Shown here one piece after another: positions 1 through 64,000 of a stretch of DNA of 64,000 nt (positions within the stretch are counted from its first letter, which is position 1; the number at the start of each line of letters is the position of its first letter). A program made the translations under genes and the position numbers. The stretch is from positions 372,001 to 436,000 of the IMG/VR virus record IMGVR_UViG_3300027996_002186. One strand, 5' to 3'. The notes under the pieces were generated by a model. The model was not told the origin of the DNA. It made no database searches and saw nothing but the letters and a program-made list of their open reading frames with translations.

Positions 1-522
1 TTTGTTAATAAAGTTTTGATAGTTCTCTGGTAAGAATAACTTTTCTTTATTATACATTTCATTAGTCATCATATTAACCCAAAGTGGATCAAAACTATGC
101 TTAACCATTTGTTTAATATCATAATCATTCGATACTATTATAGTAGATCTTCCTTCTTCATTAGCCTTCTCAACTAAATAAGCTATCCAGTCATCACCCT
201 CTATATGTGGTGCTTCTAATATTTTGAAAGTACCCTCCATTGATTCTTTGAATTCACCATAAGCCTCATAAACAAACTTCCAATCAATATCAGTATTTTT
301 CTTTCGGGTGCCTTTATACTCGTCTATGTATTTCTTTCTCCAAGATTTTTCTTTGGAATCAGAAACTAGGTAAACGTTAGCAAACGGATACCATTTCTTA
401 TATTTTAACATAGCATTTTCTAATGCTTTATGTAATGCTCCGTAAAGTAAATTATTTTTGTGTAAAGTGAAAACTAAACGACTAAGAATATAATTTCCAT
501 CGATGATTAAGTCACATCTCAT
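1..522 (-). CDS. rnh: T4 RNase H-like 5'-3' exonuclease (PIN/FEN fold), runs off the window edge
   Basis: Not in ORF track. Manual translation from ATG at 522: MRCDLIIDGNY..LVSDSKEKSWRKKYIDEYKGTRKK..IEGDDWIAY..IVSNDYDIKQ. These are the DG, D..SWR..YKxxR, EADD-like and SxDxD motifs of 5'-3' exonucleases. Confidence 0.9.
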   Translation of the reverse strand, partial: MRCDLIIDGNYILSRLVFTLHKNNLLYGALHKALENAMLKYKKWYPFANVYLVSDSKEKSWRKKYIDEYKGTRKKNTDIDWKFVYEAYGEFKESMEGTFKILEAPHIEGDDWIAYLVEKANEEGRSTIIVSNDYDIKQMVKHSFDPLWVNMMTNEMYNKEKLFLPENYQNFINK

Positions 523-566
523 AGCGTAAAAGTATTATTTAATATATATATGAAAAAAGGTCAATT

Positions 567-2066
567 ATGTTGTTAACTATTGAGATAAAAGTAAAAATGA
601 ACAGAGGTAATCTTGGATATTATAATAAAAAAATGAATAGGAAGTTTAAAATTGATGATGAGGTATTAATACCAATAGATAAAATACCAAAGAGTTCGTA
701 TTTTGATGTTGGTGTAATGTGTGATATTTGCTCAATGGAGAAAGAAACAACATATAGAAATTATAATGATTGTTTGAAATATGGATTTTATTCTTGTCAA
801 AAATGCAAACACATCAAAAGGAGAATGACTAATAAGATTAAATATGATGATGAAAATTTCACAAACATAAAGAAGCGAAAAGAAACTATGATATCCAAAC
901 ATGGTTGTTATTTTAACAATAATGAAAAATCCAAAAAAACCGTTAAGGATAAATATGGTGTTTGTAACATTTCACAATTAGATTCAATTAAATGTAAAAA
1001 GAAAGAAACAACATTATTGAATTGGGGAGTTGATAATCCAACTTATATAAAGGATAATAAGTTTATCTATACACAAGATGGTTATATCGAATATAACAAA
1101 GTAGATAAATATCACAAAATTAAATGTGGAGTTGGTCATGAGTTTAATATAACTACAAATTTATTTTATAGTAGATATTATAGAGGATCAACAATATGCA
1201 CTACATGTAATCATATAAACAAACTAACATCCGAGGGTGAGAATGAAGTATATGATCTAATAAATGATAATTATGATGGGAGAATAATTCAATCATATAG
1301 GGATGTTTTGGAGATAGATATTTATCTACCGGATTTGAATATAGGATTTGAATTCAATGGATTATATTGGCACTCAGAAGAACATAAAAATAAAAATTAT
1401 CACCTACACAAAACCGAACATTTCAAGGAAAGGGGTATCAGGATTATACACATATGGGAAGATGATTGGTTGAAAAGGAGAGAAATAATGAAATCAATTA
1501 TTTTAAATAAAGTAAAAAAATCTAATAGAATATTTGCACGAAAATGTAAAGCATGTGAAATTAATAATATAACAGAAGTTAAAGATTTTTTGAATACCAA
1601 CCATATTCAAGGGTTTAATAATAATATCAAAAAATCAATTGGTTTATATTATAATGGTGAATTGGTATCAATAATGTCATTTAATGATATCGAAGGAAGA
1701 AAAAGAATGAAAAATGGGTTTAATATAACTAGATTTTGTAATAAGTTAAACACATCAGTCATAGGAGGAGCTTCAAAAATAATAAGCTTATTTAAATCCA
1801 AGTACAGATATGACTATATGATAAGTTATGCTGATTATTCACTATCAGATGGTGGTCTTTATAAATCAATTGGATTTGAATTGGTTAATAAAAGCTACCC
1901 GGATTATACTTATATAGTTGGTGGAGTTAGAAAACATAAATCAAATTATAAGAAAGATAAATTAGGTATAAAGGGTAAATCAATCACGGAATCAGAGTTC
2001 ATGAAAAATATTGGTATATATAGAATATATGATTGTGGTAAGCTAAAATTTATTATGAATTTTTAA
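567..2066 (+). CDS. Free-standing homing-endonuclease-like protein (Zn-ribbon/KYGV repeats, Vsr/Hef-like nuclease, C-terminal domain)
   Basis: CxxC pairs, KYGVxN-type repeats, EIDIYLP..GFEFNGLYWHSE..IHIWEDDW Vsr-like core, and RFC..GGASK..SYAD..IYDCG tail typical of huge-phage mobile endonucleases. Confidence 0.75.
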   Translation: MLLTIEIKVKMNRGNLGYYNKKMNRKFKIDDEVLIPIDKIPKSSYFDVGVMCDICSMEKETTYRNYNDCLKYGFYSCQKCKHIKRRMTNKIKYDDENFTNIKKRKETMISKHGCYFNNNEKSKKTVKDKYGVCNISQLDSIKCKKKETTLLNWGVDNPTYIKDNKFIYTQDGYIEYNKVDKYHKIKCGVGHEFNITTNLFYSRYYRGSTICTTCNHINKLTSEGENEVYDLINDNYDGRIIQSYRDVLEIDIYLPDLNIGFEFNGLYWHSEEHKNKNYHLHKTEHFKERGIRIIHIWEDDWLKRREIMKSIILNKVKKSNRIFARKCKACEINNITEVKDFLNTNHIQGFNNNIKKSIGLYYNGELVSIMSFNDIEGRKRMKNGFNITRFCNKLNTSVIGGASKIISLFKSKYRYDYMISYADYSLSDGGLYKSIGFELVNKSYPDYTYIVGGVRKHKSNYKKDKLGIKGKSITESEFMKNIGIYRIYDCGKLKFIMNF

Positions 2067-2436
2067 GTATATCCTCGATCTTCTTGTCTCTCTCTAGTAT
2101 TATGAATCTTTGTTCTAGGAATTCTTCTATTTCAACTGGAAGATGAACATTTTGTTTTTTCAAATCATCATAGAATGGCTTACCCATTATATTTATAGAT
2201 GATATTATAATTGCGGTTGTTGAGTCTTGATATCCATCCACTTCCACTTCTTCGCCTAATATAATATATTTAGCTTTGTGTGAATATAATGTAGCACCAC
2301 CGGATGATGCCAATATTCGTCCTGGTGTAGTGGTTGAGTTTGTGTAAATACCAATTCCCCCATAAATACTAGACGTACCTACGAGGTTGATATTAGATGT
2401 ATGTACTTGCTGACTATTTACATTTATGAATCCCAT
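2053..2436 (-). CDS. Hypothetical protein with C-terminal RxxKI tag
   Basis: 127-aa ORF ending ERDKKIEDILKNS. Confidence 0.75.
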   Translation of the reverse strand: MGFINVNSQQVHTSNINLVGTSSIYGGIGIYTNSTTTPGRILASSGGATLYSHKAKYIILGEEVEVDGYQDSTTAIIISSINIMGKPFYDDLKKQNVHLPVEIEEFLEQRFIILERDKKIEDILKNS

Positions 2437-2465
2437 GTAAATTATAACAATTTTAATAAAAAAGT

Positions 2466-4091
2466 TTATTTAACTACTAAGTGTGGTGCTGACCAAATAG
2501 ATTCTGATTTAGCAAAATCAACTATTTTTGTTATATAATCATCTCTTATTTCTTGTGGTAGATTATATAACCAATCTATGAATACTATTGATTGTAGTCT
2601 TGAATTCTCCGCATTTGACTTTTCTCCATCACCAGATAAATCTTGATTGAATATACCGCTGAGGTAATCATTTTCAACCACAAACATCTCACCAACTAAA
2701 TATTCTCTTATTTCAGATTTATCCTTTTTCTTTCTTATAAACTCCTTGATTTGATACAAATTATCTGGCATTAAATGATTTATCATTGATCCAGCTTTAC
2801 CACTAACATACCCACCCTTACTCTTAAGCTCAAGTGATATGTTTGATGTTTGATTACTATCAAATGTTCTACAATCTATACCTGAACCATCTTTCCAATT
2901 ATTAGCAACATCGGCCTCGTTCTCAAATTTCCAGGAAAAGTCTATATTAGCTGTTTTTCTAGAAGGCTTTACCACTTTATCCAGGTTATCAGCTTTTAAC
3001 TTATTATCTATATCTTTATTACCAGAATTAACTATCATTAATTTTGGAGTATTTATCGTTTGCTTAAGTGATACTCCAACTAATCCTTTTCGATGAATAA
3101 CAGACTCACCTAAGAAATCATTAAGATCATCAATATTATCCATATCATAATATGAATTATAATTAGATAAAGATTCATTTCCCTTAAAAACTATCCAGAA
3201 ATCGCTTGGGTTCCATTTAGCCATATTTGAAAGCTCTGGTATATCATAAAAATTATAATCACCTAATAACTCACCAGCCTCGAGTATTATTCCTTTTTTA
3301 TTTTGTATTTCTTCTTTAAATATAAAATGAGCAAATTTATTAATAAGTAGATCTTTACTATTCTTCACTATATAAGAAATATTACTTATATCATCCTCAC
3401 TAAGGTATCCATCTTTAATTCTATTACCGCTTTTATCATATCCCAGTAGAAAATCACATTGATTTTCCATACCTTCCATGATTTTTTTACCTGTTGTAAA
3501 TATATCATATGAGTTATTAATATCATCCATAGATTTATTATTTGATATACTAGCAAATCTTATATCCTTTCTAGTCTCATACCTCATAAGTATTTTACCA
3601 TGATGTGTTTGTATGTTTAACTTAACACCAGCGTTTAACCAAGCTCTAATAGCTAATGTTATTAGAAAGGCAGTTTCTCTAAAATGGTTACCTCTTTTAG
3701 AAGGACCAACACGATCATATTGTCTAACCATATTGGATATTGATCCTCTCTTGGCTACAGCCCAGTCAATGTTAATATCATCAGAATCGGTATGATATAT
3801 CATTAAATCATCATTTGATTCAACTTCTAATTTTAATTTTAAGTCTGAGAAATTTATTTCAGTAACAGTTGAATTTCTTATCCAAATAACCTTTTCATCA
3901 TCACCTGGGATATCCCCCTTTGATAAATCTAATTTTATATCAAAATTATTAATGTTAGATGTTTCTATCTCATTTACTAATTTTTTCATCGCCACTGATT
4001 TCCCCTTTCTAGAAAGGCTATAAGGCATTTTTTTATCACCACTAAGAGTAGCTTCTTTAATAAACCTATTATACCTTAGTATTTTTTTCAT
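2466..4091 (-). CDS. Large hypothetical protein, possible PD-(D/E)xK-like nuclease, N-terminal capsid-targeting-like motif
   Basis: Start moved to ATG 4091 (MKKILRYNRFIKEA), 5 nt after TAATATATA; KWNPSDFW...LVGVSLK motif. Confidence 0.6.
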   Translation of the reverse strand: MKKILRYNRFIKEATLSGDKKMPYSLSRKGKSVAMKKLVNEIETSNINNFDIKLDLSKGDIPGDDEKVIWIRNSTVTEINFSDLKLKLEVESNDDLMIYHTDSDDINIDWAVAKRGSISNMVRQYDRVGPSKRGNHFRETAFLITLAIRAWLNAGVKLNIQTHHGKILMRYETRKDIRFASISNNKSMDDINNSYDIFTTGKKIMEGMENQCDFLLGYDKSGNRIKDGYLSEDDISNISYIVKNSKDLLINKFAHFIFKEEIQNKKGIILEAGELLGDYNFYDIPELSNMAKWNPSDFWIVFKGNESLSNYNSYYDMDNIDDLNDFLGESVIHRKGLVGVSLKQTINTPKLMIVNSGNKDIDNKLKADNLDKVVKPSRKTANIDFSWKFENEADVANNWKDGSGIDCRTFDSNQTSNISLELKSKGGYVSGKAGSMINHLMPDNLYQIKEFIRKKKDKSEIREYLVGEMFVVENDYLSGIFNQDLSGDGEKSNAENSRLQSIVFIDWLYNLPQEIRDDYITKIVDFAKSESIWSAPHLVVK

Positions 4092-4173
4092 AACATTATA
4101 TATTAATATCATGAAATCAGAATCATGTTATCTCACTCATTATTCAAAATGTATATTTCGAATATGTAATAAT

Positions 4174-5199
4174 TTAATTATTGTTATAAACCCTATTATA
4201 CTCTGTTCTATATTTATATGAAATCACTTGTATGGAATATCCTGTATTTGGTTCATATTTCAATTCTTTACCCAAAATATTATAGTACTTTATGGATATT
4301 GGACTTTCAGAATCTTTGTTTATTGATATTATATTAAAGTATTCGAAATCTCCATTATAATCTATTTGTTTTAATCGGTAATAAACTAAGTCTGTGGTTG
4401 TTTTATTATCATAATAATATGATAGTGTTTCACTAGAGTTACCGGCACCAGCAACCTGACCAACAAAATTCCATTGTTCTCCGTTAATAGATGAATAGAT
4501 TTCAAATCTATCATTGTTAGATTCAGATGCAGTTAACCATTTTAACTCATCAAGGCCGTTATTCTCGTTGTATTCACCAGTAAAAGATAATAATTCAATT
4601 GGTAGAGCAATAGAGCAAGTTGTTTCATAAACAAAGATATCATCAAAGTAATATTCTTCGGTATCAGCTTGATTACCTAATAATACTCTAATTTTCAATA
4701 TAGATCCTGTTCCAATATCTATACAATCTATTTGTGAATAACCATTAACAGCCCCACAGACTGCCATAAAGTTTATCCAAACACCGCCATCAATTTGATA
4801 TTCGGCATTTAGTAGGTCCTCACCAGAACCACAACTATTACACTCCATGTTACCCTCAGCTCTCATTGAGATGGATATAGACATAGTAGTATATCCTATT
4901 ATATTAATATCTTCTGATATCCAAATATTATCAGATTCACCTTGGCTATTAACACAACAAGTTAAACCCTCAATATCCTCACAACAAAATTCTTTATCAC
5001 CAAAGGTTGTTCTTGTTCCCCAATAATTATTACCAACTGTACCGGGAGCTCCATCAGCATCACAATTATTAGCAGATGTAGTCCACTTGGTAGTATTTTG
5101 TGTACCGTCTGTATATGATTCGAAATCTTCTGACCAAATAACTGTTTGTGAATTAAGAATAAATGGTAGTAATAAAACTAAAAATGTAAATATCTTCAT
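4174..5199 (-). CDS. Secreted Bacteroidota-type protein (signal peptide, Cys-rich beta domain, LPIEL Ig-like domain, degenerate T9SS-like tail)
   Basis: MKIFTFLVLLLPFILNSQ signal peptide; LPIELLSFTG..LKWLTASESNNDRFEI..GAGNS..YYRLKQIDYNG; tail YYNILGKEL. Confidence 0.8.
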   Translation of the reverse strand: MKIFTFLVLLLPFILNSQTVIWSEDFESYTDGTQNTTKWTTSANNCDADGAPGTVGNNYWGTRTTFGDKEFCCEDIEGLTCCVNSQGESDNIWISEDINIIGYTTMSISISMRAEGNMECNSCGSGEDLLNAEYQIDGGVWINFMAVCGAVNGYSQIDCIDIGTGSILKIRVLLGNQADTEEYYFDDIFVYETTCSIALPIELLSFTGEYNENNGLDELKWLTASESNNDRFEIYSSINGEQWNFVGQVAGAGNSSETLSYYYDNKTTTDLVYYRLKQIDYNGDFEYFNIISINKDSESPISIKYYNILGKELKYEPNTGYSIQVISYKYRTEYNRVYNNN

Positions 5200-5233
5200 A
5201 TAGAATATATATTAAATATACTTAATTGTTTGA

Positions 5234-7078
5234 TTATTTTAATAACTCTGTTTTTCTTAGATCAGAGTTTTTACCAAACCAAATATTAAGAGAGTCTTTT
5301 GAAACATCATCTTTGGTTATAAGTGTTAACCTAGGTCTGTTTATAATATCTTCATACTCATCATCAACTAGAGCTGCTAAACCTTTCTTATACTTAATAT
5401 CATATTTCTTTAAGTCTTTATTCTTCTCCCATTCATTATATTCACTTTGATTATAGAATAGAATTTTCTTTTCTTTCTTAGCTCTTGGTATAGCTACCAC
5501 GATTGGTGTTTCAACCTTATATAACATACGTCTTTCGAACATATCTGGCCAATACTTATAAAAGAAGTTTATCAATAATGCGGCAATTGCATTTCCATCA
5601 ACATCAGCATCAACATATAAAAGAACTCGGCCATACCTAAGTGATTTTAATTCAATATCATGGCCCAATTTCAACCCAATAGAGGCCATTAAGTTAACCG
5701 CCTCTGTATTCTGAACTAATTTCTGACTTGATATATCAGACACGTTTATAAACTTACCTTTCAATGCAAAGGCTCCCATTGATTGAGAATCTCTATACTT
5801 TCTAAAAGCACCAGCAGCAGAATCTCCCTCAAATAACCCTAGTGAATACTTCCATCTATCCTTACCCTTAGCATCAATAAGTTTTTCAACCTTTATCTTA
5901 GATAACTTTTTATTTAGATTTCTTTGTAATTTATTCTCATCTGCATTTTTCTTTTGTTCTATCCAATCTAATATAGAGTTAACTATTTCGGATTTCAATA
6001 TAGATTGAACCATCTTCTTACTAACTTCAAAGGAAGTTCCAAAATCTTTAATCTCAGTAATTAACTTTTCTTTCGTCTGTGATGAGAATGATGGGTTAAT
6101 AACAGTAGAGTCTAAGAATAAGAACATATGGTTCTTTAATTCTGACGGTTTAACATCAGTCTTATGTTTCTTCAAGAAATAGGCTCTAAGATCTAATATA
6201 ATTTGATTCATAATATAATCTACGTGCGTACCACCATCATAAGTTTCTGTTGAGTTAGCAAAACTAACTTGTTGGAATCCATTTTCTGATAAAGCAATAC
6301 CAACAGACCAACTATTACCCTTTTTAGTTTCAAAGAAAAAGTCATCAACATATAATTTTATATAATCTTCATATGATTTGAAATTAATAACTTTACCATT
6401 GAAATAGATTTTAATCTTAGTGTTACATGCGGCTAAATCATAAACTCTTTTTTCCAATAATTGATAGTGTGATTCATCTAAACCATCCATCGTGAATTTC
6501 TCAAAATCTGGATTGAATGATATTTTAGTATGACTCCTGGTAGCCTTTTTAATCTTAGGAGAAGTTCTTTCTCTCATATTGTTAGTAAATGTCTGACTAA
6601 ATTGATTTTTACCATCACAAGTCTCAATAGTGAACTCATTTGAGTATATGTTTGTTAGTGTAGATCCAACACCATTAGTACCAGCCCAAGATCTTTCTTC
6701 ATCATCATTGAAATTAGAACCAGCTTTAAGGTTTGAGAATATCATCTCCGGAATCCACTCTTTATGTTCTTTGTGTTTAACAACTGGTATACCACCATTA
6801 TCCCAAATAGATATTGAATTCTTATCCTTATCTATTGTTACTTTAATTATATTAAGTTTGGATCCTTTTCTTTTACTCTCATCAACTGAATTAGTAATTA
6901 TCTCATCAAATATTTTTAGAAATCCCGGATTGTATGTTATTTCTTTTTGAATTGCCTTCTCTCCTTCGATTAACCATTTGTTAGATGTGTGTGGTTTTAT
7001 AGAACCGATATACATTCCAGGTCTTAGTATAACGTGGTCTATATCATCTAACTTCTTGAATTTCTTATCTATCGACAT
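5234..7078 (-). CDS. DNA topoisomerase II large subunit (T4 gp39+gp60-like; GyrB/ParE-type ATPase + TOPRIM)
   Basis: HVILRPGMYIGS, EIITNSVDE, DNGGIP, GTNGVG, EGDSA, DADVDG, YKKGL. Confidence 0.97.
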   Translation of the reverse strand: MSIDKKFKKLDDIDHVILRPGMYIGSIKPHTSNKWLIEGEKAIQKEITYNPGFLKIFDEIITNSVDESKRKGSKLNIIKVTIDKDKNSISIWDNGGIPVVKHKEHKEWIPEMIFSNLKAGSNFNDDEERSWAGTNGVGSTLTNIYSNEFTIETCDGKNQFSQTFTNNMRERTSPKIKKATRSHTKISFNPDFEKFTMDGLDESHYQLLEKRVYDLAACNTKIKIYFNGKVINFKSYEDYIKLYVDDFFFETKKGNSWSVGIALSENGFQQVSFANSTETYDGGTHVDYIMNQIILDLRAYFLKKHKTDVKPSELKNHMFLFLDSTVINPSFSSQTKEKLITEIKDFGTSFEVSKKMVQSILKSEIVNSILDWIEQKKNADENKLQRNLNKKLSKIKVEKLIDAKGKDRWKYSLGLFEGDSAAGAFRKYRDSQSMGAFALKGKFINVSDISSQKLVQNTEAVNLMASIGLKLGHDIELKSLRYGRVLLYVDADVDGNAIAALLINFFYKYWPDMFERRMLYKVETPIVVAIPRAKKEKKILFYNQSEYNEWEKNKDLKKYDIKYKKGLAALVDDEYEDIINRPRLTLITKDDVSKDSLNIWFGKNSDLRKTELLK

Positions 7079-7166
7079 TTTTAATTTACTTGAATTTAGT
7101 TTATATATAGTAAAATAAAAACTTTGTTTTGGAAGTTTAGTAATTCGAATGATGTATTTTTAGAAA

Positions 7167-7580
7167 TTACTCACCTTTGATGAAGCTTATTTGATACGAA
7201 GCTTTCCTGTATGTGAATTCAAATTTAATAGGATCCGGATTGCTATTATCGAAACAATTATTCACTTTGAATCCTCTTGAATTCATATATCCGGTTATAT
7301 CTTCTATATTAGAATCGACAAGATATTTTTCGTGGAAATCACCATCTTCAGTTTTATTAATATTTATGTATAACTCTGGTGTTTTTCTTGCTTTAGCCAT
7401 TGTCATTGGTGAGAAACTAGCAATTGTTTCATATCCAATATCATCTAGTTCTGATAATTTATCTTCAATGAATTCAAAACAATCATTCATATCAACAATT
7501 ACATCACCATATACATTATAAAGATTTTTAGGAACTTTATTAAATGATTCAAATATTTTATATGTGTTTATGTGTTTCAT
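7167..7580 (-). CDS. Hypothetical protein, CTS-like N-terminus, dispersed paralog family
   Basis: MKHINTYKIFESF; DKLSELDDIGY. Confidence 0.75.
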   Translation of the reverse strand: MKHINTYKIFESFNKVPKNLYNVYGDVIVDMNDCFEFIEDKLSELDDIGYETIASFSPMTMAKARKTPELYININKTEDGDFHEKYLVDSNIEDITGYMNSRGFKVNNCFDNSNPDPIKFEFTYRKASYQISFIKGE

Positions 7581-7590
7581 TCAACATACT

Positions 7591-8256
7591 TTAGATATTC
7601 ATCAATGGAATTTTAGGCTTGATTTCAAATCTTTCATTTAAATACATTTTCAATTCATTCTCGATATAATGTTCTGGAACCTCCATAGATGGATCCATAT
7701 GTTCCATTCTATCTGATAATTCTATTGAGAACTCGTGGAGTACAGTAGGTTTTATAGCTTGTACTAATCTATCAGAAACAACAAAAGCTCTAGTAAATCT
7801 ATCCTTTGGTGATATTTCACCTTCTGCCAATTTCATTGAACTCTTTATAACCTTTTTCAAAAAGGAATTGTAATTGTTACCTGGATCTTCTAAGATTGGT
7901 TTCATAATTTTATTAAATGCTCTAGTTGATCCGAATAAAAACCCTGCGATTGCTATTATTGGGAAGAAAGGAGCTAAAGCCATGGGTGTAATTCTATGCA
8001 CCATTTTAATAACACCAACTTTCATAGCTGATCTTTTCTTGGCTACTTGAGCATCTTTGAATAATGCATTCAACATACCAAATGTGAAAGATGTTCCATT
8101 CTCATTTAAATACTGACCAAGATTACCTCTATGAGCGTGATATAAATGTGTTTTTATATCTTTCTTAGTAACACCTAACCTTTTTAATTCGGCCTTAATG
8201 TTCTTATCATATTTTTCTTGAATTAAAAATTCATCATATTTCTTAATACTCTTCAT
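7591..8256 (-). CDS. Hypothetical protein with hydrophobic segment, CTS-like N-terminus
   Basis: Track start 8400 overlaps the gp52-like gene; the likely start is ATG 8256 (MKSIKKYDEFLIQE). Hydrophobic stretch ALAPFFPIIAIAGFLFG. Confidence 0.7.
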   Translation of the reverse strand: MKSIKKYDEFLIQEKYDKNIKAELKRLGVTKKDIKTHLYHAHRGNLGQYLNENGTSFTFGMLNALFKDAQVAKKRSAMKVGVIKMVHRITPMALAPFFPIIAIAGFLFGSTRAFNKIMKPILEDPGNNYNSFLKKVIKSSMKLAEGEISPKDRFTRAFVVSDRLVQAIKPTVLHEFSIELSDRMEHMDPSMEVPEHYIENELKMYLNERFEIKPKIPLMNI

Positions 8257-8293
8257 ACAAAAACAAAATATACTTTTTACTATATATAAAACT

Positions 8294-9637
8294 ATGATGA
8301 CAGAAAAATCGATCTCAGAATTTTTATCTGATGAATACAAAGAGTTTGCGATGTACTCTATTGAGGGGAGGGCGATGCCTTCCGTCATTGATGGATTCAA
8401 ACCAACTCAACGAAAAGTAATACACATATCTAACCAAATATGGAAAACAGGAGGCGAGAAAACACTAAAAGTCTTTCAATTAGCTGGTAAAGTAGCATCT
8501 GATGCTTTTTATCATCATGGTAATACATCACTTGAGAATTCTATTGTAACGATGGCTCAAAAATTCAAGAACAACGCAGCTTTATTAGAAGAAGATGGTC
8601 AATATGGCTCACTTAGATCTCCTCAACCAGGAGCTCCTAGATACATTGGTACTAAATTAAACGAAAACTTTAGATTAATTTATAAAGATTTTGAACTTCT
8701 AAATTATAAAGAGGAAGAAGGAGAAACAATTGAACCAGAATTCTTTTTACCAATAATACCAACTGTTTTATTAAATGGATCATCAGGTATTGCTGTTGGA
8801 TTTGCATCAAACGTATTAAACAGAAACGTAGAACAACTAATAAACTCTTGTGTTAAGGTGTTAGATGGTAAGAAAATAAAGTCTATAAAACCTTCATACG
8901 CTGAATTTACTGGTGAGTTCATACAAGATGAAGAGAATAATAAGAGATGGATAATAAGAGGTGAATTCGAAAGAGTTAACACATCAACAGTAAGGATAAC
9001 TGAATTACCACCATCAATGACTTATGAGAAATATGAAGATCATTTAGATAAAATATCTGATAATAAAGACATTGTTTCTTATGATGATAATTGTAAAGAT
9101 AATATAGATTATACTATTAAATTCAACAGAAGTGTATTAGCCGATTTGGATGATACAAAACTAAGAAAGTTATTAAAATTAGAAGAATCATCTACTGAGA
9201 TATTCTCCACACTCGATGAGTTTGGTAAATTAAAAATATTTGAAACCTGTGAAGAGATAGTTGAATATTTTGTCAATTTCAGACTTACTTATTATCACAC
9301 CAGAAAAGAATTTCTACTAGAAAAGTTAAATAGAGAATTAAAAATACTTTCTAATAGAGGAAGGTTCATAAAAGCTATACTTGATGAAAAGTTAAAGATA
9401 AATAATGTTGCTAAATCCGAAATAATTTCACAAATTGTGGATATGGGGTTAGAACAAATTGATGATTCATATGATTACCTTTTAAGGATGCCTATATATT
9501 CACTAACAAAAGAATTATTTGAAAAATTAAAAATGGATTTCTCTGCTAAGAAAGAAGAGATTCAAATTTTAGAGAATACCGATCCAAAAGATATGTATCG
9601 ATTGGATTTGAGTGATCTAAAAAAGAAATTCAAATAA
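8294..9637 (+). CDS. DNA topoisomerase II medium subunit (T4 gp52-like; GyrA/ParC-type)
   Basis: RAMPSVIDGFKPTQRK, YHHG, GQYGS, GAPRYI (catalytic Tyr), LLNGSSGIAVGFA, ITELP. Confidence 0.97.
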   Translation: MMTEKSISEFLSDEYKEFAMYSIEGRAMPSVIDGFKPTQRKVIHISNQIWKTGGEKTLKVFQLAGKVASDAFYHHGNTSLENSIVTMAQKFKNNAALLEEDGQYGSLRSPQPGAPRYIGTKLNENFRLIYKDFELLNYKEEEGETIEPEFFLPIIPTVLLNGSSGIAVGFASNVLNRNVEQLINSCVKVLDGKKIKSIKPSYAEFTGEFIQDEENNKRWIIRGEFERVNTSTVRITELPPSMTYEKYEDHLDKISDNKDIVSYDDNCKDNIDYTIKFNRSVLADLDDTKLRKLLKLEESSTEIFSTLDEFGKLKIFETCEEIVEYFVNFRLTYYHTRKEFLLEKLNRELKILSNRGRFIKAILDEKLKINNVAKSEIISQIVDMGLEQIDDSYDYLLRMPIYSLTKELFEKLKMDFSAKKEEIQILENTDPKDMYRLDLSDLKKKFK

Positions 9638-9758
9638 TTCAAATATTATTCTTATATTTGTGACAATGATAAAATACATTTCTAAGAATATGAAGTTAGA
9701 TTAATCTAAATCAAAAAATCAGAAAGTAAGTTTACAAATTAAATAAATAATAACACAT

Positions 9759-10388
9759 ATGGGTATTTTTCAAATTATAATGGTATTTTTCAGCGGTATT
9801 ACACTTGGTGGTATAATACATAAATATATTAGTGATTGGTCAGAGAAGAATAAGAAAGATCATTTATTATCAAGCATTACTAAACAATTCAAACAAATAC
9901 AACTGAATATAACAAGAGGAAAATCTTCATTTAAAAACCGAGTGAATAATACGGTTTTTATAAAATCTTCATTAGAAGATCACGGTGATGTTGATATTGT
10001 TTATATAATGGATAGTAATATCAGTAATAGAATATCTATATTTCAAGAATCCAAATGTATCTACACATCAGACTCTATTGAAAAAGATATTATTGATGAA
10101 ATTTCATTCATAATCGAAAAGAGATATAAGAAACAAATTGAAGATGTTGTTGATATATTAGGTTTGAAATTTTATAGACCAGATTTTGAAAAAACGTTTG
10201 ATTTTGAAAAAGCGTTTAAGGACTCCGGTATTGATGAACATGATTCTGATATAGAAAAGATACAAATGGATAATGATTCTCGGTTTGATATCGATGATGT
10301 ATTAGATAAGATTAGTAAAGAAGGAATGGAAAGTCTTTCTGATAGTGAAAAGTTATTTCTAGAAGATTATAGTAGAAATAATGGATAA
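9759..10388 (+). CDS. Membrane-anchored protein with C-terminal DUF6576-like helical module
   Basis: N-terminal TM helix; C-terminus FDIDDVLDKISKEGMESLSDSEKLFL. Confidence 0.7.
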   Translation: MGIFQIIMVFFSGITLGGIIHKYISDWSEKNKKDHLLSSITKQFKQIQLNITRGKSSFKNRVNNTVFIKSSLEDHGDVDIVYIMDSNISNRISIFQESKCIYTSDSIEKDIIDEISFIIEKRYKKQIEDVVDILGLKFYRPDFEKTFDFEKAFKDSGIDEHDSDIEKIQMDNDSRFDIDDVLDKISKEGMESLSDSEKLFLEDYSRNNG

Positions 10389-10734
10389 TATAGAAATAAA
10401 TATTGAACCATGGGTAATAATTTCACAGGTAGGTGAGTATGAACACCACACACTAATAATGATGTTGACACTCATTGTTGAGTTTAATGGTAATTATTTT
10501 TATATCAAAGATGATGATCAAAAACTCAAAGATGTTTCTAATATGCCAAATTATATAAAGGAAGATTGGTTAAACTACAATAAGAAAGAATTGGGTATAT
10601 CTGTTATTAATAAACAGATAAGGAACCTAGAAATGATTTTAGAGAAAAAAAGTCCTTATGATCCAAAAGATGAAGAATCTCTCACACAACTAATATCAAT
10701 ACGTAGAGATTTAATTATCAACGGTATCATTTAA
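10381..10734 (+). CDS. Hypothetical protein, C-terminal tag variant
   Basis: Overlaps upstream stop; ends IRRDLIINGII. Confidence 0.7.
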   Translation: MDNIEINIEPWVIISQVGEYEHHTLIMMLTLIVEFNGNYFYIKDDDQKLKDVSNMPNYIKEDWLNYNKKELGISVINKQIRNLEMILEKKSPYDPKDEESLTQLISIRRDLIINGII

Positions 10735-11178
10735 TTCAAAAGCTATATCAATAGAAGAAATCCAACTAAGTGCTGCTTCTGACATAGATTCAATATATTT
10801 CTTGAAGTTATCAACATTACTTACCCACACAACATTATTTTTCACTAGATAAATATTAGATAACTTACAATTATATCTACTCTCAAAGTGATCAATTGTT
10901 AATTTTAATTCTTCATAAAAATCATTACTAAAATTAAATTCCGAGTTTTTATGTGCTTCTCTAATCATAATTAGATCTATCATCAGACCGCGTTTTATAT
11001 TAGTCATATCTAATTCATTGTGGTCCTCAATAATGTCTTTGCCGCCCATTGATGCTATATTTACAAGATTAACATCGTGAAATCTCATACCAAAATCACA
11101 GACATTACCAAATATATCTTTAATATCATGAAAATTCATATCATCAGTAAAGTCCTCGAATAATTTAATATACTTCAT
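10711..11178 (-). CDS. Hypothetical protein, CTS-like N-terminus, dispersed paralog family
   Basis: MKYIKLFEDF; DIKDIFGNVCDFG; TAATATATA 4 nt upstream. Confidence 0.8.
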   Translation of the reverse strand: MKYIKLFEDFTDDMNFHDIKDIFGNVCDFGMRFHDVNLVNIASMGGKDIIEDHNELDMTNIKRGLMIDLIMIREAHKNSEFNFSNDFYEELKLTIDHFESRYNCKLSNIYLVKNNVVWVSNVDNFKKYIESMSEAALSWISSIDIAFELNDTVDN

Positions 11179-11215
11179 ATTGTATATATTAATATAATTT
11201 CGTATATTTGTTTAA

Positions 11216-11380
11216 ATGGAAAAAATAAGAACTAAAAGAAAAGGACCCACTGATGGTTATACTCCTATTGGAGAAGCATTATGTCAGGGTAAATGTGATA
11301 CAGAAGCTAGAAGAACTAAATCTGGTATTGTAGTAGTTTGTGATGCTTGTAAAAGAGTTGTTATTGATAATAGAGACTAG
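11216..11380 (+). CDS. Small zinc-ribbon-like protein (54 aa), not in ORF track
   Basis: MEKIRTKRKGPTDGYTPIGEALCQGKCDTEARRTKSGIVVVCDACKRVVIDNRD*; 5 nt after TATATTTG; stop abuts next ATG at 11381. Confidence 0.75.
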   Translation: MEKIRTKRKGPTDGYTPIGEALCQGKCDTEARRTKSGIVVVCDACKRVVIDNRD

Positions 11381-11647
11381 ATGAAATGTAGATGTATTGA
11401 ATCGTTTAAGATAAATGATTTTATTTGGGAAGTTGGTCAGGTATATGAATATACAACCAACACACATGAAGAAACTGGATTTATTATTTATTCTGTACAT
11501 AGTGACTCTCTCTACTTAAATCGTATGCAGCTTACTGATAGTTTACCAATGATGGAAGATAAATTCCGAAAAAGATTTGATGATAGAGAAGAATTAAGAG
11601 AAAAAAAACTAAAACAATTATTTAATGAAACTAACGAAAATAGTTAA
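11381..11647 (+). CDS. Hypothetical protein with C-terminal RxxKL tag
   Basis: Ends LREKKLKQLFNE; N-terminus resembles the 15673 and 17614 proteins. Confidence 0.75.
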   Translation: MKCRCIESFKINDFIWEVGQVYEYTTNTHEETGFIIYSVHSDSLYLNRMQLTDSLPMMEDKFRKRFDDREELREKKLKQLFNETNENS

Positions 11648-12191
11648 ACAGATTGCATTATTAAATGTGATAATTTTTATCATATCATATTCTATGGAGT
11701 TTTCATTTTATGATCAATTCGCTCTTTTCCCAAATGGTAGCGAATTATTCCAAACACACCAATATATAACACATATGTTTCTACATGCATCACCAACACA
11801 TATAATTTTTAATATGTTGGCTTTTTTATCCTTTGGATCTAATGTTGAGAATTTCTTTGGTAGTAATAAATTTATAGTATTCTACTTACTATCAGGACTA
11901 GGAGCAGCCTTTCTGCATATAATCATAACCGGGAGTCAATCTCCGGTGGTTGGTGCGTCAGGTGCAATCTTTGGTGTACTATTAATCGCCGCTATTCTTA
12001 ACCCAGAACAGAAATTTTACTTATTCTTTATACTACCAATAAAAGCAAAAATAATTATACCATTAATACTAATATCTGAATTATATTTCGGATTAATGTA
12101 TCCTACTGACCATATAGCACACTTTGCTCATATAGGTGGATCACTAACTGGAGGGTTATTTTACTTAGGAAATAAATTCATAAAAAAATGA
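11625..12191 (+). CDS. Rhomboid family intramembrane serine protease
   Basis: THMFLH..HIIFNM, GASGA (catalytic Ser), AHFAHIGG (catalytic His), about 6 TM helices. Confidence 0.95.
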   Translation: MKLTKIVKQIALLNVIIFIISYSMEFSFYDQFALFPNGSELFQTHQYITHMFLHASPTHIIFNMLAFLSFGSNVENFFGSNKFIVFYLLSGLGAAFLHIIITGSQSPVVGASGAIFGVLLIAAILNPEQKFYLFFILPIKAKIIIPLILISELYFGLMYPTDHIAHFAHIGGSLTGGLFYLGNKFIKK

Positions 12192-12754
12192 AAAACAAAT
12201 TATTAATACTAGACCTAGACGAATGTTTATTTCACTCAGTTTATAAAAGTGAATTTAGTACTCAAAGTTACGACTTCATAAAAAACTCATTTGAGGTTTT
12301 AGATGGTGTGTATAGAACTATGTTTCGGCCTCACTTACTAGAATTCCTAGAATTCGCATTTGAAAACTTTAATGTTGCTGTTTGGACAGCGGCTGGGAAA
12401 GAATATGCTGAATTCATTTTAAACGAAATGGAACTTGATACAACAAAATTAGAATTCTTTTACACTGAGAAAAACTGTACTCCGAAATATGATTATGGTG
12501 AAGGATGGGGAATGGGTCACTATGTATATAAGAAAAACATTACTAAGCTAAGTAAGAAGGGATATGATATGAATAAAGTATTGATGGTTGATGATAAACC
12601 AGAACATATTGATTCGTATGGTAACGTTATTAAAATACCTCCTTTTTATGGAGACACTAATGATACTTACTTATTGAAGTTAAAGGAATACTTAAAGGAA
12701 ATAAAAGATGAACCCAATTATCGAAAAATCGAAAAAAGAGGGTGGTCTAATTAA
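12188..12754 (+). CDS. HAD-superfamily phosphatase, FCP1/NIF-like
   Basis: LILDLDECL, RPHLLEFL, VWTAA, MVDDKP. Confidence 0.9.
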   Translation: MKNKLLILDLDECLFHSVYKSEFSTQSYDFIKNSFEVLDGVYRTMFRPHLLEFLEFAFENFNVAVWTAAGKEYAEFILNEMELDTTKLEFFYTEKNCTPKYDYGEGWGMGHYVYKKNITKLSKKGYDMNKVLMVDDKPEHIDSYGNVIKIPPFYGDTNDTYLLKLKEYLKEIKDEPNYRKIEKRGWSN

Positions 12755-12792
12755 CTCTAATTAGGAAATATTTTTATTATGGATTGTATATT

Positions 12793-12801
12793 TAATATAT
12801 A
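12793..12801 (+). promoter_or_regulatory. Putative late promoter TAATATATA (representative of about 17 copies)
   Basis: 4 nt before ATG 12806. Confidence 0.65.
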
Positions 12802-12805
12802 ATTT

Positions 12806-13210
12806 ATGAATCATTTAAAAAAATATGATGAATTTGTAAACGAGAATTTTTCAGATAGTATTAAGAAAGCTTATAATAGTACTAAACAGAAAGTAAAAGA
12901 CTTTAGTATTAAAGGATTATATAGAGATAGTGTTGATTTTACTAAGAGTTTTTGGGAAGCTACTAAACGTGAAGGTAAAGAAACTAGTCAAGCAATTGGT
13001 ATTTTAAGAAAAATGATTAAAGGACAAGAGGTTAGTGACCAAGAGAAATCATTCTTTAAAAAACAAGCTGGTGATGTTGCTAAGATATTCCCACTTATTG
13101 CAATACAAGGAATACCAGGTGGGTCGGTTGCTATAACTCCATTATTGAAAATTATCGGTAATAAATATAACTTTAATCCATTCCCATCCAAGACTGAGTT
13201 AGGTGAGTAA
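12806..13210 (+). CDS. LETM1-like domain protein with CTS-like N-terminus
   Basis: MNHLKKYDEFVNE; EGKET..EK..FKKQAGDVAK..PLIAIQGIPGG..PFPS. Confidence 0.55.
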   Translation: MNHLKKYDEFVNENFSDSIKKAYNSTKQKVKDFSIKGLYRDSVDFTKSFWEATKREGKETSQAIGILRKMIKGQEVSDQEKSFFKKQAGDVAKIFPLIAIQGIPGGSVAITPLLKIIGNKYNFNPFPSKTELGE

Positions 13211-13301
13211 AATTCTTGACAATATATCCTTATCTTAAATTTATCTTATAATTTTACCAGATAAGTATCAATACTAAATAATATTTCCTTACTTTTATAC
13301 T

Positions 13302-13673
13302 ATGAATCCAAGTAGAATAGAAAAATTTATAGACCAAAAAATAAAAAAGCTTTTAGTTGAAGGTGAATCATACTCTGTTGTGATTAATAATCTTAAAGAT
13401 AGTATTGATAGATTCCAAAAAAGACCGGATTTTATAAGAGTAAGTAAAAAATACTTATTAAAAAACTGGATTCAAATTAATTTCAAAAAAAGATATACAA
13501 CTTATTATGTTATATACTCAACTAAGAGGTTGCATGATATGGAATGGATTATTAAAAATACAAGTAAGTTCCCAACTTATCAAAGATCTAAGATGTTTGG
13601 TCTTGTTAATTTGAAAGATAAGTTATCAGAAAAGAAATTATCCTCGAATATTTTCATTGAGGTTACTGTCTAA
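13302..13673 (+). CDS. Hypothetical basic protein
   Basis: 123-aa ORF after TACTTTTA promoter variant. Confidence 0.65.
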   Translation: MNPSRIEKFIDQKIKKLLVEGESYSVVINNLKDSIDRFQKRPDFIRVSKKYLLKNWIQINFKKRYTTYYVIYSTKRLHDMEWIIKNTSKFPTYQRSKMFGLVNLKDKLSEKKLSSNIFIEVTV

Positions 13674-13712
13674 ATCCTTTGATAATTCAATAGTTTTCCT
13701 TATCTTTATAGT

Positions 13713-13937
13713 ATGAAAGATAGAAAGGAAATATTATGGTCAGTACTCGAAAAATATGATGGTATCTCGAAGTTAAATAAATTTTGTGACTCTATCTCTA
13801 AATTCATACAAGATAAGCAAAATGGTGACGATATAATTAACGTGTACCAATCTTTTGATAATATCGAAAAATCAGATCTTAGAAAAATAAAAAATACAAT
13901 TGGTGTAGATATAGACTATTTTTTATTTTCTATCTAA
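13713..13937 (+). CDS. Hypothetical protein
   Basis: 74-aa ORF after TTTG-N19-TATCTTTA. Confidence 0.65.
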   Translation: MKDRKEILWSVLEKYDGISKLNKFCDSISKFIQDKQNGDDIINVYQSFDNIEKSDLRKIKNTIGVDIDYFLFSI

Positions 13938-14010
13938 ACTTCATGTAACATCATGATACCCTATACTATAATATTACTCGGTTTTTTACTGTTTATCACA
14001 TATGGATTTT

Positions 14011-14844
14011 TTATGGAACACCTCTTCTTCCCGCATGATTTCTTGGTACTGGTGTTGTTTTAATTCTTAATTCTTCTTCTTTTATTTCTATATCCCTAAG
14101 GGCATCTTTAATTTCTTCTTCTTTATACAAAAGTATATCTTCTCTATTCTTAATATCTTTTATATTAATTTCTAAATTCTTTTCTTTTTCTGTTACAATT
14201 TTCAAATCTTTATCAATTTTTGATTTTAACTCTATATACTTTCCATCAATGTCTTTTGATGATTCTAGTATAGTTCTATCAAGGTTTCTTTCCTTTTCGT
14301 TTATATCTTGTAGTTTATCTTGAACATCTAATTCTCTATCTTTTACTTCTTTATATTTATTTCTTAAATCATCTTCTTTTTTATCTAATGATTTGATATC
14401 CTCTTTATATTCATTCTCTCTCTTTTCAACTCTATTGAGTCTAATATCAATTTCTTCTTCTTTACTCTCAATCACTTTTTCTCTACTATTTAATTCAGAT
14501 TCTTTATTTTCTATTTCCTTTAAACGATATTCATCGACTTGTATACCATCATCTTTACTCATAGATGATAATATCATATCCTCCATGAATGGAATCAATT
14601 TATTAGCCAAGGTCTTTGGTGATGGTAACTTATTTATTTTTATAAGTGAGTGTAGTTCTGCCTTCCAATCGACCAATTCAAAAAAGTCAGGGTTGTTGTC
14701 GATTATATCTCTATCTATCTTTACATCTTCTCCTTTTACGTTATAAACGTATTCGTTTAATATAGTACCTAACTTCAATATAAAAATTTTCTTATCAGGG
14801 CTCAAGTATTGAAACTCTTTTATACATTTATGTTTGATTTTCAT
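14011..14844 (-). CDS. Coiled-coil protein
   Basis: Long heptad-like K/E/R-rich repeats (KEEE/RE) in the C-terminal half. Confidence 0.75.
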   Translation of the reverse strand: MKIKHKCIKEFQYLSPDKKIFILKLGTILNEYVYNVKGEDVKIDRDIIDNNPDFFELVDWKAELHSLIKINKLPSPKTLANKLIPFMEDMILSSMSKDDGIQVDEYRLKEIENKESELNSREKVIESKEEEIDIRLNRVEKRENEYKEDIKSLDKKEDDLRNKYKEVKDRELDVQDKLQDINEKERNLDRTILESSKDIDGKYIELKSKIDKDLKIVTEKEKNLEINIKDIKNREDILLYKEEEIKDALRDIEIKEEELRIKTTPVPRNHAGRRGVP

Positions 14845-14881
14845 AATAAATTTTTCAAATTTTAATTATATATAAAAAACC

Positions 14882-14912
14882 TTTGTTTTTCTTTCAATTT
14901 TGACTATATTTG
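14882..14912 (+). promoter_or_regulatory. Bacteroidota housekeeping-sigma promoter (-33/-7); probably also drives the RNase P RNA
   Basis: TTTG(14882)-N19-TATATTTG(14905). Confidence 0.8.
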
Positions 14913-14918
14913 TTAGAT

Positions 14919-15419
14919 ATGACAAAAGAGCAATTAGATAATCTTATTTACTTCACATTTCATTTCCACCAAACTATGGATATAAAAGTGTTTGAGTGTG
15001 ATAGAGATTATCTAATTGAAAAATGGAATAAATATATTGGTGTAAAACCAAAATCAGTAAATTTATCATTTGAGTTTTTTTCTGAAAATATGATTTATTT
15101 TCATTTAAATATAAGAAGATGGTTTACAAAATGGGATAAAAAAGGAGAACACTGGAATGAAATATTACCAGTTATTAACTTCATCAATGAAATTAACCTT
15201 TTAGACCCAGTTGGTAGACGATACCATCTCCATGAGCAGCAATTTACAAAGCAAATGACACCAGAAGATTTGGTTATGTTATTTAATAAACATATTGGTG
15301 ACGAAAAAGAAATTAATAAAAAAGAATACAATTCACTACATCAGTTAATTAGAAACAAAGTAACGAATTGGAAAACTAAATTACAAAGAGAATATAATCT
15401 GATGTTAGTGTTGGATTAA
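14919..15419 (+). CDS. Hypothetical protein, C-terminal tag variant
   Basis: Start moved to ATG 14919 (the track's TTG lies inside the promoter); ends LQREYNLMLVLD. Confidence 0.7.
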   Translation: MTKEQLDNLIYFTFHFHQTMDIKVFECDRDYLIEKWNKYIGVKPKSVNLSFEFFSENMIYFHLNIRRWFTKWDKKGEHWNEILPVINFINEINLLDPVGRRYHLHEQQFTKQMTPEDLVMLFNKHIGDEKEINKKEYNSLHQLIRNKVTNWKTKLQREYNLMLVLD

Positions 15420-15423
15420 AAAG

Positions 15424-15655
15424 ATTAGTATAAGTCAGAGAAGCTATCGCCGGTCCCGAAAGGGTGGAATATACTGGAGAAACCTCGACACTACTGAACC
15501 TAACGTGGGAGACAGTCTTCGGATAGTCGTTTTTACCACGGAAGTAGCGACACGTACAGACCTAGGGTATCGGTTCCCCTTTGATGGTCGGGTTTGTGGC
15601 AATAGATAGATGATAGCATAAAGCAAAATGTTGGGTAAGCTCAACTTATACTAAT
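15424..15655 (+). ncRNA. rnpB: RNase P RNA, minimal bacterial type A-like (catalytic domain only)
   Basis: P1 15424-35/15644-55 (12 bp perfect). P2 GCUAUCG/UGAUAGC. P3 CCGGU/ACUGG. P4 ACC-U-CGACA/UGUUG-GGU with bulged U15485. P5 CUAC/GUAG. P6 GAACC/GGUUC pseudoknot. P7 CGUGG/CCACG. P15 CACG/UGUG, P16 GACC/GGUC, P17 AGGG/CCCU. L15 GGGUU. CR-I GAGAAACCUC, CR-IV AGAUAGAU, CR-V GCAAAAUGUUGGGUA. Confidence 0.93.
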
Positions 15656-15672
15656 TTTTTAATAAAAAATAT

Positions 15673-15879
15673 ATGAAGAAAGGTGATAAATTAATCTGTA
15701 TTAATGAAGTAAATAACTTTTTAAAACAACCTCTTTTTGAAAAGAGTAAAACATATGATGTACTTTATGTAGATAATGAGGATGTTGAAGTTATGGTTTG
15801 TTTAAATCATAACTTATACGCGAATGAATATAATTCCTTCCCATTAGATTGGGTTAATAAAAACTTTAAACATGTATGA
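15673..15879 (+). CDS. Small hypothetical protein (SH3-like MKKGDKLIC start)
   Basis: 68-aa ORF directly after the RNA gene. Confidence 0.7.
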   Translation: MKKGDKLICINEVNNFLKQPLFEKSKTYDVLYVDNEDVEVMVCLNHNLYANEYNSFPLDWVNKNFKHV

Positions 15880-15943
15880 TAGAGAAACTAAATAAGGTTT
15901 AGACAATATAAGATAATATAGGATAAAAAAATATAAGAATAAT

Positions 15944-16531
15944 ATGTTTATAATTGACACAAATAGAGAAGATGTACTAAAAGATTTCCCATTCGTACAA
16001 GAATGGATAGACACTGCTCAGAAAGTTTTTATTAAAAAAGAAATCGATGAATCAAAAATAGAGTTTTATTACTCCTATGGGTTTTTTGTACCTAAGGTTG
16101 ATGATAAACAAGAACTATATGAAGATATGTATGAAAAGAGTTCTAAGATGTTATTTGAAGACAGATTAACTTTTGAGTTATCTAAGGTACGAGTTAATAT
16201 AACTATGAAGATCGGTAAATTTATACTATCTAATAGATTAGAGAAAGGAAGTATACCAGAAATAATTAATAGTATTGTTAAGGAAATAACTAAAGTTAAA
16301 ATGACAATAGAGTCAGAATATCATGACAACCAAGATGTGGTTGATTCTATTCCAGAAATTGATCCAGAGATAATAAAATTCGAATCGGTTAAAGAAATTG
16401 TGAGTAGTGATTACTCCGAGACTCCTGATTTTGATATTGATTTAATACTTGATAAAATCAATAAAAAGGGATTGGATGCATTATCTGATGAAGAAAAAGA
16501 ATACTTAGATAAGAAAAGCAAAGACCTTTAA
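15944..16531 (+). CDS. Hypothetical protein with C-terminal DUF6576-like module
   Basis: C-terminus FDIDLILDKINKKGLDALSDEEKEYL. Confidence 0.7.
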   Translation: MFIIDTNREDVLKDFPFVQEWIDTAQKVFIKKEIDESKIEFYYSYGFFVPKVDDKQELYEDMYEKSSKMLFEDRLTFELSKVRVNITMKIGKFILSNRLEKGSIPEIINSIVKEITKVKMTIESEYHDNQDVVDSIPEIDPEIIKFESVKEIVSSDYSETPDFDIDLILDKINKKGLDALSDEEKEYLDKKSKDL

Positions 16532-17343
16532 TGGATAGTAATAAAATATACAAAGGTGATTCTTTACAATTATTAAAGAGTATGTCTGATAATTCGGTAG
16601 ATCTAATTATCACATCGCCACCTTATGCTGATTTAAAAACTTATATTGATTTTAAGGGAATACTTGCTGATGATTATGTAGAGTGGTTTTTACCTTATTG
16701 TAGTGAAATATGTAGAGTTATGAAACCCACTGGTTCTTTTATTTTAAATATAAACGATAAAGTAGAAAAAAGATTTAGACACCCTTATGTTTTTGATTTA
16801 ATATCAGAGTTACATAAGAGAACAGACTTAAAATTATTCGAGAGGTTGTTTTGGAATAAAATGAAAGGTCTTCCTAATAGATATAGGTTTGGTGATAGAG
16901 TTGAATATTTATTCTGGTTTGCTAAAGATAAAAGTTTCTATTTCAATATAGATGAAATGAGAACAGAATATTCTGAAACTTCTATCAAAAGGATGAAGAA
17001 ACCACTAAAGAAGAGATATGCTAGGGATGGAGATTGTGATGAATATAAATCTTGGGCACCAAATCCAAAAGGAGCATTACCAACAACACTTATAAATATA
17101 TCATCAGAGTCTAAAAAGATTGCTGATAGTCACGTTGCGGTTTATCCCATCGAGTTGGTCAAGTATTTTATAAATGGATCAACCAAAGAAGGTGATGTTG
17201 TTTTGGATCCATTTATGGGAACTGGTACAACAGCTATAGCCGCAAAAGAATTGAATAGGAATTATATTGGATTTGAATTACAACCTAATTATATAACTAT
17301 TGCTGAAAAAAGAATAAAAGATTATGATAAGAATATCAAATAA
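16531..17343 (+). CDS. Orphan beta-class DNA methyltransferase (probably m4C)
   Basis: Catalytic TSPPY precedes SAM-binding LDPFMGTGTT. Confidence 0.92.
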   Translation: MDSNKIYKGDSLQLLKSMSDNSVDLIITSPPYADLKTYIDFKGILADDYVEWFLPYCSEICRVMKPTGSFILNINDKVEKRFRHPYVFDLISELHKRTDLKLFERLFWNKMKGLPNRYRFGDRVEYLFWFAKDKSFYFNIDEMRTEYSETSIKRMKKPLKKRYARDGDCDEYKSWAPNPKGALPTTLINISSESKKIADSHVAVYPIELVKYFINGSTKEGDVVLDPFMGTGTTAIAAKELNRNYIGFELQPNYITIAEKRIKDYDKNIK

Positions 17344-17617
17344 TACTAGTAAAGTAATATCAATTAAAAGGTATTATAAAGAAACTGATGATAGTACTGA
17401 TGTTGATAGCTTCGTAATAATACCTGGTGTTACTATTTATAGTAGTATCTACCAAAGAAAAAATACGCTTGTTTTTGTAGAACAAACAGGAAATTCTTTA
17501 ATTGTTGAGTTTCTTTCAGAAGGTGATCTTGAAAGATTTTTTATACAACTAATGAGAGATACTAAATTAAATCAACTAATGTATAATGTTGATCCAAAAA
17601 ATAATATCAATGGTTGA
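17324..17617 (+). CDS. Hypothetical protein with RxxKL tag
   Basis: LMRDTKLNQLM near C-terminus. Confidence 0.7.
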   Translation: MIRISNNTSKVISIKRYYKETDDSTDVDSFVIIPGVTIYSSIYQRKNTLVFVEQTGNSLIVEFLSEGDLERFFIQLMRDTKLNQLMYNVDPKNNING

Positions 17618-17850
17618 AAGCTTATTGTAAAAGGACATTTATAAACAATGATGAAATTAGGTGGGGTAGAGATAAGTATTATCAAACAATAACACCAGAA
17701 GATTATGAGGTGGAAAATGGTATTCATATTTATATATTGATGGAAAACCATATTCAAAAGTTTTATCCCTTATCGAAAAAGGATTTCGATAAGTATTTTA
17801 TCGGAATTGATGAAATTAGAAGTAGTAAAATTGAGAAAATATTAAAATGA
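17614..17850 (+). CDS. Hypothetical protein with RxxKI tag
   Basis: TTG start overlapping upstream stop; ends EIRSSKIEKILK. Confidence 0.7.
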   Translation: MKAYCKRTFINNDEIRWGRDKYYQTITPEDYEVENGIHIYILMENHIQKFYPLSKKDFDKYFIGIDEIRSSKIEKILK

Positions 17851-18602
17851 AAAAATTCTTAACTGATAAAGAAATAATGAAATGGAATGATATTGTGAAA
17901 AATTATATCATAAAATCATACGATGGTCGTTATTCATCTGTTCCTGATATACTAATATTTAAAGATGTAAGTGATCCTTGGGGTGGTCAGTCTATGGAAC
18001 AAGTACCAGAACCAAACATTAAATATAACTTAACATTCTCTGTTAGTTCTAACAGAACTGAATCTTTTTTTGATATTCTTGAAAAGACTTTAAGTGCTGA
18101 ATTCTTGACAAATTTATCTATTACGAATAATGATAATTCATCGGACAAAATGACTAATGAGACAAGGAAATTAATTAAACCTGATGTCGGTGTCTTGGTA
18201 AGTAAAAAATCAGAACAACATGAAGTTATAAATAGAACATTCACCAGATATACTTATAAGTTCTCTGGTGAGTTAACTAGTATAATGGCTTATGTTTCTT
18301 GTATAACGGATACTATAAACTATTTCCAAATGATATGGGGATATGATGATAATAAAGAACATTGCTTATTACAATACCCTATTGGATCAATTGTTTCAAA
18401 AATAAAAGATAAATCAAAAGATTATTTAATATTAGAATATGATTTTTCAAAAAACACAAATGATATATTTGAGATAAAATATTATGTTTCTGAAATGTTA
18501 AATACTAACTCAAGTATTATACAATATGGAGAATCTATATTGTGTGATGAAGATGAATTATGCCATAGTCGAAATAATAGAATTGATGATATTTTAAATT
18601 GA
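17847..18602 (+). CDS. Hypothetical protein with RxxRI tag
   Basis: ATGA overlap; ends SRNNRIDDILN. Confidence 0.75.
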   Translation: MKKFLTDKEIMKWNDIVKNYIIKSYDGRYSSVPDILIFKDVSDPWGGQSMEQVPEPNIKYNLTFSVSSNRTESFFDILEKTLSAEFLTNLSITNNDNSSDKMTNETRKLIKPDVGVLVSKKSEQHEVINRTFTRYTYKFSGELTSIMAYVSCITDTINYFQMIWGYDDNKEHCLLQYPIGSIVSKIKDKSKDYLILEYDFSKNTNDIFEIKYYVSEMLNTNSSIIQYGESILCDEDELCHSRNNRIDDILN

Positions 18603-18633
18603 TTTGTTTAATTGATTTTTATCCTTATATTTG
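18603..18633 (+). promoter_or_regulatory. Bacteroidota -33/-7 promoter
   Basis: TTTG-N19-TATATTTG. Confidence 0.8.
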
Positions 18634-18656
18634 TTCAATAACTTAAATTATTAATA

Positions 18657-18974
18657 ATGAAAAAGGGTGAATGGAACGGTCAAACTAAGACCGAATTTAA
18701 TAAGAACTCAAAAAGAGTTAAAGATATCGTTACTAAGAGTAACGGTAATAAAGATAAGGCTATTGCTTTATCAACGACACAAGCAAATAGAATAACTGAT
18801 GAATGGAAAGCTATCAACAGAGCTATGGCTGCTAAACAAGCACCTTACTTAGATGATAAAGAATATGGAATGTATGAAAGTGTATTTGAGGTATTCTTCC
18901 AAAGAGCTTTTGAATTAGGATCGGTTTCAAAACAAGATTATCGAAATTACAAACTTGAGAAATTAGGAATATAG
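18657..18974 (+). CDS. Hypothetical early protein with RxxKL tag
   Basis: Perfect host-type promoter upstream; ends YRNYKLEKLGI. Confidence 0.8.
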   Translation: MKKGEWNGQTKTEFNKNSKRVKDIVTKSNGNKDKAIALSTTQANRITDEWKAINRAMAAKQAPYLDDKEYGMYESVFEVFFQRAFELGSVSKQDYRNYKLEKLGI

Positions 18975-19023
18975 CATGTGTGAATTTAGAGACAAATTAG
19001 AAACAAAAACAAAAAAGTAAATT

Positions 19024-19419
19024 ATGGATAGTAAAGAAGTGCAAAAAATAAAAGTATCAAATGAATTCGTTGATATTTATACAAATTTTAATGTTGTGAC
19101 TCAAGTAGAGAACATGAAAAGATTATCAAAAAGAGAACAATATCTTTTGTTATTAGTTTGTTTGGATAAACATTCAGATGAAGACCCTGTTGTTGTACAC
19201 AACTTCATAGATTTCAAAGATCAGTGTATGCAAATATTTGATATACAAGATGATAAAGAAACAGAAGATGAAGTTCTAAAAGAATTAATAAAAGAAACTG
19301 GTGATAAATATATCGAAACTGATAACTTAATTTGTCAAAATGGTGATTCATTACCATCACCTTTCAGTAAAGAAGAAGTAAGAGATGCTAAAATTGATAT
19401 CATTAATAGTGTCGTATAA
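19024..19419 (+). CDS. Hypothetical protein with RxxKI tag
   Basis: Ends VRDAKIDIINSVV. Confidence 0.75.
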   Translation: MDSKEVQKIKVSNEFVDIYTNFNVVTQVENMKRLSKREQYLLLLVCLDKHSDEDPVVVHNFIDFKDQCMQIFDIQDDKETEDEVLKELIKETGDKYIETDNLICQNGDSLPSPFSKEEVRDAKIDIINSVV

Positions 19420-19451
19420 TTTGGTATTTTAATATAAATTGAGTATATTTG
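19420..19451 (+). promoter_or_regulatory. Bacteroidota -33/-7 promoter
   Basis: TTTG-N20-TATATTTG. Confidence 0.8.
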
Positions 19452-19470
19452 TATAATTATAAATTATAAC

Positions 19471-20742
19471 ATGGAAGAAAATAAACAAAATAGTGAGAAA
19501 GAAACACCAATAGTGATTGGTGAATTTAAACCAAAGAGAAAATTCTTAACTTTCGTATCAGCAATTAATGGAGCGAGAGTTCGTTTAATTCGTGATATTG
19601 CCTTTCTAAAAGGAGAGAAACTCTCAGGAGTTTTAGAAGGAGTTATTTTCAAATTAACGATTTGTGATGAAGGTACTATAAAATTTGAAGAAGAAGGTAC
19701 TAAACAAACAGACGCAGCTCAGCGTCAAAGATTACTTGATGATATTGATGTAATAGATGTAACAGGATACGCACAGAAGTTCGTTGTTAATGGTCTAGAA
19801 TTTGCTGATGTTGATGGTAATCTTTGTTACTTAGAAGTAGAACACCAAAAACCAATTGATAAACTAAAATCATTTTTTGAAGATATGGATAAAGAAACAG
19901 AGGAAGTAATACTTTCCAATAAGGGTCTTAGTGCTCTTGATGCACTACTTAACATGACTAAAGATGTTGAGGAAGATGTTGAAGAATTTGACGAAGAACA
20001 CACAACAGACATGGTTATGAACTCAATGGTTGAGGATATGACTGATGAAGAAGTAAATGAAATTGATGAAGAAGTAAATGAAATTGTTGAAGAAGTAAAA
20101 CCTAAGAGTTATATGGAAGAGCAATTCGAAAGAATGAATGATGAAAAAGTAACTGAATTAAAAACTAGAGTATCTGATAAACAAGATGATGTTAGAAAAT
20201 ATCAAAAAGAGATTTCATTCTCTGAGTCTAAGTTAAAAGAAACACAAGATGCACTTGGTATACTTGAGACAAGACTCGATAGTATGTCTGGTGGAGAAGA
20301 TTCAAATGGATTTGTATTCTTTGTATCAGAAGAACAAAAGAATGAAACTGGCCTTGACGAAAACACAAAAGAAATAGCTGATAAGATTGCTGATTTAATG
20401 AATCTTAAAAAAGATGTTTTGTTTAAGTATTTAACCGGTGGATTCTATAAAATAAGAATTAATACAAAGGATGATTTTGAAAACAATGAATCTGAATTTA
20501 GTAAAGAAATTTTATCAAATGTTATTGATATCGACTCGTCTGGTAAATTCACATTAATTGGGAATGGAGAATTTGAATATAGAGGTGAATTAAATTGGCA
20601 TCAACTTGTTGGTAAAATGATACGTACCGGTTTTGAACAAGAGCCAGATTTTGATAAATTCTGCAATTCGAATTCTTATGACACATCAGTCTTAAATGAT
20701 TTATCCGAAGATGATATTGGTAAAGATGATATCACAACTTAA
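19471..20742 (+). CDS. Acidic hypothetical protein with coiled coil
   Basis: 423 aa; host-type promoter; acidic linker. Confidence 0.8.
   Translation: MEENKQNSEKETPIVIGEFKPKRKFLTFVSAINGARVRLIRDIAFLKGEKLSGVLEGVIFKLTICDEGTIKFEEEGTKQTDAAQRQRLLDDIDVIDVTGYAQKFVVNGLEFADVDGNLCYLEVEHQKPIDKLKSFFEDMDKETEEVILSNKGLSALDALLNMTKDVEEDVEEFDEEHTTDMVMNSMVEDMTDEEVNEIDEEVNEIVEEVKPKSYMEEQFERMNDEKVTELKTRVSDKQDDVRKYQKEISFSESKLKETQDALGILETRLDSMSGGEDSNGFVFFVSEEQKNETGLDENTKEIADKIADLMNLKKDVLFKYLTGGFYKIRINTKDDFENNESEFSKEILSNVIDIDSSGKFTLIGNGEFEYRGELNWHQLVGKMIRTGFEQEPDFDKFCNSNSYDTSVLNDLSEDDIGKDDITT
20044..20099 (+). repeat. In-frame 21-bp tandem repeat (2 full copies plus a partial)
   Basis: gatgaagaagtaaatgaaatt x2 + gttgaagaagtaaa, encoding DEEVNEI repeats. 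Confidence 0.85.
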
Positions 20743-20819
20743 AACTTGAAAAGATATTAACTTAAACCTAGATTATTAGAATAATATTTGTATATTTGTA
20801 AAAACAATAAATAGTTAAG

Positions 20820-22304
20820 ATGATTATAAAAAACATACACGAAAAACTTTTAAATGGTATCCAAACAATGTTAATTGATACTAAAGTAAATTTACCATAC
20901 TACGGTGAGTTTAACTTACATATCAATTTTGTTGAACAAGATTCTATCGGTACTTGCGCCGTAAACGTATCTTCAAAAGGTATGAACTTCTTTTATTCTC
21001 CTAAATTCTTAGAGGATATGTCACAAAAAGAAGTAAACTTCATTACTATACATGAGGATTTCCACTTATTATTCAATCACCCACAACGTACTGTTAGTGG
21101 TCAATACGACCACAAGATGTCTAACATCGCACAAGATATGATTATTAATCACGTTATTTGGGAAGATATTCCACACTCATTTGTTGAGATTCCTAAGTCG
21201 AAAGATGGTAAGAATATGGCACTTTTTGTACCTAAAGATTACCCTGGTAAACTTATCTTTGAAGAGTTATACGAATGGTTGAAAGACGAGAAAGAGAAAT
21301 GGGATAAAGAAAAGAAAGAACAAGACAAGTGTAAATCTTGTGATGGATCTGGAAAGAAAGAAGATAAAGACGAAAAAGGAGAAAAGTCTAAAGAAAAAGG
21401 CGAAGGTCAGAAGCCTGGTGAAGGTGACGGAGAAGGTGAGTCTAAAGAAAAGGGTCAAGACGAAGGTCAAGGTGACGGAGAAGGAGAATCTTGTCCTGAT
21501 TGTGATGGAACTGGAAACAAGGGTGGTAAAGATTCTGGTGGTAAAGACGCTTACGGACCTTATGGACAAAACCCATCAAAAGATTCTGAGTCATTAGATA
21601 CTTGGTCTAAAGAACAAATTTTCCAAGATATGGAAGATGGGAATGGTGAGTATATGGATAAACACATTGCTGATGATGTCCCGGAAGAAATGAGAGAAGG
21701 AATGGTTAAAGACGTTATGGAAAGACTTGCGGCTCGTGGGTTATCAGCGGGTAACGTTGAACAAACACTTAACAAACTTCGTAAGAGAAGAAAAGATTAC
21801 TTAAAAGATATAAAGAGAGCAGTTTCTAATGTGATTTTCGGTACTAAGAAACAAAAGACGATTGTTAAACCAAACAGACGACAGATTAAGGGTCTTAAAG
21901 GAAATCGTAAAGTTAAGACTAAGATAAACTGTATCCTTGATACCTCTGGTTCAATGGGTGGTACGTTTGAGAAAGTTCTTTCTTATGTATATAGAAATGA
22001 TATTGAAATCAACTTAATTGAGGCTGATACCGAAGTTAAGTGGGTTGAAACCATAAAGAAGAAAAGAGGGTTAGAAACACTTAAAATTAAAGGACTTGGT
22101 GGAACAATACTACAACCAGCAATTGATATGGTGGCGGCAGACTTCAACGACTTCAACACTGTTGTATTAACAGATGGTTATTGTGATTCACTTGACCTAA
22201 CAAGAATTAAAGGTAAAGTACTACTGATTTCAATTGGAGTTAAAGTACCTATCACGAGATCTAATGGAAAAGTAAAACAAATACTTGTCGAAAGAAACGA
22301 CTAA
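20820..22304 (+). CDS. DUF2201-type HExxH metallopeptidase-like + VWA domain protein
   Basis: IHEDFH, NIAQDMIIN, two CxxCxGxG motifs flanking a G/E/K linker, MIDAS DTSGSM, GGT, LTDGY. Confidence 0.88.
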   Translation: MIIKNIHEKLLNGIQTMLIDTKVNLPYYGEFNLHINFVEQDSIGTCAVNVSSKGMNFFYSPKFLEDMSQKEVNFITIHEDFHLLFNHPQRTVSGQYDHKMSNIAQDMIINHVIWEDIPHSFVEIPKSKDGKNMALFVPKDYPGKLIFEELYEWLKDEKEKWDKEKKEQDKCKSCDGSGKKEDKDEKGEKSKEKGEGQKPGEGDGEGESKEKGQDEGQGDGEGESCPDCDGTGNKGGKDSGGKDAYGPYGQNPSKDSESLDTWSKEQIFQDMEDGNGEYMDKHIADDVPEEMREGMVKDVMERLAARGLSAGNVEQTLNKLRKRRKDYLKDIKRAVSNVIFGTKKQKTIVKPNRRQIKGLKGNRKVKTKINCILDTSGSMGGTFEKVLSYVYRNDIEINLIEADTEVKWVETIKKKRGLETLKIKGLGGTILQPAIDMVAADFNDFNTVVLTDGYCDSLDLTRIKGKVLLISIGVKVPITRSNGKVKQILVERND

Positions 22305-22364
22305 AATAAAATTAAAAATATCCAGGTATAAATCTGTATAAACATAAATTAAATTAAAATAAAA

Positions 22365-22763
22365 ATGAGTGAATTTAAATGGTTTTTATCAGTATCAACA
22401 ATGATAATAGTGATAATAATTGGACTAATGATTGGGTTACCCAAGTATAACGTATGGAGATCATCAATTTCGATTGAAAAGGCCCAAAACTACGGTAAGG
22501 CTGCTATGGCTGAAGCTGAAGAAAATAGAAAGATTGCCATCGAGGAAGGTAAAGCAGACCTAGAAGTACAGAAGCTTAAATCACAAGCAGAGGTTATACG
22601 AGCAACTGGTATGGCTGAAGCTATCGAAATAGAGAATGGAAAATTAACAGCGATGTATATTCATTACCTTTGGGTAAGGAATATTGACAAGATGGACGGT
22701 GAAAAAATCTATATCCCAACAGAAGCTGGTCTACCTATATTAGAAGCTAGTCATTCTAAGTAG
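22365..22763 (+). CDS. Membrane protein related to the Band-7/SPFH coiled-coil region
   Basis: N-terminal TM, PKYNVW, GKAAMAEAE, AEVIRATG, IYIPTEAGLPILEA. Confidence 0.65.
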   Translation: MSEFKWFLSVSTMIIVIIIGLMIGLPKYNVWRSSISIEKAQNYGKAAMAEAEENRKIAIEEGKADLEVQKLKSQAEVIRATGMAEAIEIENGKLTAMYIHYLWVRNIDKMDGEKIYIPTEAGLPILEASHSK

Positions 22764-22783
22764 ATTTTAAAATTAATGTGAAA

Positions 22784-22813
22784 AAAAAGACCTAGATTTC
22801 TCTAGGTCTTTTT
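22784..22813. terminator. Bidirectional intrinsic terminator
   Basis: aaaaagacctaga-tttc-tctaggtcttttt between convergent genes. Confidence 0.85.
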
Positions 22814-22840
22814 ATATACAAATTTTTAATTTATTTCATC

Positions 22841-23095
22841 TTAAAACTCAATCTTCTTGATATTACGTAAGTCTATCCCATATTCATTATTATCATATTC
22901 TATGGTGACTAATCCATCCTCATCTACACTAACAGCTCTCAAAGGATCCTCTTCTTCTATACCAGGTAAATCCTTAATAGCTGTTGCATAAACAACACCT
23001 TCTCCTTTAATACATTTTATGATATCATCTTGTGTTATCAAAGATCCTTCTTCGTTATTTTGCTTAAAATCCTCAAATAATTTAATCCATTTCAT
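22841..23095 (-). CDS. Small hypothetical protein, CTS-like N-terminus
   Basis: MKWIKLFEDF. Confidence 0.75.
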   Translation of the reverse strand: MKWIKLFEDFKQNNEEGSLITQDDIIKCIKGEGVVYATAIKDLPGIEEEDPLRAVSVDEDGLVTIEYDNNEYGIDLRNIKKIEF

Positions 23096-23235
23096 GTTTG
23101 AATTTAATATTTTTTATTCACTTTTCTACAAACGTGTTGTATATTTTTGTTTATGAAACATATTGAGTTACATAACTTCACCACATTTATTGCACTTTTT
23201 CATCTTTCTATATATAAAAAATAATATATAATGTT

Positions 23236-24063
23236 ATGGAATGGATTAAAAGATTTGAAGAATTAAACTCAAATACATATAGATCAGCTGGAGATCATCT
23301 TATAAATATCAATAAGATATCAAGAGGTCAAAAACTAATTGATTATGCTGATGAAAAAGATTTCGGATTCTATAATGTTTGGTGGGGAAACACAAATAGT
23401 GCCATTAGTAAAAAACCTTTAGTGTTTACTAATCCAAAGTCTGATTTTATTTACAACGTTTTTAAGATAACTCGAGGAGGACCGAAAGCTAATGACATTA
23501 AACATAAACTTTCCAATAAGGGTCCAGAAGAATTAGTTAAAGATTGGTATGATGGAGTTTCTTCTTTATCATTCACCATAAATTTCACATTCAAAACCGC
23601 AGGTGAATCTTTAAAAGTACATGATAGATTAAAAAGATGGAAAGTTCCATTATTTTCTATAAACTTTCAAATAGCTGAGTGGGTAGAAAAAGAAGATTTT
23701 GAAGGTGTAGATGACGATCCGATAGTAAAAAATGCTCTTGATTTATATCAACACATGGATGGTTATCATTATCCACAGATTTCTATACAAAGACCTTTAG
23801 ATGATCACTACTTTGGTATATTTAGTGATAGAAAATCAGCCAATAAATTTAAAAGAGATGTACTTGGTCCTGCTATAGAAGAACATCATGATAAAATATT
23901 TGAGATATTCTCTATCATAGGAGCTTCTGCAAAAGATTTTGAAAAAGCAATTAAAGCATTTAAAAATATCAGAACCAACTATCTATATGATGAATCAATA
24001 GGAAGATCAAACCCAGAGCAATTATGGTATAATAATTATGGTTGGGATAATGAGATGCATTGA
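23236..24063 (+). CDS. Tandem paralog 1 of 4, CTS-like N-terminus
   Basis: MEWIKRFEELNSNTYRSAG; FSDRKSANKF; IRTNYLY. Confidence 0.8.
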   Translation: MEWIKRFEELNSNTYRSAGDHLININKISRGQKLIDYADEKDFGFYNVWWGNTNSAISKKPLVFTNPKSDFIYNVFKITRGGPKANDIKHKLSNKGPEELVKDWYDGVSSLSFTINFTFKTAGESLKVHDRLKRWKVPLFSINFQIAEWVEKEDFEGVDDDPIVKNALDLYQHMDGYHYPQISIQRPLDDHYFGIFSDRKSANKFKRDVLGPAIEEHHDKIFEIFSIIGASAKDFEKAIKAFKNIRTNYLYDESIGRSNPEQLWYNNYGWDNEMH

Positions 24064-24090
24064 TATGGTAATAAATAAAGATATAAAGAT

Positions 24091-24834
24091 ATGAAATACT
24101 TAAAACGATTTAACGAAGAGTTAAAACCTCAAACATATAGAAGAGCGGCTCATAAACTTGATAAAATGGGTCATACTGGTAGAGCTAAGGAATTAAAGGA
24201 TTGGTCTTATAAAATAGAAGATGATGTCAATATCACTAAATGGAAAAATAACTTAGAAGAATATAGTAAATTTGGAACATATAAATTGAATATTAAAACA
24301 GAGAAAGGTGACATAAGTGGTGATTTTTTCTTAGATATTATTTTTGATGGTGATAGTTTTGTGGATTCATTATATGACAATGAAGAAACCTCTAATAAAT
24401 CTGGTGGTATATGGTTCTTTGTTGGTATTATTCCAACAACAGAAGAACTTTTAAAAGAATGTAAAGATAAATTTCCGGATAATGATATGGGTAATGGTTT
24501 TTTCTGGGGATTGTCTGTTGGTTTAGATTATGAAATAGAAGATGATAAAGTTAATTTCAAGAAATTTGAAATTCATAATTATGACAAACACATATCAGGT
24601 GATATTTCTTTAGGTGATAGAGGAACCGCAAATAGATTTAGAAATATCTTAAAGAAGATGTTTACTGATCCATCATTCAATTATCCAAGTGGTAGAAATG
24701 ATGTTGAATATGTGTATCAAGCATTTGAACAAGTTATTTTAAGCGAAGCTGGATTCTCATCAGATTATGGATTTAAATTAGAAGATGTTGCTGAGTTTAT
24801 AAATACTATATCAATAAATACACTATATAAATAA
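24091..24834 (+). CDS. Tandem paralog 2 of 4
   Basis: MKYLKRFNEELKPQTYRRAAHKLDKMGH; DRGTANRF; ISINTLY. Confidence 0.8.
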   Translation: MKYLKRFNEELKPQTYRRAAHKLDKMGHTGRAKELKDWSYKIEDDVNITKWKNNLEEYSKFGTYKLNIKTEKGDISGDFFLDIIFDGDSFVDSLYDNEETSNKSGGIWFFVGIIPTTEELLKECKDKFPDNDMGNGFFWGLSVGLDYEIEDDKVNFKKFEIHNYDKHISGDISLGDRGTANRFRNILKKMFTDPSFNYPSGRNDVEYVYQAFEQVILSEAGFSSDYGFKLEDVAEFINTISINTLYK

Positions 24835-25736
24835 TGAAATACTTAAAACGATTTAACGAAGAATTAAACTCTTATACTTATACTAAAGCGGCGAATGCTC
24901 TTAAAAAAATGGGTCATAATAGAAGATCTAGTGTTTTAACAAAATGGGGAGAAGAAACCAAGAAAAGAGAAAAAATAAAAGCTGCGAATGAATTAAGAGC
25001 TAAGCTTGAAAAGACACCACCATTTAGTATGAAAATTTTCAGAGATAAGTGGAATAGTGCCACGAAAAGTAGAGATTTCTCACAAGGTCCTTATCTTGAA
25101 GGTAATTTTTACTTAGGAGCTTATTTTGAAGAAGACTGGGCTTATGATGGTGAATATTTTATGGAATATGAACAGGATAATAAATCAACGATGCAATTTT
25201 CATTTGGTTTATCACTTTTTCCAGCTGATGAAGAAACACAATTAAAGTTTGATAAAGAAGAATGGGAAAATGAATGGAATAATCAAATCTGGCCAGTTAT
25301 TTTCACAATTAGATTAAATAATGATAAAACTACTTTAGATCAAGAAAAATCAGCATTCTTTTGGGAAGAAAGAGAGGATGGTAATTTTTTATTTTCAAGT
25401 AGGTCTGAAGCTATGAAATTCAAAAGATACTTAATATACTCATTGAGTGGTGTTGATAATGATTTTAGTAAAGCATTTAGTGGTGTTAAATCAATAATTA
25501 GTGATATGATTAAACGTTATAATGATAAAGATGGTTATTACTTGACTAGGGTTCCAAAAAACGTTGTTGGGAACGGTATTGTTTTCGATAGAGATGATTA
25601 TGAAATAATAAAAAAAGGTAATTTTGAATATTATTGGCCATTTGGTGATAAAGAATGTAATCTAAAGGAAAGTGATTATAATTATTTTGAGAAAGCGATT
25701 AAACGTATGGGTCTAAATAATTTATATAGAGATTAA
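24834..25736 (+). CDS. Tandem paralog 3 of 4
   Basis: MKYLKRFNEELNSYTYTKAANALKKMGH; FSSRSEAMKF; MGLNNLYRD. Confidence 0.8.
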   Translation: MKYLKRFNEELNSYTYTKAANALKKMGHNRRSSVLTKWGEETKKREKIKAANELRAKLEKTPPFSMKIFRDKWNSATKSRDFSQGPYLEGNFYLGAYFEEDWAYDGEYFMEYEQDNKSTMQFSFGLSLFPADEETQLKFDKEEWENEWNNQIWPVIFTIRLNNDKTTLDQEKSAFFWEEREDGNFLFSSRSEAMKFKRYLIYSLSGVDNDFSKAFSGVKSIISDMIKRYNDKDGYYLTRVPKNVVGNGIVFDRDDYEIIKKGNFEYYWPFGDKECNLKESDYNYFEKAIKRMGLNNLYRD

Positions 25737-26524
25737 TGAGATATTTAAGAAAATATAATGAAGAGTTAGATGGTAAGACTTACTTAGATGCCGCTCGTAA
25801 GCTAGGTAAACTAGGTCATAAAAATAGAGTATCTAAATTAAAAGACTGGGCCAAAAAAAGTGCATACAATTCTCTTAGGAAAGGAATTGAAAGTTTAGGA
25901 ACCTTTGAGTTAACTATTGATAGCAATTATGGCTCAACATATACTGGTGAGTTTTATATAGATTTACAATTCGATGAGGATCAATTCAATGATAGATATT
26001 ACAACTGGATTTGTGGTGATGTTATTGATCTTTGGCTTTATTTTAATATTAGTATTTTACCAGTAGATGATTCTTTCAAAAAACATGATTCTGCTAGTTC
26101 TGGAGAGATTAATGAAAAACTTAATGGATCCTATGGAATAGGTGAGATATCAATACATTTGGGTAATATTCCTGAGGATTTGGATGTGCATGATATGGAA
26201 AAAGTTTATCAAATATACCAAAAGGATAAGTACTCATCTAAAATACCACATGTGGTTAACCCCTTAGGTAAGGTTTCTATGGATTATTTTGATGTTCCTT
26301 TCTACTTTACTGATAGAAAATCAGCATCTAGGTTTAGAAAGGGTTTAATAGATATATTTAAGGGTAATATCGTTTATAAAGAAACTAGTAAACAACCTGG
26401 CGGATTAAAGGAAGAAATTATTGACTTTCTAATATCAGATAATAACTATCTTGATTTTGATGAATTCCAAATTTGGCTAGAAAGGTTAGGAAGAATAAAT
26501 ATTAATAGATTATATAAAGATTAA
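25736..26524 (+). CDS. Tandem paralog 4 of 4
   Basis: MRYLRKYNEELDGKTYLDAARKLGKLGH; FTDRKSASRF; ININRLYKD. Confidence 0.8.
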   Translation: MRYLRKYNEELDGKTYLDAARKLGKLGHKNRVSKLKDWAKKSAYNSLRKGIESLGTFELTIDSNYGSTYTGEFYIDLQFDEDQFNDRYYNWICGDVIDLWLYFNISILPVDDSFKKHDSASSGEINEKLNGSYGIGEISIHLGNIPEDLDVHDMEKVYQIYQKDKYSSKIPHVVNPLGKVSMDYFDVPFYFTDRKSASRFRKGLIDIFKGNIVYKETSKQPGGLKEEIIDFLISDNNYLDFDEFQIWLERLGRININRLYKD

Positions 26525-26539
26525 AACTTATATTTACAA

Positions 26540-27742
26540 ATGATAATCAAAAAATACAAAAAATTTTTAGAATCAACTAAAACAGAACAAGATATGTGGA
26601 ACATAATTCCAGATTCAGTTAAAGATTTGCATAAACTTTTCCAATCAAGTGGTAAGAAATTATACCTTGTTGGAGGATCAGTTCGTGATTTTTTAACAAA
26701 TGACACCCCAAAAGATTTTGATTTAGCAACTGATGCACTTCCGGATGAAGTGTTAGAGATTGTTAAAGGTAAATACAGAACTAACTTACAAGGTAAGGCA
26801 TTTGGTGTTGTAGTTGTTTATACAGATGAAATTCCAGAAGGAATGGAAGTGGCTACATTCAGAGAAGATATAAGTAAAGGTAGAAATCCTGAGGTTAAAC
26901 TTGGTGTTACTATTGAAGATGATGTTAAGCGTAGAGATATAACTTACAACGCTCTTTTCTATGACTTAGATAAGAAAGAAATTATAGATTTAACTGGCGG
27001 TAAGGCAGATTTAGAATCTGGTATCACTAGAATGGTTGGTGAGCCAATAGAGAGGTTTGATGAAGATTCGCTTCGTATTCTTCGAGCATTTAGATTTGCA
27101 TCTAGATATGAACATCCATTACACAAAGATACAGAACGTGCAATAGAGAAGAGAAAACAACTTGAGAACATCGATCCTGAGACAGGAGACATGAAAAGAA
27201 TATCACAAGAAAGAGTTTGGGAAGAAATGACTAAAGCTTGGAAGCAAGCTAAAGATTACAGATACTACTTAAACTTCTTTACTAAGTTTGATATGTGGGA
27301 TCAAGTATTTCCTGGAGCTAACATCAACACAGAGTTGGTTGATAGTAAAAACTTTGCTGTTGTTATATCTAACCTATTTAAGAACGAATCTACTAGTGGT
27401 TTGGCTACTAAATTGATACAAGAGTATAAAATGGATTCTTGTTCAGATGTTACTGGTGTAGATAACTTAGTATCTAAGATAATATTCTTAATTGACTTCT
27501 TAAAATTCGATACTGATAAGGTATTTGAAACTTTCAAAAAGAAACAACAATGCGCTATTGATGATACAACCATTTTAGAGTGGTTAGATGTTAATAACAT
27601 AACAGATGATTATTTTATCAAGTTTGTTGAATACAAACCATCTGTCTCTGCAAAAGATTTGATGTTACAAGGGTTCAAGGGATCTAACTTGGGTAAGGAA
27701 ATCAAGAGATTGGAGATTGAAAAATTCAAGAATATTCTATAA
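26540..27742 (+). CDS. cca: Class II tRNA nucleotidyltransferase (CCA-adding enzyme family)
   Basis: LVGGSVRD, DFDLAT, EVATFR, RRDITYNA, EDSLRILRAFRF, ERVWEE. Confidence 0.93.
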   Translation: MIIKKYKKFLESTKTEQDMWNIIPDSVKDLHKLFQSSGKKLYLVGGSVRDFLTNDTPKDFDLATDALPDEVLEIVKGKYRTNLQGKAFGVVVVYTDEIPEGMEVATFREDISKGRNPEVKLGVTIEDDVKRRDITYNALFYDLDKKEIIDLTGGKADLESGITRMVGEPIERFDEDSLRILRAFRFASRYEHPLHKDTERAIEKRKQLENIDPETGDMKRISQERVWEEMTKAWKQAKDYRYYLNFFTKFDMWDQVFPGANINTELVDSKNFAVVISNLFKNESTSGLATKLIQEYKMDSCSDVTGVDNLVSKIIFLIDFLKFDTDKVFETFKKKQQCAIDDTTILEWLDVNNITDDYFIKFVEYKPSVSAKDLMLQGFKGSNLGKEIKRLEIEKFKNIL

Positions 27743-27788
27743 TTTCAAATTAATATTTTTTTAATAATTTTTTACAATATATACTCAT

Positions 27789-28526
27789 ATGATAAACTTC
27801 GTTACATATGTAAAAGATGTCGTTGGTAATAACTACCTGGCTATCAAATTCGATAAAGGAACAATAGAAACATACTTAAACCAATTAAAAGAAATTATTG
27901 GTTCTGATTTCGAAAACTTTACAGAGAACCAACAAAAAAGAGATGGTGGATCACATCACATGACCGTTATTAACGTAATGGATTATAATAAACTTTCTAA
28001 AGAAGTTGGTATGGATAAGTTTGTATCATCACTTGACTCAGTTTTCAACTATGAGATAGATGATTTGAAATTCATGGGTATTGGTACCGCTGAACGAAAT
28101 ACAAACAGAGCTTATTTTATTGTTTGTAAAAGTGATAAATTAGATGCTATTAGAACTAGATATGGGTTAAAAGATCACGACTTTCATATAACTTTAGGAT
28201 TTAAACACAAAGATGTTTTTGGTGTTAGAAAAAATGAGATAGTAAAAAAAGAGGGTAAGTTTCTGAAACTTTTGAAGCAGGAATTTTATAAGAGTGATAA
28301 TTGGAATTTTATAAGAAAGATTGAAAACTACCAACTCGACCCAAAATCAGAGATTATTCCTGTGTCTATAAGTGATTCACACTTGAAAGTAAAATGTTCT
28401 GGGTATTATATAGATATAACTTATATGGATGATGGTGAGAAATTTTGGATAGTTACAAAATATCCAATCGAAGAGGAATTACCTCGTATGTCAGAGACAG
28501 AAATTGCTAAAAAATTGAATAAATAA
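27789..28526 (+). CDS. 2H phosphoesterase (two HxT motifs)
   Basis: HHMTVI and DFHITLGF. Confidence 0.8.
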   Translation: MINFVTYVKDVVGNNYLAIKFDKGTIETYLNQLKEIIGSDFENFTENQQKRDGGSHHMTVINVMDYNKLSKEVGMDKFVSSLDSVFNYEIDDLKFMGIGTAERNTNRAYFIVCKSDKLDAIRTRYGLKDHDFHITLGFKHKDVFGVRKNEIVKKEGKFLKLLKQEFYKSDNWNFIRKIENYQLDPKSEIIPVSISDSHLKVKCSGYYIDITYMDDGEKFWIVTKYPIEEELPRMSETEIAKKLNK

Positions 28527-28527
28527 T

Positions 28528-28776
28528 ATGGAGTTACTTTACAGCTTAGATGAGTGCATAGATAGAGAAAGAGTAGTAGGTAGGTTAGAACTACTTAAAT
28601 TAGCAGGAAAATTATATTATGATATAGAATATGATATACTAGAAATAGAAGATTTAGATTTATCTGATGATGAGTTAGATAAGTTATTAAAGCTTCTAGA
28701 TAAAAACGATGTTATTGAATACACTGAAAGAGAGAATGATATTGATAAAGATGATTTTCTTAATGAAGATTATTAA
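28528..28776 (+). CDS. Small acidic hypothetical protein
   Basis: 82-aa ORF, D/E-rich. Confidence 0.65.
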   Translation: MELLYSLDECIDRERVVGRLELLKLAGKLYYDIEYDILEIEDLDLSDDELDKLLKLLDKNDVIEYTERENDIDKDDFLNEDY

Positions 28777-28836
28777 ACATCAACAAGTCTGATATTGGTG
28801 ATCAAATATCGAGTTGAATAAACTAATATATAGTAT

Positions 28837-29205
28837 ATGAAAAAGTTCACCGACATAACAGATAAAGATTCTTCAATGGAATTCAATAAAGATAAGGAGT
28901 CAGATTTATCAAATGATATAACAGAATTGAATGACCAAGTATCGGATGAAGTTAAGAATACTATTCTTGATGGTGAGTGGGAGATTTGTAATGTGATTGA
29001 TGTATCAGCTAACAAACCAACAAACGAAGCTATTATAATCAATGCTGAGTTGGGTGATAAACAAGTTAAAAGAGGAGAGTTTCTTTATGTAACAGCACTT
29101 ATAAATAAAAAAGGTCGACCATATCACCAGAGTCAAATGGGTGTTTTAAAGGTTAGAGTAGTGGAGATATATAACACACTATTAGTCCTAAATTCATTAA
29201 GATAA
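28837..29205 (+). CDS. Hypothetical late protein
   Basis: TAATATATA 4 nt upstream of ATG. Confidence 0.7.
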   Translation: MKKFTDITDKDSSMEFNKDKESDLSNDITELNDQVSDEVKNTILDGEWEICNVIDVSANKPTNEAIIINAELGDKQVKRGEFLYVTALINKKGRPYHQSQMGVLKVRVVEIYNTLLVLNSLR

Positions 29206-29276
29206 CATGAAATGTGTTAAAATACACATAAAATATTAACAACTAAATCAATATTTATATCTAAACACCACATCAC

Positions 29277-30248
29277 ATGAAAAATCTATTAATAACCATA
29301 TTACTATCAATAACAAATACTATACCAGCTATGTGCACACTGGTTGTAGATAATGGTAATTGGAGTAGTGCTTCATCTTGGGATTGTGGGTATATACCTG
29401 CATCGGATGGGGATACTATGGTTATCCCTTCTTCTATGACTGTTGTAGTTGATTTAAACAGCCCTACCTATGTTGATATGAGGATTGAAGTTTATGGAAC
29501 AATGCAGTTCAGTAATGGAAAGAAAATCAACATGGATAGTGATGGTATTGTTGAAATTTATACTGGAGGAACATTAACCGGTGGTAATTCTGGTTCTAGA
29601 TTAACGATAGGTGGAACTACTTGGTGGAGTGGAACAGATCCTCCCTTAATAGGCCCAACCATTGTTAGTAATAGCGGGTTTTTACCAATTGAATTAGTAG
29701 AATTTAATGCTATTGTAAATGAAGATAGAGTAGAAATATCATGGACAACTGCATCCGAAATAAACAATGACTATTTTATTGTTGAGAAAAGTAAAGATAC
29801 ATTTATATGGAGTAAGGTAATTGAAGCCAAGGGAGCAGGTAATAGTAATATCATAATCAATTATTTTGAAATTGATAACAACCCACTAATGGGGCTATTT
29901 TACTATCGCCTCACTCAAGTCGATTTTGATGGTAAGCAAGAGACATTTAATATTATTCCTGTTGAAAACGCTATAAAAGGTGAGGGTATTATGAACATCT
30001 ACCCCAACCCAGTAAATAAAGGAGAATGTATTAGTCTTTCATTTGAAAGTTTACATCGAGATAAGCAGGGAATTCTAGTTGTTCTTAGAGACATAAGAGG
30101 TAATGAAGCATATTCTATAATAAAATTTGTTGATTGTAAAGATGGGTTGGTTGTTATTGATATTCCTCATCACCTTACATCAGGCACATATTTAGTAGTT
30201 GCTACTTCTGAAAATTTATTATACAGTAAAAAAATAATCATAAAATAA
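29277..30248 (+). CDS. Secreted protein with type IX secretion (type A) C-terminal sorting domain
   Basis: Signal peptide; GNWSSASSW G8-like beta region; LPIELVEFNA..WTTASEINNDYF..YYRLTQVDFDG; CTD IYPNPV..GTYLVV..KKIIIK. Confidence 0.88.
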   Translation: MKNLLITILLSITNTIPAMCTLVVDNGNWSSASSWDCGYIPASDGDTMVIPSSMTVVVDLNSPTYVDMRIEVYGTMQFSNGKKINMDSDGIVEIYTGGTLTGGNSGSRLTIGGTTWWSGTDPPLIGPTIVSNSGFLPIELVEFNAIVNEDRVEISWTTASEINNDYFIVEKSKDTFIWSKVIEAKGAGNSNIIINYFEIDNNPLMGLFYYRLTQVDFDGKQETFNIIPVENAIKGEGIMNIYPNPVNKGECISLSFESLHRDKQGILVVLRDIRGNEAYSIIKFVDCKDGLVVIDIPHHLTSGTYLVVATSENLLYSKKIIIK

Positions 30249-30628
30249 TGATAATCAAGGGCGATCAAAGTACTCCATACGTAAAGTTAGATAAAGAAAA
30301 CTGTACACTTACTATTATAGGTAAATCTTACCCAGAACACCCATCATTATTTTATGATCCGATAGTGGAAGAGATTGATAAATGTAAAAGTGATTTGGGA
30401 AAATCTAAAATCACAATCAGAATAGCATTAGAAATATTAAATTCAGTTTCAACTAAATACCTTTTCCATTTGGTAAAAGAGTTATATGAATCAGCTATGG
30501 AGACGGAGGTTAATTGGTATTATGAAGAAGATGATGAAAGTATGTTAGAAGAAGGTAATTATTTAAAATCATCCCTCCCTAAATCAAATTTTAATTTAAT
30601 AGGTGTGTTGGATCTTAGATCAATCTAA
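30248..30628 (+). CDS. SiaC family (DUF1987) regulatory phosphoprotein
   Basis: STPYV, GKSYPE..FYDPI, NSVSTK, VNWYYEEDDESMLEEG. Confidence 0.85.
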   Translation: MIIKGDQSTPYVKLDKENCTLTIIGKSYPEHPSLFYDPIVEEIDKCKSDLGKSKITIRIALEILNSVSTKYLFHLVKELYESAMETEVNWYYEEDDESMLEEGNYLKSSLPKSNFNLIGVLDLRSI

Positions 30629-30710
30629 TAGTCTTGTAATATTCTAACCATTCTTCACTTTGACCAGAAATGAACTCCGGTGTTAAACAAGTTGGTATTT
30701 TTAATCATTT

Positions 30711-31085
30711 TTATCTCTTCTTGTCTAACAGAAGTCGAACAGATCGAAGAATATCTGTGTGATCAAATGGTTTAAATATGTAATCAGCGGCTCCTAAATT
30801 CATTCCTTTTTGAAGGTCCAAAGTATCTACTTTTGCTGTTACAAATAGGAAAGGAGGAATTACTTCCGTTGTCCAAATCAATTGTAACTCCCAGAGTAAT
30901 TCAAACCCGTCTAATTCAGGCATAGCAACGTCACAAATAACCAAGTCTGGACAATCTTTCATAATTGCATCATAACCTAATCTACCATTAGTAGCAGTTG
31001 AAACTTTGTATCCTGATAATTCAAATATTTCTTGTAATGTTTCTCGGATGTTTATATCATCTTCAACAATTAGTATGTGATCCAT
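30711..31085 (-). CDS. Single-domain response regulator receiver
   Basis: ILIVEDD, ICDVAMPELDG, VTAK, YIFKPF. Confidence 0.93.
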   Translation of the reverse strand: MDHILIVEDDINIRETLQEIFELSGYKVSTATNGRLGYDAIMKDCPDLVICDVAMPELDGFELLWELQLIWTTEVIPPFLFVTAKVDTLDLQKGMNLGAADYIFKPFDHTDILRSVRLLLDKKR

Positions 31086-31217
31086 AGTTACATCTTTCTT
31101 TTCTTCCTCTTCATATCACCCTCTATTATATGAGTCTCATACATATCTATATATTAATTTGGTAGTTTAATAAATAATGTGTATATTGTATTATTAATCA
31201 CTATAAAAGAAATAACT

Positions 31218-31508
31218 ATGGAATTTAAAATTGACGGAATAACACTCTATACTTGTGATAAGTATGGTAATAAAGGAAGAAAGATTGCTGATAATACATC
31301 ATTTGCATCATTTGATGAGTCTAGAAATATATTTATTGTTACTGATTTAGATGGTATCGTACAAACAAGAGATGGATATGGAAATCCTATTCGAAAAATC
31401 TGCGAAAATGCTATTGAGGCTAGATTTGTTGATAAAGATATCATTGTTCGTACTAGAAATGGAAATGAGCAACGTGATGAATACGGGAATTTAATTAGAA
31501 AAATATAA
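31218..31508 (+). CDS. Small protein with three DxYGNxxRKI repeats
   Basis: DKYGNKGRKI / DGYGNPIRKI / DEYGNLIRKI; start moved to ATG 31218. Confidence 0.7.
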   Translation: MEFKIDGITLYTCDKYGNKGRKIADNTSFASFDESRNIFIVTDLDGIVQTRDGYGNPIRKICENAIEARFVDKDIIVRTRNGNEQRDEYGNLIRKI

Positions 31509-31617
31509 CCATTTAATTAGGTGTGTTATAATATTATGATTATATTTGTAATAACAATATGAGGGATATATCATTTGTCAAAATCAGAATAAAAAAGTTA
31601 AAATAACTTAAAAAAGG

Positions 31618-31649
31618 TTTGGTAGAAGAGATAAAGTTCCGTATATTTG
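31618..31649 (+). promoter_or_regulatory. Bacteroidota -33/-7 promoter
   Basis: TTTG-N20-TATATTTG. Confidence 0.8.
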
Positions 31650-31699
31650 TAAGACAAGAAACAATATTATTAATCACTACATAAAAAAAAACAAAAACT

Positions 31700-32317
31700 A
31701 TGTCATTATTTACAAAAGCAAAGAAATCACCAGCTAAAACTACTAAAGCAAAAGCTGAAAAAGTAAGAATTACTATCGAGGATACAACATTCTTCGATAA
31801 AGTTACAAAACTAGAGGCACTTCAATCAACTATGAAATCATCTAAGGCGAAAGCAGATATGATTTCTGATGAACTAAAAGACCTTGGAAAAGAAAAATGG
31901 GCTGAACTTTACACCGAAACGGGTAAAAACCCAGGATCTGTGATGTTAGAACAAATTAATGATTCTGACGATGTTGCACAAGTAATGTTCCTTCCTACTG
32001 ATAAGTATATCACTATCAATGAGGAAAGATCTGAAGAGTTACGTGAGACTTACGGAGAAGAAATTGTTAACGAAGATACTACTTTCTCTTTCGATTCAAA
32101 AATGATTGAGAAGTATGGAGAAGTTCTTTCTCAGTTGATTATGGATTCTGTGGAAATTGCAGATAAAGACAAAGAAAAAATCATCAAAGCAACTACTAAA
32201 TTCTCTGTGGCTAAGGGAACCATCGATAACTTCAAAACTTACGGAGAAATTGGTGAAGTAATGGAGTCAGTTAGACCAGTAATCGCTTTGAAAAACGTAG
32301 AAGTAATTAAAGGATAA
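31700..32317 (+). CDS. Hypothetical early protein, probably highly expressed
   Basis: Perfect host-type promoter, own terminator, codon bias (aac/ttc/atc). Confidence 0.8.
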   Translation: MSLFTKAKKSPAKTTKAKAEKVRITIEDTTFFDKVTKLEALQSTMKSSKAKADMISDELKDLGKEKWAELYTETGKNPGSVMLEQINDSDDVAQVMFLPTDKYITINEERSEELRETYGEEIVNEDTTFSFDSKMIEKYGEVLSQLIMDSVEIADKDKEKIIKATTKFSVAKGTIDNFKTYGEIGEVMESVRPVIALKNVEVIKG

Positions 32318-32321
32318 AACT

Positions 32322-32353
32322 AAGAGAGTGTTATAATATATAACACTCTCTTT
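32322..32353 (+). terminator. Intrinsic terminator-like hairpin
   Basis: aagagagtgttata-ata-tataacactctctt, 14-bp stem after stop at 32317. Confidence 0.75.
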
Positions 32354-32367
32354 AAAAATAAAATAAA

Positions 32368-32544
32368 ATGAATTTATTTAAAAATACACATATATTGAAA
32401 CAATTTGCTAAATCGTATCCAAATGATGAGGATTTAGGTAATATAGTTAGGAAATCTTTTCCTATTGATGAATTTGTTAAGAGTATTCCTAATGACCGAA
32501 CTTTGGGAACAGAAATTAGAAAAAAATTAATTCAAATTAATTAG
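32368..32544 (+). CDS. 58-aa protein with duplicated PNDxxLGxxxRK motif, not in ORF track
   Basis: MNLFKNTHILKQFAKSYPNDEDLGNIVRKSFPIDEFVKSIPNDRTLGTEIRKKLIQIN*. Confidence 0.75.
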   Translation: MNLFKNTHILKQFAKSYPNDEDLGNIVRKSFPIDEFVKSIPNDRTLGTEIRKKLIQIN

Positions 32545-32602
32545 GTAGTATAAATTAATAATTAGTATATTCGTAAAAGTTAAAATTAAAAATAATAAAA
32601 AT

Positions 32603-33739
32603 ATGTCGAAAATTTCAAAATCAAAACAAGTAAGTCCAGAATTACAAGAGAAATTATCTCTTTTAACTCCTAAAGAAAGAAAATACTTCTCTGTTATGTG
32701 GGCCAAGTATGGTGTTCTTAACATCATTTCTAAACCAGGAGTTGCGAAGTCTGCGATTGGTCGTTCAATCTGTGATAAATTAGGTTTCCGATATATGGAT
32801 ATCAGATTATCAATGGTTGATGAAACTGATGTAGGACTTTATCCAGATGTCTCAGAGATTGAGGTTGATGGTAAAAAAGTTAAATGTTTGGACTTCGTTG
32901 TTCCTAGATGGGCAATTGAATCTAACAAACAACCAACGATTATTCACTTTGAAGAGTTGAACAGAGCTTCTCAACAAGTTCGAAACGCGGCTCTACAAAT
33001 CTTACTTGAGCGTCAGATTGGAACAGAGTTTGAATTTAATGATAATGTCCTTATGATGTCTTCTGGTAACCTTGGAGACGAAGATGGGACAGATGTTGAA
33101 GAGTTCGATGCGGCACTTAACAACCGTTTAGTTCATATCAACCACGTACTTGGTGTTGACGAGTGGATTGAAAATTTCGCTGAAGAGAATGTTCACCGTT
33201 TAATTACGTCATTCATCAAAGCACACCCTGAGCAAATGTATAAAACTAGTGATAACGCTAAAGCATACGCTACTCCCCGTTCTTGGACGATGTTGTCTGA
33301 GTTCATCATTACCAACTTTGGTGAAGATGCTTCTCCTAAAGATTTCCTTCCATTAGTGAAAGAAGTCGCAACTGGTTACCTTGGTAACTCGTCTATGAAG
33401 TTCGTACAGTACTGTGAGGATATGTTAAATATCTCTATTGAAGATGTTCTTAACAACTATGATGGTATTAAGAAAGACTTGGCTAAATACAACCGTGATA
33501 AAAACTCCGAATTAATTCAATCATTAAAAGAGATCGAAATCACTAAATTAACTAATAAACAACTTAAAAACATTGTTAAGTTTCTTGAGAATGTTGGTGA
33601 TGATGAAAAAACGGCTTACTTACTTTACATCTTGGATAACGTAGCTGATGTTACAAATCCAAAATTAAAGAACTTCCTTTTAGAGTTCGAGGAATTGTTG
33701 AGAACTATTAAGAAAATCAACAAACCGGGTAGTAAATAA
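32603..33739 (+). CDS. MoxR-like AAA+ ATPase (partner type of DUF2201/VWA proteins)
   Basis: Walker A variant SKPGVAKS, DIRLS, Walker B variant IHFEELNRA, SGN, ALNNR, ATPRSW. Confidence 0.88.
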   Translation: MSKISKSKQVSPELQEKLSLLTPKERKYFSVMWAKYGVLNIISKPGVAKSAIGRSICDKLGFRYMDIRLSMVDETDVGLYPDVSEIEVDGKKVKCLDFVVPRWAIESNKQPTIIHFEELNRASQQVRNAALQILLERQIGTEFEFNDNVLMMSSGNLGDEDGTDVEEFDAALNNRLVHINHVLGVDEWIENFAEENVHRLITSFIKAHPEQMYKTSDNAKAYATPRSWTMLSEFIITNFGEDASPKDFLPLVKEVATGYLGNSSMKFVQYCEDMLNISIEDVLNNYDGIKKDLAKYNRDKNSELIQSLKEIEITKLTNKQLKNIVKFLENVGDDEKTAYLLYILDNVADVTNPKLKNFLLEFEELLRTIKKINKPGSK

Positions 33740-33761
33740 TCTTAGTAATAAGATTCACAAC

Positions 33762-33794
33762 AGGGGGGTATCGGTTGGATATCCCCTTTTTTTT
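33762..33794 (+). terminator. Intrinsic terminator
   Basis: gggggtatc-ggttg-gatatcccc followed by T8. Confidence 0.85.
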
Positions 33795-33829
33795 GCTCAA
33801 ACAAATAAAAATAAAATGATATATAATAT

Positions 33830-34063
33830 ATGAATGATGATAAAGTCGAGATACAAATAGTTTTAAAGAATCACTTTGGTGAATTTCTTGGTAAGAAATC
33901 AGTTCTTAGTGAAGATCAGTACAAAAATCTATTACAGATGTCTAAGAGTTTTTATAATGGATCAGGGTTTGAATTAACGTGTGAGGATGGATCATTTGTT
34001 GTTTTCCCACCAGAGATAGTTCGGCAGTCTATATTACTAGTAAAAAAAATAAAGAATGTTTAA
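33830..34063 (+). CDS. Small hypothetical protein
   Basis: 77-aa ORF, overlaps next start. Confidence 0.7.
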   Translation: MNDDKVEIQIVLKNHFGEFLGKKSVLSEDQYKNLLQMSKSFYNGSGFELTCEDGSFVVFPPEIVRQSILLVKKIKNV

Positions 34064-34706
34064 AAATAGATTCAAGAGATTTGGTGGTGATTATATACCT
34101 GATATAATAGAATATCTTAGAGAGATCGTTAAAAACGATCCTACATCAACTATAACAGTTGGTTGTGACTCAATACAAAAGCGTAGAAAGACAGTCTATG
34201 CAAATACTATAATGATTTACAATTCGGATATTAAAAGGGGAGCACACGTTGTTTTCTTTAGAGAGGAATGTAGTAAGATTAGGGATAATCAAGAAAGGTT
34301 ATATAAAGAAGCTCAATGGTTACATGATATTGGAACTTATCTTGATAAGGAATTATCTGATTTTTATATTAGAAAAGATTTAACCGATAATGAGATAAAG
34401 AGATATAAGTATCACTTATTAAAATGTGTTGGTGAGTATTCTAATGTTGAAACACATCATGAAGATGGAGTTATGACTAACCTTGTTATAACCCCACTTG
34501 ATAGATTACAACCTAGATTAGTTGACTTACACGTTGACTTCAATCCATTTGAGGGTAATATGAATGAAAAGGGAGTTCGTAAGAATAAATCATATGCTGC
34601 TTATAAGGCTTACGTTCCTTGGTTGAGAGGTATGGGTTTTAGAACTTGGAGTAAACCGCAAGCATTCGCTGCAACTTCAGCAGCAGATTTATTATTAAAA
34701 GATTGA
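34056..34706 (+). CDS. RNase H-like YkuK (DUF458) family protein
   Basis: ITVGCDS, GAHV, ERLYKEA, LHVDFN, KPQAFAATSAAD. Confidence 0.8.
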   Translation: MFKNRFKRFGGDYIPDIIEYLREIVKNDPTSTITVGCDSIQKRRKTVYANTIMIYNSDIKRGAHVVFFREECSKIRDNQERLYKEAQWLHDIGTYLDKELSDFYIRKDLTDNEIKRYKYHLLKCVGEYSNVETHHEDGVMTNLVITPLDRLQPRLVDLHVDFNPFEGNMNEKGVRKNKSYAAYKAYVPWLRGMGFRTWSKPQAFAATSAADLLLKD

Positions 34707-35086
34707 TGTTTGAGATAAATAAATACCTTTTAAGAAAGATGGGATGGGTTGACTATTGCCGATCAACGGGAATCGGACTGTACATAACTTGTATTAATAA
34801 CAATAAGATATTGAATTTATTTGAGGATGATGATTTGATAAAGTTTTTTATTGATATAAAGGATAGAAAATTTTGCTATTTAATAAAAGAACTTTCGGAT
34901 TTCGAAAAACAAAAATCAAAAAATACATATAAATTTATAATAACTGATTATATAGATCAATTACCCGTTATTGATTATGTTGAGTTTAACTCAAATGAGA
35001 GTCTATTTAAGATGATAATTATTAACGAAGCTTGTAACGATGAATATGAAAGACATTTTAAAATAAATAAACTATTAAATAGATGA
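34706..35086 (+). CDS. Hypothetical protein with RxxKI tag
   Basis: Ends ERHFKINKLLNR. Confidence 0.7.
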   Translation: MFEINKYLLRKMGWVDYCRSTGIGLYITCINNNKILNLFEDDDLIKFFIDIKDRKFCYLIKELSDFEKQKSKNTYKFIITDYIDQLPVIDYVEFNSNESLFKMIIINEACNDEYERHFKINKLLNR

Positions 35087-35694
35087 AGAGAAGAGAATTA
35101 AAAATATTAGGATTATCATATAGTCAGAGCCAAGTTGGATCTTATGTTTTGGTACTTTCTGATAAAAATGGTAGTCGAAAATTACCATTGATAATTAAAC
35201 CACTAGAAGCTCAGAGAATAGCTCTTGAGTTAGAGGGTATTAAATCACCTAGACCATTAACACATGATTTGATAAAATCAATGAGTGATTCATATGGTAT
35301 TGATATACAAGAGGTTTATATACATTCTTTATTAGAGGGTGTTTTTTATACTAAACTTGTTACATCAAATGGTATAGAGGAATTTGAGATTGAATGTACT
35401 GCTGGTGATGCTATGGCTTTATCCGTAATTTACAAGTGTCCTATTTTTGTAACAACTGATATATTAGAATCTGCGGGTATAGTTATATCAAGTGAGGATG
35501 AAGAAGGCAGTATTTATGAATTTGGGGATGATGAAATTGACTCAGAACTTAATGATATTTTTGAACCGAAGCCAGAGAGAATTGTATCTATTGAGGACCT
35601 TGAAATAATGATGAATAGCGCTATTGATAATGAAGAGTATGAGATAGCAGCAGAGATTCGAGATAGGATCAATGAATTAAAAGAGGGTGAGTAA
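35083..35694 (+). CDS. Bifunctional nuclease (DUF151) with C-terminal UVR domain, Bacteroidota-type
   Basis: LSYSQSQVGSYVLVL, LPLII..EAQRIA, RPLTHDL, EGVFY, EEYEIAAEIRD. Confidence 0.9.
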   Translation: MKRRELKILGLSYSQSQVGSYVLVLSDKNGSRKLPLIIKPLEAQRIALELEGIKSPRPLTHDLIKSMSDSYGIDIQEVYIHSLLEGVFYTKLVTSNGIEEFEIECTAGDAMALSVIYKCPIFVTTDILESAGIVISSEDEEGSIYEFGDDEIDSELNDIFEPKPERIVSIEDLEIMMNSAIDNEEYEIAAEIRDRINELKEGE

Positions 35695-35723
35695 TTCAAC
35701 ATTATAAAAATAAATAAAAAGTT

Positions 35724-36599
35724 ATGGCATTAAGTTATATTGGCGGAAAGAGTCGCATTGGTACATGGATAAGGAATTACATTCCAAATGACGTAGAGAC
35801 TTACGTAGAACCCTTTTCGGGTATGTTTTGGGTATTCTTTAAGTTAGATGTTCCACAATTCAAAAATTTAAAGAGAGTTGTTTATAATGACTTTAATCCA
35901 TTAAATGTTAACCTATTTAATTGTATTGTAAACTATGATGATTTTTATGATGTGATTAAAGATTATAAATCACAGGATAAGGAATTATTCAATAGATGTC
36001 AGAGTGAAATATTTCATCCCGATTTCCAAGTTGATTTATCTGAACCTGATTATCATACAGCTGCAAAATATGCGTATGTTCTTAGTCAAGTTTGGTCTGG
36101 TACTAATCCAGAGAAAGGTAAGTTTATTGACTTAAAGGGTAAATATAAATCTAAGTTTGATTCATTCAAAGGTAAGTTAACCAATGATAAGTGGAAAGGT
36201 TATTTTGATAAGATTACTGTTTGTGAGAATATGGACTTCCAAGATGTTATTGAGAAGTATGATTCACCATCAACATATTTTTATTGTGACCCACCTTACT
36301 ATAAAACAGAAAAGTATTATGCTAATCATGATTTCGGTTTAGATACACATGAAAGATTAGCTGATTCATTAAAAGCAACAACTGGTAAATTCTCATTGAG
36401 TTACTACCACTTTGATCAATTAGAAGAATGGTTCGTGAGAGGTGATTATAGATGGGAGCAGAAAGACTTTCATAAAGCTTCTATGGCAAAGTCTGGTAAG
36501 GCACAAACAAAGGGAACAGAAATTCTGATAATGAATTATGGTATACCTAAAGATGATTTGGAATCCTCAGAAGAGGAAGAAGAAACATTTGAGATATAA
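35724..36599 (+). CDS. dam: Dam-like (D12 class) DNA adenine methyltransferase
   Basis: YIGGKS, YVEPFSG, YNDFN, YCDPPY, EILIMNY. Confidence 0.9.
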   Translation: MALSYIGGKSRIGTWIRNYIPNDVETYVEPFSGMFWVFFKLDVPQFKNLKRVVYNDFNPLNVNLFNCIVNYDDFYDVIKDYKSQDKELFNRCQSEIFHPDFQVDLSEPDYHTAAKYAYVLSQVWSGTNPEKGKFIDLKGKYKSKFDSFKGKLTNDKWKGYFDKITVCENMDFQDVIEKYDSPSTYFYCDPPYYKTEKYYANHDFGLDTHERLADSLKATTGKFSLSYYHFDQLEEWFVRGDYRWEQKDFHKASMAKSGKAQTKGTEILIMNYGIPKDDLESSEEEEETFEI

Positions 36600-37013
36600 A
36601 TGAAAAGGATTCTTAAATCCAAGACTTATCCAGATGAGGGATCGTTTGCACCAATTATCTATATAATGTATTATGATGAAGACTTTGTTATATATGATAC
36701 TAGGATAAAATTAAGTGCTGAATTTATACAAGAACTTAATTCGATGGGTGTCCCATGTTTTGCCACGCGAGGAGATCAAGAAAGTAAATTACTTAATGAT
36801 ATGATTGAATTTTATCAAGTTCTTGAAAAAAATGAATTAGATATCAATGATATAGATATCAATGAAATTGAAAAAGAATATTTAGATGAGCTTTTAAAAA
36901 TTGAAATTAATTCTGTAAATGCAATCGCTAGATATGATGAAATGTATCTATTGAGATTAGATAACGTTAAACAATTAAGAAGGTTAAAAAATCTTAGTGA
37001 TTTGGGAGTATGA
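36600..37013 (+). CDS. Hypothetical protein, C-terminal tag variant
   Basis: Ends LRRLKNLSDLGV. Confidence 0.7.
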   Translation: MKRILKSKTYPDEGSFAPIIYIMYYDEDFVIYDTRIKLSAEFIQELNSMGVPCFATRGDQESKLLNDMIEFYQVLEKNELDINDIDINEIEKEYLDELLKIEINSVNAIARYDEMYLLRLDNVKQLRRLKNLSDLGV

Positions 37014-37076
37014 ACGTGATAAAAAATAGATGAGGTACTTAGTTAATTAATAAATAATAAAATAACATTTTATTTT

Positions 37077-37289
37077 ATGAAATATAAATCAGGAGACTTA
37101 GTTATAAAAACAACCGGTGGGAATAAAATGTCGGTTTTTAGTATTAGTGACGGAATTTATAAGTGTATTTGGTGTGTTGGTAGTAAAATGAATGAATCAT
37201 TATTTAATGAAGACGAGATAATACCAATAGAAGATTATAAAATACTTGAGGAAAGACAATACAAGATAAGTCAGATATTAGATAACTGA
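37077..37289 (+). CDS. YodC/DUF2158-like small protein with RxxKI tag
   Basis: GDLVIKTTGGNKMSV..CIW..FNEDEI; ends ERQYKISQILDN. Confidence 0.7.
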   Translation: MKYKSGDLVIKTTGGNKMSVFSISDGIYKCIWCVGSKMNESLFNEDEIIPIEDYKILEERQYKISQILDN

Positions 37290-37307
37290 TTCTAACGAAC
37301 TTCCCTA

Positions 37308-37940
37308 TCAATCTCCGTTGAGATGATTATTGAAGTCATCTGAGTTTTTTATCACTTCACCAGAAGATGTTATAAAGGTTCCCCAAGTACAATCCATTTT
37401 AAAATAAACTCTAATCTCTAATGGATCTACCTCTCGTAAGGCTGTATCGAACTTTGTTTGCCAAAAACAAATTTTCATTTCATAACCCATTAATTTCAAT
37501 CTATTCTTAGCTTCAATTATATCATCAATCGAATCTATACCATTTTCATTTAACCAACCACCATGTGTACCATCATAAGTAAAATCAACACCGATTGATA
37601 TAAAAGTATTTTCAAACTCAGCATAGTATTTAGGTACAAAAAATTCAGATATCGATTCTAAATCTTTCTTTGATGGTTCTCTGTGAAATTTATTTCCAGA
37701 TATTGATGGTGAATAATTTATATTTAAATCTCTAGGTGTATCTTTCTTTGGGTTATAAATACCACCAAATTTATAACCATTTATAATACCTTTATCCTCA
37801 AATGATATAAAACAATTTCTAACATCATCAATAACTTTTTTAATCTGAGGTGTATTTTCAGCAGCTAATCTATCTTTCATATCTAAATATGATGGTATCT
37901 CATCATTATTTTCATTGAATTTGCTCCAGCCTTGAATCAT
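37308..37940 (-). CDS. Hypothetical protein, CTS-like N-terminus, dispersed paralog family
   Basis: MIQGWSKFNEN; DVRNCFISFEDKG; KNRLKLMGY. Confidence 0.75.
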   Translation of the reverse strand: MIQGWSKFNENNDEIPSYLDMKDRLAAENTPQIKKVIDDVRNCFISFEDKGIINGYKFGGIYNPKKDTPRDLNINYSPSISGNKFHREPSKKDLESISEFFVPKYYAEFENTFISIGVDFTYDGTHGGWLNENGIDSIDDIIEAKNRLKLMGYEMKICFWQTKFDTALREVDPLEIRVYFKMDCTWGTFITSSGEVIKNSDDFNNHLNGD

Positions 37941-37942
37941 AA

Positions 37943-37954
37943 TAATATATATTA
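37943..37954. promoter_or_regulatory. Palindromic bidirectional late-type promoter TAATATATATTA
   Basis: Perfect 12-bp palindrome in the 17-bp gap between divergent ATGs at 37940 and 37958. Confidence 0.65.
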
Positions 37955-37957
37955 AAT

Positions 37958-38302
37958 ATGAAACTGGATATTAATGAAATATATCATCAATACATAATTA
38001 GAGTTATAATATTCTCACTTTTTCTTTATAAAAGGCAAATTAGACAACCATCGGTTTATAGACAATCTGTATTATCATTTGTTAATAAAAGATTGCCTTG
38101 GAAAATAAATCTGTATGTTGATACAGGTCTTAAATTAGGGAAAGAGGATGAGAGAGATATTATATTAGATGAGTTATTAAATGGTATTGAATCGGAACAA
38201 ATATCACTTGTCACAATAACATTTACTTCACCACTGAAGGAAGTTACAATGGAGATTGATCTAAAGAGCGAAGAAAAATATCAAAAGTTTTTATATAAAT
38301 AA
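37958..38302 (+). CDS. Hypothetical protein
   Basis: 114-aa ORF. Confidence 0.6.
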   Translation: MKLDINEIYHQYIIRVIIFSLFLYKRQIRQPSVYRQSVLSFVNKRLPWKINLYVDTGLKLGKEDERDIILDELLNGIESEQISLVTITFTSPLKEVTMEIDLKSEEKYQKFLYK

Positions 38303-38304
38303 TT

Positions 38305-38913
38305 CTAAATAATATGTTTATGAAGAACACTACTTTCTGTCCATATTTGTAAATTACTTTCTCCTTTTTTTGATAAATCTAAAAGCTCATCATACGTTAA
38401 ATTACCAACAACACCACCTTTTATTAATAGGTTCTGATAATTAGAAATTTCTTTTAAAAAATCAGATTTATTTTCCTCCATGTCAGGAAAATCCCAATAA
38501 CCACTCCAAAGTGGGTTATCTATATCCAAAAATTCCTCTATTGTTCTTTCTACAAACCACCAAGTAGATCCCAACCCACCATTTCTTAATTCCCTACTAA
38601 ATGAGAATTTAGCATCCTTATTTGGAATTGGTTTGTATGGATTTCCATACCAAGATAAGTATTTTGTTTGGCTTTCTGTTGGATTTAAATAAAAATGAAT
38701 AGATTTTGTAGGATTTTGTAAACCAAGGTTTTTATAATTATTAAGAAAAGAAACATAGTCTTCATCCATAGATTGACCTGTTGATACATTCCTTAATTTA
38801 GGATCATCAATATATTCTTCTTTATCAACTTTAACTCCCCTGAGTAATGAATTTCCGAAAATATCCGGGAATTCATCTTCATAGAATTTTTCAAATAATC
38901 TTATATGTTTCAT
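38305..38913 (-). CDS. Hypothetical protein, CTS-like N-terminus, possible ADP-ribosyltransferase-like fold
   Basis: MKHIRLFEKFYE; LLRGV..KSIHF..YGNPY. Confidence 0.6.
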   Translation of the reverse strand: MKHIRLFEKFYEDEFPDIFGNSLLRGVKVDKEEYIDDPKLRNVSTGQSMDEDYVSFLNNYKNLGLQNPTKSIHFYLNPTESQTKYLSWYGNPYKPIPNKDAKFSFSRELRNGGLGSTWWFVERTIEEFLDIDNPLWSGYWDFPDMEENKSDFLKEISNYQNLLIKGGVVGNLTYDELLDLSKKGESNLQIWTESSVLHKHII

Positions 38914-38961
38914 CAAGTTATATATTAAAATAAGTAATAAGGATTTTTAATATATACTTTG

Positions 38962-39648
38962 ATGGAACATTTAGATAAATATAAATCTTTTAGTATAAAC
39001 GAAGCTGATGAAAAGGAAGTTGAATCGAAAGAGCAACCAAAACGATCAGAGAGAGTTTTGAACCAAGCTCAAAAAGAATGGGATGATGAACAAGAATCCG
39101 GTATAGAAAAAACTGAAAACATGCCAACTATGCTATTTAGTGATGTTGTTGGTTCTTCTAAGATGTGGTCTGATGATCCACTAAGTATGTCAAAGCAATT
39201 ATTAGATCATCATGAACTTGTAAATAATTTATCTGAAAAATATGGTGGATGGGTTGTTAAAACAATCGGTGACGCTTTTATGGTATACTTTGAAAGTAGT
39301 GATAAATCTTTAGTAAATGCTCTTAAATTCTCAAAAGATTTAACTAAATTAGAGAAAAAATATAAACTAAGAATAGGTGTTTGTTCTGGTAATATGGAAG
39401 CCAGATCTTATAGATTACAAAAGGTTGACTTAAAAGATTTCTTCGGGAATGCTGTTAATACCGCTTCTAGAATGGAATCTAAAGTATCTGATGCTAGAGG
39501 AGTAGCTTTCACATCAGTTAAACCAATTTCAAAAAAATTATTAAGTATAATAAAAAAGGAAGTTGGTAACTTAGATAAGGCTGATTTATCCAAGATTGAT
39601 TTAAAAGGTGTTACTGTTGATGCTGCTTATAAAATGAAATTTAGATAA
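38962..39648 (+). CDS. Class III nucleotidyl (probably adenylate) cyclase with CTS-like N-terminus
   Basis: FSDVVGSS, VVKTIGDAFMV, LRIGV, DFFGNAVNTASRMES; N-terminus MEHLDKYKSFSINE. Confidence 0.9.
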   Translation: MEHLDKYKSFSINEADEKEVESKEQPKRSERVLNQAQKEWDDEQESGIEKTENMPTMLFSDVVGSSKMWSDDPLSMSKQLLDHHELVNNLSEKYGGWVVKTIGDAFMVYFESSDKSLVNALKFSKDLTKLEKKYKLRIGVCSGNMEARSYRLQKVDLKDFFGNAVNTASRMESKVSDARGVAFTSVKPISKKLLSIIKKEVGNLDKADLSKIDLKGVTVDAAYKMKFR

Positions 39649-39649
39649 A

Positions 39650-40378
39650 TTATTCTGGATTTGGATCTGGGTTTATCCAGAACTTAACACTTAACCAATC
39701 AGTTCCGGTTAATTCATGTTCGTAATAATCAAATCCAAGTACTTCTATCATTCTATCTAATTTATCTTCGATATCATCTGGTATACTACCATCATATTCA
39801 AATGATTCAGCACCAACGTGACACATATTATCATCAACTTCATACTCAATATCTTCAGCATTTAATCCAAAGTTAGCGAACTTAGCCTTTATCTCTTCCA
39901 CACTTGGTAATTCATCATCGGTTACTTCATCTGGTTTATTAAATGAATATTTTATATTAGTAAATCTAAAATTTGTATTATCTTTGTTTGATGATCTAGG
40001 TGTTGATACATTAAAATTATCAAATATCCACCCAATATCAGCTAGTCTATCAATGGCGGTTGTCATTTCACTTACTATATCACCAAACTCTTCATTACCC
40101 ATATGTTTACTAGCAGAATTTGAATTTATAACTATATTTAATTTATTTTTAATTTTATTACCAGCTTTGAATGTTGGTTTGAAGTCAGATACATCACCAT
40201 TATCAATATAATCACTTATTGATATTTTACCATTAGGTGATTCAAACCAAATAAGATATCCCTTATCAGCAATATCTTGGACTATATCAACCAAGTCAGG
40301 TAATAATTGATTTATATTTTCTTCCTCGAATTTGCTCTCATTTAAGGAAAATTTGTTATATTTGTTCAAATACTTCAT
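39650..40378 (-). CDS. Hypothetical protein, CTS-like N-terminus, dispersed paralog family
   Basis: MKYLNKYNKFSLNES; DLVDIVQDIADKGY; AIDRLADIGW. Confidence 0.75.
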   Translation of the reverse strand: MKYLNKYNKFSLNESKFEEENINQLLPDLVDIVQDIADKGYLIWFESPNGKISISDYIDNGDVSDFKPTFKAGNKIKNKLNIVINSNSASKHMGNEEFGDIVSEMTTAIDRLADIGWIFDNFNVSTPRSSNKDNTNFRFTNIKYSFNKPDEVTDDELPSVEEIKAKFANFGLNAEDIEYEVDDNMCHVGAESFEYDGSIPDDIEDKLDRMIEVLGFDYYEHELTGTDWLSVKFWINPDPNPE

Positions 40379-40401
40379 TGTTATTATATATTAAATTAAA
40401 T

Positions 40402-40432
40402 TTTGAAAAACGAATAATAATATGTATATTTG
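40402..40432 (+). promoter_or_regulatory. Bacteroidota -33/-7 promoter
   Basis: TTTG-N19-TATATTTG. Confidence 0.8.
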
Positions 40433-40447
40433 TTAAAACGAAAAAAT

Positions 40448-41314
40448 ATGAGAGGATTTAGAAGCTACAATAAAAAAGAATTATTTAACCAGATAGACCA
40501 GTTATCTATTGAAAGGATTAATAATCAGATAATTACCAAGTATGGTGGTCGCGTGATCAAAACTGCTAATGTGTCTAACCGATATGAGATATTTGATATT
40601 GTTAAATATCTTAAAGATAAGATTAATGATATTGAGAATAATTTTACCATCACGAATTACCAACTATCAATTAAGGGTGGTCAACAATACCTTAAGCTAA
40701 TTTCTGATAAGATTGATGTTGGTGGTGTTGAATTTTATAAATCATTTTATATACTAAACTCAAGTGATAAATCAAGAAGATTGAGCTTCAACGTAGGACT
40801 TTACTCAGAAACATCTAAGTTCCATGTAGTTAACAGTTCAAAAAACATTGGTCTAACTAAAAAACATCTTAAAGGTGTTACACAAGCGGCTGAAGAAGCA
40901 ACGCTTGGGTTGAATGATGAAACATTCGATGAACAAATAAAATCATTAAAATCATTAGTCGGTCATAGAATATCATTCTCTAAATTAAGAGAAGTTATTT
41001 TAGGAGACAAAGAAGATATACCAAGAATCAACCACCTTAAATTTGACGCATTTAAGAACTCTGTGAGAACTACTCCATTTACGGGGGTTAGTATAACAAA
41101 AGAACAGAGAACGATGTTATATACACATTCTGAGGATTTATCAGAGGTGCCAAATGATAAAGATTTTTACCTTGATGCTTTTTGGTCATTCCAAGTTTAT
41201 CTTAGAATTTTCAATAAACAAGATTCTCATATAATAAAGAATGAAACTGATAGAATTATGAAAATGACTCAATGGTCAGTTAGAAATGCAGTTTTAGAAT
41301 CATTAGGAATTTAA
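40448..41314 (+). CDS. DUF932/DUF945-like protein, C-terminal tag variant
   Basis: VSNRYEI, ILNSSDKS..FNVGLY, KKHLKG; ends VRNAVLESLGI; start moved to ATG 40448. Confidence 0.55.
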   Translation: MRGFRSYNKKELFNQIDQLSIERINNQIITKYGGRVIKTANVSNRYEIFDIVKYLKDKINDIENNFTITNYQLSIKGGQQYLKLISDKIDVGGVEFYKSFYILNSSDKSRRLSFNVGLYSETSKFHVVNSSKNIGLTKKHLKGVTQAAEEATLGLNDETFDEQIKSLKSLVGHRISFSKLREVILGDKEDIPRINHLKFDAFKNSVRTTPFTGVSITKEQRTMLYTHSEDLSEVPNDKDFYLDAFWSFQVYLRIFNKQDSHIIKNETDRIMKMTQWSVRNAVLESLGI

Positions 41315-41317
41315 TTT

Positions 41318-41779
41318 ATGTTAAGAGAAGATAATAGTGGTTTTGTGACCTTTCCGATAGAAGGTAAATATTTCAGTAGATCCAATGGTAAAACATTTAT
41401 TTACTTGGTAGCTTTTGATTCAGAAGATTTCCTCAATAAAGGATATGATTTATCTAATATTAACCTTAACCTTAGAGGAAATTTTGTATCGGATGATGTA
41501 TCAATGAGAAGTAAAGATTTTTCAAAATCTTTGATTGATACCGGTAGATATTTCCCAAACACCTTCATTAAAAATGAGAAAGATTTTGTATCTTCAATAC
41601 CACTAACAGCATGTATTTGTGTAGGGTGGGACACATCAACATTTGATTTTAGGGAGGAAGATATTCCTTGGTGTGCTACTTTTAGAGACTTAACAAGCGA
41701 AGGTAGAAGATTATACTATTCAATAAAAAAATTACACAACACAAAAGAAGTTCGAATTTTGACCTTCAATAATATATAA
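41318..41779 (+). CDS. Hypothetical protein
   Basis: 153-aa ORF. Confidence 0.7.
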   Translation: MLREDNSGFVTFPIEGKYFSRSNGKTFIYLVAFDSEDFLNKGYDLSNINLNLRGNFVSDDVSMRSKDFSKSLIDTGRYFPNTFIKNEKDFVSSIPLTACICVGWDTSTFDFREEDIPWCATFRDLTSEGRRLYYSIKKLHNTKEVRILTFNNI

Positions 41780-41815
41780 AATAAGAATTAATTAATTATA
41801 TTTGTAAAAAAAATT

Positions 41816-43099
41816 ATGCCATACGAAAGAAAAACAGTTGATATTTATATCTCAAATAATTTGAAAAAAGTTTTACAAGAAATCGAGCACGATTCATTAG
41901 TAGCTCAACTTTTATTGAAAAAAAGACATGATAAGGTTGATGTAGCGGAGGATTTCGTGAATTACATATCTCTATCATCACAAGATAAACGTAGAATATC
42001 TTATCTAACAACAGATAGAATTGAATCATTATCCGAAGGTGAATATTGGAGTTCTTCTCGTAGATATCACGCAAAACCTGGATCTTTTATCACCAAGATA
42101 TTCAAAAATATACCATCAAAGGAGGTTGAGAAATTCTCTAACCTTTTCAAAGCGGAAGTTTCAAAACCAGCATTTAAATTCGAGGTGGTGACTGGACACC
42201 GAATAAAAGACCTTTATTACTGGGAATCTTATGCTTCTGATAGAGGACCACTTGGTATCTCTTGTATGAAACATGAGCATTGTCAGAAATTTCTTGATAT
42301 ATATGTTGATAATAAGGAAGTTTCTATGGTGGCAATGTTTAATCCAGAAGGTAAACTTATCGGTAGAGCTTTATTGTGGAGTTTCGAATCTTATAAATTG
42401 ATGGATAGAATCTATACAATTTGTGATGAAAAATACTCTTCTTATTTTAAGCAGTGGGCGGTTAAAAATGATTTCTTACATAAGAAAGAACAAAATTGGT
42501 ATAACACAATTTTGTTCGAACAATTTGGACAAAAACGAGTTGAGTTGAAGTTAGAATTGAAATTAAGATACAGCTCATATGACTATTACCCATATATGGA
42601 TACATTTAAGTTCTTAGGAACTAATGGTACTTTATATAATTATCAACCAACGTGTGTTGATTATAGAACACTTTGTTCTACTGATGGTTATAAACAAGAA
42701 AGTGATTATCTGAGATATGATGCAATCTCTAAGGTATTTAGATATCCTGGTGATACTGTTTGGTTAGAATATCAATCAATTTACACACACCACGATAACT
42801 GTAACTACTCAGAATCTAATGATAAATATATCTTAAATGTTGATGCAATATACTGCGAAGACGCCCAAGATTATATATTCAACAGAGAAAATGAGTATAA
42901 TAATAATAGAGAAAGAATTGATGATAGAATATCATACAACAAACAAAGATTAGAAGAAAGAAATAGATATCTGGCTCGCAAAAAGAAACGTGACAGCGGG
43001 TTGGTCAGAAGTGATCTGTTAACAGGAGGGGAAATTATGGAAATTATCGAAGGTAGATCTGATAGTGATCAGATTGACACACTTAGAATTCGATGTTGA
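41816..43099 (+). CDS. Conserved-type phage hypothetical protein (SCM..GRALLW..MDRIY..YPYMDT)
   Basis: 427-aa ORF after TATATTTG; motif set recognised from large-phage proteins, function unknown. Confidence 0.7.
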   Translation: MPYERKTVDIYISNNLKKVLQEIEHDSLVAQLLLKKRHDKVDVAEDFVNYISLSSQDKRRISYLTTDRIESLSEGEYWSSSRRYHAKPGSFITKIFKNIPSKEVEKFSNLFKAEVSKPAFKFEVVTGHRIKDLYYWESYASDRGPLGISCMKHEHCQKFLDIYVDNKEVSMVAMFNPEGKLIGRALLWSFESYKLMDRIYTICDEKYSSYFKQWAVKNDFLHKKEQNWYNTILFEQFGQKRVELKLELKLRYSSYDYYPYMDTFKFLGTNGTLYNYQPTCVDYRTLCSTDGYKQESDYLRYDAISKVFRYPGDTVWLEYQSIYTHHDNCNYSESNDKYILNVDAIYCEDAQDYIFNRENEYNNNRERIDDRISYNKQRLEERNRYLARKKKRDSGLVRSDLLTGGEIMEIIEGRSDSDQIDTLRIRC

Positions 43100-43213
43100 G
43101 CCGGCGGATAGACTAACCGACAGAGAGGGTTTTGTACCTCCACCTATATTTGAAGGATTTTAATACACCTTAACGTTTCAAACAACTTTGATTATTATCT
43201 GTATATAATACAT

Positions 43214-44047
43214 ATGGATATATTTTCATCAATACCCGATATAAATGGTGATGTTCCGGAAGAAATAATCTTACCGGAACAAACGGATTCTATCAGAAGG
43301 GTAAATATCAATGGTAAAAGACATTATGAAGTAACAACAAAAGATGGTGTTATAATTGGTGCTTTCCCAAGTATAACAACAATTTTATCAGAGACACAAG
43401 ATAAAACTTTTTTAAAAAAGTGGAAAGATCGTGTTGGGGATGCCGAAGCTTATAAGATAAGTGTTGACGCTACAGAACGTGGTAATGTTATGCACAGACT
43501 TTGTGAGCTATATTGTGAGCTACCAGATATGGATAAACACAAGAGATTGCAATTGATGTTGGAGACAGCTCGGACTGACGGTGAGGTTAATCAACATGAT
43601 ACTAGAGCAATCATAGTAGGAACACAATTATTTTTCAACTTCTACCACACTGGATTCTTTGATAATATCAAAAAGGGAATATTCCAAGAGAAATTCTTAT
43701 GGAACTATTTTATATACAAAGGTGAGGATTTATCTTATGCTGGTACTGTTGATAATTTTAGTGTTGTTATTGAAAACGGACATAAGAAAGTTATTGATTT
43801 CAAAACGTCTAAGAAAAGAAAACCAGATAAATGGATAATATCTTATAAAAAGCAATGTGCTGCTTATTCATATGCTATAAAAGCAAGGTATGATATCATG
43901 CCTGATGGTTGTGAGATATGGATTAGTAATGAGATGGATAATGATCCACAATGTTTCAAGATGAATTCGGATGATATAAAATATTATTTCAAGGAATTTA
44001 TGAAAGACAGGAGAAAACTTAATCAAATAAAAAAAGAGACTGTTTAA
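43214..44047 (+). CDS. PD-(D/E)xK exonuclease
   Basis: PSITTIL, RGNVMH, YAGTVD, IDFKTS, YKKQCAAY. Confidence 0.9.
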   Translation: MDIFSSIPDINGDVPEEIILPEQTDSIRRVNINGKRHYEVTTKDGVIIGAFPSITTILSETQDKTFLKKWKDRVGDAEAYKISVDATERGNVMHRLCELYCELPDMDKHKRLQLMLETARTDGEVNQHDTRAIIVGTQLFFNFYHTGFFDNIKKGIFQEKFLWNYFIYKGEDLSYAGTVDNFSVVIENGHKKVIDFKTSKKRKPDKWIISYKKQCAAYSYAIKARYDIMPDGCEIWISNEMDNDPQCFKMNSDDIKYYFKEFMKDRRKLNQIKKETV

Positions 44048-44058
44048 GTCTCTTTTTT
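44030..44058. terminator. Bidirectional intrinsic terminator
   Basis: aaaaaagagact-gttta-agtctctttttt between convergent genes. Confidence 0.85.
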
Positions 44059-44076
44059 ATTTGATGTTTTAATTAA

Positions 44077-44538
44077 TTAAACAGTCTCTAACATTTCAAT
44101 AAATAATTCCTTCTTCTTTAGTAAAGTTAATATATTATCAGTAACCTCAAATTTAGGATTTGAATAAACAACTTCCATTTTACCAGTAATTAAATCAATT
44201 TTGTTATTACTACCCCATTCTGATATAATTACGGATAATTCTTCATATATTTTAGTGTTAAGATCATCACGTAATTTTTTCATCGAATTTTTGAATTCTC
44301 CATCAATTTCAACAGCTTCTTCTTGTAATTGTTGAAACCTTTCAGCTCTTGTTTTTTGTGTTTTTTGATCGACAACCACTCCACTATTAGAGGTTCTGAT
44401 AATTGATTCCATTTCTGTTTTTAATGGTGTCATTTTATCTACAAATCTTTCTCTTTCGGTATTTATTTCTTTAACACCGTCTTGGTAGTTTATGTAATGT
44501 TTTGTTAAGATTTCGAAATCTACTATTCTGGTTTCCAT
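44077..44538 (-). CDS. OmpH/Skp-like chaperone lacking a signal peptide
   Basis: IVDFEIL start, long coiled-coil hairpin, IDLI..VVYSNPKFEVTDNILTLL C-terminus. Confidence 0.7.
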   Translation of the reverse strand: METRIVDFEILTKHYINYQDGVKEINTERERFVDKMTPLKTEMESIIRTSNSGVVVDQKTQKTRAERFQQLQEEAVEIDGEFKNSMKKLRDDLNTKIYEELSVIISEWGSNNKIDLITGKMEVVYSNPKFEVTDNILTLLKKKELFIEMLETV

Positions 44539-44576
44539 AATTTAAAATTTTATTTACATATTATAGTATAATAATC

Positions 44577-45455
44577 TTAAATGTTGGGTATTAAAATATC
44601 TAAAGCTGTCTTATACCTATTTAATAGGTTTTGATCGAATGATAATGATGTATTATTTGCATCTATTAATGTTGTTTCTCCATTTAGTTCTGTTACTTCT
44701 AAGTAATAAATAACCTCACCAACTATTCTAGCATATTGTTGGTTCTCTAAATAATATTTAGCATTTGCTGTATATGTATCAATCTCTCTTATTTGACCAA
44801 TGATATTGTTTTTAACAACATCTAATTTATAATTTAATTCTAAGAAACTAGATCTTTCGTATGTTTTTATCAGGTATTCTCTAGAGTGTGTTGTTGGTAT
44901 TTGAGTTTCTATTGATGATTGAGTACCAATATTTATATTTTGTAATATTTCAATATTCGTTGGTAAATCATCCACCCATTCAGCTCTTGATATTTGAATA
45001 AGATAAGTATCCGAATTTAAAACATTAATACTAACTACATCCTCTTGTCGTGTAAATGATATTGATTGTGTGTATCCAGTTTGTGAGAATGTGCTTGATA
45101 ATGGATTAGATAAATTCATCTGTATAGCATTTGCATCAGATGTTAGTATATCAAATGAGCTTTGATAAACATTATTTTTGTTATAAAGGTTAGATAATTT
45201 TTTTAGAAATGAGGATGTTGTTTGGAATAAAATAGGATCCCAAGTTTTCTTTTTAACAACATCTACATCAGCAGCATCGATTATATCAATATAATAATAA
45301 TCATATAAAACTTGTTCAAGTTCAGCATAATCACCATTCGATACCAACTCATCAATATATTTAGTGTATTCAAAAACATTATCTCTACCTTTAGTAGCGA
45401 TACTATCAATTTTTTTATAAATTTTTTCTTGTTTTCTTCTGTATAAAGTGCTCAT
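44577..45455 (-). CDS. Hypothetical late (probably virion) protein
   Basis: TAATATATA 4 nt upstream; T/S/N-rich beta-type composition. Confidence 0.7.
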   Translation of the reverse strand: MSTLYRRKQEKIYKKIDSIATKGRDNVFEYTKYIDELVSNGDYAELEQVLYDYYYIDIIDAADVDVVKKKTWDPILFQTTSSFLKKLSNLYNKNNVYQSSFDILTSDANAIQMNLSNPLSSTFSQTGYTQSISFTRQEDVVSINVLNSDTYLIQISRAEWVDDLPTNIEILQNINIGTQSSIETQIPTTHSREYLIKTYERSSFLELNYKLDVVKNNIIGQIREIDTYTANAKYYLENQQYARIVGEVIYYLEVTELNGETTLIDANNTSLSFDQNLLNRYKTALDILIPNI

Positions 45456-45516
45456 AACTTATATATTAAGAAACTAAATATACATTAGTCATTACTGATA
45501 CATATAGCGAATGAAA

Positions 45517-45942
45517 TCACCAAAATTGCCGTCTGTTCTGACTATCTAATGTGGTATCAACATCTGAAATATATTGCATATGGCACACAAAGTATAACAT
45601 TGGTCCTAATCCGAAATTGAATTCAAATTCAAACCCAATTTTATATCCTATGGATTCTAACCTTTGTTTAATTTCTTCGATTGTTTTTAGAAAATTCATT
45701 TGATTTGTTATCTCACTTATATTTGTTATTCCATAAGCACTACCAACATCAATCGGATCAAGTATCGATTCTTCTAAATTTTTTCTAAATTCAAAGAAAT
45801 AAGATCCATGTGAAGCAGTATCAAAAAATTTTATATCGAATCCATCATCAATAATTTCAATGAATAAATCATTAACATCATCATTACTTAGATAATTGTG
45901 GCTCGACTCAAATACTTTGAATTTCTTAACCTTCTTCCTCAC
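45517..45942 (-). CDS. Hypothetical protein, CTS-like N-terminus, dispersed paralog family
   Basis: GTG start, MRKKVKKFKVFES; DVNDLFIEIIDDGF; KQRLESIGY. Confidence 0.7.
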   Translation of the reverse strand: MRKKVKKFKVFESSHNYLSNDDVNDLFIEIIDDGFDIKFFDTASHGSYFFEFRKNLEESILDPIDVGSAYGITNISEITNQMNFLKTIEEIKQRLESIGYKIGFEFEFNFGLGPMLYFVCHMQYISDVDTTLDSQNRRQFW

Positions 45943-47038
45943 CTGTTATTATCTTTTTGATTTCTTCTACTTGGTCTTTTTTAGAATCATCTTGTAACAT
46001 ATCAGCTAAATCAGCGACAGTTTTCATTTTATCAGCATCATCCTTTATATTACCCAAAGATTCTGCTGCTTTTTTAGCTTCTTCACTTTGGTCAACCTCA
46101 ATTTTCATTAAGATATCTTCCTTTGTCTTTTTAAAATCAGCATCTTCGAAAGATATATCATCACCAGAAACATCTTTAACCTTTTTAACACCAATCATTT
46201 CCTTATCTTGTAAGTCTTGCATTGGTCCTTCATCAGTTTTTTTCTTATCATCATCACTTAACTTTTCCCACTCATCCGCACTGAATTTATCTCTTTTATA
46301 AACAATTGTATCTCCAGATTTAAGTTCACCTGGTCCTTCTGATGATGCTTCTATACCTTTAGAATCCAAGTATTCTTCAACTTTTGAAGAATCAACTTCC
46401 TCTACGTATTTTAATAATGTCGGTGTTAGTGTTTTATTAACCCATCCAAGAGCTGCTTCTTTTCTTTTCACACCATCTTCTCCCGCGCTTTGTAAAACCT
46501 TCTTAAAATCTGGTAAATGTGTTGTGTCAGCCATATCCATCTTCTTAGAAGCCGGGTCAATCTTAGCTTCTCCAATTTTCAAGTCTGGTCCCCCAGCATA
46601 TTTAAATTGTTTTATTGCTCTGTTTCTAGCTGTTTCAAAATAATATTTAATAGTTTCTAATGGTGCTAAATTATCACCATAAACCTTTTTAAGACTTTCG
46701 TATAATGGTTCAAGTCCTTGTGTACCAAGAGCTCCTGTTTCAGGATCTAGAATATTATCAACCAAGGTTAAGCAATCTTCATTGTTTGCTTCTGGTTTCT
46801 TTTCAAACTCTTCAATAACAGATTTGAATAAATAAGTACCATCTGATGGGTTAAATATCTTAGTTTCTATCCAAGTGTCTATATCTTCTGTTTTTGGGTT
46901 ATCTCCTCCCATTTTTTCTAGATCTTGTACAGCCTTACCCCACATTTTCTTAAAAAAATCAATTAAACCACCAAACAATTCCTCATTAACGGGAGCATTT
47001 CTAAACGATTCAAATGTTTTTATGTAATTCTTTTTCAT
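45926..47038 (-). CDS. Putative internal virion protein, paralog of 47050-48114
   Basis: MKKNYIKTFESF..VNEE|LFGGLIDFFKKMWGKA; shared domain IVYKRDKF..EWEKLSDDDK. Confidence 0.75.
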   Translation of the reverse strand: MKKNYIKTFESFRNAPVNEELFGGLIDFFKKMWGKAVQDLEKMGGDNPKTEDIDTWIETKIFNPSDGTYLFKSVIEEFEKKPEANNEDCLTLVDNILDPETGALGTQGLEPLYESLKKVYGDNLAPLETIKYYFETARNRAIKQFKYAGGPDLKIGEAKIDPASKKMDMADTTHLPDFKKVLQSAGEDGVKRKEAALGWVNKTLTPTLLKYVEEVDSSKVEEYLDSKGIEASSEGPGELKSGDTIVYKRDKFSADEWEKLSDDDKKKTDEGPMQDLQDKEMIGVKKVKDVSGDDISFEDADFKKTKEDILMKIEVDQSEEAKKAAESLGNIKDDADKMKTVADLADMLQDDSKKDQVEEIKKIITGEEEG

Positions 47039-47049
47039 ATTATTTATAT

Positions 47050-48114
47050 TTATTTTTTAGAATCTTCCGATGCTCTATCAGCTTTTGCTTTTACACCAGC
47101 AGCTTTAGCGTCTTCTTGCTCCTTATCCATTAACTTATTAGCCTTATCCTCAGTTGTTTCTTCTGTGGATTCATCAGTTTCCTCTTTAGGTTCTTCCTTA
47201 ACCTTAACTTTAAGTAAAATATCAGTAAGAGGTTTTGTTATATCTTTATCATCTTTATTCTTGAATGTGAAATTATCACCATCAATTTTAGTAATTGATT
47301 TACTACCAACTTGAACATCATCCCACTTATCCTCATCTGTTTTTTCTTCATCTGAAAGTTTATTCCATTCCTCTTCTTTGAAATCCTTTCTTTTATAAAT
47401 AACAACATCATCTTCTTTATACTCAACTGGTTTTCCAGTTTTTTCAAATTTAACCCAGTCTTCTCTTTGTTTCTCTCCAAGTGTTTTAGCTTCTATTTGT
47501 TTAGCTGCGGCTAGTTTCTTAGATTCTGGATCCTCTGATTTTTCTAAAGATGATATTTCAGCATTCAATAAATCCAATGTGAATTGATCCTTTTTAATAT
47601 TAATTATTATTTGTAATTGTGGGTTCTTAGAACCACCACCCTGTTTTACTAATACAGCATCCATCTCTTTAATAGCCATACCTTTCATTTGTACAATTAT
47701 CTTTTTTAAGATATCTTGCTTTTGTTTTAATATCTTAGGATCTACAGCTGGTTTCTTTTCGGCCTCTCCTGGTTTTTTATCAGTAGTTTCCTCTGCTCCT
47801 TCTTCTGCTACTGCTCCTTCTTCTCCTTCTTCTGCTACTGCTTCTTCTGCTTCGAATACTTTAGACTCTTTGACAGAAACTTTACCTAATTCTAAGTTTA
47901 AACCAGTTTGTTTAACAATAGCATCATTTATCAACTTCAGATATTTTTTATAAATAACCTCAATCTCATTACCACCCTGCGTCTTTCTTATATTTTCTCC
48001 AGCTTTTTTAAACATTTTTCCGAAGAATTTACCAATAGCACCAAGAAATTCTTCATTGACTGGTTTATTATTATTATTATTCTTGAAAGATTCAAAGGTT
48101 CTTACATATTTCAT
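47050..48114 (-). CDS. Putative internal virion protein, paralog of 45926-47038
   Basis: MKYVRTFESF..VNEE|FLGAIGKFFGKMFKKA; VIYKRKDF..EWNKLSDEEK. Confidence 0.75.
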   Translation of the reverse strand: MKYVRTFESFKNNNNNKPVNEEFLGAIGKFFGKMFKKAGENIRKTQGGNEIEVIYKKYLKLINDAIVKQTGLNLELGKVSVKESKVFEAEEAVAEEGEEGAVAEEGAEETTDKKPGEAEKKPAVDPKILKQKQDILKKIIVQMKGMAIKEMDAVLVKQGGGSKNPQLQIIINIKKDQFTLDLLNAEISSLEKSEDPESKKLAAAKQIEAKTLGEKQREDWVKFEKTGKPVEYKEDDVVIYKRKDFKEEEWNKLSDEEKTDEDKWDDVQVGSKSITKIDGDNFTFKNKDDKDITKPLTDILLKVKVKEEPKEETDESTEETTEDKANKLMDKEQEDAKAAGVKAKADRASEDSKK

Positions 48115-48202
48115 AATTTTATAATATTTTTATATAATCTATATATTAGTTTTCTAAACTATAATTTAATTTAAACATATAAACAAAAAGTATTATATAA
48201 TT

Positions 48203-48673
48203 ATGGAAAAGATAGATTCTTTAAATCAAGTGGCTGAATTCCACAAAACTTTCAAAGCTCCCATTTTAGATACCCCACAAATACCAGGTGAGGATAGATG
48301 TGAACTACGTGTAAACCTTCTACAAGAAGAATTAGATGAGTTATCACAAGCAATAAAAGAAAACGACCTTGTTGAGGTAGCTGATGCTCTTTGTGACTTA
48401 CAATATGTATTGTCTGGTGCAGTTCTTGAATTTGGTTTAGGTGATAAATTTGTTGAGTTATTCGATGAGGTACAAAGAAGTAATATGTCAAAGGCATGTG
48501 ATACAATGAAAGAAGCTTTGGCTACATTATCACACTACAAAAAGAAAGATGGTACAGAGGGTAATTATAAAGAAGTAAATGGTAAATATGTTGTTTACAG
48601 AAACTCTGATAATAAAGTATTGAAGTCAATTAACTACTCACCTACTAGTTTAAAAAACATAATAGAAGGATGA
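48203..48673 (+). CDS. MazG-like/PRA-PH nucleoside triphosphate pyrophosphohydrolase
   Basis: VAEFHKTF, LLQEELDEL, EVADALCDLQYV, EVQRSNMSK, KVLKS. Confidence 0.9.
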   Translation: MEKIDSLNQVAEFHKTFKAPILDTPQIPGEDRCELRVNLLQEELDELSQAIKENDLVEVADALCDLQYVLSGAVLEFGLGDKFVELFDEVQRSNMSKACDTMKEALATLSHYKKKDGTEGNYKEVNGKYVVYRNSDNKVLKSINYSPTSLKNIIEG

Positions 48674-49671
48674 AAACAATTTTAGTCACTGGTGGTGCTG
48701 GGTATATTGGATCACACACAATTTTAGAATTATTGAAAGAAGGAAGTGAAGAATGTGAAGTTTTAATACTTGATGACTTTTCTAATTCAAACCCTTTGAT
48801 TATTAATAAACTTAATAAGATGGTTAATAATGTAAAAGTGTATGCTAGAGATTGTAGAGATACAATAGATGATATATTAACTAATCATAAGATTGATGGT
48901 GTTATACATTTTGCAGCATCTAAAGCAGTTGGTGAATCGGTTAATAACCCATTAGAATATTATGATAATAACATTAATTCTTTATTAAATATTTTGGATG
49001 CTTGTAAAAGATTTGATATTAGAAGTTTAGTATTTTCATCTTCTTGTTCTCTTTATGGTGATGTTGATAAATTACCAGTAAATGAAGATACTGAGTTATC
49101 TGATCCACAATCACCATACGCTTATACTAAGTTGGTTGGTGAGAGAATAATATCAGATTTTTGTAATTCAAATTCGAATATTAGTGTTGTATCACTTAGA
49201 TACTTTAATCCTGTTGGTGCTCACGAAAGTGGAGAGATAGGAGAATATCCAATAACAAAACCAAATAATATACTTCCGGTTATATGTAACTCTGCTGATA
49301 CAGGAGAAGAAATGGTGGTGTTTGGTGATACTTATGATACTCGTGATGGTTCTTGTATAAGGGATTATGTTCATGTCTCAGATATAGCTAGAGCTCATGT
49401 TGACTCTCTTAATTATATGTCATCAAATGTTGGTATTTGTGATGTTATTAATTTAGGATCAGGTGATGGTGTTTCTGTTTTAGAGTTGATTAAAACATTT
49501 GAAGAGGTAAATGGTGTTAATATAAACTATAAAATAAGTGATGCGAGAGAAGGTGATATAGTTCAAATATACTCTGATTCATCAAAAGCTAAAAAACTTT
49601 TGGGATGGGAAACTAAATATGATATTAAAGATATGGTATCATCTGCTTGGAAATGGCATAAAAACTTGTAA
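48670..49671 (+). CDS. galE: UDP-glucose 4-epimerase
   Basis: TGGAGYIGSH, HFAASKAVGES, SSS, YAYTK, LRYFNPVGAH, RDYVHVSD. Confidence 0.95.
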   Translation: MKTILVTGGAGYIGSHTILELLKEGSEECEVLILDDFSNSNPLIINKLNKMVNNVKVYARDCRDTIDDILTNHKIDGVIHFAASKAVGESVNNPLEYYDNNINSLLNILDACKRFDIRSLVFSSSCSLYGDVDKLPVNEDTELSDPQSPYAYTKLVGERIISDFCNSNSNISVVSLRYFNPVGAHESGEIGEYPITKPNNILPVICNSADTGEEMVVFGDTYDTRDGSCIRDYVHVSDIARAHVDSLNYMSSNVGICDVINLGSGDGVSVLELIKTFEEVNGVNINYKISDAREGDIVQIYSDSSKAKKLLGWETKYDIKDMVSSAWKWHKNL

Positions 49672-49695
49672 TAACTAATAATTTTAATTACCTTT

Positions 49696-50076
49696 ATGTA
49701 TATGATTTCAAATAAATCGAAAAAAAGAAAACAACATCAAAAAGAATTAAACTCTCTTAGAAATAGGATGGGTTCTAATATCGTTTGGTTTAATTCTCTT
49801 TCTGAAAAAAACCAGTGTGATATATTATTTCAATGGAAAAAAGAAAAATATCATAATAAATTAACACAACCAGAAAAGGTTATAGATAAACTATTCCTAC
49901 CAAGAAATAGAAAACCACTAAGATATGGATATGGTAATAAAAGGTTCAAATGGGTTGAGCGAATAAATTACCCACCAAATATAAAACATTTCATCAATAG
50001 TGTGAAGTTACGTTACAAACCAAATGTGGTTCAGTTACGTGAATCTGCTATTGACTTACTTTTAAAAAATAAATAA
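49696..50076 (+). CDS. Basic hypothetical protein, C-terminal tag variant
   Basis: Ends LRESAIDLLLKNK; start may be 49702. Confidence 0.7.
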   Translation: MYMISNKSKKRKQHQKELNSLRNRMGSNIVWFNSLSEKNQCDILFQWKKEKYHNKLTQPEKVIDKLFLPRNRKPLRYGYGNKRFKWVERINYPPNIKHFINSVKLRYKPNVVQLRESAIDLLLKNK

Positions 50077-50081
50077 ATAAT

Positions 50082-51065
50082 ATGAAAATTTTCAACGGAT
50101 CAACTAGTGAGAAATTAGCAAATAGTATTTGTAATATACTATGTGTAGAGTTTGACATCGATATCAAACCAGGCAAACTAAAGATAGACAAGTTCTTAGA
50201 TGGTGAGATATTGCCATTATTCGAAGAGACTGTTAGAGATGAAGATGTTTTCTTTATTCAATCAACAATGTCTTCTGATACAATTATGGAAACTCTATTA
50301 ATAATAGATGCTGCTAAGAGAGCAGGGTGTAAATCATTTACGTTAGTTTCTCCGTTTCAAGGATATTCAAGACAAGATAAAACAGACCATTTGAGATCAT
50401 CTATTGGTTCTAAACTATTAGCCGATATATTAGAGAAAGCTGGTATGACGAGAATTATCACTATTGACTTACACGCATCTGCTATTCAGGGATTTTATAA
50501 TGTTCCGGTTGTTCACCTTAATGGTAACAAGATATTCATTGAACATATCAAAAATAACCAAATTGATGATTTAACTATTATTGCACCTGATCAAGGAGCT
50601 GTTAAGAGAGCAACAGATTTCTGTAAAGCTTTCCCTGAAGCAACATTTGCAATGATTAATAAGAAAAGAATTAAACCAAATGAAATTCACTCTATGGAAT
50701 TGGTTGGTGATGTTGAGGGTAGAAATGTTGTTATCGTTGATGATATGGCTGATACACTTGGTACATTAAAAAAAGCTAGTGAATTGGTTATGAAGATGGG
50801 AGCTAAGAGTGTTAGAGCAATAGCTACACATGGAGTATTGAGTGGTAAAGCACTTGATAATTTAGAAACATCTATGTTAACTGAGTTAATGGTTTCTGAT
50901 AGTATCTCAACAGTTGTTGATAAAAAGTTTAATGAGTCATTGAAAAACAGAGAAGGTGTTATGGGTGGTCAAAAATTAAACATCATTTCTTGTGATAGAA
51001 TTTTAGCTAAGTCTATTAATTTTATCTCAAAGAAAAAGAGTATTCATGAATTGAATATAGTGTAA
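50082..51065 (+). CDS. prs: Ribose-phosphate pyrophosphokinase
   Basis: FLDGE, YSRQDK, DLHASAIQGFY, APDQGAVKRA, VDDMADTLGTL, ATHGVLSG. Confidence 0.95.
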   Translation: MKIFNGSTSEKLANSICNILCVEFDIDIKPGKLKIDKFLDGEILPLFEETVRDEDVFFIQSTMSSDTIMETLLIIDAAKRAGCKSFTLVSPFQGYSRQDKTDHLRSSIGSKLLADILEKAGMTRIITIDLHASAIQGFYNVPVVHLNGNKIFIEHIKNNQIDDLTIIAPDQGAVKRATDFCKAFPEATFAMINKKRIKPNEIHSMELVGDVEGRNVVIVDDMADTLGTLKKASELVMKMGAKSVRAIATHGVLSGKALDNLETSMLTELMVSDSISTVVDKKFNESLKNREGVMGGQKLNIISCDRILAKSINFISKKKSIHELNIV

Positions 51066-51080
51066 AAAATAATAATTAGT

Positions 51081-51446
51081 ATGAAAGTATTTTTAGTAGA
51101 TATAGATGGAACCTGTTGTGATGATATTAGTAATGAAGATTCACACTTATATGCAACTGCAAAAGTTATTGAGGGTTCATTAGAACAAATTAATAAGTGG
51201 TATGATGATGGACATCATATTACATTTTTCACGGCTCGTGAATCAAAAGATAGAGATGTTACAATAAAATGGTTAGATGATAATGGGTTTAAATATAATG
51301 GCCTAATAACAGATAAACCAAGGTGTAAAGGTGAGGATGATGAATATATCTGGATAGATAATCGTAAAGTACGCGGGATAACATATAGTGAAGTGTGGGG
51401 AGATTTGAAGAAAGTGAATAAAGAAATTTTAACATTCGGAGACTAA
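51081..51446 (+). CDS. Small HAD-superfamily phosphatase
   Basis: LVDIDGT, FFTAR, KP, WIDN. Confidence 0.85.
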   Translation: MKVFLVDIDGTCCDDISNEDSHLYATAKVIEGSLEQINKWYDDGHHITFFTARESKDRDVTIKWLDDNGFKYNGLITDKPRCKGEDDEYIWIDNRKVRGITYSEVWGDLKKVNKEILTFGD

Positions 51447-51460
51447 AAATAACCTTTGTA

Positions 51461-51754
51461 ATGAATGAGTGGGTAATAAAAGATATGATAAAACGAGGAA
51501 TAATCTCCTTTAGTAAGGGAGATGAGGTCGTTCTATTGAAGAGAAAAAAAAATGGTTATCCAAAATCTGTTAAGGGAGATGAGGTTTATATAATCACTCA
51601 TATAGAAAATGATAATATAACTATTGCTCAACATTCCACTGATGGTGTTGGTTGGGTAAACCATAATAAAGTAAATAAAATATATCTAATAAATAAATCA
51701 AAATTAAGAGATATCAAAATAAACTCTATACTGAATGAAACAAATCGGTTATAG
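51461..51754 (+). CDS. Hypothetical protein with RxxKI tag
   Basis: Ends LRDIKINSILNE. Confidence 0.7.
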   Translation: MNEWVIKDMIKRGIISFSKGDEVVLLKRKKNGYPKSVKGDEVYIITHIENDNITIAQHSTDGVGWVNHNKVNKIYLINKSKLRDIKINSILNETNRL

Positions 51755-51784
51755 TAGATATAAATAAAAAATAATAATATTTAA

Positions 51785-52963
51785 ATGGGGAAATTAGCGC
51801 TTAATTTCATATGTAAGGACGAATCACATGTGATAGGAAAGATGTTAGAAAGTGCAAAATCATTCACTGATCTAATTGTCGTAACAGATACCGGATCTAC
51901 TGATGGTACACAGGATATAATAAGAAAGTTCGGAGAAGATAACAACATACCAACGTATGTTTATGATAGACCGTTTGATAACTTTGAAAATAGTAGAAAC
52001 CATTCAATGGAGAAGCTAAGAGAGGTTGTTAAAGAATTGGATTGGAATGCAGATAAAACATACGGGTATTGGTTTGATTGTGATGAAACTGTAATCATAC
52101 AGCCAAAATTCGATAAGAGACAATTCACAAAAGATTTATATATGATGAATACGTATATCGGTCAAATGAAATATACTAGAAATACTTTCTTTAGAGTGTC
52201 TAAGCCATTTAAGTGGTATGGTCCTGTTCATGAATTTATCATATGTGAAGATAAGAATATTACCTCGGCACTTGCTGAGAATATTCATGTTGATGTTAAG
52301 ATGACTGGTAACTCTTGGCAAGGTGATATACCAGCTAAATATAAATCTCATGCTCACGTATTAGAAAATTATATTGATAATGATAGAAAAGATCCAAGGT
52401 GGATTTTCTATACAGCTCAATCATATCATGATTCAGCATCTTTACCAAATAACAAAGACGAGAATGAAGAAAGGTTAAGAAGATCTCTTAAATATTATAG
52501 AGAAAGAACTTCTAGGCCTGATGGTTATGCTGAAGAAATTTACTATTCACAATTTAGAATAGGAACAGTTATGAGACTTCTTGAAGAACCTTGGTCTTTA
52601 ACACATCAAGAGTGTTTGAAAGCTTATTCTATGGATCCAATGAGAGGTGAGTCTATAAAAACAATAATAGATTATTACTTACAAGTTGGTGAATGGCATA
52701 TGGCTTATCTTTATACGAAGTTCTGTAAGGTTAATTTCCACGGTAAAAATCCTTATCCTAAGAGATTATTATTTGTTGATGAGGCTCTTTATACTTGGAA
52801 GTTTGCTGAGGCACACGCCGCGGCTAGTTTTTATACTGGTAGAATGGATGAAGCTAAGGCTAATTTTCAAGAGATAGTCAATTTAGTTAAAACACAACCA
52901 CAATCTTTTACTCCGGATGATTTGAAGAAGATTGAAACAAATGGTCAATTCTTTAATAAATAA
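51785..52963 (+). CDS. GT2-like glycosyltransferase with TPR-like C-terminal region
   Basis: ICKDES, DTGSTDGT, NFENSRN, FDCDE, GPVHE; helical FYTAQSY.. repeats. Confidence 0.85.
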   Translation: MGKLALNFICKDESHVIGKMLESAKSFTDLIVVTDTGSTDGTQDIIRKFGEDNNIPTYVYDRPFDNFENSRNHSMEKLREVVKELDWNADKTYGYWFDCDETVIIQPKFDKRQFTKDLYMMNTYIGQMKYTRNTFFRVSKPFKWYGPVHEFIICEDKNITSALAENIHVDVKMTGNSWQGDIPAKYKSHAHVLENYIDNDRKDPRWIFYTAQSYHDSASLPNNKDENEERLRRSLKYYRERTSRPDGYAEEIYYSQFRIGTVMRLLEEPWSLTHQECLKAYSMDPMRGESIKTIIDYYLQVGEWHMAYLYTKFCKVNFHGKNPYPKRLLFVDEALYTWKFAEAHAAASFYTGRMDEAKANFQEIVNLVKTQPQSFTPDDLKKIETNGQFFNK

Positions 52964-53006
52964 TATATCATATACTGGTAAATTATGTTAGTAACAATAA
53001 GTAGAT

Positions 53007-53486
53007 ATGATTAAGATAATTGTAGCAACTTCGAAAAATAGAGTCATTGGTAATGATAACTCTTTGATATGGAATTTACCATCAGATTTGAAGCACTTCA
53101 AGAAACTAACAACTGATAATTCAATTGTTATGGGTAGGAAGACTTATGAATCAATTGGTAGACCTTTACCAAATAGAAGAAATATAATAATAACAAGACA
53201 AGAAGATTATGAGGTGGATGATTGTGAGGTTGTTGGTTCATTAGAAGAAGCTTTATTATTATGTGGTTCTAATTGTTTTATAATTGGTGGAGGTGAGATA
53301 TATAAACAGTCAATTAATATAGCTGATAAAATATATCTCACCCTTATTGATGAGGAGTTTGAAGGAGATACTTATTTTCCTGAGATTGATGAGGATTGGG
53401 TAGAAGTGATAAGAGAGAATAAAGAACAGGATGATAAAAACGAGTATAATTATTCATTTATAGAATATGAAAGATATAAATTTTAA
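53007..53486 (+). CDS. folA: Dihydrofolate reductase
   Basis: VIGNDNSLIW, DLKHFK, VMGRKTYESI, PLPNR, IIGGGEIY, GDTYFP. Confidence 0.97.
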   Translation: MIKIIVATSKNRVIGNDNSLIWNLPSDLKHFKKLTTDNSIVMGRKTYESIGRPLPNRRNIIITRQEDYEVDDCEVVGSLEEALLLCGSNCFIIGGGEIYKQSINIADKIYLTLIDEEFEGDTYFPEIDEDWVEVIRENKEQDDKNEYNYSFIEYERYKF

Positions 53487-54042
53487 GGGTAAATTAATAA
53501 TGATAATGGGTCCTCCTGCTAGTGGTAAATCAACATTAGCTTCTGAGGTACACACTGAATTGAAAAAGAGAAATATTAATTCTGTTTTTGTAGGTGAATC
53601 TGCAACTGATTATATTGCTGAGTATGGTATTCCAGATTCACCTAATGATCAAATGGTTATCTTTTATAAACAATTGAATAAGGAATTAATGTTTTTAGAT
53701 AGTAAGGATTATATAATATGTGATTCTAGTTCGATTCTAAATTATTTCTATTTCAGAAATTTATTCGATTCTAAACTATCTAATAAAGATATAGCATCAA
53801 TAAATCATTTACAGAAGGAAATATTAAAACACATAAATACGATTGATGAAATATTTTATGTACCAGCTATGTCAGTTAATGATAGTGATGATGGTATTAG
53901 ATTTCATGATAAAGGTGAGATTGAGAAGTTAGGAACTTGGATAAAGTCTTATTTAGAAATAGAAAATATAAAACATATTGATTTATCTAATGAGAATATG
54001 GATAATAGAGTTGATTTTATAATAAAAAGTTTAATAAAATAA
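53467..54042 (+). CDS. P-loop kinase/ATPase, AAA_28/NadR-like
   Basis: GPPASGKST, ESA, ICDSS, DDGIR. Confidence 0.75.
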   Translation: MKDINFKGKLIMIMGPPASGKSTLASEVHTELKKRNINSVFVGESATDYIAEYGIPDSPNDQMVIFYKQLNKELMFLDSKDYIICDSSSILNYFYFRNLFDSKLSNKDIASINHLQKEILKHINTIDEIFYVPAMSVNDSDDGIRFHDKGEIEKLGTWIKSYLEIENIKHIDLSNENMDNRVDFIIKSLIK

Positions 54043-54044
54043 AT

Positions 54045-54239
54045 ATGATAATAATTAAAACAGAAAAGAAAATTGGTGAATTTTTAGATAACTCATCCGT
54101 TGATAATATTCCTTTAAGAAGAATCAATTCTTTGGATGAATTAAAAGAATTTGAAGATGACGATTACCAAATAATAAAAATGCCATCGACACCGATTATA
54201 GATATAGAAAAGGCTAAAGGAAATTCTTTTAGAAGGTAG
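54045..54239 (+). CDS. Small hypothetical protein
   Basis: 64-aa ORF at end of operon. Confidence 0.55.
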   Translation: MIIIKTEKKIGEFLDNSSVDNIPLRRINSLDELKEFEDDDYQIIKMPSTPIIDIEKAKGNSFRR

Positions 54240-54240
54240 A

Positions 54241-54672
54241 TTATTTATAAACCTTAAATGGAAGACTTTTAGATTTATAACCTTTAAAATCCTCTCTAAA
54301 CTCTTCAAGTCTAGGTTCTATCTCGTCAGATTTTATTATCCAAAATTGAGCACCAGCTGCTATTGCTTTCGCTTTTTCGGATTCCTCGTTGGATGAGGAT
54401 ATTATTCCGACAACCACCTCATTTCCGTATTCAAAATTTATCTTTCTAATCAATTCTATACCATCGAAAGAACTACCTAATATATTTAAATCTATAAAGG
54501 CACAACTAGGTTTTCCTTTACCACTCTCAAACCATTCTTTAAACATATTACTAGCATCATCTGAACTAGACACACTTGTAAGGCTTAATGTTATATCTAA
54601 AAGACTGCAAGCGTCTTCGAAGACTAGGTGGAATAAGTCTTCATCATCTACTAATAATATTGAATCAATCAT
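54241..54672 (-). CDS. Single-domain response regulator receiver
   Basis: LLVDDED, FIDLNI (phospho-Asp), ISSS, IIKS; start overlaps the kinase stop. Confidence 0.9.
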   Translation of the reverse strand: MIDSILLVDDEDLFHLVFEDACSLLDITLSLTSVSSSDDASNMFKEWFESGKGKPSCAFIDLNILGSSFDGIELIRKINFEYGNEVVVGIISSSNEESEKAKAIAAGAQFWIIKSDEIEPRLEEFREDFKGYKSKSLPFKVYK

Positions 54673-55925
54673 AATGGTATTTCTATTTTTATTTTAGTTC
54701 CTATTTTTATTTTTTCACTACTAACACCAAAACCATGTTCTTTCATTATCGCTAAACATATGTTTAACCCTAATCCCGTTCCAGACTCTTGTTGTTTATT
54801 TTTTCTTATATATGGTTTAGATAAGTCTTCAAATTCCTTTTGCGACATCCCTCTTCCATTGTCTTCTATTATTAGTAAATTTCTATACGAACCTCTATCT
54901 TTATTGTATTTCGCTTCATCCATATATATCTTAACTAACTTTGAATCACTGTCATTATATTTTAACCCATTTCTTATTAGGTTATCTACAGCAGTACAAA
55001 ATAAAGATTCATTAACGTTACATTCTATTAAATTTTCTATAATAACTTGTTTTGAGTATGCGGTAGTACTTAGGTGTGATTTTAATATATCCTTTAAATT
55101 AAAAATTTCTCTTTCTAATGTAGCATCTTTTTTAACAAGATTTGTAAATTCTTTAACACCAGTATATACTTTTTGTGAGTGTTTTAACCCTTCCTCTATT
55201 AACTTTAAAGAGGATTCTAGTTTTAATTTTTTAATAATTTCGGGAGACATCTTTCTTTTTAAAGAACGTAAACCTCTTGGCATATAGGTGTTTATCCCAC
55301 TATGCATATCGTGTCTTAATATTTTTGCAGCATGTTCTAGGTAGGAGTTGGTTTTTTCTATCTCAGCTTTTTGTTCTACCATTTCTGTTATATTGTTTAC
55401 TACTTTTAGTATCTTATAACATTTACCATTACCATCTAGAATAGGGTTGTAATTACCATTGATGTGAACCTCATCACCTTCACTATCTATTCTCACAAAT
55501 TCACCACTTTTAAATTCACCATCTCTTAAATCTTTCCAAAACTTTTTATATTTAAGTGTGTTTTTATATTCATGTTTAACGAACATACTATGATGTTTAC
55601 CTTTAACCTCTTCTATTGTATAACCAAATATGTCTAGGAAATTTTGGTTTGCTTTAATTACGTGTCCATCAGGACAAAATTCTATTACAGAATTAGATTT
55701 GTTAATAGCGTCTAACATGTTGGAATTGAAATTGGAGTTATTACCTATATTTTCTTTTAGTATAATACAAAAAGGTGGTAAAAATAATAACAAACTAATA
55801 AACTCATACCAATCTGTATATACCGAAGAATTAATAAATCCAGATAACAACATAACTTTAACTACAAAAAAAGTAATTATAATAAGGAAAGATGTGTAAA
55901 TTGATATGTGGAAACTTTTGTTCAT
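54669..55925 (-). CDS. Membrane PAS/PAC sensor histidine kinase
   Basis: Two TM helices; PAS AINKSNSVIEF..ANQNFL..GKHHSMFV..FWKDL..YNPILD; H-box LRHDMH, N-box NLIRNGLKY, DNGRGM, GTGLGL. Confidence 0.92.
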   Translation of the reverse strand: MNKSFHISIYTSFLIIITFFVVKVMLLSGFINSSVYTDWYEFISLLLFLPPFCIILKENIGNNSNFNSNMLDAINKSNSVIEFCPDGHVIKANQNFLDIFGYTIEEVKGKHHSMFVKHEYKNTLKYKKFWKDLRDGEFKSGEFVRIDSEGDEVHINGNYNPILDGNGKCYKILKVVNNITEMVEQKAEIEKTNSYLEHAAKILRHDMHSGINTYMPRGLRSLKRKMSPEIIKKLKLESSLKLIEEGLKHSQKVYTGVKEFTNLVKKDATLEREIFNLKDILKSHLSTTAYSKQVIIENLIECNVNESLFCTAVDNLIRNGLKYNDSDSKLVKIYMDEAKYNKDRGSYRNLLIIEDNGRGMSQKEFEDLSKPYIRKNKQQESGTGLGLNICLAIMKEHGFGVSSEKIKIGTKIKIEIPL

Positions 55926-55998
55926 AACTTATTAATTTTATTTAATCGATGAACAGGTTTGAGTTATATCGGAAATCTATCCCAAACCATCTCGAACA

Positions 55999-56277
55999 TC
56001 ACATTTGGTCAAGATTATCATCGGTATATTCACCCGGATAGTCGTCTTCGTCCTCACCAAGTATAGTATTGATTACTTCTCTAGTATATTTATCTGTCAG
56101 AAATGAGACAAAATTATCTAAGGTTGTATGACAAGATGAGTGTACATCATTTTCTTTATGAAAATCATCTAAGTCTGTGAAAAAATCTAAGGTTTTCCAT
56201 GGTCCTTCTTCCTCTTCTTGCATCTCTAAAATTCGATTGACTTTAGTATTTTCATTAAACCTATTTATATGTTTCAT
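55999..56277 (-). CDS. Small acidic protein, CTS-like N-terminus
   Basis: MKHINRFNEN. Confidence 0.7.
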   Translation of the reverse strand: MKHINRFNENTKVNRILEMQEEEEGPWKTLDFFTDLDDFHKENDVHSSCHTTLDNFVSFLTDKYTREVINTILGEDEDDYPGEYTDDNLDQM

Positions 56278-56289
56278 AATCTTTTATTT

Positions 56290-56949
56290 TTATTTTGAAA
56301 GTAATCTAATTAAATCCTCAGTTATTATAGTTATAAGCTTTTTACCTTCAACTGTAACAAGTGGTATATTTTTAACCATTGAATACTTATCATTACCATC
56401 AACATAAACAGATTCTAGTAATTTTTTAAGTTTAGGTTCATTTTTATATTTATCAATATAATAAGATTTTAATTCAGTTACAAATTTACCTAAATCAACA
56501 CCTTCTTTATAGTTATATTTAACCATTTGAAGTTCGTTATCTTGTTTCTCAACCATTATATACCAGATTGATTTCTTAGGTACTTTAACATTTTCAAGGA
56601 AGTTATAAGCTTTAGAAGCTTTAATATTCTTAGGGAATTTAGCAATTTTACCAAAAGTCTCAACCTCTTTATTTTCATTCTCCTCTTCAAACTCATATCC
56701 GAAATCTTCGTTTTCATCATCATTAGATAAATTAATATCTTGATCTTCTGGCATCAGATTCTTTCTAGATGCTGGTTTCTCAATCTTTTTAGAGTCAAGT
56801 GGTAAATTTGGATTCATAGGAATATCAGAATCTTTAAATCCATTAAAGGGTAATGATGGATCTATTTCCTTAATCTTTTTAGATTCGGTTTTAATATCAG
56901 AGAATTTTCTGAAACCTACTATTTTCTTATTGTTTGACTTATCTGACAT
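56290..56949 (-). CDS. Hypothetical late protein
   Basis: TAATATATA upstream; 219 aa. Confidence 0.7.
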   Translation of the reverse strand: MSDKSNNKKIVGFRKFSDIKTESKKIKEIDPSLPFNGFKDSDIPMNPNLPLDSKKIEKPASRKNLMPEDQDINLSNDDENEDFGYEFEEENENKEVETFGKIAKFPKNIKASKAYNFLENVKVPKKSIWYIMVEKQDNELQMVKYNYKEGVDLGKFVTELKSYYIDKYKNEPKLKKLLESVYVDGNDKYSMVKNIPLVTVEGKKLITIITEDLIRLLSK

Positions 56950-56998
56950 TCGTTTAAATTACTTTTGTTTATTATATATTAAAATTTGAAATGGTTTT

Positions 56999-57253
56999 TT
57001 ATCCTTGTTGTTTATAGTAATATTTATCCACCATGTAGTTCTTAAAATTCTTCATAACATTCATATGGTCGAAATTTATAGAAACTAAGGGTTGTAATTT
57101 TTTAAGGAAAGTATTCATGACATCATTCTCATACATATAAGGTGATAATGATTTATCAAGTAAATTATTTTCATAATCAAAATTTGAATCATCATCATCA
57201 TGTCTGTGTTTCATGTAATTAAGTTCACTAAGTTGTTGTCTATCGTATAACAT
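56999..57253 (-). CDS. Small protein coupled to baseplate gene (possible baseplate component)
   Basis: Start overlaps stop of the gp6-like gene. Confidence 0.55.
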   Translation of the reverse strand: MLYDRQQLSELNYMKHRHDDDDSNFDYENNLLDKSLSPYMYENDVMNTFLKKLQPLVSINFDHMNVMKNFKNYMVDKYYYKQQG

Positions 57254-58980
57254 TATATACCCGCTCTATTTTTTGAATCAACAATACCCTTTTTAATAAT
57301 ATTTACTGATTTTAAACCACCACCATCTATATTATCAGAATAATATAGACCGTTTCTATCATACCAACCACCTCTAATAACCGGTATTTCATCTGCTTCA
57401 AATATTATATCATCAAGAACCGGATCTAAACCAATAACTTTATTTGAAATATAATTTGGATCAGCTTTTGGTGTTGATATATCAACATTTATCTTAGAAT
57501 CAAAATTTGATAATTTGTTTTCAACATTTATTTTATTTTCTTTGTGGTAATCCTCATTCTTTTTACACATGAATTGAAGATCAATAGAGTGTACATCATT
57601 TATTGTTGATAGTTCTCTTATTATATCAAGCTTTGGTATTCTATCTATTCTTTTTAAGTCTAAAAAGTATTCTGATATCTTATCTAATATTTGTGCATTA
57701 ACCGAATCGTCAGTTGCATCCGAATAATTCATAACGAATATATTCATTATATAATATGATATTTTTGGTGAATCTACTCTATATTTTCTTGTTAATTGTA
57801 ACTGTCCTCCTGTCCTAAGATATTTATCTATCTTAGATTTCTCATATCTATCAAGCTCAAAAGCTTTTATATCAATTGTGAAATAATCAGCATTTCGATT
57901 CTTAAATAATCTTATATTTGGTGTAGCGACAATAAATATTGTTCCGAATCTCTCATAAGCATTTACATGTGAGAAAACTCCTAACTTCTTAATCTCATAC
58001 GCATATTGTTGTGGTAATCCTAAAACAAAGTTATTACTCGATATTGGTAATATATTTTTTGTAAATAATAGATTTTCAGCATCAGCACCAAAGTTTATAT
58101 CTGTATAAATATCTATGTTGAATACATCAGCGACATCCATGGTTTCACCATTTCCATCTAATACATTTCCAACAAACTCCCAATCATCTCTTGTTCTTCT
58201 AAATATGTTACCAGTCGATCCATCAGATACTAAATAATTTACCTCTATTGAGGAACCAATTGGTGGTTTCAATCCGAACCCACCATTACCAAAAACAATA
58301 TCTACACCACCGTTAAATCCAGTTCTAACAACACAAGCTTGTTCATCAGGCAACATTTCATAAATATGCTTTTTTAATGACCAAAAATCACCATTAACCA
58401 ATATTTCAACGTTGAAGTTCTCGATATCTTTTTGGCTTATTTCTGATAATGATAATGTTTGTAATTGTGTTCCATCACCTGTATAAGTTTTTCTCATCCA
58501 TTTACCTTGTATTATTGGTACGAAGAATTTATAATTAGGAGTTATTTTGTGTGTTACTTTTTCAGTTCCAATACTAAATGAGTAATCAAGAGCGTTTGTT
58601 TTATTCTTAATCAATAATCTATTATTAAATGTCAATCTTGATCCAGGTATTTGATCGGCCACATCAAGATTTGATTTTAAGGTAAACTTCAAAGTACCAG
58701 TAGCACTTATTGATCTACCCGGGATATGTCCAGCAAAAATTGCCGCATTTCTTATAACTTTCCTATTTAAAGCATTTGGGTTACTTAAATCAAATTGGTC
58801 AATTGAATTCTTCAAATATAAGATTGACATTTGGTGTAAATTTTCAATAACAGATAATATCTGACCATATGGAGAAGCAGGACTAAAAAGAAGACCCGCT
58901 TTGTTATGTTCTTTTTTTAAATACCTTTCTATCTCAGCCTTAATACCGGTAAAAGTTATTGATGAAAAATTAGTAGCCAT
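57253..58980 (-). CDS. Baseplate wedge subunit (T4 gp6-like / baseplate J family)
   Basis: ASPYGQILSV, AIFAGHIPGRSISATG, IVFGNGGFG..P, YLVSDGSTGN, FGADAE. Confidence 0.8.
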   Translation of the reverse strand: MATNFSSITFTGIKAEIERYLKKEHNKAGLLFSPASPYGQILSVIENLHQMSILYLKNSIDQFDLSNPNALNRKVIRNAAIFAGHIPGRSISATGTLKFTLKSNLDVADQIPGSRLTFNNRLLIKNKTNALDYSFSIGTEKVTHKITPNYKFFVPIIQGKWMRKTYTGDGTQLQTLSLSEISQKDIENFNVEILVNGDFWSLKKHIYEMLPDEQACVVRTGFNGGVDIVFGNGGFGLKPPIGSSIEVNYLVSDGSTGNIFRRTRDDWEFVGNVLDGNGETMDVADVFNIDIYTDINFGADAENLLFTKNILPISSNNFVLGLPQQYAYEIKKLGVFSHVNAYERFGTIFIVATPNIRLFKNRNADYFTIDIKAFELDRYEKSKIDKYLRTGGQLQLTRKYRVDSPKISYYIMNIFVMNYSDATDDSVNAQILDKISEYFLDLKRIDRIPKLDIIRELSTINDVHSIDLQFMCKKNEDYHKENKINVENKLSNFDSKINVDISTPKADPNYISNKVIGLDPVLDDIIFEADEIPVIRGGWYDRNGLYYSDNIDGGGLKSVNIIKKGIVDSKNRAGI

Positions 58981-59041
58981 TTTAATTTATTAATTTATTT
59001 TAGTTGTAATTTAGTTATCCTTTATCACTCGATTTATTTTA

Positions 59042-59782
59042 TTATAGTAATGATAATAAATCATCTATATTACTATTTAACCAAGTAGTTAATTGTTTAG
59101 CAATAATTGTTTTAGCTTCATCATCATTAACATTTATCCAGTCCCCAACCTTTTTAGTGAATAAACCATGAGTATCACCTAAGTACAACCCATCAGTTCT
59201 GTTTCTACCATAGTCATTAACACCAACATTAGACTTAATTTTTTTAACTAAATCTAATTTATCAATTTTATTAAAATGTTTTATAAGTTTTTCATTGGAT
59301 AATATATCATCTAGTACTGTGTTAAGTTGATTAAGAACATTGATAGATACATCAGCCATATCCCAAGTAATTTGACCATCACTAATTTTATCCATTTCTA
59401 TCTTCATATTACTAACTAAGTCTCGTGACTTATCAATCATTTCTCCTGTTCTATTGAATATAGATAGTTCATTTATATATTCTGAGTTAAATCTATTTTT
59501 TTCAAAAATATCTTTAACATCTTCTATGAATAAACTAATTGAAGAGTTTCTATTCACTAAATCTGAATTCTCATTCAATGGGTTGGTAAAATATTTCCAA
59601 TTGAAATTATCACCTTCTAAATCGGTTTTAGAAACAATTAATTTTAGATTCTTATCACCTTCTAAAATAGACAATTCAATATAGTTTCCTAGTTTTATGT
59701 CACTTTTCTCGAATATAATAACTTCATCGAAGTTATTCGATAACTCAATGTGTATCCTGTTTATATTTTGTTTAAGGTTCAT
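59042..59782 (-). CDS. Hypothetical late protein
   Basis: First gene of the late unit that contains the baseplate gene. Confidence 0.7.
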   Translation of the reverse strand: MNLKQNINRIHIELSNNFDEVIIFEKSDIKLGNYIELSILEGDKNLKLIVSKTDLEGDNFNWKYFTNPLNENSDLVNRNSSISLFIEDVKDIFEKNRFNSEYINELSIFNRTGEMIDKSRDLVSNMKIEMDKISDGQITWDMADVSINVLNQLNTVLDDILSNEKLIKHFNKIDKLDLVKKIKSNVGVNDYGRNRTDGLYLGDTHGLFTKKVGDWINVNDDEAKTIIAKQLTTWLNSNIDDLLSLL

Positions 59783-59798
59783 GTGAAACTTTTTCTTT

Positions 59799-59807
59799 TA
59801 TATATTA
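59799..59807 (-). promoter_or_regulatory. Putative late promoter TAATATATA heading the baseplate operon
   Basis: Upstream of 59782 > 58980 (gp6-like) > 57253. Confidence 0.65.
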
Positions 59808-59907
59808 AAAAATTCTTACTCTTAATGTGTTTTTTGAATTATGAGTACATTTCAAAAATTTTTGAAAAACCATATTAAATATATATATAACAAGAAAATA
59901 CAAATAT

Positions 59908-60624
59908 ATGGGAATAAACGATATAACATCATTAATAGACAAGTATGGTATTAAAGGAGCAATTTTTGTGATATTCCTATTTTTACTTATTGCGATTTTT
60001 AAAAGTAAATGGTTTAGTATGGCATTATCTAAGCTATCAGATAAGTTCATAGAAAGGTTTATGAAAAATAAAACAAAGGATTTAGATAAAGTTAGAAATA
60101 TAAATGTTTCAGATATATCAAATCATGATATATTTAACTACATTGATTTCTGGATGTATTCAAAGATACCAACATTTCAATTCTCTACTGAGTATAGAAC
60201 AATAGTATTTAGAAAATATTTAACACTATATCTTAAAAGTTATAAATCAAATATATCAAAATTTGTTACCAATAAAGATTATCAAGATATGGATGATCCA
60301 AAGGTTTGGAAAGCTTTATTAGATTTAATAAACACAATTGTTTATGATTATGAAAGAGAAATGGTAGAAGCAGGTATACCTAAGGTTGTTATAGAAAAGA
60401 TGAAAGCTAGAAATAATGATACTATAACATTAACAATTGATTTAATACAAGGTGTTTGTAATTCACAATTTTATTCATCTGATAAGAATTATTTGAAAGT
60501 TTATTCGGTGGTAAATATATTACTATCTGTGTTAGAAAACACAATAAGTAATTCCGAAAATATTTGTAATAGTATAAATGGCCAATTAAAAGGACTAGAA
60601 TTTGGTGGTAAAAAAGAGCCTTAA
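59908..60624 (+). CDS. Membrane protein with one N-terminal TM helix (possible T4 gpT-like holin topology)
   Basis: GAIFVIFLFLLIAIF followed by a soluble domain; holin call is inferred from topology only. Confidence 0.5.
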   Translation: MGINDITSLIDKYGIKGAIFVIFLFLLIAIFKSKWFSMALSKLSDKFIERFMKNKTKDLDKVRNINVSDISNHDIFNYIDFWMYSKIPTFQFSTEYRTIVFRKYLTLYLKSYKSNISKFVTNKDYQDMDDPKVWKALLDLINTIVYDYEREMVEAGIPKVVIEKMKARNNDTITLTIDLIQGVCNSQFYSSDKNYLKVYSVVNILLSVLENTISNSENICNSINGQLKGLEFGGKKEP

Positions 60625-60626
60625 TT

Positions 60627-61055
60627 ATGAAACACATTAAAAAGTTTAATGAAGAATTAGTACCAAGATTTCCCACTCATAATAAGGGGGAGGTTATTGT
60701 TTATGCTAAGGATTTAGATTATAGAAATGTTCAAGTATTTGCTAAGAAGCTTGGTTATGAAGTAGTTGGTGAGGTTAGAGATGATGGTTATTTAGTGAAG
60801 ACACCAGTTGGTCAAGAAGAACAAGCCGGTGCTGATTTTGTTGATAACTATCCAGAATTTTTCTATAACCACGAAAGAGAAGATATCAAAGATACTATGG
60901 CTTATGAAGAGTTAGATGATATCAAAAATGATGTTGAAAATTTAAGAGATTCTCTTGGTAGTCTAAATAAGTTTGGAAAAAGTATGTTACCTGATGGTTG
61001 GAATGAGGACATCGACAAAATTATTAATAGATTACAAAATGCCAAACACGAATAA
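60627..61055 (+). CDS. Hypothetical protein, CTS-like N-terminus
   Basis: MKHIKKFNEE. Confidence 0.75.
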   Translation: MKHIKKFNEELVPRFPTHNKGEVIVYAKDLDYRNVQVFAKKLGYEVVGEVRDDGYLVKTPVGQEEQAGADFVDNYPEFFYNHEREDIKDTMAYEELDDIKNDVENLRDSLGSLNKFGKSMLPDGWNEDIDKIINRLQNAKHE

Positions 61056-61407
61056 ATACATAAAATCATTTATATTGTTTGAATCTGATAACATAAATTC
61101 GGATGAAATACCTTGGGAGGTCTTTTGGGAATTTATACAAGATTCTCAAGACGTTTTTATGGAAATAATGGATGATGATTTATTATTAAGTGATTATGGT
61201 AAATACTCTTTTGATTATCAAGATGATTTTATTTTCTTAAAGTTTAAAAAGCCAACAGATTTAGAAACAATTTCTTTTTTATGGGAAGATATTAAAATAG
61301 CAATTAATAGATTGAGTGATAAATATAATATTACTCATAAAGTATCCGATTTACCTGGTATAATTAAGTTAGTTGTTACGTTGGAGAATCAATCCATTAA
61401 ACCATAA
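61039..61407 (+). CDS. Hypothetical protein, CTS-like N-terminus, dispersed paralog family
   Basis: Start moved to ATG 61039 (MPNTNKYIKSFILFES); DSQDVFMEIMDD; AINRL. Confidence 0.7.
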   Translation: MPNTNKYIKSFILFESDNINSDEIPWEVFWEFIQDSQDVFMEIMDDDLLLSDYGKYSFDYQDDFIFLKFKKPTDLETISFLWEDIKIAINRLSDKYNITHKVSDLPGIIKLVVTLENQSIKP

Positions 61408-61928
61408 ACATCATCAGCATTAAACTCTGGGTCGGTTATTTTCAAATCACAATCGATGAAATTGTTAAAATCTATTTCATCCGAATCTAATCTACGTTTG
61501 ATAGAATCATTCTTATCTTCTCTTGTATGTAATCTAGATTCTCTTATATTTCTATCAATATCTAAATAAACAACAAAACAACACTTTCTTTGTTCTTCTG
61601 TGATGTCTTTGAATTCACCAGGAGTCATTATCATAACTTGTGATGAGTTAAACTCATCTTTAGTTAATCCATAATACCACTTTTCTTTATCAGAATCTTC
61701 TGGTGTAACCTCAAATTCTTGGTGTGTTAGGAATTTATTTTCATTGATTGATTGTAAAAATTCAGAATCATCTACGAAGTTATAAGTAGAACCTTGTTCT
61801 TCAAATTTTCTTTTTGGTCTTGTTGTCCACTTTAGACAGGGTTTTAGACCTTTATCAGATAATTTTCTTAATAGAAAGTCTTTCCCCGATCCACTAGGTC
61901 CCATTATTATACATTTTTCATTTTTCAT
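61389..61928 (-). CDS. gmk: Guanylate kinase-like protein
   Basis: GPSGSGKD, TTRPKRKFE, YNFV, WYYG, IKRRL. Confidence 0.88.
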   Translation of the reverse strand: MKNEKCIIMGPSGSGKDFLLRKLSDKGLKPCLKWTTRPKRKFEEQGSTYNFVDDSEFLQSINENKFLTHQEFEVTPEDSDKEKWYYGLTKDEFNSSQVMIMTPGEFKDITEEQRKCCFVVYLDIDRNIRESRLHTREDKNDSIKRRLDSDEIDFNNFIDCDLKITDPEFNADDVYGLMD

Positions 61929-61939
61929 TTCTAATTATA

Positions 61940-62749
61940 TTATCTTTTATCAATTTGTTCATATCTCCAATAGAATCCACGAGATTTCCTATTAATATTC
62001 TTACAACAAAATGAAATATTAGAAGAGTTACTACCTACATGATTTGCAGCTTCTTTGATAGATTTAAATTCCCCAACTAGTTGATTATCATTATCATATT
62101 GATATACTTTCTTACCTATTTTTTCTTTCCTAGTCATATCCACTTTCACCAATTCACTACCGTCATCATATTTCCAAATGAACTTTCTGTGGTGCTTTCT
62201 TATACCGGTTAAACAAGCTGATATTTTACCTGTGCTAAAAAAACCATCACTTTCAACAACAGCGTCTTTAATACACTTATACTTCTTTATTATGTTATAG
62301 TTTATATCATATTGTATTATTGATTTATAACTATTGATATTAGGAATCCCAATTAATTTATTTTTAATTTTCTGCTTGGTTTCTTCACTACAAGGAACTC
62401 CTTTGTTATGTGGTGTATTTCCTTTCTTAAAGGATCCTTTATTACCAAAGGTAGATCCATCACCACCTGATGTATAATTAACTAATGAAAATCCCCATGT
62501 TTTGAATAATGATATATAGAACATTTCCCAATATTGCCATTCAGATACCGGAACCTCATCTATAATAATTAACTCAGGTCTAAATCCATCCTTTCTAACG
62601 TTGTTAATCCAATTTCTTTTATGTGTATTCTTATCCCTAGCAGAATTAAAGTGATTTGTGTATCTATCTTTCGGATTGTTGGCTTTCCCAATATACCTAA
62701 TTTGGTTATTTCTGGGATCAGATAGAGCATATATAAAAACATTTTTCAT
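61940..62749 (-). mobile_element. Free-standing GIY-YIG homing endonuclease with NUMOD3/NUMOD1-type DNA-binding repeats
   Basis: FIYAL..RYIGKA, WEMFYI, NYTSGGDG, SEETKQKI, two QYD..SIKEAA..FxW HTH-type modules. Confidence 0.9.
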
Positions 62750-62801
62750 TTCTTATATATAAAAACACCCAGTACCTCTTTTACCTAAAATTATAACATT
62801 T

Positions 62802-63185
62802 TTAATTTGGTATGAATTGAAGGCTTATTGATTGTAGGATCCATTCTGGGAATTCTTCAATCCTCTTGATATTTATAAATCTAGCACTGCCATTAGATAA
62901 TACAATGTGTATATTTTTAATCTTACAATCCTCTGATATTATAATATCGTTAATTCGTTTAAGATATTCATTGACATCATTCAAACTAAATAAATACTTA
63001 TCTGGATAAACTCCTATTTGGTTGGTTGATTTATCAATATCTATTGTTATTCTTTCTAATGAATCGGATCTCTTTGTAACACTAGTTTTGAAATTTATAT
63101 CATCTAATTCAAGTAATACATCTCTTATATTATTCATCAGAGAATCTTCGTCATTAAATGACTCAAACATCTTTAGATAATTCAT
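62802..63185 (-). CDS. Hypothetical protein, CTS-like N-terminus, dispersed paralog family
   Basis: MNYLKMFESFN; NIRDVLLELDDINF. Confidence 0.75.
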   Translation of the reverse strand: MNYLKMFESFNDEDSLMNNIRDVLLELDDINFKTSVTKRSDSLERITIDIDKSTNQIGVYPDKYLFSLNDVNEYLKRINDIIISEDCKIKNIHIVLSNGSARFINIKRIEEFPEWILQSISLQFIPN

Positions 63186-63448
63186 TATAATGGTTTATAA
63201 TTTGGGATAGCTCCTTTGTAATTCTTATTACCACTCTTTAGTTGTTCTCTTTCTGCTTCAGATGCAGCTCCATATTCTGGATCTTTCTTTTCTTTATCTT
63301 TACAATCCATACAGATTATATCTTCATTGAACATACTCATTGTGGTCATATTATTAGTTGATTCACCACATCTATCACAATTATCTCTTCTCATGTCGAA
63401 GGAACCATGTCGTGCTGAATAATCTTCAAATGTTTTTAAGTTTTTCAT
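63185..63448 (-). CDS. Small CxxC..CxxC zinc-binding protein, CTS-like N-terminus
   Basis: MKNLKTFEDY; CDRC..MSMFNEDIICMDC. Confidence 0.75.
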   Translation of the reverse strand: MKNLKTFEDYSARHGSFDMRRDNCDRCGESTNNMTTMSMFNEDIICMDCKDKEKKDPEYGAASEAEREQLKSGNKNYKGAIPNYKPL

Positions 63449-63804
63449 TCACCTAATTTAGTTTTTAATTCTTCTATGAATGGTTGAAAATTATGTTTAC
63501 CATAATCATCTTTAAGTACTGTTGCAACAGCATCTGCGAAATCTTTATATGACATACTATCATCAATTTGATTGATTGATTTACTTATATCACTTGATAA
63601 TAAATCTGATTCATTTGATTCATTGAATCTTTTAAATTTTTTAATTTCATTCACATCATCACTGACTGTTAATTTTTTAACAACCTTTAAGAGAAAATCT
63701 ACATCTTCTATAGCAGCACTTGGATTATCATAGTAATAATCATCACCCCTTTCTTGTAAATGGGTAAATATATATTCTCTTTCCCAATCAGTTAGTTTAT
63801 CCAT
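63445..63804 (-). CDS. Hypothetical protein with internal CTS-like motif
   Basis: Internal EIKKFKRFNESNE. Confidence 0.65.
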   Translation of the reverse strand: MDKLTDWEREYIFTHLQERGDDYYYDNPSAAIEDVDFLLKVVKKLTVSDDVNEIKKFKRFNESNESDLLSSDISKSINQIDDSMSYKDFADAVATVLKDDYGKHNFQPFIEELKTKLGE

Positions 63805-64000
63805 TATCTAAAACCTTTATTTTTAATGAATCTAACCATTGTTTAGCATCTTCTTCTGAATCAAAATATATCTCACCACCATCTACTGGATGGTTTTGAA
63901 ATTCATAATGATATCCTTCTGTTCCAAAGGATTCTTTTGGTAAAGATATGTAGTGTGTTGGTTCACTAACTTCTGGTTCAATTTCTTTAATTATAGCCAT
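63797..64000 (-). CDS. Hypothetical protein, probably truncated by window edge
   Basis: Open frame reaching position 64000. Confidence 0.55.
   Translation of the reverse strand: MAIIKEIEPEVSEPTHYISLPKESFGTEGYHYEFQNHPVDGGEIYFDSEEDAKQWLDSLKIKVLDNG

What the first reader, a model, noticed from the sequence alone, without database searches (positions are those of the whole stretch)
540..59807. Late-type motif TAATATATA sits only 4-6 nt before the start codon, implying leaderless mRNAs
Seen: exact copies on + at 540, 12793, 23222, 28824, 37943 and 38948, and on - at 4097, 5206, 11183, 31148, 37946, 38919, 40385, 45460, 48140, 56973 and 59799. TTTATATATA variants occur near 8281, 23209 and 62754. 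In 12 of the 17 exact copies the gap to ATG is 4-6 nt, and one copy heads the baseplate operon. Established: T4 late promoters are a lone -10 element (TATAAATA) with the start site a few nt downstream. Inference: this is the late-sigma promoter, and many late transcripts begin at or beside the AUG. Leaderless translation would be a way to bypass host initiation control.
Basis: partly seen in the sequence, partly recalled or inferred. Interest (0 to 1): 0.65.

Follow-up and report, generated by a model that had tools for sequence, protein, structure and literature searches.

The report
Phage promoter motif abutting start codons
TAATATATA is very probably the phage's own middle/late promoter in a roughly 490-kb huge phage of a Bacteroidota host, and about half of its copies sit so close to the ATG that the mRNAs should have no leader, which is unusual for this host group but not yet shown by RNA data.

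Summary

**Genome-wide pattern**
- 82 of 97 copies are intergenic.
- The motif is strand-specific.
- Motif-to-ATG gaps are bimodal: 3-6 nt (50), 7-13 nt (3), 14-35 nt (50).
- It marks operon heads: 68% of genes at divergent junctions against 6% of tightly packed genes. So it is a promoter, not a translation signal.
- It is a lone -10-like element with no -35.

**Sigma factor.** The window's record is only part of the genome. The fuller record of the same phage (483 kb) encodes a gp55-family sigma. There the motif core precedes the capsid, portal, protease, terminase and sheath genes.

**Not strictly late.** The motif also precedes nrdA/B, topoisomerase II and uvsX.

**Second promoter class.** Host-type Bacteroidota promoters (TATATTTG) show the same 4-5 nt geometry. 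Their start-site distance is known experimentally, which puts +1 on the A of ATG.

The leaderless inference is well supported by sequence but has no RNA evidence. "Bypassing host initiation control" is unsupported, because no gene in this genome has a Shine-Dalgarno sequence.

Verdict: a new variant of known kinds (T4 late promoter; the leaderless Thermus phage strategy).

The parts
540..548 (+). TAATATATA, leadered class (gap 18) before the homing endonuclease gene 567-2066
4097..4105 (-). TAATATATA, short-gap class (gap 5) before the ATG at 4091 (541-aa ORF 2466-4091, MKKILRYNRF...)
5206..5214 (-). TAATATATA, short-gap class (gap 6) before 4174-5199 (341 aa, signal peptide)
8280..8288 (+). 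variant CTATATATA, gap 5, before the topoisomerase II subunit gene 8294-9637. It overlaps the palindromic partner TTATATATA (8281-8289, -), which lies 25 nt before the uncalled gene 7591-8256(-)
11183..11191 (-). TAATATATA, short-gap class (gap 4) before 10711-11178 (MKYIKLFEDF...)
11203..11210 (+). host-type -7 box TATATTTG, gap 5, before 11216-11380. It is divergent from the previous part
12793..12801 (+). TAATATATA, short-gap class (gap 4) before 12806-13210
14867..14875 (-). variant TTATATATA, gap 22, before 14011-14844. A host-type TATATTTG at 14905-14912(+) lies 6 nt before the divergent gene 14919-15419
19444..19451 (+). host-type TATATTTG, gap 19, before 19471-20742
20791..20798 (+). 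host-type TATATTTG, gap 21, before 20820-22304 (DUF2201 metallopeptidase/VWA). It is conserved in LR745206.1
23222..23230 (+). TAATATATA, short-gap class (gap 5), heading four paralogous genes 23236-26524 (MEWIKRFEEL.../MKYLKRFNEEL...). No family hit; not shown to be baseplate
27775..27783 (+). variant CAATATATA, gap 5, before 27789-28526. The variant and the gap are conserved in LR745206.1
28824..28832 (+). TAATATATA, short-gap class (gap 4) before 28837-29205. The orthologue in LR745206.1 keeps the motif with gap 5 while the flanks differ
31148..31156 (-). TAATATATA with no long ORF nearby (62 nt to 30711-31085). Orphan or long-leader copy
32334..32342 (+). TAATATATA in the loop of a terminator-like hairpin after 31700-32317, 25 nt before the 58-aa ORF 32368-32544
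37943..37954 (.). overlapping copies on both strands (37943-37951 +, 37946-37954 -) in the 17-nt space between the divergent ATGs of 37958-38302(+) and 37308-37940(-). Identical in LR745206.1
38919..38927 (-). TAATATATA, short-gap class (gap 5) before 38305-38913
38948..38956 (+). TAATATATA, short-gap class (gap 5) before 38962-39648. The orthologue in LR745206.1 has gap 4
40385..40393 (-). TAATATATA, short-gap class (gap 6) before 39650-40378
40425..40432 (+). host-type TATATTTG, gap 15, before 40448-41314
41770..41778 (+). TAATATATA overlapping the end of 41318-41779, 37 nt before 41816-43099. A host-type TATATTTG (41797-41804, gap 11) lies between them
45460..45468 (-). TAATATATA, short-gap class (gap 4) before 44577-45455. 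The motif and gap are kept in LR745206.1 although the flanks diverged (58% aa identity)
48140..48148 (-). TAATATATA, leadered class (gap 25) before 47050-48114
56973..56981 (-). TAATATATA, leadered class (gap 23) before 56290-56949
59799..59807 (-). TAATATATA, leadered class (gap 16), heading 59042-59782, 57253-58980 (baseplate wedge, phrog_219) and 56999-57253
62754..62762 (-). variant TTATATATA, gap 4, before 61940-62749 (homing-endonuclease-like)

Best explanation
TAATATATA (extended form wwT-TAATATATA, with a strict core ATATATA ending in A) is the -10-type element of the phage-specific promoter class. The phage is a Mahaphage-clade huge phage (at least 483 kb) that infects a Bacteroidota host. 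Proposed sequence of events: (1) Host RNA polymerase with host sigma-A first reads about 40 host-type promoters (TTG..N~19..TATATTTG) in front of auxiliary and enzyme genes. (2) A phage-encoded sigma then redirects the host core enzyme to roughly 190 TAATATATA promoters. Most likely this is the 121-aa gp55-family protein, which like T4 gp55 needs only a lone -10-like element. These promoters drive replication and nucleotide-metabolism genes and all virion genes. (3) Transcription starts about 5 nt after the last A of the motif, so the motif spans -13 to -5. (4) In half of the promoters that nucleotide is the A of the ATG (gap 4; gaps 5-6 give 0-2 nt of leader), so the mRNA is leaderless. It would presumably be translated by direct binding of the ribosome with initiator tRNA to the 5' AUG. 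In the other half a 10-30 nt A-rich, Shine-Dalgarno-free leader of the normal Bacteroidota kind follows. Leaders of 2-9 nt are avoided because they suit neither route. Shown: the motif statistics, its position, its orientation, its conservation, the presence of the sigma genes and the gene content. Inferred: which sigma reads the motif, the exact start site, and leaderless translation itself.
For: Enrichment and strictness: 19 copies against 6.9 in the window. 97 against 44 for the reversed word in the 312-kb record. It is the top-ranked of all 126 nine-mers of the same composition, both in count and in each gap peak. Only a few one-base variants keep the peaks.

Location and orientation: 82 of 97 copies lie in the 7.8% of the record that is intergenic. 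32 copies have gap 3-6 in the sense orientation against 2 for the reverse complement.

Promoter rather than translation signal: a motif lies within 35 nt of 68% of genes at divergent junctions but only 6% of co-directional genes packed within 15 nt. Terminator hairpins lie directly upstream of several copies.

Bimodal spacing: 50 short, 3 intermediate, 50 long. The other 179 kb of the genome gives 40, 6 and 43.

Start site: in the leadered class the 5th nt after the motif is A in 80% of cases, the same position as the A of ATG at gap 4. Host-type TATATTTG promoters in the same genome have gaps of 4-5 nt in 8 + 8 cases. In Flavobacterium the G of that box is at -5, with 4-5 nt to the mapped start site (PMC6847099, PMC9723704).

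Start codons are bounded: the in-frame stop lies a median 15 nt upstream, and 47 of 53 short-gap genes have no alternative upstream start.

Conservation: in LR745206.1 the motif persists at orthologous genes while the flanks diverge and the gap drifts between 4 and 5. It is also enriched there, 191 against 75.

No -35 element; only A/T tracts near -18 and -30 as for host RNA polymerase (PMC6847099).

Sigma: a gp55-family protein is present in the fuller record of the same phage. hhalign to T4 gp55 gives 94.5% probability, and T4 gp55 (7d7c_F) is the only significant PDB hit. No phage RNA polymerase was found.

Late genes carrying the motif core: capsid, portal, protease, terminase and sheath; tail fibre and baseplate wedge.

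Relatives with gp55 homologues (Lak-A1, XacN1, pT24) use the T4-like ATAAATA instead.
Against: The start site is therefore inferred from geometry only. The motif differs from the T4 consensus TATAAATA. No gp45 clamp was found, and gp33 was not searched for, so a T4-like activation mechanism is not shown. Two ECF-type sigmas are also encoded. One of them has a conserved TAATATATA-like box upstream of its own gene, as autoregulated ECF sigmas do, so it could be the reader of the motif. The motif also precedes genes that are early or middle in T4 (nrdAB, topoisomerase II, uvsX), so 'late' may be too narrow. Gene starts come from my own simple ATG-only ORF caller, which missed at least one gene. 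The comparisons with other phages rest on 40-kb samples.
Confidence: 0.7

Rival explanations
1. The same promoter and geometry, but the motif is read by the phage ECF-type sigma (202 aa, G000 218578-219186, regions 2 and 4) and not by the gp55-like protein. This sigma would be made early from a host-type promoter and would then amplify itself from its own TAATATATA promoter.
For: It is a clear ECF sigma: Sigma70_r2 60 bits and r4_2 41 bits, and SigW-like with E 9e-19. In this phage a TATATTTG box and a TAATATATA box both lie upstream of its gene. A TAATATATA-like box is conserved upstream of its orthologues in six related contigs. Autoregulation is the rule for ECF sigmas (established knowledge).
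Against: ECF sigmas use a -35 element (AAC) together with a -10 element. No -35 word is found upstream of the roughly 100 promoters. A lone element at -13 to -5 is the known hallmark of gp55. Distant phages with gp55 homologues have the related ATAAATA at the same place. The box upstream of the ECF gene may simply make it one more gene of this promoter class.
Confidence: 0.2
2. The motif is not a promoter but an AU-rich translation-initiation or mRNA-processing signal on longer transcripts that start further upstream.
For: The host group lacks Shine-Dalgarno sequences and relies on A/U-rich, unstructured initiation regions (PMC6847099). The motif lies next to start codons. There are no RNA data.
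Against: It is nearly absent from operon-internal genes (6%) and common at divergent junctions (68%). Spacing is bimodal with an empty valley, not one fixed distance. Half the copies are 16-35 nt from the ATG. The known host promoter box shows the same two spacings. At 37943/37946 two divergent ATGs are only 17 nt apart.
Confidence: 0.05
3. The regular spacing is an artefact of gene duplication: one promoter-plus-N-terminus cassette copied many times, rather than selection on each promoter.
For: Many downstream proteins begin with a similar peptide (MKHLKKFNE...). T4 internal-protein genes are known to share conserved 5' cassettes.
Against: All-against-all BLASTP finds no large paralogue family among the short-gap genes. 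Only about 18 of the 44 tagged proteins have the motif directly upstream, and many short-gap genes lack the tag. The flanks and the 4-6 nt gap sequences differ between copies. Orthologues keep the motif while the flanks diverge.
Confidence: 0.05

Closest known systems
T4-type late promoters read by gp55 (TATAAATA at about -13 to -6, no -35 element; established knowledge, structure 7d7c)
   Same: A lone AT-rich -10-like element starting TA at about -13, with no -35. A gp55-family sigma is encoded by the phage. The element precedes capsid, portal, sheath, terminase, baseplate and fibre genes. It occurs in a T4-related jumbo-phage group that has a gp23-type capsid protein (PMC7824862).
   Different: The word is TAATATATA, and ATAAATA shows no positional signal here. 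No gp45 clamp was detected. The motif also precedes nrdAB, topoisomerase II and uvsX. Half of the copies abut the ATG, whereas T4 late mRNAs have Shine-Dalgarno leaders.
Thermus phages phiYS40 and Lalka27a (mostly leaderless transcripts; bioRxiv 10.64898/2026.04.20.719267, citing Sevostyanova et al. 2007). From memory, P23-45 is similar.
   Same: [quoted passage not shown] The host polymerase is re-targeted by phage factors for late genes.
   Different: There the host phylum itself uses -10-adjacent leaderless genes widely (PMC12340547). In the Bacteroidota studied, few mRNAs are leaderless or nearly so: 3.7% of 5' UTRs under 10 nt, 5.5% leaderless, and 13% with leaders of 10 nt or less (PMC7366714, PMC9723704, PMC6847099). 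Here only about half of the promoters are of this kind, and the main structural genes are leadered. Nothing has been mapped experimentally.
Bacteroidota sigma-A promoters (-33 TTTG / -7 TAnnTTTG)
   Same: The same distance from the end of the box to the start site (G at -5). The same A/T tracts near -18 and -28. The same Shine-Dalgarno-free A-rich leaders of about 15-25 nt. A true set of such promoters exists in this phage.
   Different: The TAATATATA word does not fit TAnnTTTG. It lacks the invariant TTTG, so another sigma is needed.
Jumbo phages with mapped transcriptomes (phiKZ, AR9)
   Same: Huge genomes with distinct early and late promoter classes made of short AT-rich words.
   Different: Those phages bring their own multisubunit RNA polymerases and show no leaderless transcripts (phiKZ early phase, PMC8244752) or UTRs of 26-491 nt (AR9, PMC5312081). 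No phage polymerase is found here.

Membership tests
T4-type (gp55-dependent) late promoter | Lone -10-like AT-rich element ending about 5-6 nt before the start site, with no -35 element | tested here: met
   The position weight matrices show only wwT-TAATATATA. There is no enriched word at -40 to -8 apart from A/T tracts. The inferred +1 is 5 nt after the motif.
T4-type (gp55-dependent) late promoter | Phage encodes a gp55-family sigma | tested here: met
   Absent from the window and from the 312-kb record. Present in the 483-kb record of the same phage (100% identical over 20.6 kb). Scores: phrog_234 E 3.6e-7; hhalign to T4 gp55 94.5%; PDB 7d7c_F E 7.7e-6.
T4-type (gp55-dependent) late promoter | Consensus TATAAATA | tested here: not met
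   The core here is ATATATA. ATAAATA has a flat gap distribution in this genome, whereas it is the upstream-enriched word in Lak-A1, XacN1 and pT24.
T4-type (gp55-dependent) late promoter | Activation through gp33 and the gp45 sliding clamp | tested here: inconclusive
   phrog_223 (gp45) has no match in this phage. There is only a weak match (E 1.8e-4) in LR745206.1. gp33 was not searched for.
T4-type (gp55-dependent) late promoter | Drives virion (late) genes | tested here: met
   Capsid, portal, protease, terminase and sheath; tail fibre and baseplate wedge operon. It also drives nrdA/B, topoisomerase II and uvsX.
Leaderless mRNA | Transcript 5' end at, or within 1-2 nt of, the A of the AUG | not testable with these tools
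Leaderless mRNA | Promoter -10 element a few nt upstream of an AUG start with no room for a ribosome-binding leader | tested here: met
   50 + 40 genes have gap 3-6. Two divergent ATGs lie 17 nt apart at window 37940/37958. Start codons are bounded by in-frame stops. The calibrated host-type box has the same gap (PMC6847099).
Bacteroidota sigma-A promoter | TAnnTTTG at -12 to -5, with or without TTTG near -33 | tested here: not met
   TAATATATA lacks the TTTG. A separate set of true TATATTTG promoters exists: 22 in the window against 10.9 expected.
ECF sigma promoter | -35 AAC-type element about 16-17 nt upstream of a -10 element | tested here: not met
   No such word is found upstream of the 96 promoters examined. 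AAACTTTT is not over-represented overall (68 against 96 for the reversed word) and shows no fixed spacing.

The most novel reading that the evidence does not exclude
A sub-clade of the largest known phages (this phage, LR745206.1, LR756504.1) has rewritten the T4-type late promoter to TAATATATA. It has moved roughly half of its transcription units, under both host-type and phage-type promoters, to leaderless mRNAs, in a host phylum where such mRNAs are rare. Together with the phage-encoded ribosomal protein bS21, this could be a phage-specific translation regime that favours phage messages on remodelled ribosomes.
Probability: 0.25. Interest if true: 0.8.

Novelty: new variant of a known kind. 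Interest (0 to 1): 0.55.

Why it matters
**Annotation.** Huge Mahaphage-clade phages are uncultured, and most of their genes have no recognisable function. A sharply defined promoter word, plus a second host-type class, gives a sequence-only way to do three things in these 0.5-0.7 Mb genomes:
- cut the genomes into transcription units;
- fix start codons;
- separate early (host sigma) genes from phage-sigma genes.

**Biology.** If the leaderless inference holds, it would be the first case of large-scale leaderless expression in a phage of Bacteroidota. Hosts in that phylum already initiate translation without Shine-Dalgarno pairing and rarely use leaderless mRNAs. That would make testable the question of how ribosomes choose between phage and host messages there.

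**Evolution.** The change from ATAAATA to ATATATA among phages carrying gp55 homologues offers a natural series for studying how a minimal sigma and its promoter co-evolve.

Tried and rejected
- **RNA evidence.** I did not try another route.
- **A -35 element.** I looked for one with position matrices and k-mer enrichment and found only A/T tracts.
- **A third promoter class.** I tested AAACTTTT-N-TATA for the ECF sigma. The word is not over-represented and has no fixed spacing. It remains a weak lead.
- **The paralogue-cassette explanation.** Rejected by BLAST clustering.
- **An early wrong conclusion.** I first concluded that no gp55 exists. That was wrong for the phage as a whole: the 312-kb record lacks about 179 kb that the 483-kb record of the same phage holds, and gp55 lies in that missing part.
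- **Phage RNA polymerases.** The multisubunit type is absent. The T7-type search had a silent control, so it is not informative.
- **Large ORFs behind the motif.** PHROG and Pfam scans of 20 of them mostly gave nothing. Those genes remain unassigned.
- **gp55-like protein against the PDB.** A single-sequence search found nothing. Only the profile search did.
- **The phiYS40 paper** (PMC1885378) is not held. Facts about phiYS40 rest on a later preprint's statement, and those about P23-45 on my memory.
- **Genetic code.** For Lak-A1 my scripts treated TAG as sense, following the published use of code 15 for Lak phages (PMC7824862). Lak was left out of the protein alignment because of stops under table 11.

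Full report
**1. What the window is**

The window is the minus strand of positions 56099-120098 of a 312,709-bp IMG/VR virus record. The record has 29.4% G+C, uses the standard code and is 92% coding by a simple ATG-ORF caller.

That record is incomplete. A 483,262-bp IMG/VR record (G001, CheckV 98%) is 100% identical to it over 20.6 kb. G001 holds 179 kb that the smaller record lacks.

The only DNA relative among deposited phages is LR745206.1, at 634,780 bp. Protein hits tie the phage to the other genomes of more than 460 kb from Al-Shayeb et al. and to the Prevotella Lak phages. This is the 'Mahaphage' clade, predicted to infect Bacteroidetes (PMC7162821). It falls in the T4-related jumbo group defined by gp23-type capsids and T4-like sigma factors (PMC7824862).

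The sequence agrees with a Bacteroidota host:
- No gene has a Shine-Dalgarno sequence. G falls to 5-9% and A rises to 50-66% in the 20 nt before start codons.
- Host-type promoters of the Bacteroidota kind are present (section 4).

**2. The observation**

That is 19 against 6.9 +/- 2.7 expected, and no shuffle reaches 19. Twelve copies lie 4-6 nt before the ATG of an ORF of 114-541 aa. The three named variants exist.

In the 312-kb record there are 97 copies against 44 for the reversed word. Further statistics:
- Among all 126 nine-mers made of five A and four T, this word is the most frequent (97 against a mean of 43).
- It is by far the most often found 3-6 nt (32 against a mean of 1.2) or 16-28 nt (31 against a mean of 1.7) before a gene start. 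Its reverse complement scores 2 and 9.
- 82 of the 97 copies lie in the 7.8% of the record that is intergenic.

**3. It is a promoter**

The motif-to-ATG gap is bimodal. Counting the few tolerated variants ([TAC][AT]ATATATA), 50 genes have gap 3-6 (26 at 4, 12 at 5, 11 at 6), 3 have gap 7-13 and 50 have gap 14-35. The 179 kb found only in G001 gives 40, 6 and 43.

A translation signal would have one preferred distance and would occur at operon-internal genes. Instead a motif (this one or the host-type box) lies within 35 nt of:
- 68% of genes at divergent junctions, which must have their own promoters;
- only 6% of co-directional genes packed within 15 nt.

Terminator-like hairpins lie directly upstream of several copies. 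The word is strict: only TTATATATA, AAATATATA, CAATATATA and TAATAAATA retain the two peaks. Upstream there is a T at -1 and W at -2 to -4, but no -35-like word. There are only A/T tracts about 15-20 nt upstream of the motif and directly before it. These correspond to the AT-rich tracts at -28 and -18 described for Flavobacterium promoters (PMC6847099).

Conservation supports function. LR745206.1 has 191 copies against 75 for the control. At orthologous genes the motif persists while the flanks diverge, and the gap drifts between 4 and 5 (window 28824, 38948, 45460).

**4. A second, host-type promoter class calibrates the geometry**

K-mer enrichment upstream of genes revealed ATATTTGT. This is the Bacteroidota sigma-A box TAnnTTTG, usually with a TTG about 19 nt upstream. 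About 35 copies lie upstream of genes in the 312-kb record, and the window has 22 against 10.9 expected.

The genes behind it are recognisable enzymes: NAD-dependent ligase, Glu/Gln-tRNA synthetase, peptidases, an HD hydrolase and CoaE.

This box has the same two spacings. Eight genes have gap 4-6 and the others have gap 11-31. Eight more short ones lie in the G001-only part.

For this box the start site is known experimentally. In F. johnsoniae the invariant G is at -5, with 4 or 5 nt between box and start (PMC6847099). In F. psychrophilum the box spans -12 to -5 (PMC9723704). So a 4-nt gap puts +1 on the A of the ATG.

TAATATATA shows the same modal gap. In its leadered copies the 5th nt after the motif is A in 80% of cases, and the host-type box gives 72% at the same position. 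I therefore place the motif at -13 to -5.

**5. Leaderless inference**

About half of the phage-type promoters and a third of the host-type promoters have the ATG at +1 to +3.

The start codons are well bounded. The in-frame stop lies a median 15 nt upstream (in 21 of 53 cases only 6 nt). Only 6 of 53 genes have any alternative in-frame start upstream. Protein alignments with the relative begin at residue 1-5. At window 37940/37958 two divergent ATGs are 17 nt apart, with overlapping motifs on both strands.

The empty valley at gaps 7-13 fits the known poor translation of very short leaders. That point is established knowledge, not tested here.

For comparison:
- Short or absent leaders are a minority in the Bacteroidota studied: 3.7% of 5' UTRs under 10 nt, 5.5% leaderless, and 13% with leaders of 10 nt or less (PMC7366714, PMC9723704, PMC6847099).
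- phiKZ shows none in its early phase (PMC8244752).
- AR9 has UTRs of 26-491 nt (PMC5312081).
- Thermus phages YS40 and Lalka27a are mostly leaderless (bioRxiv 10.64898/2026.04.20.719267).

No RNA data could be obtained, so this remains an inference.

**6. Which polymerase and sigma**

No multisubunit or T7-like RNA polymerase was found, so the host core enzyme must be used. Three phage sigmas exist:
- Two are ECF-type, with regions 2 and 4.
- One is a 121-aa gp55-family protein at G001 126163-126528.

Evidence that the third belongs to the gp55 family:
- BLASTP to T4 gp55: 26% identity, E 2e-4.
- A profile of its homologues: 94.5% hhalign probability against T4 gp55.
- T4 gp55 (7d7c_F) is its only significant hit in the PDB.

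Homologues are annotated as late sigma factors in XacN1 and Xoo-sp13.

A lone element from -13 with no -35 is what gp55 reads in T4, so I assign the motif to this protein (about 60%). The ECF sigma at 218578-219186 is the main rival. Its gene has a conserved TAATATATA-like box upstream in six relatives. No gp45 clamp was detected.

**7. Is it 'late'?**

Yes, but not only late. In G001 the motif core precedes:
- the gp23-like capsid gene (gap 31, conserved in two relatives);
- portal (gap 27), head protease (27), large terminase (19) and tail sheath (27);
- a virion protein (gap 4).

In the smaller record it precedes a tail-fibre gene (gap 4) and the baseplate-wedge operon of the window (gap 16).

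It also precedes nrdB, nrdA, both topoisomerase II subunits, uvsX, a Lon-like protease and homing endonucleases. It is best called the phage-sigma (middle plus late) class.

The abundant structural genes use the leadered form. The short-gap form is mostly on small genes of unknown function.

**8. Comparative series** (40-kb samples around the gp55 homologue)

| Phage(s) | Upstream word | Gaps |
|---|---|---|
| XacN1, Lak-A1, pT24 | T4-like ATAAATA | mostly 16-35 nt (none short in Lak-A1, 2 each in XacN1 and pT24) |
| LR756501, LR756500 | ATATATA | almost all long |
| This phage, LR745206.1, LR756504.1 | ATATATA | both short and long |

The word change and the leaderless habit therefore look derived within the clade. 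This needs whole-genome counts to confirm.

**9. Verdict**

The 'bypass of host initiation control' idea has no support. The finding is a new variant of known kinds.

Noticed in passing
window 11203, 14905, 18626, 19444, 20791, 31642, 40425, 41797 (+) and about 35 sites in the 312-kb record: There is a second promoter class of the Bacteroidota sigma-A type (TTG..N~19..TATATTTG). It precedes enzyme and auxiliary genes and presumably marks the early genes. It shows the same short (4-6 nt) and long (11-31 nt) gaps to the ATG.
   Followed up: yes
whole record, e.g. window 10711-11178(-), 12806-13210(+), 23236-26524(+), 38305-38913(-), 7591-8256(-): 44 of 404 predicted proteins begin M-[KREN]-[YHWFK]-[LIVM]-[KRN]-x-[FYI], typically MKHLKKFNE... 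(shuffled control 0.33). The tag occurs with or without the promoter motif. It resembles the N-termini of the T4 internal head proteins, MKTYQEFIAE and MKTFKEFTST. From memory, that T4 peptide is the capsid-targeting sequence. A head maturation protease is present. These proteins may be packaged into the capsid.
   Followed up: partly
G000 293136-293294(+), 156403-156510(-), 122290-122481(+); the same in G001, with similar ones in G002 and LR745206.1: Three small ORFs (about 60-78 aa), far apart, each match a different consecutive segment of the gp23 major capsid profile (positions 159-194, 197-259, 302-354). They end in similar ...K-I-x-N-I-F tails. The full-length capsid gene lies elsewhere (G001 137993-139723). 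Such capsid-fragment mini-genes also occur in the relatives. Their function is unknown; they might be decoys or regulators.
   Followed up: partly
G000 as a whole: The IMG/VR record holding the window (312.7 kb, rated 91% complete) is only about two thirds of the genome. G001 (483,262 bp) is identical where they overlap and adds 179 kb, including the capsid, portal, sheath, terminase and gp55-like genes. G000 positions 1-8836 extend beyond the end of G001.
   Followed up: yes
G000 219187-219320 (upstream of the ECF sigma gene) and loci L027-L032: The roughly 90-nt leader of the ECF sigma gene carries a conserved block AAACTTTT + TAATATATA-like. In the relatives it also has two copies of (T)AACGGCAA(T). 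This may be an operator or an RNA element for autoregulation.
   Followed up: partly
window 32310-32365: One motif copy sits in the loop of a hairpin (GAGAGTGT ... ACACTCTC followed by T's) just after gene 31700-32317. It looks like a terminator with a promoter word in its loop.
   Followed up: no
G000 253978-254172(-) = G001 237936-238088(+): The phage encodes ribosomal protein bS21 (PF01165, E 3e-12), and so do two relatives. No IF1 or IF3 was found. The phage also encodes a Glu/Gln-tRNA synthetase, a tRNA nucleotidyltransferase (window 26540-27742), and apparent DnaK- and DnaJ-like proteins (judged from their N-terminal sequences only).
   Followed up: partly
window 567-2066, 5234-7078, 8294-9637, 61940-62749: Topoisomerase II is split into two genes, T4-style, on opposite strands. 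Several homing-endonuclease genes lie nearby (HNH and GIY-YIG-like), some of them behind the promoter motif.
   Followed up: no
window 7591-8256(-): The apparent 713-nt gap next to the topoisomerase gene is a real gene (MKSIKKYDEF...) that my ATG-only greedy caller missed. Gene counts in this report are therefore slight underestimates.
   Followed up: yes

Follow-up and report, generated by a model that had tools for sequence, protein, structure and literature searches.

A conserved arginine-containing tag at the C-termini of otherwise unrelated megaphage proteins

Short terminal peptides that act on unrelated proteins are known from several systems. C-terminal Clp degrons, such as the ssrA tag and the C-motif 2 of MuA recognised by ClpX, are exposed peptides read by an AAA+ unfoldase working with ClpP. 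The capsid-targeting sequence of phage T4 is an N-terminal peptide shared by a handful of late internal proteins, which it directs into the capsid and from which it is cleaved by the prohead protease. Encapsulin cargo-loading peptides and microcompartment encapsulation peptides are terminal sequences of about 10–20 residues, often amphipathic helices after a linker, that attach unrelated cargo to one protein shell. Replication hubs are bound through short C-terminal tails (the T4 gp45-binding tails, the beta-clamp motif QL[SD]LF, the SSB tail DDDIPF), and in eukaryotes PTS1 and KDEL serve as proteome-wide C-terminal address labels read by one receptor. Here we describe a C-terminal tag carried by about one protein in ten of a giant bacteriophage, for which we found no published description. 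It was first noticed in a sequence-only reading of a 64,000-nucleotide window, the whole stretch of DNA analysed, in which about 15 small unrelated proteins were said to end in a shared helix motif, inferred to be an address label used by early proteins.

The observation holds, and it is much larger than was first reported. All 15 strings are found at the C-termini of open reading frames (ORFs) in the window. The positions originally given are gene starts, except that 2053 is the stop end of the minus-strand gene 2053–2436, whilst 14919 and 40448 lie a few codons inside ORFs 14910–15419 and 40430–41314. Enrichment at C-termini over shuffled controls had been named beforehand as a test, and we examined it in the whole 312,709-bp record that holds the window (425 ORF-called genes). 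The strict pattern R..[KR][IL]..[IL][LIMFVG] matches 40 times, 31 of them within 12 residues of the stop, a 55-fold excess per position. Proteins with the motif in the last 21 residues number 31, compared with 0.62 (maximum 6) in shuffled C-termini, 0.42 in random internal windows and 0 at N-termini. Internal matches are close to chance (9 observed, 4.3 ± 2.1 expected), and rejected, non-gene ORFs give 2 of 661. The looser pattern R...[IL]..[IL][LIMFVG] finds 49 tagged proteins, 13 of them in the window, to which 2 looser examples from the original list are added.

Some details of the original description need correction. Position +8, counted from the Arg, is not always hydrophobic; it is G in a variant in which LG[IVL] precedes the stop and N in gene 19024–19419. 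K at +3 occurs in about 60% of tags. Of the 15 window genes, 14 are on the + strand, but genome-wide the tagged genes follow the local gene orientation on both strands. The claim that the genes lie in units headed by host-type promoters holds only in a modified form: sigma-70-type promoter-like sites are not in excess in 9500–23000 (80 found, 85.5 ± 9.4 in shuffles), although tagged genes are enriched in runs headed by another motif, as described below.

The only tag of the window on the minus strand, RDKKIEDIL (2065–2091), is followed by KNS and ends gene 2053–2436 (127 residues). All the others are on the + strand. RDLIINGII (10705–10731) ends gene 10381–10734 (117 residues) without a tail, and the orthologue in LR756502 ends RNLIIKKII. 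REKKLKQLF (11597–11623), followed by NETNENS, ends gene 11381–11647 (88 residues); the orthologue in LR745206 ends REEKLKQLF. REYNLMLVL (15387–15413), followed by D, ends gene 14910–15419 (169 residues) and is a looser variant with V at +7, its orthologues ending REYNLALII, REYNLTLIL and RDYKLSLLV. RDTKLNQLM (17555–17581) has an 11-residue tail in gene 17324–17617 (97 residues), with orthologues ending RDQKIDQIV, RDIKLNQIM and RDIKLNQIT. RSSKIEKIL (17818–17844), followed by K, ends gene 17614–17850 (78 residues), with orthologues ending RSDKIDKIL, RNNKLNQIL and RNDKINEIL. RNNRIDDIL (18570–18596), followed by N, ends gene 17847–18602 (251 residues). RNYKLEKLG (18942–18968), an LGI variant followed by I and a TAG stop, ends gene 18657–18974 (105 residues), and its orthologues end RNYKLEKLGI, RDYKLSKLGI and RSYQLEKLGF. 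The atypical RDAKIDIIN (19381–19407), followed by SVV, ends gene 19024–19419 (131 residues), with an orthologue on a 591-kb contig ending RDIKIDLIND.

The remaining tags lie further along the window. RHFKINKLL (35051–35077), followed by NR, ends gene 34703–35086 (127 residues), and the LR745206 orthologue ends RHFKLNKLLK. RLKNLSDLG (36981–37007), an LGV variant followed by V, ends gene 36600–37013 (137 residues). RQYKISQIL (37254–37280), followed by DN, ends gene 37077–37289 (70 residues), whose body is weakly DUF2158-like (residues 6–47) and carries the tag on a C-terminal extension; its orthologues end RQYKIDELL and REDKINNIL. RNAVLESLG (41282–41308), followed by I, ends gene 40430–41314 (294 residues). 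RESAIDLLL (50038–50064), a weak variant with A at +3 followed by KNK, ends gene 49696–50076 (126 residues). RDIKINSIL (51707–51733), followed by NETNRL and a TAG stop, ends gene 51461–51754 (97 residues).

The constraint acts on the peptide and not on the DNA. Arg codons at the tag are AGA 35, AGG 6, CGT 3, CGA 3 and CGC 2, mirroring genome usage (0.72/0.13/0.07/0.06/0.01), and I and L at the tag use 8 different codons. The tagged proteins share no other similarity: there is no BLASTP hit at E ≤ 1e-3 among the 49 bodies, no shared Pfam family, no Pfam or PHROG function and no pattern at flanking positions −6 to −1, so that this is not a paralogous C-terminal domain. The tag is the most conserved part of diverged orthologues. 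In 20 orthologue pairs with a mean identity of 40%, R0 is kept in 100% and positions +3, +4, +7 and +8 in 70% each, whereas the other positions are kept in 15–45%. In the 251-residue protein, SRNNRIDDILN is nearly invariant in 120 homologues that go down to 36% identity, and in the 294-residue protein V284, R285, N286, L289, E290, L292, G293 and I294 are invariant in 16 homologues. AlphaFold2 models of these two proteins, the only ones modelled, do not pack the tag onto the body. In the first the body has a pLDDT of about 90 and the tag 56 falling to 34, with a helix predicted at low confidence at 246–250; in the second a terminal helix at 281–291 follows a low-confidence hinge at 265–278. The linkers are short.

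The tag runs through a clade of freshwater megaphages. LR756502 has 116–172 of 993 proteins tagged, with 116 C-terminal matches and 19 internal against 10.2 expected. LR756504 has 53–97 of 951, with 53 C-terminal matches and 8 internal against 9.6 expected, and there 54 of 97 tags end exactly at the stop. The tag is absent from LR756501, which has the same composition and 2 matches; it carries instead a different motif, DPYGEE.W, in 103 copies at N-termini, internally and at C-termini. Tagged genes sit in tight arrays. In LR756502 they make up 54 of 177 genes in runs headed by a Bacteroidota-like TAnnTTTG motif, against 40 of 489 in runs headed by the late-type motif that precedes sheath and terminase (OR 4.9, p = 6.5e-12). 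The structural module is nearly free of tags, and the tag is all but mutually exclusive with an N-terminal label, MKHLK.F..FE, found on late proteins (1 of 80 against 173 of 913, p = 4e-6).

Thus, the analysis itself establishes a peptide-level tag of consensus R-[DEN]-x-K-[IL]-x-x-[IL]-[L/G], followed by 0–11 residues (usually one), on about 10% of the proteins of this megaphage and 10–17% in relatives. The bearers are mostly small ORFans with unrelated bodies, and the tag is essentially confined to C-termini, under strong purifying selection at R0, +3, +4, +7 and +8, unpacked in the structure models and specific to one lineage. That it is a short amphipathic helix read in trans by a single receptor, that its bearers belong to a non-late, probably early, expression class, and any binding or degradation through it, are inferences. 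The earlier interpretation is supported in part: indirect evidence favours a shared label on unrelated proteins, but no particular hub is established. The suggested AAA+/VWA pair is doubtful as a hub. Gene 19471–20742 has no AAA+ or any other Pfam match, and in three relatives it is a longer protein that itself ends in the tag and therefore looks like a client. Gene 20820–22304 encodes a DUF2201 metallopeptidase/VWA-like protein that also exists, at 43% identity, in LR756501. The degron option gains circumstantial support from a phage-encoded Clp system.

Our best guess, and a tentative one, is that the tag serves degradation by, or delivery to, the phage's own Clp machine. In this view a very conserved ClpC-like unfoldase lacking the usual N-terminal adaptor domain, with two ClpP paralogues, would engage the exposed tag and clear this whole class of early proteins once they have done their work. 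Two true ClpP genes and a ClpS occur in all four tag-bearing genomes (G001, LR745206, LR756502 and LR756504) and none in LR756501. The unfoldase of the tag-bearing phages has no Clp_N domain, a ClpC-type M-domain and a GVGF ClpP-docking loop, whereas the LR756501 orthologue has Clp_N, no M-domain and no such loop. The unfoldase of the tag-bearing phages is 80–85% identical across more than 100 sequence clusters in which a tagged protein is only about 38% identical. In this genome it is encoded directly after a tagged gene and behind a late-type motif. However, the two ClpP genes lie outside the 312-kb record, being present in the near-identical 483-kb contig. The co-occurrence of Clp and tag rests on a single phylogenetic split (LR756501 and Lak against the rest) and may be plain shared ancestry, and Lak-A1 has one ClpP but no tag in the 200 kb sampled. 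One complex prediction gave no verdict and counts neither way. An invariant Arg with an i, i+3/4, i+7/8 hydrophobic face looks more like a helix docking on a folded surface than like a pore-engaged tail, and tails of up to 11 residues, together with a few high-scoring internal copies, show that a free carboxylate is not required. The distribution of DPYGEE.W within proteins is typical of a docking motif, and the phage ClpS keeps the canonical N-degron pocket residues, so it is not an obvious reader of this tag.

Two alternatives are less likely and about equally so. The tag may be a non-proteolytic docking helix through which many small host-takeover proteins are tethered to one conserved hub of the host, a likely Bacteroidota, such as RNA polymerase, ribosome, replisome or a chaperone. 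The bearers are small, fast-evolving ORFans in early-type arrays, the tag is conserved across phages whose bodies have diverged to 30–40% identity, as expected if the target is a slowly evolving host protein, and its amphipathic pattern and unpacked state fit. The other motif in the sister lineage would fit a different host. Against this, 50 to 170 different proteins competing for one host site is hard to reconcile with distinct functions, and strict C-terminal placement is not needed for a docking helix. Alternatively, the tag may be a sorting or encapsulation signal that collects cargo into a phage-built replication factory, compartment shell or virion. The number and diversity of cargoes fit such a signal, the terminal amphipathic helix pattern resembles encapsulation peptides, and the second label on late proteins suggests a code with several destinations. 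The depletion of tagged genes behind the late-type motif and in the structural module argues against virion packaging, no cleavage signature is visible, and no shell or receptor candidate was found in an analysis that included no search for BMC or encapsulin shell families.

Self-association through the tag is very unlikely. The hydrophobic spacing (+4, +7, +8) with flanking charges is heptad-like, but nine residues are too few for a stable coiled coil, an invariant Arg in the centre of the hydrophobic face is unusual for self-packing, and indiscriminate hetero-oligomers among more than 50 proteins seem harmful. An action as a nascent peptide in the ribosome tunnel, tuning termination or re-initiation in the packed polycistronic arrays, is slightly less likely still. 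The motif lies in the last 10–12 residues, usually at a fixed register (a one-residue tail in 21 of 49 tags here, no tail in 54 of 97 in LR756504), and tagged genes are slightly more tightly coupled to the next gene (median gap −1 against 5–10 nt, p about 1e-3). However, the register varies from 0 to 11 residues, tags also occur on the last genes of arrays, where the tail encodes a terminator hairpin, and in this genome the coupling difference is not significant (p = 0.31). An artefact of composition (the genome is 29% GC and rich in K, I, N and L, which raises chance matches), of an overlapping DNA element such as a promoter or repeat, or of hidden paralogy is refuted by the shuffles, by LR756501, by the free variation of synonymous codons and by the absence of similarity between the bodies.

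A more speculative reading, possible but doubtful, is that megaphages of this clade run a proteome-wide code of short terminal address labels of at least three kinds: the C-terminal tag on non-late proteins, the MKHLK.F..FE label on proteins behind late-type promoters and, in the sister lineage LR756501, DPYGEE.W. If each is read by its own receptor, as a degradation, packaging or localisation route, this would be a viral protein-sorting system of a kind not described for bacteriophages.

Compared with C-terminal Clp degrons, the tag agrees in its position at or next to an accessible C-terminus, in lying outside the folded body in the two models and in the presence of an encoded unfoldase and ClpP. 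It differs in consensus, matching neither the LAA type of ssrA nor the RRKKAI type of MuA, in its helix-like pattern with an invariant Arg, and in being genetically encoded on 10–17% of a viral proteome rather than added co-translationally or present on a few substrates. The T4 capsid-targeting sequence is likewise a short terminal label directing otherwise unrelated phage proteins to one destination, but the tag here is C-terminal, sits on non-late genes and occurs on dozens to more than 150 proteins; the MKHLK label is the closer analogue. The sequence is unrelated to encapsulin and microcompartment peptides, no shell partner is known here, and the gene context is probably early rather than structural. 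The consensus does not match clamp- or SSB-binding tails, the clients are ORFans rather than replication enzymes, and no beta clamp (PF00712) is encoded in the record; one protein in this genome ends in LDFLFD, which looks like the T4-type clamp tail, so that role seems to be taken by another motif. With PTS1 and KDEL, which are tri- or tetrapeptides that need the free carboxylate, the tag shares only an analogy of logic.

The window is the minus strand of positions 56,099–120,098 of a 312,709-bp IMG/VR virus record with 29% GC. Although this record is listed as 91% complete, it matches a 483,262-bp contig from about position 179,390 onwards, since probes placed every 5 kb over 180–200 kb and a 21-kb locus at 381–403 kb match exactly, and identical proteins also occur on a 551-kb contig. 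The record is therefore a fragment of a megaphage, and the completeness estimate is unreliable for this clade. Its nearest named relatives are LR745206 (635 kb) and LR756502 (642 kb), freshwater megaphages that form a sister group to the Lak phages (PMC11165621, PMC9723777). The host is hinted to be a member of the Bacteroidota by a gene at 29277–30248 of the window, which has a G8 domain plus a weak match to the T9SS C-terminal sorting domain (23 bits, below the Pfam cut-off of 27), by SprB/PKD/CHU_C in a relative, and by TAnnTTTG-like upstream motifs.

We found no evidence for another genetic code in this genome. The coding density is 0.94 under table 11, TAG follows the tags in the normal register, and the tag, by confirming the true C-termini, shows that TAG is a stop in these genes. 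Some ORFs do end in TAG and continue in frame into a long open stretch of 88, 238 and 176 codons (11216–11380 and 11381–11647 of the window, and the record genes at window-relative coordinates 98713–99369 and −61181 to −60825), but in LR745206 the 11381-type gene stands alone, and the overall coding density and the TAG stops right after tags argue against recoding.

The sequence-only reading had listed 15 proteins in the window ending in a shared helix-like motif, and this observation holds, all 15 C-terminal strings being present. We called 425 genes in the record with a simple longest-ORF procedure, so that starts are uncertain whereas stops are not. The pattern R..[KR][IL]..[IL][LIMFVG] matches 40 times, 31 of them within 12 residues of a stop. 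By comparison, shuffled C-termini give 0.62 proteins, random internal windows 0.42, N-termini 0, and rejected ORFs 2 of 661, and the nine internal matches are close to the number given by shuffled proteins (4.3 ± 2.1). A looser pattern finds 49 tagged proteins, about 11% of the record, and the first 180 kb of the larger contig adds about 14 more. The consensus is R-[DEN]-x-K-[IL]-[polar]-[polar]-[IL]-[L, or G followed by I/V/L], usually followed by one polar residue and the stop, with tails that run from 0 to 11 residues.

The constraint acts on the peptide rather than on the DNA. The invariant Arg is encoded by AGA 35, AGG 6, CGT 3, CGA 3 and CGC 2 times, which matches genome-wide Arg codon usage, and the I/L positions use eight different codons; this free synonymous variation rules out a promoter, repeat or RNA element overlapping the gene ends as the thing that is conserved. 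In three genes (the record genes at window-relative coordinates −173246 to −173043, −82508 to −82173 and −26394 to −26092), the residues after the tag are encoded by the ascending stem of a terminator-like hairpin whose loop holds the stop codon, so that the gene end and the terminator overlap, and this explains some of the long tails.

Hidden paralogy is likewise rejected, as the 49 bodies show no BLASTP similarity to each other. Searches against Pfam and PHROGs gave almost nothing on the function of the tagged proteins, the only hits being a weak DUF2158, a DUF6011 and a weak nucleotidyltransferase. The 251-aa protein at 17847–18602 has more than 150 homologues, down to 36% identity, on contigs of up to 634 kb, and of 120 of these nearly all end in SRNNRIDDIL plus one to three residues. 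In 20 orthologue pairs between this genome and LR756502, with a mean identity of 40%, R0 is identical in 100% of pairs and positions +3, +4, +7 and +8 in 70% each, whilst positions +1, +2, +5 and +6 are identical in 25, 35, 15 and 45%, respectively. Some orthologues differ by the presence or absence of the tag, seven being tagged only in this genome and five only in LR756502, and one LR756502 protein is a body plus tag whilst its LR756501 orthologue stops before the tag.

With a 38-sequence alignment, AlphaFold2 folds the body of the 251-aa protein confidently (pLDDT about 90) but leaves the invariant tag at a pLDDT of 56 falling to 34, with a short helix at 246–250. A Foldseek comparison of this body with the PDB found no matching fold. 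For the 294-aa protein at 40430–41314 the tag is predicted to be a terminal helix (281–291, pLDDT about 70) after a low-confidence hinge. High conservation without intramolecular packing is the usual signature of a motif read by another molecule.

Three complete relatives were compared. In LR756502, with 993 genes, 116 of 135 strict matches are C-terminal and the looser pattern finds 172 tagged proteins; these genes are concentrated at the two ends of the record, at 21 of 54 and 37 of 55 genes per 20 kb. In LR756504 (636 kb, 951 genes), 53 of 61 strict matches are C-terminal and 97 proteins are tagged by the looser pattern, and this genome carries a variant, RK.[IK]I.[DE]L[LI], which mostly ends exactly at the stop. 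The tag is also seen in LR745206, in an 86-kb contig and in a 591-kb contig. LR756501 (735 kb, 1040 genes), which has a similar GC content (32% against 29–31%), is a natural negative control, with 2 of 5 strict matches C-terminal and 8 proteins found by the looser pattern. It carries instead a different motif, DPYGEE.W, often preceded by R[IV]FS, in 103 copies, of which 41 are at C-termini, about 20 lie just after an MIKKF..FE N-terminus and the rest are internal (for example at 499642–503452 and 552409–555773); this motif is absent from the tag-bearing genomes. Lak-A1, read with TAG as sense as published, has no tag in the 200 kb sampled.

Tagged proteins are small, with a median of 117 aa against 170 aa for all genes, and their genes sit in tightly packed co-directional arrays; in LR756502, 176 of 196 tagged genes have neither of two upstream motifs within 70 nt. 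Of these two promoter-like motifs, (T)AATATATA(A) is enriched 12-fold upstream of genes, and TATATTTG-type words, which resemble the Bacteroidota −7 element, 8–9-fold. The first motif or a close variant precedes the tail sheath, the large terminase and neighbouring structural genes (in LR756502 it lies about 20–30 nt upstream of the sheath gene, 192321–196172, and the terminase gene, 202525–204663), and we therefore treat it as late-type, which is an inference. In LR756502 tagged genes are 54 of 177 genes in TAnnTTTG-headed runs against 40 of 489 in late-type runs (OR 4.9, p = 6.5e-12), and the structural module at 120–240 kb is almost free of tags. The sequence-only reading had placed nearly all the tagged genes in units headed by host-type promoters, but sigma-70-type sites are not in excess in the window.

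A second label, an N-terminal MKH[LI]K.[YF]..[FE], marks 80 proteins of LR756502, where His at residue 3 is enriched 5-fold, and about 14 here, including those at 7167–7580 (−), 12806–13210 (+), 55999–56277 (−) and 63797–64351 (−, running past the window end). These genes mostly have their own (T)AATATATA(A) motif upstream, and the label is mutually exclusive with the C-terminal tag but for a single case (1 of 80 against 173 of 913, p = 4e-6). In its position and aromatic spacing it resembles, by analogy only, the T4 capsid-targeting peptide.

The candidates for a reader of the tag were considered in turn. The gene at 19471–20742, taken in the sequence-only reading as an AAA+ protein and one half of a possible hub, has no Pfam match and contains an acidic, coiled-coil-like stretch. 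Its orthologues in LR745206 (731 aa), LR756502 (622 aa) and the 591-kb contig (618 aa) are longer, with an extra C-terminal domain that itself ends in the tag, whilst the copy here is truncated and untagged. For the adjacent DUF2201 peptidase/VWA-like gene, the high conservation (89/85/54/43% identity) only tracks that of topoisomerase (87/76/55/39%), and it is also present in the tag-free LR756501, so that it is at most a possible hub. Neither a beta clamp nor an ABC exporter is present in the record, the exporter being seen only in one relative. A conserved 133-aa protein at 286812–287213 of the record ends in LIKLDFLFD, like the T4-type sliding-clamp-binding tail, and clamp docking may therefore use a different C-terminal motif in this phage.

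A phyletic screen for proteins present in tag-bearing genomes and absent from LR756501 gave as its top unknown a 169-aa protein at 83–91% identity, which looks by eye like a PD-(D/E)XK nuclease but had no Pfam match. A PrkA (AAA+ PrkA domains) plus DUF444 (YeaH-like) gene pair is present in LR756502 (273831–277142), LR745206 and LR756504 but is absent from the near-identical 483-kb contig of this phage as well as from LR756501. No MecA was found. The screen also brought up a Clp system. Two true ClpP paralogues and a ClpS occur in the 483-kb contig (ClpP at 36628–37386 and 68605–69276, ClpS at 118393–118674 next to the large terminase), LR745206, LR756502 and LR756504, and none occurs in LR756501; Lak-A1 has one ClpP and no ClpS. 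All these phages have an Hsp100-type ATPase, which in the tag-bearing ones lacks the Clp_N domain, has a ClpC-type M-domain with a UVR motif and has a GVGF loop at the ClpP-docking position, whereas in LR756501 it has Clp_N, no M-domain and no loop. In the 312-kb record this ATPase (704 aa, 174646–176760, outside the window) follows a tagged gene directly and has a late-type motif 20 nt upstream, and it is 80–85% identical across more than 100 clusters. A prediction of its complex with the 251-aa tagged protein gave no verdict and is no evidence either way. The phage ClpS keeps the canonical N-degron pocket residues and so is probably an ordinary N-end-rule adaptor.

Thus, the data firmly support a lineage-specific, strictly C-terminal, peptide-level tag under strong selection on a large class of unrelated, mostly small proteins. 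That the tag is read in trans by one receptor and that its bearers are non-late proteins are reasonable inferences rather than demonstrated facts. The interpretation in the sequence-only reading, that of an address label on early proteins such as a docking helix for one hub, an oligomerisation helix or a degron, is partly supported, as no particular hub is established. The most likely specific mechanism, put forward tentatively and with less than even confidence, is a degradation or delivery tag for the phage's own N-domain-less ClpC-like/ClpP machine, which would give timed clearance of early proteins. This fits the strict terminal placement, the expression class and the co-occurrence. However, the co-occurrence is one phylogenetic contrast, the consensus is unlike known degrons, and the helix-like pattern would equally fit docking on a folded hub. 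Docking on a host hub and sorting into a phage-built structure are both unlikely, though neither more so than the other; self-association is less likely still, a nascent-peptide effect on termination or re-initiation slightly less likely again, and something other than any of these remains possible. An artefact can be all but dismissed.

Megaphages carry hundreds of small genes with no recognisable function. A shared, strongly selected tag sorts a tenth or more of them into one functional class and gives a direct experimental handle, as a nine-residue peptide can be used to fish for its receptor. If the tag is a degron for a phage-encoded Clp machine, it would be, to our knowledge, the first case in which a virus programs the turnover of a whole temporal class of its own proteins; if it is a docking or sorting signal, it points to an unknown hub or compartment in the largest known phages. 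For annotation, the tag also marks gene class and separates lineages. Among the literature searched, we found no description of this tag, of DPYGEE.W, or of terminal labels or motifs of this sort in megaphages. Terminal degrons and sorting peptides are known kinds of signal, and the capsid-targeting peptide of phage T4 is a small-scale precedent, but a label carried by 10–17% of a phage proteome, with a different label in a sister lineage and a second, all but exclusive N-terminal label, is new in scale and context.

Follow-up and report, generated by a model that had tools for sequence, protein, structure and literature searches.

The DNA analysed here, termed the window, is a stretch of 64,000 nucleotides (positions 372,001 to 436,000 of IMG/VR record IMGVR_UViG_3300027996_002186). 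It comes from a huge "Mahaphage" of Bacteroidetes that is 70-89% identical in housekeeping proteins to LR745206.1 (635 kb). An earlier note listed 23 gene starts in the window that share an N-terminal motif resembling the T4 capsid-targeting sequence. We found that all 23 coordinates hold an in-frame start followed by the peptide the note gave, and its observation is therefore confirmed. Sixteen of 94 called genes fit a strict pattern, ^M[KRENQ][YHWFNKT][ILVM][KRNDQ].[FY], while seven carry looser or register-shifted versions, two of which are uncertain members.

Table. Genes in the window whose products begin with the shared N-terminal peptide (tag), by start class.
Coordinates	Strand	Length (aa)	N-terminus	Class	Remarks
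7167..7580	-	137	MKHINTYKIFESF	strict	ORFan; "YKIFES" variant; no Pfam match
10711..11178	-	155	MKYIKLFEDF	strict	ORFan; TTAATATATA lies 4 nt before the ATG; the LR745206 ortholog keeps 8 of 10 tag residues while the rest is 34% identical
12806..13210	+	134	MNHLKKYDEFVNEN	strict	ORFan; contains Y-D-E-F-V-N-E-N, close to the scaffold repeat and to the T4 tag pattern
22841..23095	-	84	MKWIKLFEDF	strict	small protein; AF2 residues 1-17 have pLDDT below 50; one homolog has a 13-aa insertion right after the tag
23236..24063	+	275	MEWIKRFEEL	strict	first gene of a row of four tagged genes (the next three are detectably paralogous)
24091..24834	+	247	MKYLKRFNEEL	strict	family conserved across the clade; AF2 pLDDT 91.4, only residues 1-8 below 50; no fold match
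24834..25736	+	300	MKYLKRFNEEL	strict	paralog; the ortholog keeps 10 of 10 tag residues against 33% for the rest
25736..26524	+	262	MRYLRKYNEEL	strict	paralog
38305..38913	-	202	MKHIRLFEKFYE	strict	ORFan; absent from the syntenic place in LR745206
38962..39648	+	228	MEHLDKYKSFSINE	strict	class III nucleotidyl cyclase; the tag is followed by a charged linker, then the Guanylate_cyc domain from residue 55 (PF00211, 5e-19)
39650..40378	-	242	MKYLNKYNKFSLNE	strict	ORFan
47050..48114	-	354	MKYVRTFESF	strict	paralog of 45926-47038
55999..56277	-	92	MKHINRFNEN	strict	small acidic protein
60627..61055	+	142	MKHIKKFNEEL	strict
62802..63185	-	127	MNYLKMFESF	strict	also carries the second downstream motif (..IRDVLLELDD..)
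63185..63448	-	87	MKNLKTFEDY	strict	small protein
2466..4091	-	541	MKKILRYNRFIKEA	loose	Y-x-x-F-I-x-E, T4-like; start at 4091 preferred over 4112 because TTAATATATA lies 5 nt upstream of it; no Pfam match
7591..8256	-	221	MKSIKKYDEFLIQE	loose	lies between the two topoisomerase II genes; the ortholog starts MNTIKKYDEFLIQE
26540..27742	+	400	MIIKKYKKFLES	loose	CCA-adding/poly(A) polymerase family enzyme; the PolyA_pol head domain starts at residue 41 (PF01743, 2e-30); the ortholog starts MILKKYKMFLES
37308..37940	-	210	MIQGWSKFNEN	loose	TTAATATATA lies 5 nt before the ATG; the ortholog keeps 9 of 10 tag residues against 44% for the rest
45926..47038	-	370	MKKNYIKTFESF	register-shifted
45517..45942	-	141	(M)RKKVKKFKVFES	uncertain	GTG start; no ortholog found in LR745206
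61039..61407	+		MPNTNKYIKSFILFES	uncertain	motif begins at residue 6; the LR745206 ortholog starts MNKIKSFKLFES

Two of the looser members depend on alternative starts, and both starts are supported. A promoter-like element sits inside the longer ORF at 4091 (tag MKKILRYNRFIKE), and the longer ORF at 8256 would overlap the opposing gene. Moreover, the LR745206 ortholog of 8256 carries the same N-terminus.

The motif is far beyond chance. The earlier note had named lack of enrichment over AT-rich N-termini as grounds for rejecting it, but the 16 strict matches compare with 0.1 +/- 0.3 expected (maximum 2 in 500) after permuting residues 2-16 within each protein, and with 0 of 253 internal Met contexts. 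Without any predefined pattern, enrichment is seen position by position: basic residues at 2 (p=8e-9), H/Y/W at 3 (4e-5), aliphatic residues at 4 (3e-5), basic residues at 5 (1e-7), and aromatic residues at 7 (4.5e-5). An AT-rich control, the cultured Tenacibaculum jumbo phage PTm1, shows no tag in 55 genes. In LR745206, 83 genes carry the strict pattern against 1.2 expected, and about 95 of 923 genes are tagged when alternative starts are counted. The share of tagged genes is 17-24% in the window, where the note had inferred roughly a quarter, but about 10-13% genome-wide in this relative.

The note described the tagged proteins as otherwise unrelated, and this is largely right. After the first 16 residues were masked, only 24091/24834/25736 and 47038/48114 were detectably paralogous. 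In LR745206 the 95 tagged proteins fall into 84 BLAST clusters. Only four have Pfam domains (cyclase, Hc1-like, M15 peptidase, and DUF6576), and these are unrelated to one another. In a related phage the tag sits on arrays of LRR proteins. Of the enzymes named in the note, Pfam confirmed the CCA/poly(A) polymerase-family enzyme and the class III cyclase, whereas a possible nuclease was not verified among the tagged proteins.

The note also stated that most tagged genes or their operons sit behind TAATATATA, which is only partly right. Exact AATATATA lies within 45 nt upstream of 9 of 23 tagged genes and TATATA of 13 of 23, against 11 and 21 of 70 untagged genes, respectively. However, the TATATATA element also precedes topoisomerase II, UvsX, terminase, portal, sheath, protease, and capsid genes. 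The element therefore carries no timing or class information, and the promoter argument fails.

What is under selection in the tag? Synonymous codon use inside tags equals that of gene bodies, and positions 3 and 4 vary at all codon positions. The constraint is therefore on amino acids rather than RNA. The tag is the best-conserved part of fast-evolving proteins, with 8-10 of 10 residues kept in orthologs whose remainder is 31-45% identical. AlphaFold (AF2) models of two tagged families leave the tag, which holds the most conserved columns, unstructured at pLDDT below 50 and outside confident domains. Residues 11-20 are polar and acidic, and the junction tolerates a 13-aa insertion. Glu is preferred over Asp 98:21 at positions 8-11, against a background of 0.92, and the residue after the first Glu is mostly S, N, A, or G. 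A second tag class, Mxx(K)[YWF]xx[FY]IxE[SN], occurs 21 times against 1.3 expected. Variants in distant Mahaphages, such as MKKYNEYLLEE, have the same pattern as the T4 tag ([FY]-x-x-[FY]-[IL]-x-E).

The tag is restricted to phages of this clade. The DNA pattern gave 117 stretches in IMG/VR, where 22% of neighboring genes are tagged. In 596 Gb of cellular genomes it gave only about six isolated hits, plus contigs that are mis-binned Mahaphage DNA. A search of the literature found no paper containing the tag strings.

The closest complete relatives encode a T4-type head module, although the protease, scaffold, and capsid genes were seen in these relatives and not in the window. The module includes a gp20-like portal (phrog_213, 2e-59), an S77-like head maturation protease (phrog_207, 4e-30; GEFDHP against T4 GELNHP), and a Gp23-family capsid protein (PF07068, 2e-26). 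The protease is fused to a scaffold whose 14-residue repeats (YSEY[IL]AE) are conserved in four genomes and match the pattern of the T4 tag YQEFIAE. This resemblance was noticed post hoc, and a PSSM built from the repeats gave only a weak enrichment at N-termini. The capsid propeptide carries a conserved ..[IML]-x-E↓N site that is also present in PTm1 and LR756500.

The closest known system is the T4 capsid-targeting sequence of internal proteins IPI, IPII, and IPIII (Mullaney and Black 1996, as reviewed in PMC9026906 and PMC3012670). The T4 record gives MKTYQEFIAE for ipII and ipIII. In T4, targeting depends on residues 4 and 7 and processing on residues 8 and 10 (PMC9026906). T4-family proteases cut after Glu, and Asp at position 10 blocks T4 processing. 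In the tags described here, position 4 is aliphatic, position 7 is aromatic, and these are the fixed hydrophobic positions, with a Glu following at 8-11. Both peptides are about 10 residues at the extreme N-terminus, start with M-K, end in a Glu followed by a small residue, are attached to diverse, fast-evolving accessory proteins, and occur in a phage with a gp20/gp21/gp23-type head module. A sub-class here (Y-x-x-F-I-x-E) has the same pattern as T4 YQEFIAE. However, T4 has three such genes, whereas here there are about 16-23 in 64 kb and about 95-115 per 635-kb genome. The consensus also differs (MK[YH][LI]Kx[FY] with basic residues), the putative cargo is mostly acidic and includes enzymes, and the commonest endings are F-N-E or F-E rather than I/L-x-E.

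Other systems share some of these features. [quoted passage not shown] Those propeptides are mostly longer than 100 residues, have no shared short consensus, and are cut at S/A/G-x-E, and those phages are not close relatives of this clade. Encapsulin cargo-loading peptides are a functional analogy, as short, disordered, portable peptides that load unrelated enzymes into an HK97-fold shell. They are usually C-terminal, bind the shell protein directly, are not cleaved, have unrelated sequences, and occur in cellular systems. Finally, PTm1 encodes a prohead protease-scaffold fusion (ORF-300, "prohead core scaffolding protein and protease") with the same gene order, protease-scaffold then capsid protein, and an N-terminal S77-like protease followed by a repetitive, acidic scaffold part. 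The PTm1 repeats differ (..WI[KR]..FTKELSEGIEKWI..).

We consider three alternatives to prohead targeting. The tag may be a docking or localization peptide for another destination, such as an amphipathic basic-aromatic helix that binds the host inner membrane, or a handle for a phage chaperone, a protease adaptor, or a replication or assembly compartment. The tag is disordered in isolation with helical propensity, and its basic residues at 2, 5, and 6 and hydrophobic residues at 3, 4, and 7 form a format also used by membrane-targeting helices. Moreover, every portability, conservation, and clade-restriction result fits any partner-binding linear motif equally well. However, about 7-10 residues is short for membrane anchoring, no alternative partner was identified, and the closest sequence analog by position is the T4 tag. 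The preference for Glu over Asp, followed by a small residue, is unexplained by membrane binding but expected for a Glu-specific maturation protease. This alternative is possible but doubtful.

Two further readings are unlikely, the second slightly more so. The tag might favor translation start or early elongation on leaderless or very short-leader mRNAs, or protect the protein from degradation. Many tagged genes have the AATATATA element only 4-5 nt before the ATG, so the transcripts may be leaderless, and K, Y, I, L, F, and N are the amino acids of AT-rich codons. Yet permuting the same residues destroys the pattern, codon use in tags is that of gene bodies, and the consensus includes His, Trp, and Glu, whose codons contain G or C. 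Many tagged genes are internal to operons with overlapping stop and start codons and no nearby promoter, and untagged genes with the same 4-5 nt spacing are common. The shared N-terminus might instead be the last recognizable remnant of one huge, rapidly diverging paralog family, with no address function. Local paralog groups and tandem arrays exist, and about 18% of tagged proteins in LR745206 share a second motif, D[IL]xD[IL]Fx[ED]LxD, some 10-20 residues later. However, the tag is attached to proteins of clearly different folds and origins, including a class III cyclase, a PolyA_pol-family enzyme, an M15 peptidase, LRR proteins, and the predicted alpha/beta fold of the 24091 family. It lies outside the folded domain and is under stronger constraint than the rest of each protein, which a decaying remnant would not be.

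We therefore favor, at about even odds, a T4-like prohead-targeting propeptide that is removed after Glu and is greatly expanded in number. In this view, the roughly 10-residue basic and aromatic tag (M-K-[Y/H]-[L/I]-K-x-[F/Y]), free of the folded domain, would dock the newly made protein onto the acidic, aromatic scaffold core of the assembling prohead. In the relatives that core is the C-terminal part of the protease-scaffold fusion, which carries 11-13 copies of NIxYSEY[IL]AEN[LV]DK. The gp21/S77-type prohead protease would then cut after the conserved Glu at position 8-11, typically ..F-N-E↓S, ..I-F-E↓S, or ..F-E↓S, releasing the cargo inside the head, and the cargo would be expelled into the host with the DNA. 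Our analysis establishes that the tag exists, is selected at the protein level, is separable from the fold, is portable across unrelated proteins, is restricted to this phage clade, and co-occurs with a T4-type head module. Scaffold binding, cleavage, packaging, and injection are inferred, without direct evidence. Several points count against this reading. We found no cultured relative with a virion proteome that carries the tag. PTm1 lacks it, and phage G is unrelated. The cargo is predominantly acidic (median pI 4.8), whereas the T4 internal proteins are described as basic in the reviews consulted, and the commonest tag endings do not fit the strict T4 L/I-x-E rule. Some tagged enzymes are not obvious injected proteins, such as the CCA/poly(A) polymerase-family enzyme and a small M15 peptidase that could be the endolysin. 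About 100 different cargo species per virion would be unprecedented. The interpretation offered in the earlier note, that a portable tag addresses head-packaged, injected cargo, is thus only partly supported. If the tag acts as the T4 sequence does, these phages may carry about a hundred different proteins into the host cell.

The 64-kb window has 29% G+C, no Shine-Dalgarno-like leaders, and no tRNA genes. Its topoisomerase II large subunit is 85.5% identical to that of LR745206.1 (634,780 bp) and 75.7% identical to that of LR756502.1 (642 kb). The window is syntenic with LR745206 from about 484 kb onward, with housekeeping proteins 70-89% identical and many ORFans 35-65% identical. Al-Shayeb et al. 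2020 (PMC7162821) describe four largest complete genomes of 634, 636, 642, and 735 kb and place their largest genomes in the Mahaphage clade, with predicted Bacteroidetes hosts. A weak match to a T9SS-type C-terminal sorting domain on one window protein fits a Bacteroidetes host. In addition, the IMG/VR contig IMGVR_UViG_3300025770_000004 (312.7 kb) holds proteins with the same N-termini and lengths as those of the window (near-perfect phmmer match, E = 1e-169).

The earlier note's observation of a shared N-terminal motif holds, as all 23 of the N-termini it listed are present. A strict pattern, ^M[KRENQ][YHWFNKT][ILVM][KRNDQ].[FY], fits 16 of 94 called genes at residue 1, whereas permuting residues 2-16 within each protein gives 0.1 +/- 0.3 (maximum 2 in 500) and 0 of 253 internal Met contexts match. 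Without any pattern, positions 2 and 5 are enriched for basic residues, position 3 for H/Y/W, position 4 for aliphatic residues (p=3e-5), and position 7 for aromatic residues (p=4.5e-5), with p between 1e-9 and 5e-5 overall. Seven further genes carry looser or shifted versions, two of which are uncertain (45942, a GTG start, and 61039, offset by five residues). With the first 16 residues masked, only 24091/24834/25736 and 47038/48114 are detectably related. Pfam confirms a PolyA_pol-family (CCA/poly(A)) enzyme at 26540 and a class III cyclase at 38962, while the other tagged proteins have no Pfam family. None of the recognizable housekeeping enzymes in the window is tagged, namely the topoisomerase halves, two DNA methylases, DHFR, PRPP synthetase, an epimerase, a glycosyltransferase, a PAS histidine kinase, and a GIY-YIG endonuclease. 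The two topoisomerase II genes are separated by two tagged ORFs. The phage also encodes two-component signaling parts. The histidine kinase lies next to a gene whose N-terminus looks like a response-regulator receiver, and a second receiver-like gene lies elsewhere in the window, both assigned by eye from the N-termini. Several untagged small proteins end in a similar C-terminal peptide, roughly K[IL]xx[IL][LG][NDI] (..RIDDILN, ..KLEKLGI, ..NLSDLGV, ..ISQILDN, ..VLESLGI), an unquantified resemblance that is possibly the C-terminal tag mentioned in the earlier note.

To extend the analysis beyond the window, we read the whole of LR745206.1 and called 923 ORFs. Of these, 83 start with the strict pattern, against 1.2 expected by permutation, and 12 more have the pattern at an in-frame Met within the first about 50 residues, giving about 95 tagged genes. 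Only 4 of 2296 deeper internal Met contexts match. The consensus is MK[YH][LI]Kx[FY] followed by NE[SE], K[IL]FE[SA], or ES. After masking 12 residues, the 95 tagged proteins form 84 BLAST clusters. Their median length is 159 aa, and they are acidic (median pI 4.8 against 5.7, p=9e-11). Only four have Pfam domains, all different: Guanylate_cyc, Hc1, Peptidase_M15_4, and DUF6576. The 164-aa M15-family peptidase (motif HAMGYAID) carries a strict tag and could be a virion-borne wall hydrolase or simply the endolysin. The 71-aa Hc1-like histone-type protein matches the strict pattern, but its N-terminus may be part of its own fold. About 18% of the tagged proteins share a second motif, D[IL]xD[IL]Fx[ED]LxD, some 10-20 residues downstream, which marks one paralog subfamily. 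Moreover, a second tag class, Mxx(K)[YWF]xx[FY]IxE[SN], occurs 21 times against 1.3 expected, for example as MIKKYLDFIKES, MRLKKYNQFIKES, and MISKYNQFINEE. One tagged gene in the window (38305-38913) has no counterpart at the syntenic place in LR745206, and the best match of another (12806-13210) lies elsewhere in that genome. Tagged genes therefore turn over faster than their neighbors.

The tag is found across related phages but is rare outside of them. More distant Mahaphages carry strict tags and shorter variants such as MKKYNEYLLEE and MIKMFEQFKES; these are LR756504, LR756501 (capsid protein about 52% identical), and LR756500 (35%). A DNA pattern for MKYLKxFNE found 117 stretches in IMG/VR, many on 150-640 kb contigs, and in those 952 kb, 289 of 1290 genes are tagged, 171 of them besides the seeded hits. 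In 596 Gb of bacterial and archaeal genomes the same pattern found only 21 stretches. Fifteen of these lie on contigs of two MAGs that are syntenic with LR745206 at 43-73% protein identity, so they are mis-binned megaphage DNA; the remaining six are isolated hits. Taken separately, the contigs of the GTDB species-representative MAG 'Candidatus Muiribacterium halophilum bin 137' are syntenic with LR745206 at 45-73% protein identity, and 60 of 133 genes in these stretches are tagged. The contig of a Cellvibrionaceae MAG shares three LR745206 proteins at 32-45% identity and carries 7 tagged genes in 8 kb. Six of the Muiribacterium-bin stretches contain long tandem arrays of tagged leucine-rich-repeat proteins (Pfam LRR_4) whose stop and start codons overlap and whose lengths step by 21 aa (203, 224, 245, ... 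371), which is one repeat unit. This is a hypervariable binder family with a homolog in LR745206. In contrast, the closest cultured phages by capsid protein, PTm1/PTm5 (29% identical), lack the tag in the region examined. The AT-rich Tenacibaculum jumbo phage PTm1 has none in 55 genes, and the only cultivated megaphage, phage G, is unrelated. The tag is therefore a property of one phage clade, and not of AT-rich genomes or of the hosts. Chance and AT-rich composition are ruled out by the permutation, internal-Met, and PTm1 controls.

Coordinates of the features discussed in the window, in LR745206.1, and in related stretches
Sequence	Coordinates	Strand	Feature
Window	4174-5199		Protein with a true signal peptide, MKIFTFLVLLLPFIL
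Window	5234-7078	-	Topoisomerase II large subunit
Window	7167-7580	-	Tagged ORF between the topoisomerase II genes
Window	7591-8256	-	Tagged ORF between the topoisomerase II genes
Window	8294-9637		Second topoisomerase II gene
Window	12806-13210		Tagged gene; best LR745206 match at 74.7 kb
Window	24091-26524		Three tandem tagged paralogs (24091/24834/25736)
Window	29277-30248		Weak T9SS-type C-terminal sorting domain
Window	30711-31085		Second receiver-like gene
Window	38305-38913		Tagged gene without a counterpart at the syntenic place (L001, a stretch of LR745206, about 46536-46558)
Window	54241-55925		Two-component signaling parts: receiver-like gene (54241-54672) and PAS histidine kinase (54669-55925)
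Window	2053-2436, 17847-18602, 18657-18974, 36600-37013, 37077-37289, 40448-41314, 51461-51754		Untagged small proteins with a similar C-terminal peptide
Window	e.g., starts at 11178, 12806, 37940, 38913, 38962, 40378, 4091		Promoter-like element ending 4-5 nt before the ATG
LR745206.1	19905-20588		Homolog of the tagged leucine-rich-repeat proteins
LR745206.1	193127-194860		gp20-like portal
LR745206.1	198546-200669 (L016:8546-10669)	+	Prohead protease fused to a scaffold-like part, 707 aa
L141 (related genome)	25272-27371	+	Protease-scaffold fusion
L140 (related genome)	25342-27636	-	Protease-scaffold fusion
L139 (related genome)	23913-26336	+	Protease-scaffold fusion
LR745206.1	200752-202434		Gp23-family major capsid protein
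LR745206.1	373473-373967		Tagged M15-family peptidase, 164 aa
LR745206.1	567352-567567		Hc1-like protein, 71 aa
JALOAD01 contigs (Muiribacterium bin)	L143, L145-L147, L149, L151-L153, L155, L157-L161		Mis-binned Mahaphage DNA
CAZCJR010000003.1 (Cellvibrionaceae MAG)	L156		Mahaphage DNA, 7 tagged genes in 8 kb
JALOAD01 contigs	L143:481-7248, L147, L152, L153, L155, L160		Tandem arrays of tagged leucine-rich-repeat proteins

Selection on the tag acts on the peptide rather than on RNA. Codons at tag positions vary at all three bases: position 3 uses CAC, CAT, TAT, TAC, and TGG, and position 4 uses ATA, ATT, TTA, TTG, GTA, and CTA. Moreover, synonymous usage in 95 tags does not differ from that of gene bodies, and an RNA-level constraint was rejected on these grounds. 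In orthologs between the window and LR745206, fast-evolving proteins keep 8-10 of the first 10 residues while the rest is 31-45% identical. An AlphaFold2 model of the 24091 family (22 sequences) gives pLDDT 91.4 and pTM 0.85. Its only low-confidence segment is residues 1-8, and residues 1-12 have no secondary structure, yet M1, L4, N8, E9, E10, and L11 are among the most conserved columns. This predicted fold gave no significant match in PDB or BFVD (the top hits, p32-like, have TM below 0.2), so the fold is undescribed or unrecognized. The three tandem paralogs also share a C-terminal ending, ..N.LY[KR]D. The 23095 family gives the same picture, with residues 1-17 below pLDDT 50, a loose helix at 4-13, and one homolog with a 13-residue insertion immediately after MKWIKLFEDF. 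A highly conserved, unstructured, linker-separated N-terminal peptide on unrelated domains is what a partner-binding linear signal looks like.

We compared these properties with those of known N-terminal signals. A Sec, Tat, or lipoprotein signal peptide has a hydrophobic h-region of about 10-15 residues after a basic n-region. The tag lacks one, as residues 11-20 of tagged proteins are depleted in hydrophobic residues (0.30 against 0.38) and enriched in acidic residues (0.25 against 0.14), and true signal peptides in the window look different. Nor does the tag resemble the phiKZ-type propeptides of about 100 residues or more cut at S/A/G-x-E, since the folded domains begin at about residue 13-20 in the two modeled families and many tagged proteins are only 63-150 aa long. 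The T4-type capsid-targeting sequence (CTS) is a closer match. It is a peptide of about 10-20 aa at the very N-terminus of the precursor, and the present tag likewise begins at residue 1. In T4, the targeting function maps to residues 4 and 7, as determined for IPIII, and processing to residues 8 and 10, with Asp at position 10 blocking processing but not targeting (PMC9026906). A T4-type CTS is also necessary and sufficient for incorporation into the prohead core and is removed on maturation, properties that for the present tag would be inferred by analogy only. In the present tags, residues 4 (L/I/V) and 7 (F/Y) are the fixed hydrophobic positions. Like the CTS, the tag is portable, being carried by otherwise unrelated, poorly conserved proteins, and it is more conserved than the bodies and lies outside the predicted fold. 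Glu lies at positions 8-11 in 85 of 95 tags and outnumbers Asp 98:21 at these positions against a background ratio of 0.92, and the residue after the first Glu is mostly S, N, A, or G. However, the residue at P3 is F or Y, or variable, in the main class, and the I-x-E context of the T4 rule (L/I-x-E) occurs only in the 'KIFES' tags and the class-2 tags.

A further mark of a T4-type CTS is that the same genome encodes a gp21-family prohead protease and a T4-type scaffold and capsid. The closest complete relatives encode such a T4-type head module, although these genes lie outside of the window. LR745206 encodes a gp20-like portal (phrog_213 at 2e-59; T4 gp20 at 5e-23) and a Gp23-family major capsid protein (PF07068 at 2e-26). 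Directly upstream of the capsid gene is a head maturation protease (phrog_207 at 4e-30 over residues 2-265; a weak Peptidase_S77 match) that aligns with T4 gp21 around GEFDHP/GELNHP. The C-terminal part of this protein is scaffold-like, with 11-13 tandem 14-residue repeats, NIxYSEY[IL]AEN[LV]DK, followed by a poly-acidic stretch. The repeats are conserved in LR756502, LR756504, and LR756501 and are degenerate in LR756500. The repeat core Y-S-E-Y-[IL]-A-E has the same pattern as the T4 tag Y-Q-E-F-I-A-E and as the class-2 tags. A PSSM built from the scaffold repeats and run against N-termini was overfitted and gave only 5 hits above threshold against 0 in controls, which is suggestive but weak. 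Co-variation of tag type with repeat type gave no signal, because the repeats are nearly the same in all four genomes compared. The capsid protein N-terminus carries a conserved WMSEYAE.H.[IM].E|N, and PTm1 has ...TINE|N and LR756500 ...LYE|N at the matching place. This is a plausible maturation site that obeys the T4 rule L/I-x-E (PMC9026906).

The earlier note interpreted the tagged proteins as head-packaged, injected cargo, and this interpretation is partly supported. Its promoter argument fails, and a late promoter as evidence for head proteins is rejected. Exact AATATATA lies within 40 nt upstream of 47% of tagged genes and 16% of other genes in LR745206 (odds ratio 4.8, p=3e-10), and in the window the counts are 9 of 23 against 11 of 70 (p=0.04). 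The association with tags is only about 3-5-fold. Moreover, the AATATATA/TATATATA element also precedes the genes for the capsid protein, protease, portal, sheath, tube, terminase, UvsX, and topoisomerase II. It is the phage's general promoter-like element and says nothing about timing. The element, (T)TAATATATA, ends 4-5 nt before many ATG codons in the window and genome-wide in LR745206, which suggests leaderless transcripts, and a second distance class is 20-27 nt.

We propose that the tag is a T4-type prohead-targeting propeptide, expanded from three genes in T4 to about a hundred per genome. In this view, its basic and aromatic face would dock on the acidic and aromatic scaffold repeats, and the S77-type protease would then cut after the Glu, leaving the cargo in the head for delivery with the DNA. 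Our analysis establishes only the sequence-level properties of the tag, and docking, cleavage, packaging, and injection are inferred. We consider this explanation about as likely as not. Against it stand the sheer number of cargo species, their acidity, the imperfect fit of F-N-E and x-F-E endings to the T4 rule, and a few tagged enzymes that are not obvious injected proteins. Moreover, the head genes were seen only outside of the window, no cultured relative carrying the tag was found, and there is no proteome for any tagged phage.

Could the tag serve another purpose? A docking peptide for another destination, such as the membrane, a chaperone, or a compartment, fits all of the evidence for a linear motif but does not explain the Glu-specific ending, and we regard it as possible but unlikely. 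An expression or stability element is less likely still, as it is hard to square with the permutation and codon results. It is about equally improbable that the tag is a decaying remnant of one paralog family, because this is contradicted by its presence on different folds and by its stronger conservation than the protein bodies.

No paper in the literature searched contains the tag strings, and searches on CTS in giant phages found no prior description. Reviews of T4 head assembly, giant-phage head proteolysis, and jumbo-phage genomics do not describe such a proteome-scale short tag. The targeting principle is known from T4, and its proposed extension would assign a common fate to about 10% of the genes of the largest known phages. 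If the tag is a capsid address, the YSEY[IL]AE scaffold repeats offer a concrete candidate partner through which the binding mechanism of such tags can be tested. None of the T4 reviews consulted names the core protein that the T4 tag binds. The tag is also a simple sequence marker, and it exposed megaphage contigs mis-binned into a bacterial species-representative genome.

We suggest, tentatively and with somewhat less than even confidence, that Mahaphage-type megaphages may use a short tag that pairs with the repeat units of their protease-scaffold to pre-load about a hundred different, rapidly evolving proteins into each capsid and inject them with the DNA. These would include arrays of LRR binders, a nucleotide cyclase, a tRNA-end enzyme, and many small acidic proteins. 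Part of what makes these genomes so large would then be a virion-borne effector arsenal, and the tag would be a natural, programmable protein-delivery address. If the tag is a capsid address, it marks by sequence alone the virion-delivered protein set of an uncultured clade that holds the largest known phage genomes, a set that is roughly a tenth of their genes and almost all of unknown function. It would give a first functional handle on hundreds of ORFans as candidate immediate-early or anti-defense effectors, would extend the T4 targeting principle from three proteins to a proteome-scale system, and would help explain why these capsids and genomes are so large.
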